Source: Hausera hauseri (Eukaryota). From it: 35,874 bases of DNA. Made by a program: the position numbers and the translations under genes. The notes beneath the pieces are model-generated. The model was not told where the DNA came from. It ran no database searches and was given only the letters and a program-made list of their open reading frames with translations. Below are positions 1 through 35,874 of the stretch, piece by piece. How positions within the stretch are numbered: the stretch's first letter is position 1; each line of letters begins with the position of its first letter. Location: contig JBJURY010555449.1 in assembly GCA_046269625.1 (NCBI GenBank), positions 1 through 35,874 of the forward strand, in the 5' to 3' direction.

Positions 1-147
1 CGATCTAGCGTGAATTTCGATGAGAAACACTCCGATCGCGCCATCTTCAATGAAATGCTAAATTGTTCAGCGTGTCCTTAGCGGGATTAGTGTGACTGCT
101 GAGATGTTTGATTACCATGGCTTGACTCCAAATGCTTCATTATTGAG

Positions 148-163
148 ACCCTGAATTCAGGGT
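148..163. promoter_or_regulatory. Perfect 16-bp palindrome ACCCTGAATTCAGGGT, candidate operator for a dimeric transcription factor
   Basis: Self-complementary 148-163; extends to 145-166 with one mismatch. Lies in the non-coding region upstream of the gene array. Function is inferred only. Confidence 0.35.
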
Positions 164-335
164 TTCTGGTGCCGGTAAACGGATCTGCTTCAGACTCCCC
201 CTTCTTTATATACAAAATATTGTGGTTCTTTGCATAATAAATATCAAGGGAATTTCTAGCATTTTTTCTTTTTAAATGAAATGGTTATCATATTTTCTTC
301 CGGATTGTCCCATGAGGTGTCTTGTTTAAAGTGAC

Positions 336-364
336 TTGACTATACAATAAAATACGTTTACCTT
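336..364 (+). promoter_or_regulatory. Putative sigma70-type promoter for the giant-gene array
   Basis: TTGACT (336-341), 17-nt spacer, TACCTT (359-364, TAnnnT). Preceded by an AT-rich tract (~205-330) and ~110 nt upstream of the likely ATG. Confidence 0.5.
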
Positions 365-472
365 GGAGGGAGCACACAATATGTTGTGTTTATGCTGGTG
401 GGTAGTTTATGCCGTGAAGTTGCGTATATAGGCGGCAAAACGTTTTAAGTTCTCCTTAAAGGGGTGCGTTGT

Positions 473-3400
473 ATGTCAAGTAAAGTGAAGAATGCTGAAT
501 TCACGACTCGTGGGGTGACTCATGGTACGGCACGATGGGTAGATGCCGATGTCCAGGAAGTTCGGCCGAGTTTGGCGTATGCACAGACGGGTAAAAAAAC
601 GCCTGGTGTCGCAGGGTCGGTCGGTAAAAGAACGCATCAGACCGCAGGGTCACATGTGTCCAAAACCAAATCCACCTTGACCAAAAAGATTAAAAATGGT
701 TATGACGATGATGATCCGAGCCGTGTAACAGCGGATGGAAAAGGTGCTTGGCATTCGCCGTTGGAAGCCATGACGGATGCAGATGGTTACCGTTATGTGG
801 ATAGTGGGTTGATTGGAAAATCTTCTGCTGGTGTGGTCAATAAGACGGGGCATTCTGCCGAAGTGGGTCGTTCGGTATCCAAATCTGTCGGGGAGACAGT
901 CAGCTATGGTGATATATCCGCAGCTGCGGATTACGGTGCAGGGGGATATACAGGCAGTTCCAATACGGGGTCTGGTATATCAAGCCTGTTTGGAGCTGTT
1001 TCCAAAATACCGATGCCGGTAATGGTTTGGGGCGGAGGGCTGTTGGTATCAACCGGTATGTCGGTGAATGCCAACAGCAGTAGCAGCGATACTGCCACCA
1101 CAACTACTGGCGGGTCGACCAGTGCTACGCCAACCACCCAGACACAACTACCAGTCAAGGTGGCGGCAGGTCCTTTTACCGCCGGGGTGACTATTACTGC
1201 TTACAAGCCTGATGGGGTTACGGTGTTGGCTACGGGCACAATAGACTCCACCGGGAATGTTTCGCTGAATCTTGGTTCTTACACCGGGGCAGTGTTGTTA
1301 TCAGCAGTGGATAGCAATGGCGCTAGTACCAATTATGTGGATGAGACAACAGGCAAGCAGACAAATTTGGGATCAACGGTGTTGCGGTTGGCAGCAATGG
1401 TCAATTCAGGGACTAATGCTGCTGTCACGATTACGCCTTTGACGGAAATTGCCGTGCGGCAAATGGGCTTGTCGGTTGGCAGTAATAATCTGTCTAATGT
1501 TTCTGCATCGACCATAAGCAGTGTCAATACTTCAATTGCCAAATTGTTTCTGAACAATAATTCCGACGTAACCCGGTTGGAACCCAAGTTGACGGTGGAT
1601 GCAAGCGGCAATAGAACGGCCAGTACTGCTGATGCTTATGGCAAGGTGCTGGCTTTGTTGTCTGGTTATGGTGGCACAACACCCAGCGGGTCACAAAGTG
1701 CCAATGGTTTTGATGCCACGTTGACTGCATTAAACAATACCATTTCAACCTCGAATGGGGTATCCAGTATCAACAATCTCACCAGTTTTATTGGTGTGAT
1801 GAATCAGGGTCTTACCACCTACAATAAATCCAACACATCGTCTTCTCTGGTTGCAACAGATAAGGATATTGCTCCCGTTTTAGGGGTCGCGGCACCCACC
1901 TTGGCCTTGGGTACGGGGGTCAGTGATGGTGCAACATCACTCGAAGCGACCCAAGCTTCCGGAGTTTTAACGGCGACTGCGGTTTCTGGTACCGTATTGA
2001 CTGCAACCTTTACCAATAGCGCAAATGTTTCAGTCACCAAAACCGTTACATCATCTGGTGCAGCAGCGCCTGTTGTGTTGAGTACGGCTGATTTGACAAC
2101 ACTGGGAGACGGTACGATCAAGGCCTCTGTTACGGCCAGCAACTCCGGCTTGACCGGGTCTGCAACGACCACCAGCTTTGTCTTGGATACGGTTTCGCCA
2201 ACGGCTGTAATAACAACGAACAAAACATCATTTGCCTCAGCCACAGATTCGGCCGTGCTGACCTTTACTTTTAGTGAAGTGCCGGTTGGTTTTGATTTGA
2301 CCAAGGTGACTGTAGTGGGTGGCACTTTAACGTCGCCGTTAGCGGCCGCCACAGACAGTAAAATTTACATCTCAACATTTACGCCTACCTTAACGGGTAA
2401 GGAAACTCCCAGTGTTTCCATCAACGCGGGGGGGTACCAGGATGCTGCCGGAAATCTTGGATCGTCGGCACCGTCACCTGCGTTTACGACAACTAACTCT
2501 CCTACGGTGACCATTACCAGTAGCGCTTCCAAATTAAAGACAGGTGAAACGGCTATTATTACATTTACCTTTAGCGCTGCCCCTACCGGGTTCGATGCAA
2601 GCAAAGTGACCACAACAGGGGGGGATCTCAGCAATCTGTCTGTTAGCGCTGGTTCTACGGTCATTTACACTGCCACATTTACCCCCACGCAAAACAGTAC
2701 GACAGCCCCCAGCATTACCGTGGCCGCCAATAGTTACACCAATAGCAGCGGTTACGGCAATGCGGCCGGAGCAAGCCCGGTAATTGCCGTAGATACGCAA
2801 CCCCCCACCATGAGTATTGCAAGCAATATCACGAAGATCAATGGAATAAGTGGCAGCAATGTGGCTGTATTGACTTTCACGTTCAGTGAGGCTGTAACCG
2901 GGTTTGATGTCAGCAAACTCAGCGCCACGACCTCGGGTGGTGCCTCAGCGGGAACTTTTAGCAATTTTTCCCAGAATGCCACTAATGCCAAAATCTATAC
3001 GGCCACGTACACTCCATCCGCTAACATCAACAACGCGACCGTTTCAGTCACTGCGGCCGGGTCTTATACCGATGCTGCCGGGAACATCGGTTCAGCCCAG
3101 AGTCTGAGCCTGACCGTTGACAATGTAGCACCTGTTGCGCCAGCTGTGGGCCTGGGTACCAAGGTGAGTACGGGGGCAAATAGTGCCACAGCAACCCAGG
3201 CCAGTGGGGTAGTGACGGTTTCAACCGAGAGTGGTTCTTCGGTAAACGCTACCTTTATCAATAACACCAAGTCTGTGGTTAAAACGATAACAGGAGCAGT
3301 TGCTCCACAGCCCGTTATCTTGCAGGCCGCTGATCTCTCTGCGTTAGGAGATGGCAGCATTACCGTGCGTGTTGCAGCCACGGATGCCGCAGGTAATATT

Positions 3401-6400
3401 GGGGCATCCGCGTCCACCAGCTTTGTATTGGACACTGTAGCGCCAGTGGCACCTACGGTGGCGATGGGTAGTGGTATCAGCAATTCGGTTGTTGGTAGCA
3501 CCCAGGCCGTGCAGTCTTCCGGGGTTGTGACTGTAAATGCAGAAGCGGGTAGTACCGTGTTGGTAACTTTTAGTGGTAACGGTAAGAGTGTCACCAAACA
3601 ACTCACGGCAAATGGCAGTGCCCAGGGTGTTGTTTTGGCGAGTGGTGATCTGGCTGGCAGCACGGGTCTGGTTGATGGCCTGGTGACGGTGAGTGCCTCT
3701 GCAACAGATGCCGCAGGTAATATCAGCGCCGTTGGCTCCAGCTCTTTCACGCTTAAAACACAGCTTCCTCTGGCACCCGTGGTTGCATTGGGCACCGGGG
3801 TGAGTAATGGAGCCAACAGTGCCGAAGCTACACAGTCAAGTGGGGTAGTCACCGTGAATGCAGAAAGCTCGTCCAGCGTGCAGGTGACATTCTCCAATGG
3901 GAGCAAGACTGTCACCAAAACCTTGAACGGCACAGGGTCTGCACAAGCGGTTCCCTTGAATAGTGCTGATTTGACGGCGCTTGGTGATGGCTCTATTACT
4001 GTGACGGCCAAACAAACCGATGCAACAGGCAGCGCGTCTCCGGTGTCGTCTACAACATTTCTGCTGGATGCAACACCTCCTACTGCGGCGATCAGTGCCA
4101 GCCAGTATCTGGTGACCTCGGGGAATACTTCCACGATCACATTCAATTTTAGTGAGGCTGTAACCGGATTTAACAATAACTCTGTAACCGTTGCCGGTGG
4201 TACCCTGTCAACGATTACATCGGGCAGCAACAATACCTATACCGCTACTTTTACCGCAGACTCTTCTGCAACGGTACCGGCGATCAGTATTAACAACAAT
4301 GGGTATACAGATGCTGTTGGTAATCAGGGTGCTTCCGCTGTTTTGTATGGCGTTACCAAAGATTCCAATATCCCCAGAGTGACGATAACCAGTGACAAGA
4401 TGTCATTGCGATCCGGAGACACCGCAACGGTTACGTTTACATTCAGTCAGGCGGTTTCCGGTTTTGTATTGAATGACATCACGCTGGGTAACGGCACGGC
4501 TCAAATAACCAATCTTGCGGCAGTTTCCGGTAGCACAACGACCTATACGGCAACCTACACCCCTCCCACCAATTTTAATGGCCTTACCTCTGTTTCGGTG
4601 AGAGAGGCGAGTTATACCAATGCGGCGGGCACAGTGAATGGCTTGGCTGGGTCTTTAAGCAATCTGGCGATCAATACCATAGCGCCTCCTTCCCCCGTGC
4701 TGGCTTTGGGTGCAGGAGTAAGTGACGGAGCTACCAGTACTGAAGCAGTGCAGTCTGGCGGAGTTGTGACCGCATTGGGGAGTAGCGGTGCGACCGTGAC
4801 CGTGACGTTTGCCAATGGCAGCAAAACGGTGACTAAAACTCTCACCGGCAATGGTGCAGCGCAGGCTGTAACCTTGCTTGCCGGTGACTTGTCCACATTG
4901 ACGGATGGCCAAATTGCGGTAACAGCCACTACTCGGGATGCCGCAGGGAATCTCAGCAGCGTATCCAATATCAGCTTTACTTTGGATACCACGCCCCCAG
5001 GCAAGCCCACGATGGTGGTGAAGGCTGGGCAGGACGCGAATGTAAACGGCAGTGAAACCGGGGTAGATGTTGAAATATCTTCTACGGGCATGGTTGCTGG
5101 CGATAAGGTGCAGGTTAGCATGGGCGGGCAGAGTTTTGGTTCTGTTTACACCGTGACGTCGTCGGACGTGACAGCAGGCAAGGTGACCATGAATCTGGCC
5201 AAGAGCGCATTGGGTGCTGATGGCGTCAAGGCAATGACTGTGGTTGTTACCGATGCGGCCGGTAATGTCAGCACTGTCAGCGATACTTTGAACATTACAG
5301 TGGGTACCGCAGCGCCAGGCAAGCCCACGATGGTGGTGAAGGCTGGTCAGGATGCCTATGTAAACAGCAGTGAATCCGGGGTAGATGTTGAAATATCTTC
5401 CACGGGCATGACTGCTGGCGACAAGGTGCAGGTTAGCATGGGCGGGCAGAGTCTTGGTTCTGCTTACACCGTGACGTCGTCGGACGTGACAGCAGGCAAG
5501 GTGACCATGAATCTGGCCAAGAGCGCATTGGGTACTGATGGCGTCAAGGCAATGACTGTCGTTGTTACTAATGCGTCTGGTAGTTCCAGTACTGCCAGCG
5601 ATGCTTTGAACATTACAGTGGATACCACAGCGCCAGGCAAGCCCACGATGGTGGTGAAGACTGGGCAGGACGCGTATGTAAACAGCAGTGAAACCGGGGT
5701 AGATGTTGAAATATCTTCCACGGGCATGGTTGCTGGCGATAAGGTGCAGGTGAGAATGGGCGGGCAGAGTTTTGGTTCTGCTTACACCGTGACGTCGTCG
5801 GACGTGACAGCAGGCAAGGTGACCATGAATCTGGCCAAGAGCGACTTGGGTGCTGATGGTACCAAGTCAATGACTGTCGTTGTTACCGATGCGGCCGGTA
5901 ATTCCAGTACTGCCAGCGATGCTTTAACGCTGACTGTGGATCAAACATCACCAACCGTTACGATCACCAGTACGTCGGGAACTAAGCCTGACCTGACTGC
6001 TTCCGGCTCGACATCGCCGCTTACCTTCACTTTTTCTGAGGCTGTGACGGGGTTGGATACATCAAAATTTACGGCAGTTGGTGGAACCATTTCAGCACTA
6101 ACAGCGGTGAGTGGCAGCACAACCCAATATACGGCTACTTTTACCTCTAGTGGGTTCTCCTCTTCGGCAAGCAATACACCTCAGGTGGATGTGGCTGCGG
6201 GCGCCTTTAAAGATTTGGCCGGTAATTCCAACACGGCAACTGCCAAATTAAGTGGCGGCAGTGGCAAATTCACTGCAGGGCCTGCATTGGGGGGGATGGC
6301 CATCACAGTATATGGCGAGAAAGGCCAAGTGCTGGATCGCTCAGTGCTGGATGCCGATGGAAGATATAAGATTAATACAGGAGCTTATAGCGGTAAGGTA

Positions 6401-7192
6401 TTGGCAGTCCTGACAGATTTGAACGGATCTGCAGTTAATTATATGGATGAAGCCACCCTGCGTGGAAAAGACCTGGGGTCGGTTGTACTGCGTGCTGCGG
6501 GAGTCGTTGAAGCGGGTAAACCCTTTGTGCTCAATGTGACACCGCTCACGGAGCTGGCTGTGCGCAAGATGGGACTCAAGGCAGGGCAGATCAGCCTGAG
6601 CCAGGTAGATTCTGGTGATATTGTCAAGACAAATAAGGCAATTGCGCAGCTATTTTTAGGTGAAGATCAACAGATTACGCAGATTAAAGCTGATGCGGTA
6701 ATTAATAAGCAGGGTGAGAGCACCGTTGCTAACAAATACGGTCAGGTCTTGGCAACTCTGTCCGAGATGGACAAAATAAATCAGGGGAGTATGGAGACTA
6801 CTTTAAGTAAGCTATCGCATGAGATTACTCCGGACATGCTGAAGCATGCAGCTCAGCCTCCTGCTGGGCAAGCACCCAGCCCATTACAATTCTGCGCTGA
6901 CCACTCACCGAGCGCTCTTACAAAGGGCGCTGTGCCAACCCAGTCCAAGGCTGAGGCAGTGTTTGATGCCGCACATCTGGTTTCTTCTTTGGCTGGTGGT
7001 TTGGCAGCTTATCACCACGCTGCACCACAGAAAAATGTTGACGTTGTGCGCGTTGCATCGAATTTTAATCCCCATGATTTGTTGTTAGCCAATGATGAGG
7101 CAGGTCTTGGTAATGCTCTGCAGTATCTGGCAACCAGTATGGTGCAAGTAGGTGACGGGCATGAGCATCAGAACAAGGTTATTTTGGGTTAA
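473..7192 (+). CDS. Giant repetitive surface protein / adhesin, ~2239 aa, ~14 bacterial Ig-like domains flanked by N- and C-terminal copies of a 'TPLTE' domain
   Basis: Uninterrupted ORF. The track starts at GTG 464, but ATG 473 has AAGGGG (459-464) 8 nt upstream. Repeats of ~100 aa: 'DT..P...TFTFSE.V.GF...YTATFTP...Y.D.AGN' (Big_12-like) and 'P.LALG.GVSDGA.S.EA.Q.SGVVTV...LGDG.I.V...TDAAGN' (Ca-stabilised BIg-like). S/T/G/A/V-rich; one Cys. Confidence 0.93.
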   Translation: MSSKVKNAEFTTRGVTHGTARWVDADVQEVRPSLAYAQTGKKTPGVAGSVGKRTHQTAGSHVSKTKSTLTKKIKNGYDDDDPSRVTADGKGAWHSPLEAMTDADGYRYVDSGLIGKSSAGVVNKTGHSAEVGRSVSKSVGETVSYGDISAAADYGAGGYTGSSNTGSGISSLFGAVSKIPMPVMVWGGGLLVSTGMSVNANSSSSDTATTTTGGSTSATPTTQTQLPVKVAAGPFTAGVTITAYKPDGVTVLATGTIDSTGNVSLNLGSYTGAVLLSAVDSNGASTNYVDETTGKQTNLGSTVLRLAAMVNSGTNAAVTITPLTEIAVRQMGLSVGSNNLSNVSASTISSVNTSIAKLFLNNNSDVTRLEPKLTVDASGNRTASTADAYGKVLALLSGYGGTTPSGSQSANGFDATLTALNNTISTSNGVSSINNLTSFIGVMNQGLTTYNKSNTSSSLVATDKDIAPVLGVAAPTLALGTGVSDGATSLEATQASGVLTATAVSGTVLTATFTNSANVSVTKTVTSSGAAAPVVLSTADLTTLGDGTIKASVTASNSGLTGSATTTSFVLDTVSPTAVITTNKTSFASATDSAVLTFTFSEVPVGFDLTKVTVVGGTLTSPLAAATDSKIYISTFTPTLTGKETPSVSINAGGYQDAAGNLGSSAPSPAFTTTNSPTVTITSSASKLKTGETAIITFTFSAAPTGFDASKVTTTGGDLSNLSVSAGSTVIYTATFTPTQNSTTAPSITVAANSYTNSSGYGNAAGASPVIAVDTQPPTMSIASNITKINGISGSNVAVLTFTFSEAVTGFDVSKLSATTSGGASAGTFSNFSQNATNAKIYTATYTPSANINNATVSVTAAGSYTDAAGNIGSAQSLSLTVDNVAPVAPAVGLGTKVSTGANSATATQASGVVTVSTESGSSVNATFINNTKSVVKTITGAVAPQPVILQAADLSALGDGSITVRVAATDAAGNIGASASTSFVLDTVAPVAPTVAMGSGISNSVVGSTQAVQSSGVVTVNAEAGSTVLVTFSGNGKSVTKQLTANGSAQGVVLASGDLAGSTGLVDGLVTVSASATDAAGNISAVGSSSFTLKTQLPLAPVVALGTGVSNGANSAEATQSSGVVTVNAESSSSVQVTFSNGSKTVTKTLNGTGSAQAVPLNSADLTALGDGSITVTAKQTDATGSASPVSSTTFLLDATPPTAAISASQYLVTSGNTSTITFNFSEAVTGFNNNSVTVAGGTLSTITSGSNNTYTATFTADSSATVPAISINNNGYTDAVGNQGASAVLYGVTKDSNIPRVTITSDKMSLRSGDTATVTFTFSQAVSGFVLNDITLGNGTAQITNLAAVSGSTTTYTATYTPPTNFNGLTSVSVREASYTNAAGTVNGLAGSLSNLAINTIAPPSPVLALGAGVSDGATSTEAVQSGGVVTALGSSGATVTVTFANGSKTVTKTLTGNGAAQAVTLLAGDLSTLTDGQIAVTATTRDAAGNLSSVSNISFTLDTTPPGKPTMVVKAGQDANVNGSETGVDVEISSTGMVAGDKVQVSMGGQSFGSVYTVTSSDVTAGKVTMNLAKSALGADGVKAMTVVVTDAAGNVSTVSDTLNITVGTAAPGKPTMVVKAGQDAYVNSSESGVDVEISSTGMTAGDKVQVSMGGQSLGSAYTVTSSDVTAGKVTMNLAKSALGTDGVKAMTVVVTNASGSSSTASDALNITVDTTAPGKPTMVVKTGQDAYVNSSETGVDVEISSTGMVAGDKVQVRMGGQSFGSAYTVTSSDVTAGKVTMNLAKSDLGADGTKSMTVVVTDAAGNSSTASDALTLTVDQTSPTVTITSTSGTKPDLTASGSTSPLTFTFSEAVTGLDTSKFTAVGGTISALTAVSGSTTQYTATFTSSGFSSSASNTPQVDVAAGAFKDLAGNSNTATAKLSGGSGKFTAGPALGGMAITVYGEKGQVLDRSVLDADGRYKINTGAYSGKVLAVLTDLNGSAVNYMDEATLRGKDLGSVVLRAAGVVEAGKPFVLNVTPLTELAVRKMGLKAGQISLSQVDSGDIVKTNKAIAQLFLGEDQQITQIKADAVINKQGESTVANKYGQVLATLSEMDKINQGSMETTLSKLSHEITPDMLKHAAQPPAGQAPSPLQFCADHSPSALTKGAVPTQSKAEAVFDAAHLVSSLAGGLAAYHHAAPQKNVDVVRVASNFNPHDLLLANDEAGLGNALQYLATSMVQVGDGHEHQNKVILG
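1145..1888 (+). other. N-terminal copy of the ~240-aa bookend ('TPLTE') domain in gene 1
   Basis: AAGPFTAG..YKPDG..GSYTGAVLL..DSNG..NYVDETT..LGSTVLR..ITPLTEIAVRQMGL..IAKLFL..YGKVLALLSG..NQGLTTYN; boundaries approximate. Confidence 0.8.
4997..5926 (+). repeat. Three near-identical tandem 318-bp (106-aa) Ig-like units
   Basis: Units start with CCAGGCAAGCCCACGATGGTGGTGAAG at 4997, 5315 and 5633 (period exactly 318). A core of ~60 nt is identical in all three. Confidence 0.95.
6263..7189 (+). other. C-terminal copy of the bookend domain in gene 1 plus short tail
   Basis: TAGPALGG..YGEKG..GAYSGKVL..DLNG..NYMDEATL..DLGSVVLR..VTPLTELAVRKMGL..IAQLFL..YGQVLATLS..GGLAAYH; collinear with 1145-1888. 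Confidence 0.85.
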
Positions 7193-7317
7193 AGCCTTGT
7201 ATTCCGGCTCTGTACAGGGAGAGGGATGCATGAAGGGGCTATATGCCTGTGAAGGGAGGATGTTCGGATTGAAGGGGACGTAATTTGACGGTACAGCAAT
7301 ATCAGGTTTAAGTGGAC

Positions 7318-10300
7318 ATGTCTGATCATACAGGCCGGTTATCGGTGTCACATAAAAAAGAAGAGAGATACGCCAAGCGTACTGACATTCTGTTGAAAAA
7401 GTCCAAAGTGGCTAAGCGGGGTTATTTACCCTATCCAGAACACGAAGTTTACGAAGCGCAGGTTGTGATTCAGGAGCTCAAGCCCGCTGAACATGACCAG
7501 ATTCCCCGTAAGCTTTATTCCCAGGAAAGTAATCAGTCAGTGGCAAGTACGTCGCAAATGCGACCCTCCCCTGAGGAGGGATTCATTTCGGCCTTGGGAC
7601 AGCCCACAACGGGTGTTGTGACAACCGGTCAGTTTGCTTCTGGCTATGAAACGGAAACCACAATATTTGGGTTATCGCGTGATGACCTGGGCTATATCGG
7701 GGAATTCGATCCGGTACAGTCATCCATAGGGTTGGCAGTCTGGGTGGGTATGATAGCCGCAGGCCAAATAGCGATGGCCATGTCGGGTTCTGACAGCTCC
7801 TCGGCAATGCCAGCCGCCAGTGTTACTAACGTTACCAGCAATACAGTGACAGCCATGCTGGGGCAGGGGCCTTTTATTGGGGGAGTGCTGGTCAAGGTTT
7901 ACAAGGTGGACGGCAGCTTGCTGACTTCTGGCGTGATTGATAGTAACGGTAAGGTTGTGCTGGACGTGGGTAGTTATAACGGAGCTGTGTTACTGGTTGC
8001 AACAGATGATAACGGCACTGCCAGCAACTACATGGATGAAGCTACCTTAACAGCCAAAGACCTGGGTAATACGATTCTGCGTGCGGCCACTGTGGTCAAT
8101 GTTGGTAATACGCTGGTGTATATGACGGTATTGACAGAGCTTGCGGTCAGAAAAATGGGACTGACATCGCCACAGTCAACCAGCCTGTCTGCCGTGCCTG
8201 CATCGAGTATTACGGAAACCAATACGGCGATTGCACAGTTATTTCTGAATAAGAGTGCTGATATTTCCAGCGTTGCGCCCAACATGGTGGTAAGCCCAAC
8301 AGGGGCAGATAACTCTGCCAATGCCAATGAATACGGCAGACTGCTGGCAATATTGTCTGGCTATGATGCAACCACGGCCAGTGGTGCGACCGCACCACGT
8401 GGTACGTTGACGACGCTCAACACACTGGAAACGCTTACCTCGGTGACAAATGGTGTGGCCAACACGACGGATATGGCTCAGTTGGTTGATATGGTGAATC
8501 AGGGCCTGCAGCAATTTAACACCAGCAAATTACAGGCTATTTCTCAGACTGATCCACTCGTTACCCGTTTGCTCAAGCTCTCGGCACCCCAACTGGCTTT
8601 GGGTGCCGGTGTCAGCGACGGGGCGACCAGCAGCGAAGCGGTTCAATCCACAGGGGTGGTGACAGTGAACGCAGTATCTGGCGCGTTGTTGAATATCACC
8701 CTGAGCAATGGCAACAAAACGGTAACCAAGTCGGTCACGGGAACTGGCTCCGCAGCGCCTGTGGTATTGGCGGCTAGTGATTTGGACACTTTAGGAAACG
8801 GCACGATTACCGTGCGTGCCGTGGCTGGTAATACCACGCTCCAGGGTGCTGCTACGGAAACCAGTTTTGTGCTGGATACCGTGGCTCCAACGGTTGTCAT
8901 CAGCAGTAATAAACAGACCTTGCTGGGTTCGACAGATACCACGGTAGTTACCTTCACTTTTTCAGAGCCACCGTCCAAATTTACGCAATCTTCCGTCACG
9001 GTTTCAGGAGGGCAAATCACCTCACCACAAGTGTTGGCCAGTGATGCCAAGGTATATACCGCCACTCTCACCCCCGATAGTGGTTCATCGACATCCACGG
9101 TGTCTATTGTGGCGGGCAGCTATACCGATGCCGCAGGTAACCCGGGTGGTGCCGGTGCTGCTCTCTCATGGGGGGTAATTGCCCCACCGGTGGTGACCAT
9201 GGCCTTGGGTACGGGGGTGGCCGATGGTGCTACCAGCAGCGAGGCGGTGCAAGCCTCAGGGGTGGTGACGGTATCCGGTAATAACGGGGGAACTCTCACA
9301 GCAAGTTTTGTGAGGGGTAGCACCACATTGACCCGGACATTAACAGCCAATGGTAGCGCGCAGCCCCTAACCCTGGATGCTGCTGACCTGACACAACTGG
9401 GAGACGGGGTAGTCAGCGTCAGTGCCACTGTTAAAGACAGTTATGGCAATGTGAGTCCGGTAACCAGTACCACGTTTGTACTGGATACGGTTTCACCGGT
9501 AATACCTACGTTGAGTTTGATCAATGCGAGTCTCATCAATCGGGTCAGTGCCTTGAGTAGTAACGGTATTTTCACCGTGACCTCGGAAAATACCAGTAAT
9601 ACCAATGTCACTTTGGAGCGGAATGGTGCCATTGTGGTAAAGAGCTTGACCGGTACCGGTTCCGCACAGCCGGTAGTGTTGACGGACGCTGACCTGGCTG
9701 TGCTGGGCAACGGTACTGTGACCGTGTCGGTTTCTTCCAAAGATGCCGCAGGTAATGTCAGTAATGCATCCAGTGGCAATTTTGTGCTAAATGCTGCAGT
9801 CCCGGCCAAACCGGCGTTAAGCTTGGCTTCCGGCTATGACAACTGGATCAGCATGGATAAAGCCGGAACCAGTCTGGCAGTGGTAACGACCGGCATGCAA
9901 GCGGGAGATCGCTTGCAGTTAAAACTGTCTGGGTCTGACTTTGGCACAGCTTATACGTTGACCCAGGCCGATGTTACGGCCGGTAAAGTAACACTTGCTG
10001 TAGCCAAAAACACATTGGGCAGTGATGGTATAAAAGCCTTCAGTGTTGTGACAGTTGATGTGGCAGGCAATATCAGCCCGCCTAGTGATACGCTAGATGT
10101 GACACTGGATACCCAGCCCCCAACAATAACCACCACCACAACGGTGGTCATGTCCAGTGGCAGTGTGATGATACAAAGTTCGGAGCCAGTGACGGCATAT
10201 CTGCTGTCCAGTGGTTTCACTGCCAACAGTGTGGCCAATATTACCGCCTCTCCATCCAGCCAATGGAAATCCGCAATCATTTCCACGGCCAATAGCCCCA

Positions 10301-13300
10301 CGGCATTGAATGTGACGGGGTTGAGTGAAGGCGTGTACAAAATGTATGCCGTTGATAATGCGGGAAATTTTGCTTCAGCCTCGCAAACAGTCACCATAGA
10401 TGGCAAGGTGCCCACTTTGCTGATTACCAGCAGCAAGGCGCTGATTCCGCCAAACGACAACGCGGTTATTACCTTTGCGTTCAGCGAGAATGTCACGGGG
10501 TTTGATTTGACAGATGTGCAGTTGAATAGCGGGAGCGGAACGCTCAGCAATTTCCAGGGCAGCGGCGCGCAGTACACGGCAACATTTACCATGGCAGCGA
10601 CCCCTACACAGATTCCCACCATCACCGTGGCCAAAGGCAGTTATACCGATCTGGCAGGAAACCCGGGTGAGGCTGGTGTAACGCCGGTATTAAGCTATGA
10701 CAGCACCTTGCCCAGGGTGTCGATCACCAGCAATGTGTCGGCAGTAAAGGCGGGCGGGACTGCGCTGGTTACTTTCTGGTTTAGCGGCACTACCACCAAT
10801 TTCGACAGTTCGGATATTACGGTGGTAGGAGGCACAGTGACAGGCTTTACCGGTTCTGCTGATTTTTACACCGCCACCTTTGTGCCGTCTGCCAACAGTA
10901 ATCTGACCGCCAGTATCAGCGTGGCTGCTAACAGTTATACGGTTGCTGACAGACCGGGCATCGCGGGATTGGCCAACATCACCGTGCAGACACAGATACC
11001 CAATGCGCCCAGCCTCACCTTGGGTACCGGTGTGGCTGATGGAGCGACATTTGCCGAGGCTACGCAAAGTGGAGGAGTGCTGTTAGGTTTTGCGACCAAT
11101 GGCACCATAATGACTACCTACACGCGCACCGGGGTCACGCCTCTGGTAAAGCAGGTTACCGCTTCCGGAGCCAGCCAGCCGTTGGTACTGACTGCCAGCG
11201 AAGTGGCCGCTTTGGGTGACGGGTTGATTAGCGTCAGTAGCCGTGTCGTGGATGCCATAGGCAACAGCAGTGCCGCCGTAGAGACCAGTTTTAATCTGGA
11301 CACCCAGCCACCAGTGGCGCCGATTCTGGCACTGGGTTCCGGGGTGTCTGTCGGGGCAACCCTGGGCAAGGCCACACAGACCAGTGGGGTCATTTCAGTG
11401 GTTGCCGAGTCTGGTTCTACCTGGGTGGTCAGCTTCAAGAATGGCACTACCACCATCAATAAAACGCTGGTGGGAACTGGTGATGTGCAGTCTGTGGTCT
11501 TGACCAGTGCCGATGTTGGCGGGAGCAGTGGTCTGGCAGATGGCAATATTTCGGTCAGTGCGGTAACGACGGATGCTGCCGGTAACGTGAGTCAGACGGC
11601 CACAACCAGCTTTATGCTGGATACCCAGGCACCGGGTCAGCCTACATTGCAAATCAAGGCGGGTCAGAGTGCCACACTCAACAATGCGACCAGAAGTGTC
11701 GATGTAGAAATTGCGGGTACAGGGTTGATGGCAGGGGGCAAGGTTCAATTGAAACTGGCCGATGCGGATTTTGGCAGAGCCTATACCGTGACCAGTGCGG
11801 ATGTCACTGCCGGCAAGGTGAGTTTGAACATTGTCAAAGCCGAGCTGGGTGCCGATGGGGTAAAGGCACTCTCTGCGGTTTTAAGTGATATGGCCGGTAA
11901 TGTAAGCGTTGCCAGCAGCGTGTTGAACCTGACCGTGACTACGGTGACGCCCGACAAGCCGATATTGGCGATTCCGGCCGGTCAGAATACTTATTTTGGG
12001 TTGAACAAGACCAGCATGAATCTGGAAGTGACGGGTTCCAACATATTTGTGGGCAACCAGATTCAGTTGCAACTCGCGGGCACCAATCTGGGTGCTGCTT
12101 ATACGGTGACGGCCAATGATGTAGCGGCGGGCAAGATTACCATGAGTGTGGCGCGCAGCATATTGGGTAGTGATGGCATCAAGTCTGTTACCGCCAGAGT
12201 AATAGATACAGCGCAGAATATGAGTGCGGCAAGCGACCCCGTGAAGCTGGTGGTGGATACGGTCGCTCCTGCCCAGCCGGTATTGGCGTTGAAAGCTGGG
12301 CAGAGTGGCTATGTGAATGCTGCCAGCAGTGGGATGAATATTGATCTGACCAATAGCGGACTGAGTGACGGTGATCGCATACAGATGAAATTGGGTGGTG
12401 TGAATATTGGCACCGTGTATGTGGTGACCACGCCGGATGTGGCGGCTGGAAAAGTGACGATAAATGTGCCCAAAAGTGCGCTGGGCGCTGATGGCAACAA
12501 GGCGATTACCGCAGTGATCACCGATTTGGCGGGCAACGTGGGTGTGGAAAGTGCCGCGTTGAACCTGGTGCTGGATACAGTAGCGCCCAATGCAGCCAGT
12601 CTGGCTTTGGGTAACAATGTCAATGCGTCGGGAGTAAATGGCAATCGTGCGGTGCAGAGTTCTGGTGTAGTGACGGTGAGTGGCGAGAGTGGTGCCACCG
12701 CATGGGTAACCTTTTTCAGATCGGGCGGAGGCACGGTTACCAAATCTGTATCGGTAACCGGCACAGGACAGCCACAGGGTGTGGTCTTGCAGTCCAGTGA
12801 TGTCAGTACTTTGGGGGATGGTACGGTGCTGGTGAGTACGACGCTGGTCGATGCGGCTGGTAATACCAGTATGTCGGTCAGTACCAGCTTCTGGATGGAA
12901 ACCAACGCGCCCAATGCGCCTGTGGTTGCATTGGGTAGCGGGGTGAGTAGTGGAGCTTCGAGCAGCAAGGCCACCCAGACTACAGGTGTGGTAACCGTTA
13001 TGGCCGATGTTGGCTCAACAATAAACGTGACTTTTACCCGTGCCGGTGGTGGTCGTGTGGATAAAACCTTGACAGCCAATGGCAGTGTGCAGGCGGTGGT
13101 GTTGAATACCAGTGATCTTGCCACGCTGGGTGAAGGTTCCATTGCGGTGTCCGCTACGGCAACCAGCCAGTCAGGTAATGTTAGCGGATCATCTAGCACC
13201 GGTTTTGTACTGGATGTCACGCCGCCATCCTCACCACTCATCACCTTGGGCACGGGTGTCAGTGATGGCGTGACCGCAAGCAAGGCCGTGCAAGTGAGCG

Positions 13301-16300
13301 GGGTAGTGTTGGTAACGGCCGATAATAACAGCGCGGTGGCCGTGACATTCAGCCGGGGAAGCAACAAGGTGGTTAAAACGCTAACGGCGAATGGCAGTGC
13401 CCAGGCAGTCAGTCTGGATTCAGCCAGCGTACTGTTGTTGGGCGACGGTACGATCACGGTTACGGCGACGGCTACCGATGGGGCGGGCAATGTGAGTAAT
13501 CCGCAGACTCAATCGTTCGTGCTGGATACCCAGGCACCATCATCGCCCAGTTTGACACTGGGTAATGGTGTCGCTGATGGCGTGACCAGCAGTGAGGCGG
13601 TGCAAACCAGTGGTGTTGTGTTGGTGAACGCCGAGGCTGCTGCCAAGGTGCAGGTAACGTTTAGCAGCGGTTCCAAAACCGTAGTGAAAACGATTACGGC
13701 AACGGGTTCTGCCCAACCAGTAACCTTAACAGCATCCGATCTGGGTGGCACTGCCGGATTGCCTGATGGAGAAGTGACGGTGCAAGCCACAGCGACAGAC
13801 GTGGCCGGCAATGTGGGGTCTACGGCAGTTACCCGTTTTACGCTGGATACTGTCGCACCCGTCGCGCCGACCCTGGCACTGGGGTCTGGTGTGAGTAATG
13901 GTGCAAACAGTGCAACGGCCACGCAGGCCAGCGGTGTGGTCACCGTAAATGCCGAAGAGAACAGCACGGTGTTGTTGACCTTTACCCGTAGCGGAGGCAC
14001 GGCCGTGAACAAAACCGTCACCAGTACGGGTACCATGCAGGGCGTTACGCTGACCGCAGCCGATCTTACCGCGTTGGGCGGAGATGGTTCGATTACAGTC
14101 AGTGCGACGGCAAGAGATATGGCCGGCAATCTGAATTCTGCCGCTGTAGGGTCAACCACTTTTGTTCTGGATACCCAGGCACCAACCGCCTCTATTGTTT
14201 CGGCCACGGCCGGGAATGTGCAGGTGAGCAGCAGCGAGATAGGCACGGCCTATCTGGTGAATAGCAATGTGGTAGTCAACTCGGTGTCTTCTATTACCAG
14301 TGCGCCGGGAACACACTGGAAATCGGTTACCATTTCTGCGGCCAATACCAATACGACTTTTCCGGTTTCTGGCCTGCTGGATGGTTCATATAAACTTTAC
14401 AGCCGGGATCTGGCTGGCAACCTCTCGCAGCCGACACAGAAGCTGGTAACAATAGATAACACCTCCCCGACGGTGACCATTGCCAGTAATAAATCTCTGG
14501 TGGTTCCCAATAGCAGCGCCGTGATCACTTTTACGTTCAGTGAGCCGGTTTCTGGGTTCAATACCAGCAGCATTACCGTGAAGTCTGGCACGCTGACCAA
14601 CCTGGCATCGGTGGGACAGGCGATTGACGGGAGTTACTACACTGCTTATACCGCCACATTTACTACAGTGGCCGCTCCGACCGAGGCATTAAGCGTATCG
14701 GTTACCGCTGGCAGCTATGCAGACAGTCATGGCAACTCTGGGCTGAAAGGTGATTCTCCGGCGCTTTACTATGACAGTACTGCACCCACGGTCACCATCA
14801 CCAGTAATAAAAGCGCACTCAAGGCCGGAGAAACGGCGCTGATTACTTTTACATTCAGTCAGGTTGTCACAGACTTTACCGATACGGATATCACAGTCAC
14901 CGGGGGTACGCTGGGAGCGTTATCCGGCAGTGGCATCAACTACACGGCAACTTTTACGCCAAGTGTCAATTACAGCGCCGCGTCAACCGTGAGTGTGACG
15001 GCAGGCAGTTACAGTGCCGCGAGCAAATCAGGCGCTGCGGGGACACTGAAGCTCCAGGTAGATACAGTCGTGCCGGATGCTCCCACCTTGACGTTGGGTG
15101 CCGGTGTGGCAGATGGAGCAACCAGCAGCGAAGCCGTACAAAGTGGTGGTGTCATGACGGTGGTGGGTGAAAGTGCAGCAACGATCAAGGTAACGTTTAG
15201 TCGTGCTGCCCAGAGCGTGAGCAAAACCCTGACGGCAAATGGTTCCAGCCAGCCCGTTGTCTTGGCGGCTGGTGATCTGACCACGTTGGGTGATGGCACG
15301 ATAACAGTACAGGCTACGGTCACAGATCCGTCTGGCAATGTCAGCACATCAACAGCCACCAATTTTGTGCTGGATACCGCAGCGCCTGCCACTCCTGTGC
15401 TGGCGTTAGGTACGAACATAGCCGGCGGGGCAACCAGCAGTGAGGCTGTGCAAAGCAGTGGCGTGGTGACGGTATCTGCAGAAAGTGGCGCCAAGGTGCT
15501 GGCTACGTTCAGTAACGGGAGCAAGCTGGTGACCAAAACCTTGCAGGGCAGCGGTTCGGTACAGGCCATCACCCTGTCGGCTGCTGATCTCATCACCCTG
15601 ACCGATGGGACGATCAATGTACAGGTAGTGGTACAGGATATGGCCGGAAACGCCAGCAATGCCAGCACCACTTTTAATCTGATGACGACACCTCCTGCTG
15701 CGCCGGTACTGGCGCTGGGTAGTGGTGTCAGTACTGGAGCCACAGCAGGCAAGGCCACGCAAGATAGTGGCGTGGTTACTGTTTCATCGGCCAGTGGCAA
15801 CGTGGTGAATACCACGTTCAGCAAGGGGGGAAATACGGTCATCAAGTCGGTAACAGCCAATGGCAGTGCACAGGCGGTCACTTTGACCAGCGCCAATCTG
15901 ACTGCCCTTGGCGGAGATGGCACGATTACGGTGAGTGCTGCCGCCACTGACCCTGCCGGAAACGTCGGCAGTTCGGTGACCAGCAGTTTTGTGTTGGACA
16001 CGGTTGCGCCTGTATCGCCCGTATTGGCATTGGGCACCGGGGTGTCTGATGGTGCCACCAGTTCGGAAGCAACCCAGGAGAGTGGTGTGATAACGGTGAA
16101 TGCCGAATATTTGTCCAGTGTGGTATTGACCTTCAGCCGGGTGGGTGGTGGCTCTGTTACCCAGACGATTTCCGGTACAGGGTCAGCAAAAGCAGTGACT
16201 TTAAGTGCTGCCGACTTGGTCACCCTGGGGGATGGCACGATAGCCGTATCGGCAACGGCAACCGATATTGCCGGTAACGTTAGCCAGGTTGCCAATACGT

Positions 16301-19300
16301 CATTTGTGCTGGATACCACAGTCCCAACGGCTCCTGTGTTGAGCCTGGGAAGCGGGGTCAATTCCATGGTTAATGCAGCCAAGGCGACGCAATCGAGTGG
16401 GGTGATTACCGTCACGGCTGAATCTGGTGGGGCGATTCTGGTGACTTTCGCTCGCAGTGGCGGAGGAAAGGTGACCAAGTCACTGACCGGTACCGGCTCT
16501 ACCCAATCAGTGGTTCTGACGGCGGGTGACCTGAGTACCCTGGGGGATGGTTTGGTGGTGGTGAACAGCAGCGTTAGTGATGCGTCCGGTAATATCAGCC
16601 TGGTTTCGAGTACCAAATTTACCTTGAGCACAGTTGCCCCGGCTACCCCGGTTCTGGCGCTCGGGTCTGGGGTATCTGACGGTGCAACCAGCAGTGAAGC
16701 CGTACAAGCTGATGGTGTGGTGACTGTCAATGCGGTACAGATGGCCCAGGTGTCTGTGGTGTTTTCCCGCAGTGGCGGCGGCAGTATCACCAAAACGGTA
16801 ACGGGTACTGGTGCAGCACAAGCGGTTACCCTGACGGCTTCTGATTTGAGTACATTGGGTGATGGGCAGATTGCCGTCAGTGCCACGGCAACTGATGCAG
16901 CCGATAATGTCAGCAAGAGTGCTACAACCGGGTTTGTGCTGGATACTGTGTCGCCCAGTCAACCGAGTCTTACTCTGGCGAGCGGGGTGGGCACGGGGGC
17001 TTCCAGCGCCGAAGCTGTGAGCAGTTCCGGTGTAGCGCTGATCAGTGGAGAATCAGGGTCAACCTTGCTGGTGACGTTTACTAACGGATTGCGTGCGGTG
17101 ACCAAGAAACTGGTGGCTACTGGCAGTACCCAGCCTGTAGTGCTGTCTGCCTCCGATCTGGTGGATCTAACAGACGGAACTATCAGTGTGAGCGTAGTTG
17201 CAAAAGATAGTGCCGGGAATACAAGCCCGGCGGCCAGTACCAGTTTCTTGCTGGATACTGCTCCCCCCAGCGCACCCTCGTTCATTTTGTCCTCAGCGGC
17301 CAGTAATGGGGCCAGCAGTGCCGTGGCCACACAGACTTCCGGGATACTGACCGTCAGTGCAGAAAGTGGTTCGACCATACAGGTGACTTTTGCTCGCAGT
17401 GGTGGGGGGAGTGTGTCACGAACGGTGACCGGAACGGGCTATTCCCAAGCCGTGACGCTCACGACATCAGACTTGACCACGCTGGGAGATGGCACCATTC
17501 TGGTGCAGGCCACAGCAACTGACGTTGTGGGTAACGTGAGCCAGGTCGCCAACACCTCATTTGTGCTGGATACGGTAGCGCCAGCGGCTCCCGTTCTGGC
17601 GTTGGGCACTGGGATTGCGAATGGTGCAACCAGTAGCGAAGCCGTGCAGTCCAGTGGGGTGGTGACTGTGTCGGCTGAAAACAACAGCCGGGTGATGGTG
17701 CGTTTTGTGCGCGGGTTGTCCAGTGTGATCAAGCTGTTGGATGGCAGCGCCACAACCACCGCAGTCACGCTGGATAGCAATGATCTGGCGACGCTGGGTG
17801 ATGGCTCCATTACCGTGAAGGCCATTGTAACGGACGCAGCCGGCAATACCAGCGAGGCCTCAACCACTTCGTTTGTGCTGGATACGGTAGCGCCCAGTAC
17901 GCCGACTATAGTGCTGGGCACCGGTGTGAGCACTGGGGCCACATTGAACGAACTCACGCAGGCAAGTGGTGTGGTGAAGGTATCGGGGGGGGCTGGCGGG
18001 CAGATACAGGTGACATTTTCCAGAGCAGGTGGTGGGCAGGTCGTGAAAACGCTGGTGAGTACGGGCAGCACGCAGGGGGTGATTCTGGAGTCGAGCGATG
18101 CTACAACCTTGGGGGATGGCTTGATTAGCGTGACTGCCTCTGTGCAGGATGCTGCAGGTAATCTGAGTGCTTTAGCTACGACCAGCTTTACGCTGGATAC
18201 GGTTGCGCCCAATGCACCCCAGATTGCATTGGGTGCCGGGGTCGATGCTGGTGCTTCCAGCGCCAAAGCCACTCAAGCCAGTGGGGTAGTCACCGTTAAT
18301 GCCGGGACCGGGACCACCGTGAGCGTTACGTTTTCCAATACCTTCAACAGCATCACCAGAACGGTCATCAAAACGGTGACCGGCACCGGTAGTGACCAGC
18401 CGGTGGTGTTGACGACAGCAGACATCGACAGCAATACCGCTGGCTTATGGAACGGACTGGTATCGGTCAAGAGTACCGCCGCAGATGCTGCGGGTAATGT
18501 CAGTGCGGTTAGCAGTAGCAGCTTTACCCTGAATACCGGCACGCCGACTACGCCCCAGATTGCATTGGGCACCGGGGTAGCTAATGGTGCTACACGCAGT
18601 GAAGCCACACAGGCATCTGGTGTGGTGACTTTAACCGCACAAGACGGTACACAAACCAGTGTGACTTTTGCGCGGCTCAATGGTGGTCAGGTGGTTAAAA
18701 CCCTGACGGGTACCAATAAATCACAAGCCGTTACGCTGACGGATGCTGAAGTGACGGCATTGGGAGATGGTACGATACGGGTGAGCGTTATCAGTCAGGA
18801 TACCAGCGGTAATCAGAGCGCATCTGTAGCAACCAATTTTATATTGGACACTGTGCCCCCCGACAATGCTGTGCTGACTCTGGGTACCGGGGTGGCCGAT
18901 ACAGCAAACCGTGCTGAGGCACTCCAGTCGAGTGGGGTGGTCACGGTGAATGGTGAAAGTGGTGCCAGCATCCTGGCCACTTTTACCGGGGTGAAAGGGG
19001 TGGTCAACAAAACCTTGACCGGTACAGGCAAGGCTCAGGCGGTGGTGCTGGTTGCTGCCGATCTCGCGACATTGGGAGACGGTAACGTCACGGTGGCGAC
19101 AACCGTGAAAGACCCTGCCGGGAACCTGAGTGGCACACCTGCCTCGACTACCCAGTTTACGTTGTCTGCCACCTTGCCATCGGCACCGGTTCTGGCGCTG
19201 GGTAGTGGTGTTTCTGATGGAGCAACCAGTGGAGAGGCCACACAAGCCAGCGGGGTAGTGACGGTCAATGGTAACAGTGGGCTGGATTTTCAGGTGACTT

Positions 19301-20589
19301 TTACCAATAGCTCGGGGGTGACGGTGATCAAGCAAATCACCGGTACGGGCAGTGCACAGCCCGTGGTATTGACTTCATCCGACGTGAGCAAGCTGAACAA
19401 CGGTTCCATTACCGTAACCACTCAGGTCACCGACAATGCGGGCAATAATGGCACTTCCTCTGTCAGCTTTGTGCTGGATACGGTAACACCCATTCCAACT
19501 ATTTCCAGTGGGCGGCAAGATTTGTCGGCCTCCGGGGCAACCGATGTGGTGTGGTTAAAGTTTGCGGAGCAGGTGCTGAATTTTGACATAGGTGATCTGA
19601 CAGCGGTCGGGGGGACACTTTCCGGGTTTGGTCAGCAGGCGGGTACCAATAATTATTTTGTGACTTTTACCTCATCCGGTGCCAGCAGTCAGGAAGTCCG
19701 GGTAGCCGGTGGGACTGGCTCCTATCAGGATTTGGCCGGCAATGTTCCGCCTGTGCAAGTGTCTCTGACCGGCAATGGCCGGTTTTCGGCCGGACCTGCT
19801 TTGGGAGGCATGATGGTGACGGTGTATGACGAGCATGGGGTGGTTCTGGATCGATCCCTGCTCGATGAACATGGGCGTTATGACATTCATACCGGCAGTT
19901 ATGTAGGCAAGGTGCTGTTGACGTTGACGGATACCAATGGCTCAGCGGTCAATTATCTGGATGAAGCTACTTTGCAGGGTAAAGACCTGGGCAATATGGT
20001 ATTGCGTGCAGCCAGTGTTGTTCGCCCTGGGGAGACACTGGTTGCCAACATTACGCCACTGACAGAACTGGCGGTGCGCGAGGCAGGCTTGTCTGCTGGC
20101 GTAACCGATTTGACGGGTATTTCGGCCCAGGATATTGCCCGTGCCAATGCGGCTACTGCCTGGATATTTCTGGGTGCAATGTCTGACATTACCCGGATGG
20201 ATGCCCGCCTTGTCGTGGATACCTTGGCGCGCCCGGTGGCCGGCGCAAATTCATACGGACAGATTCTGGCCATGCTGTCAGGTATGGATCAGGCACACCA
20301 TGGAGATATGGAAGCGACCCTGAAGCAGTTGAGTGAAATGATGGGTGCTGACGGGTTGTCTGGGAATGCCACACGTGATCCAGCCAAACTGGTGGGCATG
20401 ATTGCAGAAGGATTGGATGCGTATAACGCAGTGGCAAAGCAGCATGGTATGGCCGTGATTTCGCACCAGGTCATAGACGAATTCATAACAAGAGAGACTG
20501 AATGGCATGCGTTGCTGCATGCGATAGATGTTGGGCGAGAAGCAATGCTGACTTCTGTGTACCAGTCGGCATATGGGGTATTGAGTTGA
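7318..20589 (+). CDS. Giant repetitive surface protein / adhesin, ~4423 aa, ~36 Ig-like domains flanked by N- and C-terminal 'TPLTE' domains; paralog of gene 1
   Basis: Uninterrupted 13.3-kb ORF. Start is GTG 7312 or ATG 7318, neither with a strong SD. Same repeat classes as gene 1, including a run of 14 'ALG.GV.DGATS.EA.Q.SGVVTV' domains at ~15070-19485. No Cys seen. Confidence 0.93.
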   Translation: MSDHTGRLSVSHKKEERYAKRTDILLKKSKVAKRGYLPYPEHEVYEAQVVIQELKPAEHDQIPRKLYSQESNQSVASTSQMRPSPEEGFISALGQPTTGVVTTGQFASGYETETTIFGLSRDDLGYIGEFDPVQSSIGLAVWVGMIAAGQIAMAMSGSDSSSAMPAASVTNVTSNTVTAMLGQGPFIGGVLVKVYKVDGSLLTSGVIDSNGKVVLDVGSYNGAVLLVATDDNGTASNYMDEATLTAKDLGNTILRAATVVNVGNTLVYMTVLTELAVRKMGLTSPQSTSLSAVPASSITETNTAIAQLFLNKSADISSVAPNMVVSPTGADNSANANEYGRLLAILSGYDATTASGATAPRGTLTTLNTLETLTSVTNGVANTTDMAQLVDMVNQGLQQFNTSKLQAISQTDPLVTRLLKLSAPQLALGAGVSDGATSSEAVQSTGVVTVNAVSGALLNITLSNGNKTVTKSVTGTGSAAPVVLAASDLDTLGNGTITVRAVAGNTTLQGAATETSFVLDTVAPTVVISSNKQTLLGSTDTTVVTFTFSEPPSKFTQSSVTVSGGQITSPQVLASDAKVYTATLTPDSGSSTSTVSIVAGSYTDAAGNPGGAGAALSWGVIAPPVVTMALGTGVADGATSSEAVQASGVVTVSGNNGGTLTASFVRGSTTLTRTLTANGSAQPLTLDAADLTQLGDGVVSVSATVKDSYGNVSPVTSTTFVLDTVSPVIPTLSLINASLINRVSALSSNGIFTVTSENTSNTNVTLERNGAIVVKSLTGTGSAQPVVLTDADLAVLGNGTVTVSVSSKDAAGNVSNASSGNFVLNAAVPAKPALSLASGYDNWISMDKAGTSLAVVTTGMQAGDRLQLKLSGSDFGTAYTLTQADVTAGKVTLAVAKNTLGSDGIKAFSVVTVDVAGNISPPSDTLDVTLDTQPPTITTTTTVVMSSGSVMIQSSEPVTAYLLSSGFTANSVANITASPSSQWKSAIISTANSPTALNVTGLSEGVYKMYAVDNAGNFASASQTVTIDGKVPTLLITSSKALIPPNDNAVITFAFSENVTGFDLTDVQLNSGSGTLSNFQGSGAQYTATFTMAATPTQIPTITVAKGSYTDLAGNPGEAGVTPVLSYDSTLPRVSITSNVSAVKAGGTALVTFWFSGTTTNFDSSDITVVGGTVTGFTGSADFYTATFVPSANSNLTASISVAANSYTVADRPGIAGLANITVQTQIPNAPSLTLGTGVADGATFAEATQSGGVLLGFATNGTIMTTYTRTGVTPLVKQVTASGASQPLVLTASEVAALGDGLISVSSRVVDAIGNSSAAVETSFNLDTQPPVAPILALGSGVSVGATLGKATQTSGVISVVAESGSTWVVSFKNGTTTINKTLVGTGDVQSVVLTSADVGGSSGLADGNISVSAVTTDAAGNVSQTATTSFMLDTQAPGQPTLQIKAGQSATLNNATRSVDVEIAGTGLMAGGKVQLKLADADFGRAYTVTSADVTAGKVSLNIVKAELGADGVKALSAVLSDMAGNVSVASSVLNLTVTTVTPDKPILAIPAGQNTYFGLNKTSMNLEVTGSNIFVGNQIQLQLAGTNLGAAYTVTANDVAAGKITMSVARSILGSDGIKSVTARVIDTAQNMSAASDPVKLVVDTVAPAQPVLALKAGQSGYVNAASSGMNIDLTNSGLSDGDRIQMKLGGVNIGTVYVVTTPDVAAGKVTINVPKSALGADGNKAITAVITDLAGNVGVESAALNLVLDTVAPNAASLALGNNVNASGVNGNRAVQSSGVVTVSGESGATAWVTFFRSGGGTVTKSVSVTGTGQPQGVVLQSSDVSTLGDGTVLVSTTLVDAAGNTSMSVSTSFWMETNAPNAPVVALGSGVSSGASSSKATQTTGVVTVMADVGSTINVTFTRAGGGRVDKTLTANGSVQAVVLNTSDLATLGEGSIAVSATATSQSGNVSGSSSTGFVLDVTPPSSPLITLGTGVSDGVTASKAVQVSGVVLVTADNNSAVAVTFSRGSNKVVKTLTANGSAQAVSLDSASVLLLGDGTITVTATATDGAGNVSNPQTQSFVLDTQAPSSPSLTLGNGVADGVTSSEAVQTSGVVLVNAEAAAKVQVTFSSGSKTVVKTITATGSAQPVTLTASDLGGTAGLPDGEVTVQATATDVAGNVGSTAVTRFTLDTVAPVAPTLALGSGVSNGANSATATQASGVVTVNAEENSTVLLTFTRSGGTAVNKTVTSTGTMQGVTLTAADLTALGGDGSITVSATARDMAGNLNSAAVGSTTFVLDTQAPTASIVSATAGNVQVSSSEIGTAYLVNSNVVVNSVSSITSAPGTHWKSVTISAANTNTTFPVSGLLDGSYKLYSRDLAGNLSQPTQKLVTIDNTSPTVTIASNKSLVVPNSSAVITFTFSEPVSGFNTSSITVKSGTLTNLASVGQAIDGSYYTAYTATFTTVAAPTEALSVSVTAGSYADSHGNSGLKGDSPALYYDSTAPTVTITSNKSALKAGETALITFTFSQVVTDFTDTDITVTGGTLGALSGSGINYTATFTPSVNYSAASTVSVTAGSYSAASKSGAAGTLKLQVDTVVPDAPTLTLGAGVADGATSSEAVQSGGVMTVVGESAATIKVTFSRAAQSVSKTLTANGSSQPVVLAAGDLTTLGDGTITVQATVTDPSGNVSTSTATNFVLDTAAPATPVLALGTNIAGGATSSEAVQSSGVVTVSAESGAKVLATFSNGSKLVTKTLQGSGSVQAITLSAADLITLTDGTINVQVVVQDMAGNASNASTTFNLMTTPPAAPVLALGSGVSTGATAGKATQDSGVVTVSSASGNVVNTTFSKGGNTVIKSVTANGSAQAVTLTSANLTALGGDGTITVSAAATDPAGNVGSSVTSSFVLDTVAPVSPVLALGTGVSDGATSSEATQESGVITVNAEYLSSVVLTFSRVGGGSVTQTISGTGSAKAVTLSAADLVTLGDGTIAVSATATDIAGNVSQVANTSFVLDTTVPTAPVLSLGSGVNSMVNAAKATQSSGVITVTAESGGAILVTFARSGGGKVTKSLTGTGSTQSVVLTAGDLSTLGDGLVVVNSSVSDASGNISLVSSTKFTLSTVAPATPVLALGSGVSDGATSSEAVQADGVVTVNAVQMAQVSVVFSRSGGGSITKTVTGTGAAQAVTLTASDLSTLGDGQIAVSATATDAADNVSKSATTGFVLDTVSPSQPSLTLASGVGTGASSAEAVSSSGVALISGESGSTLLVTFTNGLRAVTKKLVATGSTQPVVLSASDLVDLTDGTISVSVVAKDSAGNTSPAASTSFLLDTAPPSAPSFILSSAASNGASSAVATQTSGILTVSAESGSTIQVTFARSGGGSVSRTVTGTGYSQAVTLTTSDLTTLGDGTILVQATATDVVGNVSQVANTSFVLDTVAPAAPVLALGTGIANGATSSEAVQSSGVVTVSAENNSRVMVRFVRGLSSVIKLLDGSATTTAVTLDSNDLATLGDGSITVKAIVTDAAGNTSEASTTSFVLDTVAPSTPTIVLGTGVSTGATLNELTQASGVVKVSGGAGGQIQVTFSRAGGGQVVKTLVSTGSTQGVILESSDATTLGDGLISVTASVQDAAGNLSALATTSFTLDTVAPNAPQIALGAGVDAGASSAKATQASGVVTVNAGTGTTVSVTFSNTFNSITRTVIKTVTGTGSDQPVVLTTADIDSNTAGLWNGLVSVKSTAADAAGNVSAVSSSSFTLNTGTPTTPQIALGTGVANGATRSEATQASGVVTLTAQDGTQTSVTFARLNGGQVVKTLTGTNKSQAVTLTDAEVTALGDGTIRVSVISQDTSGNQSASVATNFILDTVPPDNAVLTLGTGVADTANRAEALQSSGVVTVNGESGASILATFTGVKGVVNKTLTGTGKAQAVVLVAADLATLGDGNVTVATTVKDPAGNLSGTPASTTQFTLSATLPSAPVLALGSGVSDGATSGEATQASGVVTVNGNSGLDFQVTFTNSSGVTVIKQITGTGSAQPVVLTSSDVSKLNNGSITVTTQVTDNAGNNGTSSVSFVLDTVTPIPTISSGRQDLSASGATDVVWLKFAEQVLNFDIGDLTAVGGTLSGFGQQAGTNNYFVTFTSSGASSQEVRVAGGTGSYQDLAGNVPPVQVSLTGNGRFSAGPALGGMMVTVYDEHGVVLDRSLLDEHGRYDIHTGSYVGKVLLTLTDTNGSAVNYLDEATLQGKDLGNMVLRAASVVRPGETLVANITPLTELAVREAGLSAGVTDLTGISAQDIARANAATAWIFLGAMSDITRMDARLVVDTLARPVAGANSYGQILAMLSGMDQAHHGDMEATLKQLSEMMGADGLSGNATRDPAKLVGMIAEGLDAYNAVAKQHGMAVISHQVIDEFITRETEWHALLHAIDVGREAMLTSVYQSAYGVLS
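7843..8580 (+). other. N-terminal copy of the bookend domain in gene 2
   Basis: GQGPFIGG..YKVDG..GSYNGAVLL..DDNG..NYMDEATL..DLGNTILR..TVLTELAVRKMGL..IAQLFL..YGRLLAILSG..NQGLQQFN. Confidence 0.8.
15073..19485 (+). repeat. Tandem run of 14 diverged ~104-aa Ig-like repeats in gene 2
   Basis: Period mostly ~309-318 nt (one ~336). Each unit ends in 'F.LDT..P' or a variant; protein-level similarity is obvious, DNA is diverged. Confidence 0.85.
19771..20586 (+). other. C-terminal copy of the bookend domain in gene 2 plus short tail
   Basis: SAGPALGG..YDEHG..GSYVGKVLL..DTNG..NYLDEATL..DLGNMVLR..ITPLTELAVREAGL..YGQILAMLSG..EGLDAYN. Confidence 0.85.
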
Positions 20590-20641
20590 GATATGCCGAA
20601 CAGGGTAGCGGATATAAAACTGGATGTTGAAGATAATAAGT

Positions 20642-20646
20642 GGAGG
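20642..20646 (+). promoter_or_regulatory. Ribosome-binding site of gene 3
   Basis: GGAGG 5 nt upstream of ATG 20652. Confidence 0.75.
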
Positions 20647-20651
20647 CTGAT

Positions 20652-23600
20652 ATGAAAAAGAATAATGACATAGACGTGATGGATAAGGCTGAATTGGCAG
20701 ACCATGAAAAGGCCAAGGCCGTACGTAAGCGCGTAAAGGGATCAGGTGAGCCTCCGGGTGATGCACACCGTGAGGTAGCGCAGGAGGTTGCGGCAAAGCA
20801 GAAGTCCGCGACGGGTTCGCGTAAAAGAAAACGTATCGTTGAGGAAGATGAAGACCAGGTACTGGAGGCAGGCAAGAAACAGGCCTCAGATACCGATGCA
20901 GGGGAAGTCTCCCCTCGTGGGAAATCTGGGGATGAACTGGATCCGAGTGTGCCTGAGTCGGAAGATGCCATGCTGGCCGAAAGCGGCAAAACGACCGTGA
21001 CTCAGGAAAGTTCCAGAAAGGCGGGAGGAAGCTTGGCATTAGACGGTGCTGATGGTGCTCCATTAGTGGCCAGTGCTCCATTAGTGGCCAGTATGTTGCC
21101 CGCCGGGCTGTGGGGCGCTGCACTGACAGCCGGTGTAGCCATTGTTTCTGGTGGGTCATCAGGTGGTGGTACCGCCTCGGGCTCTTCCGGGACGACCCCA
21201 CCCACGACAACGACGCCAACCCCCCAGGGCAATGTTGTCACTGTACAGACTGCAGCAGGACCCTTTACTTCCGGTATTACGATCACGCTCTACAAGGCAG
21301 ATGGGTCTGTACTGGCCACAGGCGCTGCAGACGATAAGGGTAAAATCTCCCTGAATGTTGGCAGCTATTCCGGGGCAATCCTGGTGCAGGTAAAGGATGC
21401 GAATGCTACGGCAGCCAATTACCGCGACGAATCCAGTCGGCAAATGACCGATTTGGGTGCCACGATTCTGCGTGCTGTTGGGGTTGTGGTTCCCGGCACC
21501 ACGCTGATCAATGTAACGCCATTGACAGAAGTGGCCACCCGTCAGGCTGGCTTGACCAATGCTGCCGATACCGGCCTGGCTGCTGCTGGCGTTACCGAGA
21601 CTAAGATCGCCGCTGCCAACAAGGCGGTGGCACAACTCTTTTTGAATAAAGCGGCGGACATCAGCACATTGACCCCAACGCTGACTGTAGATATCAATGG
21701 CAATGCCGTGCCGAATCCTGATACATACGGCAAGGTGCTGGCAGTATTGTCCGGGCATGCTGCACAACCCTCCGCTGGCAGCGCCACGCCCAAAGGGGTG
21801 AGCGCATCCCTGACTGAAATCAGCAATCTGATTTCGGTACCCGGTGGGGGTACGGCAACTGATGTGCAAGCCGTTCCCGGGTTGAGCAAGATAATGGTGC
21901 AAGGTGCCACGCAGTACAACCAGACCGCTGCAGCAACCTCAGCTCCGGTGATCTCCAGTGCGAATGACCCGGATGTGGCACGCCTGCTGGGCGTAGGGTC
22001 TCCGGTCATTGCATTAGGGACGGGAGTGGACGGTGGCGCGACCAGTGCTGAGGCCGTGCAAAACAGCGGTGTGATTACCGTGAATGCTGCATCAGGCTCA
22101 GCGGTGGATGTGATTTTCAGCAATGGAGCCAGAACCATTGTCAAGACAGTCACCGGTAGCGGTTCAGCTTTGCCGGTGTCGTTGACGGGTGCCGATGTGG
22201 CAGTATTGGGCGATGGCACCATCAATGTATCGGCCACCGCCAAAAATGCGGGTAATGCCAGCCCGATAGGCAGTACCAGTTTTGTACTGGATACCGTTGC
22301 GCCTGTGGTCAATGTTACCACCAGCAAGCTGGCGTTGACGGGTAGTGGAGATACCGCACAGATCACTTTTACCTTTAGCGAAAAGCCGGTAGGTTTTGAC
22401 AAAACCAAGCTGTTGATTTCCGGTGGCACCTTGAGCACGCCAACCACTGATGGGAGTGGCCTGGTCTATACTGCCACGCTGACGCAAGATACCAGTGGCA
22501 AGGTTCCCAGTGTGGCCGTTGCTGCAGCCGGCTATACCGATACTGCCGGGAATTCCGGAGGGTTTGGAGCATCGCCTGTTTTCTCGGTTGCCAATGCCCC
22601 TACCGTTTCGGTGACCAGTAGTGCCTCACGGCTCAAGAGTGGCGATACAGCAGTGATTACCTTTAATTTCAGCGAGCCGGTTACCGGTTTTAGTTATACC
22701 AGTATTTATACCTTTGGCGGGGTGATCAGCAATTTGACAGGGTCAGGTGCTTCCTATACGGCAACCTTTACGCCTTTGGCCAACAGTACGGCAAAACCCA
22801 GCATCACGGTACAGGCAAACAGTTATCAAAGTATCTCCGGAAAAATGGGCATGGCCAGCACCAGTCCGGATATGACGGTAGATACGATACCTCCTTCATT
22901 GGTGGTGACCAGTGACAAGACCACATTGAAATCCGGAGACATTGCGAATATAACATTCTCGTTCAGTGAGCCGGTGACTGGCTTTGATGTCAGCAAGGTG
23001 GTGTTGACGGGCGGCGCTTTGTCTTCCTGGGTGGCAGGGAGTGACGGCAAGTCCTACACTGCGGTATTTACGCCCACAGATAAATCAGAAGTCAAAGGCC
23101 AAATCAGCATTGCGGCAAAAAACAGTTATGTGGACGCAGTGGGGAATCCCGGCAATACAGACAGTATATTGCCGCTCACCATTGACACCCTGGTGCCCAA
23201 TGCACCGGTGATTGCTCTGGGTACTGGCGTGAGTGATGGTGCCACACTGGTCAAGGCAACTCAGGCCAGTGGTGTGATTACGGTCGATGCTGAAAAGAAC
23301 GCACAGTTGGTGGTGACGTTCAGCAATGGTGCAGCGCAGGTGGTCCGGGCACTGACCGGCCAGGGTGCAGCCCAGGCGGTTTCGTTATCGGCCAGTGAAA
23401 CAACCTTGCTGGGTGATGGAGTGATCAGTGTCAAGGCTACGGTAACGGATGTTGCGGGTAATGTCAGTCCGGTGACCACGAGCAGCTTCACACTGGATGC
23501 CAGTCCGCCAGCCAAGCCGGTACTGACCATCAAGGCAGGTCAGGATGCGTATATCAACGCCAGCGAAACCGGTGTGGATATTGAAGTGGCCTCTGCCAAT

Positions 23601-26600
23601 ATGGCGGTAGGGGACAAGATACAGTTGAAACTGGCCAGCACCAATCTGGGTACACCGTATACAGTGACTGCCAGTGATGTTGCTGCCGGCAAGGCAACGT
23701 TGAATGTTGCCAGAACCAGTTTGTCTGCCGATGGGCTGAAAACCATCACGGCAGTGATGACGGATAGTGCGGGTAACGTCAGTTCCCCCAGTGATGTGTT
23801 GAGTGTGACCGTAGATAGCGTGCTGCCCGCTGCTCCGGTCTTGGCATTGGGCACTGGAATTGCTGATGGTGCAACCCGTGCAGAAGCAACCCAGACCTCT
23901 GGTGTGGTGACAGTGAAAGCCGAGGCTGGTGCCAGCGTGGTGGTGAGTTTTGCAGGTATTTCTTCTAATGTGGTCAAAACTGTGATTGGTACGGGTGCGG
24001 CGCAACCCGTAGTCTTGAGTGCAAATGACCTGACGACTCTGGGTGAAGGTGCGGTGCAGGTGCAAGTGACGGTTACCGATGCCGCTGGCAATGCGAGCAA
24101 TGCTACGGTGAGCAGCAGTTTTGTGCTGGACACCATTGCACCGGCAGACCCGGTGTTATCGTTGGGTGCCGGCATTGCTGACGGCGCAACCAAAGCCAAG
24201 GCAACCCAGGCTTCCGGTGTGGTATCGGTGAGTGCCGAAGATAAATCCAAAGTGGAAGTGGCGTTCACCAGTGGTGGAAAAACCGTGACCAAAATGGTGA
24301 CAGGAACCGGTGCAGTCCAGGCAGTTACATTGGCTGCTGGTGATCTTGGGGGCGTAAATGGTTTGCCTGATGGCTCGGTGACGGTGAGCGTCAAGGCTAC
24401 CGACGCTGCCGGTAACGTCAGTGCGATAGTCAGCAGTAGTTTTGTGCTGGATACCACCGCGCCCGCGACCCCAACGATTGCATTGGGTGTTGGTGTGGAT
24501 AATGGTGCCAGCCTGTCCGAGGGCACGCAGTCTACTGGTGTGGTGACGGTGAATGCCGAAAACAATGCCACTACCGTGGTGACGTTTGCCGGGGTCTCTG
24601 GCAGTGTGGTCAAAACGATTACCGGCAGCGGTGCCGCACAGCCTGTGGTGTTGCAGAAGTCTGAACTGACGCAGTTGGGAGATGGCACTGTGACGGTGAC
24701 TGCCAAGGCAACCGATGTGGTGGGCAATGTCTCGTCCGTGGCCTCGACCGGATTTTTGCTGGATACCGTGCCGCCTACGGCGACGATCAGCAGTGACAAG
24801 ACCGTGATTGCCGCAGGGACAACGGCTCAGATGACCTTTACCTTCAGTGAAGCTATAACCGGGTTTTCACTGGGGAATGTGCAAACCCAAGGGGGAACGC
24901 TCAGCGGTCTGACGGGTAGTGGCAAAGTGTTCAAGGCCACGTTCACGGCCGACAATACGGACACTGAGCCCAGTGTGGTTCTGGTTGCCAACAGCTATAC
25001 CGATCTGGTGGGCAATCCGGGTGTCGCAGCCAATGCAACGAGTATTACCAAGAACCCCAATGTACCGTCCGTAACGATCAACAGTGACAAGACAGCGCTG
25101 AAGGTGGGTGAAACGGCCGTTTTGACGTTTACTTTCTCCAAGGCGGTCGCCGGATTTGATGCAACGGATATTACCCCTGTCAATGGTACTGTCAGTGGGT
25201 TTACGGCGACCAGCAGCACGGTGTTTACCGCAACATTTACCCCTTCGGTCAAGTTTACGGGTCAAGGTAGCGTATCGGTTGGAGCTGGTAGTTATACCAG
25301 TGCCGATGCCAAGTTCCAGGGTTTGGCTGGTGTTTTCAGCCTGTCGGTAGATACCGACCCACCTGCTGCTCCCGTGATTGATCTGGGCACCGGAGTTTCC
25401 AGTGGAGCCAGCCTTGCCAAGGCAACCCAGTCTTCCGGTGTGGTGACAGTCAATGCCGAAAGCGGCGCCAGTGTTGCCGTTACTTTTGTGGGTACGGCAA
25501 ATCAGCAAGTGATTAAAACGGTGACGGGCGCGGGGGTTAGCACCGCCCAAAAAGTAACGCTGGATGCCTCGGATCTGACCAAACTGGGGGAAGGCGCGGT
25601 GACGGTAACAGCCGTGGCCACTGACCAGGCTGGCAATACCAGTACCTCTGCCAACAACACTTTCAGGCTGGATATTACGCCTCCTTCAGCCTTGACGTTA
25701 GCCTTGGCAAACGATACCGGCGCACTCTCGACGGATGGCATCACCAAAATAGGTACTGTGAATATCAGCGGGCTGGAAACCGGTGCAACCTGGCAATACA
25801 GTACGAATGGCGGTACGAATTGGACAACGGGGTCCAGCACCAGCTTTACCTTGTCTGCGGGCACTTATGCTTCTGGCCAGATACAGGTTCGGCAGGCCGA
25901 TACTGCCGGTAACGTTTCCCAGACCACGGCGATCAACAGTACAGTGGTCGTGGATTTCACGTCACCCAGCTTGACGATTACCAGTGACAAGACAGCACTG
26001 AAGTCGGGAGATACCGCCACCATTACGTTTACGTTCAGCGAGGCTGTATCCGGGTTTGAAGCGAGCAAGGTTGCAGTGAGCGGAGGTACTTTGGGTACCG
26101 TGACGGTCAATAGCAGTGACCCAAAAATCTATACAGCGGTCTTTACCCCGTCTCCCAGCAGCACTTTGACTCCCAGCATTACCGTATCGTCCGGCAGCTA
26201 CACCGATATTGCCGGTAACAATGGGCTGGCCGCAACCGGTCCGACAATCAAGGTGGATACAAAGGCACCTGATGCGGTAGATTTGGCTGCGATTTCCGGC
26301 ACACAAGCTGTGGCGAGTATTTCGATGAATGTGGCGGAATCGGCCAGTGGCAAGACCATTGCGCCGGATGTGCAGCCTCCGGCAGCAACGGATATTGTCG
26401 CGATCAGAGTGGCAATGGGTGGTGGTTTTGACAGCGCCAACGACAAGCTGGTGCTCGATGCCGATGTGGCGCTGGGCAGCAATGTGGCCAAACTTTCTGG
26501 CAAGACCATCGGTGGGGTTTCCGGGGTGAGCTATGAATATAGCAGTGTGGACAAGACGCTCACCTTGAGCAGTACCAGTGGTGCTGCGTTTACACCAGCG

Positions 26601-29600
26601 CAGGTGCATGATCTGGTGGCAGCAATCAAGTTCAAATCATCCAGCACCGTGCAAAGCGACCGCACAATCGCTTTCAGTTATCAGGATGGGGTGGGCAATA
26701 TTGGTACTGCCGGTACGGTAACGCTCCAGATGAAAACCGTGACCCCAACGGTGACCAATGTGGCTATTGCCGGGTTTGATGCGGCAGGTAATGCAAAGAG
26801 TACGACTCTGGCGCTTGGCGACAAGGTCAAGGTGACACTGACCACCAGCACTAATGTGGTGGTGACCGGTACGCCGACCTATGCGATAGATATGGATAGT
26901 GGTGCGGGCAAACTGGCCAAATATGTCAGTGGATCTGGCTCCAGCAGTCTGGTTTTTGAATACACGATTGCTGCCGGGGATAGCGAGTCGGCGGGGGGCA
27001 TCACCTCAACCAGCGGTGCACTGGCATTGGAAGGGGGCTCCATCAAGGATTCCACGAATGGTAACGAGATGTCGATGACCATGCCAGTCGTGACGGTTAG
27101 TACCAATTCGGTGGTGGTGGATACGGGAGCACCCACCATTACAGCGGTGGCGATCAGCGGTACGACCAGCACGGGCACAACCAAGACGGGTACACTGGTT
27201 GCCGGGGATAAAGTGAAAGTGACCTTGACTGCCAGTGAAAAGGTGAAGGTCAGTGGGGTGCCTACTTATGATATTGACTTGGACGGCACGACCAAACAGG
27301 CCAGCTATGTGAGCGGAGATGGTACGTCCAGCCTGGTATTTGAATATGTGGTGGGCAGCGGTGATGTAGATAATGCGGGTGGTATTACCGCCGCAACCAA
27401 TGCGTTGAAGATTCCTTCAAGTGGCTCGATCAAGGATCTGTCCGGGAACTCGTTGACGATGACGATGCCGTTGGTTGGTGCGAGTGCAAACAGTGTTGTG
27501 GTGGATGCCCAGGCACCTGTGGTTTCTTCTGTGGTTATCAGCGGTGTAGATGCCAGTGGTAATTCCAAAGGAGGAGTCTTGCTGGCGGGCGACAAAATCA
27601 GGGTTAGCGTGACCGCCAGTGAGACGGTCACGGTAACCGGCACGCCCACTTATGCGATTGATCTGGATAGCGGCACGGGCAAGTTGGCCAAGTATGTCAG
27701 CGGATCGGGCAGTAGTACCCTGGTTTTTGAATATGTCATTGTGACTGGCGATAACGAAAGCGTTGATGGTGTTGTGGCGGGTACTACTGCGCTGGCTCTG
27801 GCCGGCGGCACCCTGAAAGACGCTGCCGGTAACGACATGAACCTGGCGACTCCTGCTGTTCTTGCCAAGGCGAACACCATCACGGTGGATACGGTTCCGC
27901 CGACCATCAATACCGTGACCATTACGGGTGTGGACAGTACGGGTACAAGCAAAACCAGTTTGATGGCCGGAGACAAGGTGCGGGTGACCGTGACGGCCAG
28001 TGAAGTGGTAACAGTAACCGGTACGGCACCAACGTATGATATCAGTCTGAATGGCGTGACCAGGAAGGCGGTTTATGCGAAAGGGTCTGGCAGCCAGAAT
28101 TTGGTCTTTGAATATGAGGTGGTCTCTGGGGATACAGATAATTCCGGTGGCATTACCACTACCACCAGCTCCCTGACATTGCCCAGTGGTACCACCATCA
28201 AAGATCAGATGGGCAACCCCCTGTCTTCCATGACCATGCCGCTGGCCGCCACCAATACCATCGTGGTGGATACCACGTCGCCTACGGTCAGTGCCGTGGC
28301 AATCACGGGGGCGGATACTACGGGTGCGGCCAAAACCACCACGCTGATCGCTGGTGACAAAATACTGGTGACCGTTACATCCAGCGAAGCGGTAACGGTT
28401 ACCGGTTCACCCACTTATACGATCAGTGTGGGCAATAGCACACGCACGGCAACCTACAAAACTGGCAGTGGCACGACCTCTCTGGTTTTTGAGTACGCGG
28501 TAGCATCCGGAGATAACCTGTCTGCGGGCGGGGTTACGGCAACCAGCACGGCGTTGGCACTGGCAAGCGGAACCCTGAAAGATGCGGCAGGCAATCCCTT
28601 GGATCTGGCGGTGCCGGGCATTACCAGCAACACCAACAGTATCGTGATAGATGCTGTGCCTCCCGTCATCGACAAGGTCGCCATCAGTGGTCTGGATGCG
28701 AGCAACAATGCAAAATCAACCGGGTTGGTTGCAGGCGACAAGGTGCGAGTCACCCTGACCGCCAGCGAAACGGTCGTGGTGAGTGGCACACCCACTTATG
28801 ATATTAATCTGAACGGCACAACCAAGACGGCCAGCTATGTTAGCGGAACAAACACAAGCACATTAATTTTTGAGTATGTGGTGGCTTCTGGTGACCTGGA
28901 CAATGCTGGAGGTATTACGGCCAGCACGAGTGCCCTCAAGGCTTCTGGTAGCGCTTCGATCAAAGATGCTGTTGGTAATTCGCTGTCGATGACCATGCCG
29001 GCGGTTGGTGTCGATGCGAATACTGTGTCGGTGGATGCCGTTGCTCCGACGGTAACAGCAGTGGCCATTAGCGGTGTCGATTCCAGCGGAAAAGCCAAGA
29101 GTGGCACGCTGGTGATAGGCGACAAGGTCAGGGTCACCGTCAGCGTCAGCGAAAATGTGACGGTGACCGAAACGCCCACTTACGCGATTAATCTGGATAG
29201 CGGTTCAAGCAAGCTGGCCAAATATGTGGGGGGGTCCGGCAGCGGTAGTCTGACATTTGAATATGTCATCGTCAGTGGGGACAACGATAATACCGGGGGC
29301 ATCACCGCCAGCACCAGTGCACTGGCATTGGCAGGCGGTACAATCAAGGATGCAGCCGGTAATGCGCTGGGGTTGACGGTGCCGGCGGTGGGAACGCCGC
29401 CGAACACGGTGGTTGTTGATGGTGTTGCCCCCAAGATTACTAATGTGGCCATCACGGGGGCAGACAGTGCCGGTACAGCGAAAACTACGTTAATGGCCGG
29501 AGACAAGATCAAAGTAACCTTGACGGCCAGTGAGGATATTGTTGTCAGTGGTACGCCAACCTATACCATTGATATTGGGGGCATCAGTCAGACGGCATCT

Positions 29601-32600
29601 TATGCCAGTGGCAGTGGCACGAAAAAACTGGTATTTGAATATGTGGTAGCGCCAGGAGATGTGGATAATTCTGGAGGCATTACCTCGGCGAGCGATGCGT
29701 TGGGGCTGTTCTCGGGTGCCAGTATCAAGGACACGGTCGGGAACAATCTGGGGACGACCATGCCGTCTTCTGATACGAACACGCTGGTGGTAGATACTAC
29801 GGCACCGACAGTTTCCAGTGTAACGATCAGTGGGGTGGATGCGACGGGTACGGCCAAAAGCTCTCCGCTGGCTGCCGGGGATAAAGTGCGGGTGACGTTG
29901 ACCGGCAGCGAAGTGATGGTGGTGACCGGTACACCGACTTATGCGATCAACCTGGATAGCGGCTCGGGCAAACTGGCCAAGTATGTGAGTGGCTCTGGCA
30001 GTAGCAGCCTGGTTTTTGAATACGTGGTCGCGGCGGGTGATGCTGATAGCACCGACGGGGTGACGGCCAATAAAGGAGCGTTGGCTCTGGCTGGAGGCTC
30101 AGTGACCGATGTGGCCGGTAATGCACTGAATCTGACGGTGTCCGCCATTGCTGCCAAGGCGAATACGGTATCTGTGGATGCATTGGTGCCGAGCATTACC
30201 GCAGTAGCCATGAGTGCCGTGGATAGCAGCAATGTTGCCAAGACCGCTACTCTGGTAGCGGGTGACAAAATCCGGGTTGCCCTGACGGTTAGTGAGCTGG
30301 TGAACGTAAATACCAGCGGCGGTACGCCGACCTATGCTATTGATCTGAACGGCGAGACCAGAAAGGCCAGTTATGTGAGCGGCTCTGGCAGCACTGGGTT
30401 GATCTTTGAGTATGTGGTTGTGGCTGGTGACACTGATAATGCTGGCGGCATCACTTCAGGCACCAGTGCCTTGGCGCTGTCAGGTGGCACGATAAAAGAT
30501 GCCATGGGTAACAGCATTAGCACGACTACGCCTTCGATAAGTGCCAGCACCAACACGATAGTGGTGGATACCACCGCGCCTGTGGCTGACGCGGTGACGA
30601 TTAGCGGTGTGGACAGCACAGGCTCGAGCAAGAGTGGCACGCTGGTCGTGGGCGACAAGATACAGGTCACCCTGACGATGAGCGAGGCTGTTGCGGTTAC
30701 AGGGAAGCCAACCTACGCGATCAATGTGGGTGGAAAAATGAAAACCGCTACCTATACTGGAGGCGATGGTACCAACAAACTGACTTTTGAGTATACGGTT
30801 GCTACGGGAGATGCAGACAATTTCGGTGGGATCACGGCTGCCAAAGACGCCCTGTCGGGCACCATCAAGGATAAAGCCGGGAACACCATGACTTCCATGG
30901 AGGTGCCGCCGGTTGTTGCCAGTACCAATTCGTTGGTGGTGGATGCTTCGTCGCCCAATATTACCGGGGTCGTGATCAGTGGAACCAATAGTACCGGTGT
31001 GGCAAAATCCGGCACGTTGACGGCTGGGGACAAGGTGCGGGTTACCCTGACTTCTGATGAAGCGCTGACCGTGACCGGCACGCCGACTTATGCGATCAAT
31101 CTGGATAGCGGTTCGGGCAAGCTGGCGAAATATGTGAGCGGTTCCGGCACGGACACCCTGGTGTTTGAATATGTGGTGGCTGCCTCTGATACCGATAGCA
31201 GTGGCGGGGTGCTATCGGCATCCAATGCGCTGGCAATGCCGACAGGTGCCAGCATTAAAGATGCCGTGGGCAATGCGGTGAACATGGTGATGCCAACGGT
31301 TTCGTCCAATGCCAACAGTGTGGCGATCGACGCTGCCGCGCCAACAGTATCCAGTGTGGCGATTAGTGGGGTGGACAGCAGCGGTAATGCCAAGAGCACT
31401 CTGGTGGCGGGTGACAAGGTGCAGGTCAAAGTGGTCACCAGTAAGGCGGTCACGGTAACTGGCACACCCACTTATGCGATTGATCTGGATAACGGCACGG
31501 GTAAGCTGGCGAAATATGTGAGTGGCAGTGGTACCACGACTTCCCCGTTGTTGTTTGAATATGTGGTGGTGGCGGGTGACAAGGATACTGCAGGGGGTAT
31601 TGTGTCAGGCACCAGTGCGCTGGTGCTTCCTTCCGGCAGCAGTATTGTGGATGCGGCGGGTAATGCAATGGTGTTGGACACTCTTGCAGTGAGTGCCAAT
31701 ACCAATACCCTCAAGGTGGATACGACACCGCCCATTGTCTCTGCGGTGGCGATTACCGGGTGGAATAGTGCAGGCACGACGGAAAAGTCGCCCCTGATGG
31801 CTGGAGACAAGGTGAAAGTTGCCCTGGCAATTGACAAGTCGGTAACGGTAACGGGGACTGCGCTTACCTATGCCATAGACCTGGGTGGCTCAAGCAAGAA
31901 TGCAACCTATGATTCTGCGGCCAGTACATCTACCAGCCTGGTGTTTTATTACACGGTCGCCAGTGGGGATACGGACAGTTCCGGGGGCATTACCACAGGT
32001 TCAGACGCACTCGTCATAGCGTCCGGTAGCAGTGTTAAAGATTCCCTGGGTAATAACCTGAGTACAGCCTCAATACCATCTGCTGCCACCAACACCCTGG
32101 CGGTGGATACTACGGCACCAACCGTGTCCAGTGTGGTGATCAGCGGCACCGATAGTACGGGTGCGGCCAAAACCACCACCCTGGGAGCCGGCGACAAGAT
32201 CAAGGTGGTGATCACGACCAGTGAAGCGGTCACGGTAACCGGCACACCTGCCTATACCGTAGGGGTGGGCAGCAATAACCGTGATGCAACCTATGTGTCG
32301 GGCAGTCCTGGTACCAGCCTGACCTTCAGTTACACGGTAGTCTCCAGCGATCTGGATACTTCCGGCGGCATTACTGCGTCGGCAAATGCGCTGGCACAAG
32401 TGAGTTCCAGCACCATCAAGGATGCTGCTGGCAATGCTCTTGTGCTTACAACGTCGGCCATATCATCCAATACCAATACGGTTGCTGTGAATGGCGATAT
32501 GCTGACTGTGACCAGCGTGGGCATTACTTCAGCCACTGGTATACAGAACAGTTTGCTGAATGCAGGTGATGTGGTAGTGGTGAAAGTCGTGATGAGCAAG

Positions 32601-35600
32601 GCCACCACGGTAACGGGTACGCCGCAACTGGGTCTGGTCATTGGCACTACGTCGGTAACGGCCACCTATGACTCCGGCAGCGGCACGACAGACCTGCTGT
32701 TCAAATATACGATACTGGCTGGCCAGACCGATACCAACGGCATCAGCATTCCCGCCAATGCGATCAGTCTGAATGGCGGAACCTTGAAAGATTCCAATGG
32801 TGTGGATGCGGTGATAACGCATGCCGCGGTTACTGACAATGCCAGTTATATGGTGGATACCACGTCGCCCGTCATTTCTTCGGCGGTGATCAGTGGCATT
32901 ACCAGTGCCGGTGTCGCCAAAACGTTGCCGTTGCAGCAAAGCGACAAAATCAAGGTGGTGGTGACGCTCAGCGAGAACGTGACCGTCACGGGTTCTCCAA
33001 CTTATACGCTGGATGTTGGGGGGAGCAACAAATCTGCCACTTATGACAGTGCCGCCAGCACAGCCACCACTCTGGTGTTTTATTACACGGTAGCCAATGG
33101 TGACAATGCCACTTCGGGCAAGGTGACCTCTGCTACCACCCCGCTGGGTTTGAGCGGTGTGACCATTACCGATGCGGCGGGTAATAGTTTGGTAACCACC
33201 AATGCCGCAGCGGCCTCCAATACACTGATTGTAGATACGCTATCACCCGATGCGGTGGATTTGAGTGCCACCGGCGGCACGCAAGCTACCGCCAGTGTGA
33301 CGATCAACGCTGCGGAAGCTGCTGCCGGCAAGGCAGTGGCGGCCAATATACAGGCTCCCACCGCCACTTTGGACGATGTGGCCGCCATCAAGCTGGTCAT
33401 GGGTGGTGCCGCTCTTGATACCGCCAATGACAAGCTGGTGCTCGATGCAGACTTGAGCCTGGCCAGCAGCACCACGGGCAAGGTGCTGAACAAGACCATC
33501 AATGGGGTGACGGGTGTGGACTATCAGTATGACAGCACCATCAAAACCCTCACGCTGAGCAAAAACGGGGGAGGTGTTTTCACCAACGCCCAGGTGAAGG
33601 ATATTGCATCGGGTATTCTGTTCAAGACGACCAGCACCACGGTGGGTGAGCGTACCGTAACCATTAACTATACGGACCAGGCGAATAATAATGGTACTAC
33701 TGGCGTTGTTACGCTCACGGTCGATGCCGCTGTGCCTGATGCGGTGGATTTAAGCGCCACCAGCGGCACCCAGGCGACCGCAACAGTGACCGTCAATGCG
33801 ACTGAATCGGTTTCAGGCAAGGCGATTGCCCCCGGAATACAGACACCGACTGCCAAGGATATTACGACGATCACGCTACAGATGGGTGGGGCTGGTTTTG
33901 ACAGCGCCAATGACAAGCTGGTGCTCGATGCAGACTTGTCGCTGGCAAGCAGTACGGCGGGGAAAGTCACCAATAAAACCATAGGCAGTGCCAGCGGGGT
34001 TGACTATCAATATGATCTTGCCAGCAAAACAGTGGTTTTCACCAAGAACAATGGGGGGGTATTTGATTCGTCCGATGTGAGCAAGCTGATAGCGGCGATC
34101 AAGTTCAAGACTTCTGCGAGTGCTAACCAGAGCGATCGCAGCATGACGATCAGCTATGCCGATGCTGTTGGCAACACCAGCGCGAAGGGCGTGGTAACGC
34201 TCAAGGTGGATTCTCAAGCGCCCGATGCGGTGGATCTCGATTCAGCCGGGGGAACGCAGGCGACAGCGACGGTCAACATCAGTGCGGCGGATGTGGCTTC
34301 TGGCAAGGCGATTGCACCGAACATTCAGGAACCCAATGCCAGTGACATTACCACAGTAACGCTCTCTATCGGGGGGGCAGGATTTGATTCGGCCAATGAC
34401 AAGCTGGTGCTGGATGCTGATGTATCCTTGTCTGGCAATGTGGCGAAAGTGACCAATAAGACCATAGGGGGTGTTGGCGGGGTTGATTATGTCTACGATG
34501 CTGTCAGCAAGGTTCTGACGTTGACCAAAACGGATGGTTCGGCGTTCAGTAACACGCTGATCGATAACATGATAGCGGCGATCAAGTTCAAGACTGTCGC
34601 CACGGCGGCACAGGGCAATCGTACGGTAACGATCAACTATGCCGATGCCGCCAACAATGTGGGTACTGCGGGGGTGGTGACGCTGAAAGTGGATACGGTT
34701 GCGCCAGATGCAGTGGCTTTGAGCGCAGACAGTAATACACAGGCCACATCGACAGTCACGGTGAATGCCAGTGAGGCTACCGCAGGCAAGGCGATTGCGC
34801 CGACATTACAAAAACCAACAACCGCCTCTGACATTACGCAAATCAAGCTGGCATTGGCCGGTAACCTGGATACCAACAGCGACAAGCTGGTACTCGACAC
34901 CGATTTAAGCCTGGCCAGCAGCACCACGGGCAAGGTAACCAACAAGACGGTCAGCGGTGTTTCCGGCATAGATTATCAATATGACAGTGCCAGCAAGACT
35001 TTGATTCTGACCAAGAACAATGGCGATGCCTTCAGCGGCATGGAAGTTTCGGGACTGATGAACGGCATCAAGTTCAAAACGGCAGCCACGGGTGCCATGC
35101 AGGGAGATCGCACGGCAACCATCTCTTATGTGGACGGGTTTGGCAATGTCGGCACTAGCGGTAAGGTGACGGTGACGGTGAGCACCAATGCGCCCGATGC
35201 GGTTGACCTGAGTGCAGACACCGGTACGCAGGCCGCGTCGGTAGTGATGGTGAGCGCCACCGAGGCGAGTGCAGGCAAGGCCATTGCGCCGGGCATACAA
35301 CAACCCGTGAGCACCATCATCACTGGGGTGAAGCTGGCCCTGAGTGGAGTGGATGCCACTAACGATCGCCTGGTGCTGGATGGCAACCTGGGGCTGGGTT
35401 CCAGCGCACAGGCCAGCAACCGTACCATAGGCGGGGTGAGCGGGGTAGATTATGCGTACGACAGTACGAGCAAGGTGCTGATGCTCACCAAGAATGGCGG
35501 TGGCGCATTCCAGGTGGCGCAAGTGAATGCCATGGTGGCAGGCATATCGTTTAAAACTGCTTCCAGCGGTGCGACGCAGGGTGATCGTACAGTGACCATC

Positions 35601-35874
35601 AGTTATCTGGACTCTGTGGGTAACACGGGTACTGCCGGAGTGGTCACGGTGACGGTAGACACTGTTCCGCCCGATGCGGTGGATCTGAGTGCCACCGATG
35701 GTACGCAAGCTACCGCCAGCGTGACCGTGAATGCCAGCGAGGCATCTGCCGGCAAGGCAGTGGCGGCCAATATACAGGCTCCCACCGCCACTCAGGCCGA
35801 TGTGGCCGCCATCAAGCTGGTCATGGGTGGTGCCGCTCTTGATACCGCCAATGACAAGCTGGTGCTCGATGCAG
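20652..35874 (+). CDS. Third giant repetitive Ig-like surface protein / adhesin, 3'-truncated by the window end (>=5074 aa); paralog of genes 1 and 2
   Basis: Hand translation from ATG 20652: MKKNNDIDVMDKAELADHEKAKAVRKRVKG...MLPAGLWGAALTAGVAIVSGG...TAAGPFTSGITITLYKADG...NVTPLTEVATRQAGL. The same frame reads as repeat protein at spot checks 26268, 33246, 35670 and the last codons (VMGGAALDTANDKLVLDA). The ORF track lists no closed ORF in this frame, consistent with no stop. Confidence 0.93.
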   Translation, partial: MKKNNDIDVMDKAELADHEKAKAVRKRVKGSGEPPGDAHREVAQEVAAKQKSATGSRKRKRIVEEDEDQVLEAGKKQASDTDAGEVSPRGKSGDELDPSVPESEDAMLAESGKTTVTQESSRKAGGSLALDGADGAPLVASAPLVASMLPAGLWGAALTAGVAIVSGGSSGGGTASGSSGTTPPTTTTPTPQGNVVTVQTAAGPFTSGITITLYKADGSVLATGAADDKGKISLNVGSYSGAILVQVKDANATAANYRDESSRQMTDLGATILRAVGVVVPGTTLINVTPLTEVATRQAGLTNAADTGLAAAGVTETKIAAANKAVAQLFLNKAADISTLTPTLTVDINGNAVPNPDTYGKVLAVLSGHAAQPSAGSATPKGVSASLTEISNLISVPGGGTATDVQAVPGLSKIMVQGATQYNQTAAATSAPVISSANDPDVARLLGVGSPVIALGTGVDGGATSAEAVQNSGVITVNAASGSAVDVIFSNGARTIVKTVTGSGSALPVSLTGADVAVLGDGTINVSATAKNAGNASPIGSTSFVLDTVAPVVNVTTSKLALTGSGDTAQITFTFSEKPVGFDKTKLLISGGTLSTPTTDGSGLVYTATLTQDTSGKVPSVAVAAAGYTDTAGNSGGFGASPVFSVANAPTVSVTSSASRLKSGDTAVITFNFSEPVTGFSYTSIYTFGGVISNLTGSGASYTATFTPLANSTAKPSITVQANSYQSISGKMGMASTSPDMTVDTIPPSLVVTSDKTTLKSGDIANITFSFSEPVTGFDVSKVVLTGGALSSWVAGSDGKSYTAVFTPTDKSEVKGQISIAAKNSYVDAVGNPGNTDSILPLTIDTLVPNAPVIALGTGVSDGATLVKATQASGVITVDAEKNAQLVVTFSNGAAQVVRALTGQGAAQAVSLSASETTLLGDGVISVKATVTDVAGNVSPVTTSSFTLDASPPAKPVLTIKAGQDAYINASETGVDIEVASANMAVGDKIQLKLASTNLGTPYTVTASDVAAGKATLNVARTSLSADGLKTITAVMTDSAGNVSSPSDVLSVTVDSVLPAAPVLALGTGIADGATRAEATQTSGVVTVKAEAGASVVVSFAGISSNVVKTVIGTGAAQPVVLSANDLTTLGEGAVQVQVTVTDAAGNASNATVSSSFVLDTIAPADPVLSLGAGIADGATKAKATQASGVVSVSAEDKSKVEVAFTSGGKTVTKMVTGTGAVQAVTLAAGDLGGVNGLPDGSVTVSVKATDAAGNVSAIVSSSFVLDTTAPATPTIALGVGVDNGASLSEGTQSTGVVTVNAENNATTVVTFAGVSGSVVKTITGSGAAQPVVLQKSELTQLGDGTVTVTAKATDVVGNVSSVASTGFLLDTVPPTATISSDKTVIAAGTTAQMTFTFSEAITGFSLGNVQTQGGTLSGLTGSGKVFKATFTADNTDTEPSVVLVANSYTDLVGNPGVAANATSITKNPNVPSVTINSDKTALKVGETAVLTFTFSKAVAGFDATDITPVNGTVSGFTATSSTVFTATFTPSVKFTGQGSVSVGAGSYTSADAKFQGLAGVFSLSVDTDPPAAPVIDLGTGVSSGASLAKATQSSGVVTVNAESGASVAVTFVGTANQQVIKTVTGAGVSTAQKVTLDASDLTKLGEGAVTVTAVATDQAGNTSTSANNTFRLDITPPSALTLALANDTGALSTDGITKIGTVNISGLETGATWQYSTNGGTNWTTGSSTSFTLSAGTYASGQIQVRQADTAGNVSQTTAINSTVVVDFTSPSLTITSDKTALKSGDTATITFTFSEAVSGFEASKVAVSGGTLGTVTVNSSDPKIYTAVFTPSPSSTLTPSITVSSGSYTDIAGNNGLAATGPTIKVDTKAPDAVDLAAISGTQAVASISMNVAESASGKTIAPDVQPPAATDIVAIRVAMGGGFDSANDKLVLDADVALGSNVAKLSGKTIGGVSGVSYEYSSVDKTLTLSSTSGAAFTPAQVHDLVAAIKFKSSSTVQSDRTIAFSYQDGVGNIGTAGTVTLQMKTVTPTVTNVAIAGFDAAGNAKSTTLALGDKVKVTLTTSTNVVVTGTPTYAIDMDSGAGKLAKYVSGSGSSSLVFEYTIAAGDSESAGGITSTSGALALEGGSIKDSTNGNEMSMTMPVVTVSTNSVVVDTGAPTITAVAISGTTSTGTTKTGTLVAGDKVKVTLTASEKVKVSGVPTYDIDLDGTTKQASYVSGDGTSSLVFEYVVGSGDVDNAGGITAATNALKIPSSGSIKDLSGNSLTMTMPLVGASANSVVVDAQAPVVSSVVISGVDASGNSKGGVLLAGDKIRVSVTASETVTVTGTPTYAIDLDSGTGKLAKYVSGSGSSTLVFEYVIVTGDNESVDGVVAGTTALALAGGTLKDAAGNDMNLATPAVLAKANTITVDTVPPTINTVTITGVDSTGTSKTSLMAGDKVRVTVTASEVVTVTGTAPTYDISLNGVTRKAVYAKGSGSQNLVFEYEVVSGDTDNSGGITTTTSSLTLPSGTTIKDQMGNPLSSMTMPLAATNTIVVDTTSPTVSAVAITGADTTGAAKTTTLIAGDKILVTVTSSEAVTVTGSPTYTISVGNSTRTATYKTGSGTTSLVFEYAVASGDNLSAGGVTATSTALALASGTLKDAAGNPLDLAVPGITSNTNSIVIDAVPPVIDKVAISGLDASNNAKSTGLVAGDKVRVTLTASETVVVSGTPTYDINLNGTTKTASYVSGTNTSTLIFEYVVASGDLDNAGGITASTSALKASGSASIKDAVGNSLSMTMPAVGVDANTVSVDAVAPTVTAVAISGVDSSGKAKSGTLVIGDKVRVTVSVSENVTVTETPTYAINLDSGSSKLAKYVGGSGSGSLTFEYVIVSGDNDNTGGITASTSALALAGGTIKDAAGNALGLTVPAVGTPPNTVVVDGVAPKITNVAITGADSAGTAKTTLMAGDKIKVTLTASEDIVVSGTPTYTIDIGGISQTASYASGSGTKKLVFEYVVAPGDVDNSGGITSASDALGLFSGASIKDTVGNNLGTTMPSSDTNTLVVDTTAPTVSSVTISGVDATGTAKSSPLAAGDKVRVTLTGSEVMVVTGTPTYAINLDSGSGKLAKYVSGSGSSSLVFEYVVAAGDADSTDGVTANKGALALAGGSVTDVAGNALNLTVSAIAAKANTVSVDALVPSITAVAMSAVDSSNVAKTATLVAGDKIRVALTVSELVNVNTSGGTPTYAIDLNGETRKASYVSGSGSTGLIFEYVVVAGDTDNAGGITSGTSALALSGGTIKDAMGNSISTTTPSISASTNTIVVDTTAPVADAVTISGVDSTGSSKSGTLVVGDKIQVTLTMSEAVAVTGKPTYAINVGGKMKTATYTGGDGTNKLTFEYTVATGDADNFGGITAAKDALSGTIKDKAGNTMTSMEVPPVVASTNSLVVDASSPNITGVVISGTNSTGVAKSGTLTAGDKVRVTLTSDEALTVTGTPTYAINLDSGSGKLAKYVSGSGTDTLVFEYVVAASDTDSSGGVLSASNALAMPTGASIKDAVGNAVNMVMPTVSSNANSVAIDAAAPTVSSVAISGVDSSGNAKSTLVAGDKVQVKVVTSKAVTVTGTPTYAIDLDNGTGKLAKYVSGSGTTTSPLLFEYVVVAGDKDTAGGIVSGTSALVLPSGSSIVDAAGNAMVLDTLAVSANTNTLKVDTTPPIVSAVAITGWNSAGTTEKSPLMAGDKVKVALAIDKSVTVTGTALTYAIDLGGSSKNATYDSAASTSTSLVFYYTVASGDTDSSGGITTGSDALVIASGSSVKDSLGNNLSTASIPSAATNTLAVDTTAPTVSSVVISGTDSTGAAKTTTLGAGDKIKVVITTSEAVTVTGTPAYTVGVGSNNRDATYVSGSPGTSLTFSYTVVSSDLDTSGGITASANALAQVSSSTIKDAAGNALVLTTSAISSNTNTVAVNGDMLTVTSVGITSATGIQNSLLNAGDVVVVKVVMSKATTVTGTPQLGLVIGTTSVTATYDSGSGTTDLLFKYTILAGQTDTNGISIPANAISLNGGTLKDSNGVDAVITHAAVTDNASYMVDTTSPVISSAVISGITSAGVAKTLPLQQSDKIKVVVTLSENVTVTGSPTYTLDVGGSNKSATYDSAASTATTLVFYYTVANGDNATSGKVTSATTPLGLSGVTITDAAGNSLVTTNAAAASNTLIVDTLSPDAVDLSATGGTQATASVTINAAEAAAGKAVAANIQAPTATLDDVAAIKLVMGGAALDTANDKLVLDADLSLASSTTGKVLNKTINGVTGVDYQYDSTIKTLTLSKNGGGVFTNAQVKDIASGILFKTTSTTVGERTVTINYTDQANNNGTTGVVTLTVDAAVPDAVDLSATSGTQATATVTVNATESVSGKAIAPGIQTPTAKDITTITLQMGGAGFDSANDKLVLDADLSLASSTAGKVTNKTIGSASGVDYQYDLASKTVVFTKNNGGVFDSSDVSKLIAAIKFKTSASANQSDRSMTISYADAVGNTSAKGVVTLKVDSQAPDAVDLDSAGGTQATATVNISAADVASGKAIAPNIQEPNASDITTVTLSIGGAGFDSANDKLVLDADVSLSGNVAKVTNKTIGGVGGVDYVYDAVSKVLTLTKTDGSAFSNTLIDNMIAAIKFKTVATAAQGNRTVTINYADAANNVGTAGVVTLKVDTVAPDAVALSADSNTQATSTVTVNASEATAGKAIAPTLQKPTTASDITQIKLALAGNLDTNSDKLVLDTDLSLASSTTGKVTNKTVSGVSGIDYQYDSASKTLILTKNNGDAFSGMEVSGLMNGIKFKTAATGAMQGDRTATISYVDGFGNVGTSGKVTVTVSTNAPDAVDLSADTGTQAASVVMVSATEASAGKAIAPGIQQPVSTIITGVKLALSGVDATNDRLVLDGNLGLGSSAQASNRTIGGVSGVDYAYDSTSKVLMLTKNGGGAFQVAQVNAMVAGISFKTASSGATQGDRTVTISYLDSVGNTGTAGVVTVTVDTVPPDAVDLSATDGTQATASVTVNASEASAGKAVAANIQAPTATQADVAAIKLVMGGAALDTANDKLVLDA
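21055..21092 (+). repeat. Perfect 18-bp tandem duplication (APLVAS x2), in frame
   Basis: GTGCTCCATTAGTGGCCA at 21055-21072 and 21073-21090, plus GT. Confidence 0.9.
21231..21995 (+). other. N-terminal copy of the bookend domain in gene 3
   Basis: AAGPFTSG..YKADG..GSYSGAIL..DAN..NYRDESS..DLGATILR..VTPLTEVATRQAGL..VAQLFL..YGKVLAVLSG..QGATQYN. Confidence 0.8.
25680..25960 (+). other. Single Big_13/Bap-like Ig domain
   Basis: LALANDTGALSTDGITKIGTVNISGLETGATWQYSTNGGTNW...QVRQADTAGN, the 'DTG...DGIT' type. It is the only copy I see in the window. Confidence 0.6.
26740..33243 (+). repeat. Tandem array of 17 ~127-aa beta-rich modules in gene 3
   Basis: Consensus P.V..VAISG.D..G..K...L.AGDKV.VT.T.SE.VTVTGTPTY.I.L......A.Y.SGSG...LVFEY.V..GD.D..GGIT....AL....IKD..GN; average period ~382 nt. 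Confidence 0.85.
33246..35874 (+). repeat. Tandem array of ~161-aa 'PDAVDL...NDKLVLD...Y.YD..SK.L.L.K..G...IKFK....RT..I.Y.D..GN' modules (5 complete + 1 partial; a lone copy at 26268-26740)
   Basis: Unit starts at 33246, 33735, 34221, 34704, 35193 and 35670 (spacings 477-489 nt). Confidence 0.88.

What the first reader, a model, noticed from the sequence alone, without database searches (positions are those of the whole stretch)
1145..20586. Bookend architecture: the same ~240-aa domain caps both ends of the Ig stalk
Five copies of one non-repeat domain are visible: N-terminal at 1145, 7843 and 21231, C-terminal at 6263 and 19771. Conserved motifs are GP, Y..(D)G, G.Y.G..L, NY.DE, LG...LR, T.LTE.A.R..GL, FL, YG..LA.LS and G...Y/F. 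It reads as a beta sandwich followed by a helical subdomain. In known giant adhesins the two ends differ (anchor versus ligand-binding/RTX). The two C copies are closest to each other, so the arrangement predates the gene duplication and has been kept. Inference: a homotypic docking or oligomerisation module that could link proteins head-to-tail into longer fibres or bridge cells. This is the best candidate here for an undescribed system.
Basis: partly seen in the sequence, partly recalled or inferred. Interest (0 to 1): 0.85.

Follow-up and report, generated by a model that had tools for sequence, protein, structure and literature searches.

The report
Same end-domain on giant adhesins
Three tandem giant bacterial surface-fibre genes carry the same uncatalogued ~180–270-residue domain near the start, and two of them carry it again just before the end; the domain is real and conserved, folds like the non-heme domain of the Geobacter cytochrome PgcA, and normally sits at the cell-surface base of such proteins, but nothing here shows that the two ends dock to each other.

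Summary
The fold guess also holds: an AlphaFold2 model (pLDDT 96) shows a transthyretin-like beta-sandwich followed by a helical subdomain.

The domain matches no Pfam or NCBIfam model, but it is not an orphan. About 994 cluster representatives carry it. In nearly all it is a single copy 150–400 residues from the N-terminus, after a Gly/Ala-rich hydrophobic linker in giant Ig-repeat proteins. In small Geobacter-type lipoproteins it follows the lipobox directly.

Six relatives have type I secretion genes (ABC, HlyD, TolC-like) within 10 kb. The only solved structure covering the whole domain is the non-heme domain of PgcA (Z 10.8), whose function is unknown.

The C-terminal copies form one clade, so they predate the paralog duplications. 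They evolve more slowly than the N copies. Other lineages duplicated the domain independently, often to internal positions.

My best reading is an outer-membrane-proximal base module, reused here at the distal tip just before the secretion signal. Homotypic docking remains untested.

Two sibling notes from this scan cover the same DNA. I rate this a new variant of a known kind, of moderate interest.

The parts
473..7192 (+). Gene 1. Giant Ig-repeat surface protein of about 2239 aa from the ATG at 473, with an N copy and a C copy of the domain.
   Evidence: Open frame 449-7189. ATG with an upstream aaagggg. Big_12 at 1e-94, plus Big_13 and Ca_tandemer. No GGxGxD motif.
992..1048 (+). Gene 1 Gly-rich hydrophobic segment preceding the N copy. 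It may be a channel- or membrane-spanning linker.
   Evidence: Maximum Kyte-Doolittle 19-mer score 1.27 at aa 182. An equivalent segment lies upstream of the domain in 82% of 147 homologs, with a median gap of 23 aa.
1160..1684 (+). Gene 1 N-proximal copy, core. The extended profile match is 1148-1954.
   Evidence: HMM i-E 2e-79. Profile positions 2-274 matched.
6269..6787 (+). Gene 1 C-terminal copy, core. The extended match is 6257-7153.
   Evidence: HMM i-E 6e-84. Member of the C-type clade.
6788..7189 (+). Gene 1 C-terminal tail: a helical extension plus a putative type I secretion signal, ending ...NKVILG.
   Evidence: The ending resembles the C22229 protein (...HKMILG) and T1SS-linked relatives (...VIVGG...VIFG...ILYG). 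The signal function is inferred.
7318..20589 (+). Gene 2. Giant Ig-repeat surface protein of about 4423 aa, with an N copy and a C copy.
   Evidence: Open frame 7312-20586. Big_12, Big_13, Ca_tandemer and OmpL47-type barrels. No RTX motif.
7726..7782 (+). Gene 2 hydrophobic Gly/Ala-rich segment (IGLAVWVGMIAAGQIAMAM).
   Evidence: Kyte-Doolittle score 1.83, the highest in the protein.
7861..8382 (+). Gene 2 N-proximal copy, core. The extended match is 7846-8649.
   Evidence: HMM i-E 1.5e-81.
19783..20304 (+). Gene 2 C-terminal copy, core. The extended match is 19771-20571. This is the copy that was modelled.
   Evidence: HMM i-E 5e-86. AF2 pLDDT 96.1. VIA Z 10.8 to 9i0e_A.
20305..20586 (+). Gene 2 C-terminal tail, ending ...AYGVLS.
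   Evidence: Translation. No family match.
20652..35874 (+). Gene 3. It is truncated by the contig end, with at least 5074 aa present. Only the N copy is present in the window.
   Evidence: The frame is open from 20640 to 35873. It holds a single copy. Its last ~900 aa are 50-56% identical to repeats in the protein of contig C22229, which ends with a degenerate C copy.
21249..21773 (+). Gene 3 N-proximal copy, core. The extended match is 21237-22061.
   Evidence: HMM i-E 2.4e-78.

Best explanation
What is shown. The three genes are paralogous giant fibrillar surface proteins built from Big_12, Big_13 and Ca_tandemer Ig-like extenders. The repeated unit belongs to a widespread domain family that no catalogue models. 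It is a transthyretin-like beta-sandwich packed against a four-helix subdomain, and it shares that fold with the non-heme domain of Geobacter PgcA. Across the family, the domain's ancestral and dominant position is the first folded domain after the envelope tether. In giant proteins the tether is an N-terminal head plus a Gly/Ala-rich hydrophobic linker. In small lipoproteins it is a lipobox cysteine plus a short linker. Relatives of the giant proteins sit beside type I secretion genes. In this organism's lineage the domain was copied once, without the linker, to the C-terminal end. That copy lies 95-135 residues before the stop. It was then inherited through at least three paralog duplications and is more constrained than the N copy.

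What is inferred. The proteins leave through a type I system, C-terminus first, and stay tethered by their N-terminal part. The N copy then sits directly on the outer-membrane surface as a base or pedestal module that contacts the cell's own envelope or the secretion pore. The C copy presents that same binding surface at the distal tip of the fibre. If so, the tip would recognise the envelope of sister cells, or the base region of other fibres, giving cell-to-cell or fibre-to-cell attachment. That mechanism does not require strict N-to-C homotypic docking.
For: Five copies and their conservation.

Fold: (pLDDT 96.1). PgcA is the only whole-domain structural match. VIA gives Z 10.8, rmsd 3.0 A over 143 residues, with the next hit at Z 6.1. 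Foldseek puts 9i0d first, with 183 aligned columns and TM 0.53.

No catalogue model: no Pfam or NCBIfam family matches the domain.

Family size and position: 994 representatives at E <= 1e-3. In almost all of the 150 listed, the best match lies at residues ~130-400. In 82% of 147 homologs a hydrophobic G/A-rich segment lies a median of 23 aa upstream.

Lipoprotein context: 395-440-aa Geobacter and Geomonas proteins carry LAGC- or VAGC-type lipoboxes directly before the domain and have no CxxCH motif.

Type I secretion: ABC, HlyD and OEP genes lie immediately beside the giant gene in L014, L015, L021, L029, L035 and L038. g1 and the C22229 protein end ...ILG, like the T1SS-linked relatives that end ...IVGG...IFG and ...ILYG.

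C-copy history: the C copies form one clade (98-99) inside a clade holding all copies from this organism. dN between C copies is 0.34-0.40, against 0.48-0.53 between N copies, with dS saturated. The C copy lacks the hydrophobic linker.

The constant domain paired with variable C-terminal cargo, both in lipoproteins and in giant proteins, fits an anchoring or pedestal role better than a target-specific one.
Against: No binding partner of any kind has been shown. The envelope-binding idea is inference from position alone.

The contig ends 448 bp upstream of g1 and inside g3, so no secretion genes can be linked to these genes.

No retention module and no RTX beta-roll is detectable. The secretion route itself is therefore inferred from relatives.

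In the closest relatives (Aurantiacibacter, L014 and L015), about 170 residues of Ig-like sequence separate the hydrophobic segment from the domain. The domain is therefore not always the first domain.

Internal copies in P0001, P0006 and P0020 show the domain can work far from either end.

The function of the PgcA domain is unknown in the papers I could read. The published 'secretion domain' label rests on a lipobox deletion, not on the fold.
Confidence: 0.4

Rival explanations
1. Secretion ratchet and stopper. The domain is a fast-folding extracellular unit. The C copy occupies the slot just before the secretion signal, where RTX adhesins have their beta-roll. It folds first outside the cell and prevents backsliding. 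The N copy folds last, just outside the pore, and locks the fibre in place against the N-terminal head.
For: g1 and g2 have no GGxGxD repeat and no HemolysinCabind match. The C copy lies 95-135 residues from the stop. In canonical RTX adhesins, folding of the beta-roll is thought to prevent reversal of secretion. The N copy follows the putative channel-spanning linker.
Against: Most family members secrete with only the N copy and have other C-terminal domains. The Limnohabitans lacus protein (L032) has both RTX motifs and a C copy. Internal copies and the lipoprotein context are not explained. Calcium dependence has not been tested.
Confidence: 0.2
2. One reading: a homotypic docking or oligomerisation module. 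N and C copies, or C and C copies, bind each other and link proteins head-to-tail into longer fibres or bridge cells.
For: The same domain is at both ends and is retained through paralog duplication under purifying selection. Transthyretin-like sandwiches can oligomerise through sheet edges (general knowledge). Bookend arrangements recur elsewhere, in P0002/L046, P0026 and L032.
Against: Most family members have only one copy. Extra copies in other lineages are internal. N and C copies have diverged into distinct types that are only 37-44% identical, rather than co-evolving pairwise. C copies cluster with each other and not with the next gene's N copy. No direct evidence of interaction exists.
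Confidence: 0.1
3. A binding module for an external ligand, such as a glycan, mineral or host surface, that happens to be usable anywhere along the fibre.
For: The beta-sandwich resembles carbohydrate-binding-like and CnaB/SdrD-type adhesin domains at Z 4-6. Several polar positions are nearly invariant (D64, E65, T98, E99, R103, N126, Y162 in A2), which could form a pocket. PgcA acts on metal oxides. Internal and tip copies fit a ligand-binding role.
Against: Ligand-binding domains of fibrillar adhesins are normally at the distal end. This family's dominant position is next to the envelope tether. The same domain heads lipoproteins with very different C-terminal parts.
Confidence: 0.15
4. A structural spacer with no specific binding function. 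The C copy would be a retained by-product of a recombination event between repeats or paralogs.
For: Giant repeat proteins shuffle modules readily. The C copy of the C22229 protein has lost the NY.DE segment and sits on a very long branch, so the copy can decay.
Against: In g1, g2 and C703327 the C copies keep all family-invariant residues and evolve more slowly than the N copies. Independent duplications occurred in at least four other lineages.
Confidence: 0.1

Closest known systems
Non-heme N-terminal domain of Geobacter sulfurreducens PgcA (PDB 9i0d, 9i0e; called the 'secretion domain' in PMC10570954)
   Same: The two-part fold is the same: a transthyretin-like beta-sandwich followed by a helical subdomain, aligned over essentially the whole domain. 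VIA gives Z 10.8 and rmsd 3.0 A over 143 residues. Foldseek aligns 183 columns at TM 0.5. Both sit directly after the envelope tether of a surface or extracellular protein. Sequence homologs of the window's domain occupy the same post-lipobox position in Geobacter and Geomonas lipoproteins.
   Different: Sequence identity is 13-18%, and profile searches of PDB sequences give no hit. PgcA is a small lipoprotein with three heme domains on Pro-Thr tethers. The window's proteins are multi-thousand-residue Ig-repeat fibres without lipobox or hemes, and they carry a second copy at the C-terminus. The function of the PgcA domain is itself unknown.
LapA/MpIBP-type RTX fibrillar adhesins exported by type I secretion
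   Same: Both are giant proteins made of tandem Ig-like extenders, including Ca_tandemer-type repeats. Both have an N-terminal head followed by a flexible Gly-rich segment. Relatives are encoded next to ABC, HlyD and TolC-like genes. The overall logic is a base at the cell and a tip at the far end.
   Different: No retention-module family matches the N-termini. g1 and g2 have no RTX beta-roll. The position before the secretion signal is filled by a second copy of the base domain, so the two ends are alike rather than different.
Transthyretin-like, CarboxypepD_reg, CnaB and SdrD-B beta-sandwich domains
   Same: The first ~95 residues superpose on these domains at Z 4.8-5.8. The first hairpin gives sub-threshold Pfam matches to Big_6, SdrD_B and bMG3, and a PDB SdrD match at E 0.005 over 30 residues.
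   Different: Those domains lack the fused helical subdomain and the invariant NY.DE and TPLTE.A.R motifs. All the matches fall below family thresholds.

Membership tests
RTX (LapA-like) type I secreted fibrillar adhesin | N-terminal retention module | tested here: not met
   Pfam gives no match on the three N-terminal regions. NCBIfam on whole g1 and g2 gives no retention-module model. Some homologs have a beta-rich head, with a weak HCBP_related match at E 0.005. g1-g3 instead have charged, low-complexity heads.
RTX (LapA-like) type I secreted fibrillar adhesin | Flexible linker able to span the secretion channel | tested here: inconclusive
   Gly/Ala-rich hydrophobic segments lie at g1 aa 182-200, g2 aa 139-157 and g3 aa ~151-170, with Kyte-Doolittle scores of 1.3-1.8. 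The feature is conserved across homologs. It could equally be a transmembrane helix.
RTX (LapA-like) type I secreted fibrillar adhesin | Tandem Ig-like extender domains | tested here: met
   Big_12 at 1e-94 and 5e-84, Big_13 at 9e-52, and Ca_tandemer at 2e-45.
RTX (LapA-like) type I secreted fibrillar adhesin | C-terminal RTX nonapeptide beta-roll before the secretion signal | tested here: not met
   g1 and g2 contain no GGxGxD motif and no HemolysinCabind match. The C-terminus of g3 is missing from the window.
RTX (LapA-like) type I secreted fibrillar adhesin | Adjacent ABC transporter, membrane-fusion protein and TolC-like gene | not testable with these tools
   The contig holds only the three giant genes. 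The trio is present in six relatives' loci. Only short ABC fragments on unlinked contigs of the same assembly were found.
PgcA non-heme domain fold | Transthyretin-like sandwich fused to a helical subdomain, superposable over the full length | tested here: met
   9i0e_A at Z 10.8, rmsd 3.0 A, 143 residues, model range 8-190, with the next hit at Z 6.1. 9i0d is the top Foldseek hit.
PgcA non-heme domain fold | Detectable sequence homology to PgcA | tested here: not met
   Profiles A1 and A2 searched against PDB sequences return no PgcA hit up to E 10. Identity in the structural alignment is 13-18%.
PgcA non-heme domain fold | Position directly after a lipoprotein lipobox | tested here: not met
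   This does not hold for the window's proteins, which have no lipobox. It does hold for the Geobacter, Geomonas and Nitrospirota sequence homologs.
   The single complex prediction gave no verdict and counts neither way.

The most novel reading that the evidence does not exclude
The domain is a self-recognition module. The tip copy of one fibre binds the base copy of fibres on the same or neighbouring cells, or the envelope patch the base copy occupies. A family of paralogous giant proteins could then assemble head-to-tail or bridge cells. This would be a kin-type adhesion code that does not use the usual RTX tip domains. A related novel reading is that the C copy replaces the RTX beta-roll as the first-out folding ratchet of a type I substrate.
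Probability: 0.12. Interest if true: 0.8.

Novelty: new variant of a known kind. Interest (0 to 1): 0.5.

Why it matters
Giant fibrillar adhesins are usually described as polar. They have a retention module at the cell end, and ligand-binding domains plus a beta-roll at the far end. Here a paralog family has neither canonical end. It uses one domain at both ends, and that domain belongs to a family of roughly a thousand sequence clusters with no Pfam or NCBIfam model.

The same fold heads surface lipoproteins, including PgcA. The non-heme domain of PgcA has been crystallised, but none of the papers I could read explains its function.

A function found for either context would therefore annotate both. 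It could define a general module for the first domain outside the outer membrane. If the tip copy does recognise the cell's own surface, that would be a simple mechanism for bacterial self-aggregation.

A practical outcome is a new profile (alignment A2) that marks the base of many unannotated giant surface proteins.

Tried and rejected
- **Complex prediction.** I ran the g2 N copy with the g2 C copy. The result was no verdict (ipSAE 0.00-0.01, my alignments were not used). I report it here only; it is not evidence either way.
- **The look-up of encoding contigs.** I took gene neighbourhoods from genome-contig loci instead.
- **Catalogue searches.** Pfam and NCBIfam gave only sub-threshold hits on the five copies. 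They gave nothing on the N-terminal heads and nothing relevant on the relatives' C-terminal domains.
- **Sequence link to PgcA.** None was found. The Geobacteraceae paralogs I scanned lacked CxxCH, so they are not PgcA orthologs. In one search my frame choice may have been wrong for loci on the minus strand.
- **LapG-type cleavage site.** The [TAP]AA[GV] motif is enriched upstream of the domain (44 of 146, against 11 of 118 control windows). The Ala/Gly-rich composition could explain this, so I make no claim.
- **dN/dS.** dS is saturated, either not computable or about 2. Only the ranking of dN values and an approximate omega of <= 0.2-0.3 can be stated.
- **Linking secretion genes in the same assembly.** Only short ABC fragments on unlinked contigs turned up.
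- **Expression.** The single public run holding this DNA is probably the source assembly, and there is no RNA run.
- **ESM Atlas.** It returned only unnamed clusters.
- **Careful tree.** The careful search did not finish, so I used the quick IQ-TREE and FastTree trees.
- **Gap in contig C703327.** The N stretch was left as it is and read as X.
Full report
**1. What is in the window**

The 35,874-base window is one entire contig (C555449) of an 868-Mb assembly in 909,086 contigs. It is bacterial in character and consists almost wholly of three + strand giant genes.
- g1 occupies the open frame 449-7189, with its ATG at 473.
- g2 occupies 7312-20586, with its ATG at 7318.
- g3 starts at 20640, with its ATG at 20652. 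It runs off the contig end after 5078 codons.

The stalks are made of Big_12, Big_13 and Ca_tandemer Ig-like repeats, with OmpL47-type barrels in g2. Neither g1 nor g2 contains a single GGxGxD motif.

**2.

BLASTP of the g2 C-terminal copy finds four other copies at E 1e-38 to 1e-63, and nothing else below 1e-3.

A 174-position core HMM places the copies as follows, with no further copy anywhere in the three proteins:

| Copy | Core coordinates |
|---|---|
| g1 N | 1160-1684 |
| g1 C | 6269-6787 |
| g2 N | 7861-8382 |
| g2 C | 19783-20304 |
| g3 N | 21249-21773 |

A longer 275-position profile is matched end to end by all five. The unit is therefore about 175 well-conserved residues plus a looser helical extension of about 90 residues.

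The C copies end 135 (g1) and 95 (g2) residues before the stop codon.

**3. Fold**

With only the five copies as the alignment, AlphaFold2 was confident for the first ~170 residues only.

With a 57-sequence alignment (A2), the g2 C copy reaches pLDDT 96.1 and pTM 0.91. It shows a beta-sandwich (strands to residue ~95) followed by four helices.

In the exhaustive VIA search, the wild-type non-heme domain of Geobacter PgcA (9i0e_A) is the only hit above Z 8. It scores Z 10.8 with rmsd 3.0 A over 143 residues, spanning model residues 8-190. Every following hit (Z <= 6.1) covers only the sandwich: transthyretins, carboxypeptidase regulatory domains, and CnaB or SdrD B domains.

Foldseek ranks the PgcA mutant structure 9i0d first in both runs, the second time with 183 aligned columns.

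The link is at fold level only. Profiles A1 and A2 find no PgcA sequence in the PDB.

In the papers I could read, the PgcA domain has no demonstrated function:
- It is described as a non-heme domain that is cleaved off (PMC11520253).
- It is also called a 'secretion domain' (PMC10570954).
- The cited genetic evidence is a deletion in the lipobox, not in the fold (bioRxiv 10.1101/2022.08.12.503762).

**4. The family and where the domain normally sits**

No Pfam or NCBIfam model matches the domain.

A profile search of 1.84 billion cluster representatives gives 994 proteins at E <= 1e-3, and 469 at E <= 1e-10. In nearly all of the 150 best, the match begins 130-400 residues from the N-terminus and is the only copy.

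In 82% of 147 of these proteins, a Gly/Ala-rich hydrophobic segment lies a median of 23 residues upstream of the domain. The heads before that segment are of two kinds:
- a beta-rich head, with a weak HCBP_related-like motif;
- an acidic or basic low-complexity head, as in g1-g3 and in the closest relatives from Aurantiacibacter.

Genome contigs place the family across many groups: Alpha-, Beta- and Gammaproteobacteria, Thermodesulfobacteriota, Nitrospirota, and a PVC-group bacterium.

In Geobacter, Geomonas, Nitrospirota and Desulfobacterales, the domain instead follows a lipobox directly. These are 395-810-residue proteins with unrelated C-terminal parts and no heme motifs. Each of five Geobacteraceae genomes holds two to six such matches.

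The common denominator is therefore the first folded domain after an envelope tether.

**5. Secretion route**

In six loci from unrelated genera, an ABC transporter, a HlyD-type membrane-fusion protein and, in four of the six, a TolC-like OEP protein lie within 10 kb of the giant gene, in most cases directly beside it. The six are Aurantiacibacter (two loci), Limnohabitans, a Pseudomonadales MAG, an unclassified proteobacterial MAG and Gallionella.

In many other loci the 10-kb flanks are filled by further giant genes, so absence there says little.

The extreme C-termini of g1 (...NKVILG) and of the C22229 protein (...HKMILG) resemble those of the T1SS-linked relatives (...VIVGG...VIFG...ILYG).

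Type I export of g1-g3 is therefore a reasonable inference, but it is not shown. The contig carries no neighbouring genes, and the assembly yielded only unlinked ABC fragments.

Measured against the published minimal definition of an RTX adhesin (retention domain, channel-spanning linker, Ig extenders, beta-roll plus signal), g1 and g2 meet the extender criterion. They have a candidate linker. [quoted passage not shown]

**6. History of the copies**

The same assembly holds more members.
- Contig C703327 encodes a shorter paralog with both an N and a C copy. It contains an assembly gap, which I left untouched.
- Contig C22229 is filled by a 7497-codon open frame. That frame ends with a diverged C copy in which the NY.DE segment is deleted.

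In a quick maximum-likelihood tree, all eight copies from this organism form one clade (support 87), next to Aurantiacibacter. Within that clade the four C copies group together (98), as do the g1, g2 and g3 N copies (96). A second tree with other multi-copy proteins gives the same picture.

Selection can only be bounded, because dS is saturated. The C copies nonetheless differ less than the N copies of the same gene pairs: dN is 0.40 against 0.48 for g1/g2, and 0.34-0.37 for pairs with C703327. The refutation criterion of relaxed selection on the C copies is therefore not met. The degenerate C22229 copy is the exception.

The C copies cluster with each other and not with the following gene's N copy. 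This argues against the sibling note's 'neighbour code'.

**7. Is the bookend arrangement general?**

Only partly. About 10 of the 150 best representatives have more than one full copy. A last copy within ~150 residues of the C-terminus occurs in these proteins:
- P0002/L046, from a PVC-group bacterium of Bugula;
- P0026;
- Limnohabitans lacus L032, which also has RTX motifs.

In P0001, P0006, P0020, P0004 and P0008 the extra copies are internal. The tree shows that these duplications arose independently in at least four lineages.

Recurrent duplication suggests that extra copies are useful. It also shows that the domain is not intrinsically a terminal cap.

**8. Mechanism**

My best reading (confidence about 0.4) is that the domain is an outer-membrane-proximal base or pedestal module. 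It would contact the cell's own envelope or the secretion pore. In this lineage the same surface has been placed at the distal tip, immediately before the secretion signal, so the tip can engage sister-cell envelopes or the bases of other fibres.

The shown steps are the architecture, the fold, the position statistics, the secretion-gene linkage in relatives, and the duplication history and constraint. The inferred steps are the secretion route of these particular genes, the topology, and any binding.

The rivals are:
- a secretion ratchet and stopper that substitutes for the missing beta-roll (0.2);
- an external-ligand module (0.15);
- a functionless spacer (0.1).

**9. The sixth copy**

The last ~900 residues of g3 are 50-56% identical to the repeats that fill the first ~3200 residues of the C22229 protein. 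The stalks of g1 and g2 show no such similarity. At the DNA level, short stretches reach 87-94% identity, but there is no clean end-to-end overlap.

C22229 is therefore probably the 3' part of gene 3, or else a very close paralog. If it is the 3' part, gene 3 would exceed 12,000 codons and would end in a degenerate sixth copy.

**10. Limits**

- The complex prediction returned no verdict.
- No RNA data exist for this DNA.
- The careful tree search did not finish, so support values come from quick methods.

Noticed in passing
G000 contig C22229 (loci L011-L013), minus strand 23609-1119: A 7497-codon open frame fills the whole contig. Its first ~3200 residues share 50-56% identity with the last ~900 residues of gene 3. 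It ends with a degenerate C-type copy in which the NY.DE segment is deleted, and its tail is ...HKMILG. It is probably the missing 3' part of gene 3, or a close paralog. Upstream of the copy there is a sub-threshold F5/8 type C (discoidin-like) match and an Asp-rich segment that looks calcium-binding.
   Followed up: partly
G000 contig C703327 (L010), + strand 569-4165: A shorter paralog (frame of at most 1199 aa, with an N gap inside the repeats) has both an N copy and a C-type copy. The C copy breaks off into unrelated sequence 35 nt before the contig end, so its apparent stop may be an assembly artefact.
   Followed up: partly
window 449-1150, 7312-7850, 20640-21240: The N-terminal heads of the three proteins are charged and of low complexity, with no family match. 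They are followed by a Gly/Ala-rich hydrophobic segment; in g2 it is the most hydrophobic 19-mer of the protein. Many homologs share this 'head, ALGALGGG..AAAGGGG-like segment, domain' layout, with either a beta-rich or an acidic head. This may be a retention device different from the LapA-type retention module.
   Followed up: partly
L072 (Photobacterium galatheae), L030 (Thauera sinica), L037 and L048 (Betaproteobacteria MAGs): Tandem arrays of two or more domain-bearing genes are common in other genomes as well. Photobacterium has two adjacent ~1020-aa proteins, each with two copies of the domain.
   Followed up: no
L014, L015, L038, L039, L045 (C-terminal ~150 aa); L024, L026, L027: Single-copy relatives share an uncatalogued non-RTX C-terminal domain with a 'DDLIYIDN'-like or 'GSDD..IVG'-like motif just before the C-terminus. 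It has no NCBIfam match and may be another unmodelled type I secretion C-terminal domain.
   Followed up: partly
window 6263-21995 (sibling note s1-844269): The proposed 'neighbour code' holds that each C copy resembles the next gene's N copy. The copy tree does not support it: C copies group with C copies and N copies with N copies.
   Followed up: partly
window as a whole: This bacterial contig sits in an 868-Mb, 909,086-contig assembly. Only one public run holds it. It presumably comes from a bacterium associated with, or contaminating, the sequenced sample. Its taxon could not be fixed; the closest domain relatives are from Aurantiacibacter at ~40% identity.
   Followed up: partly
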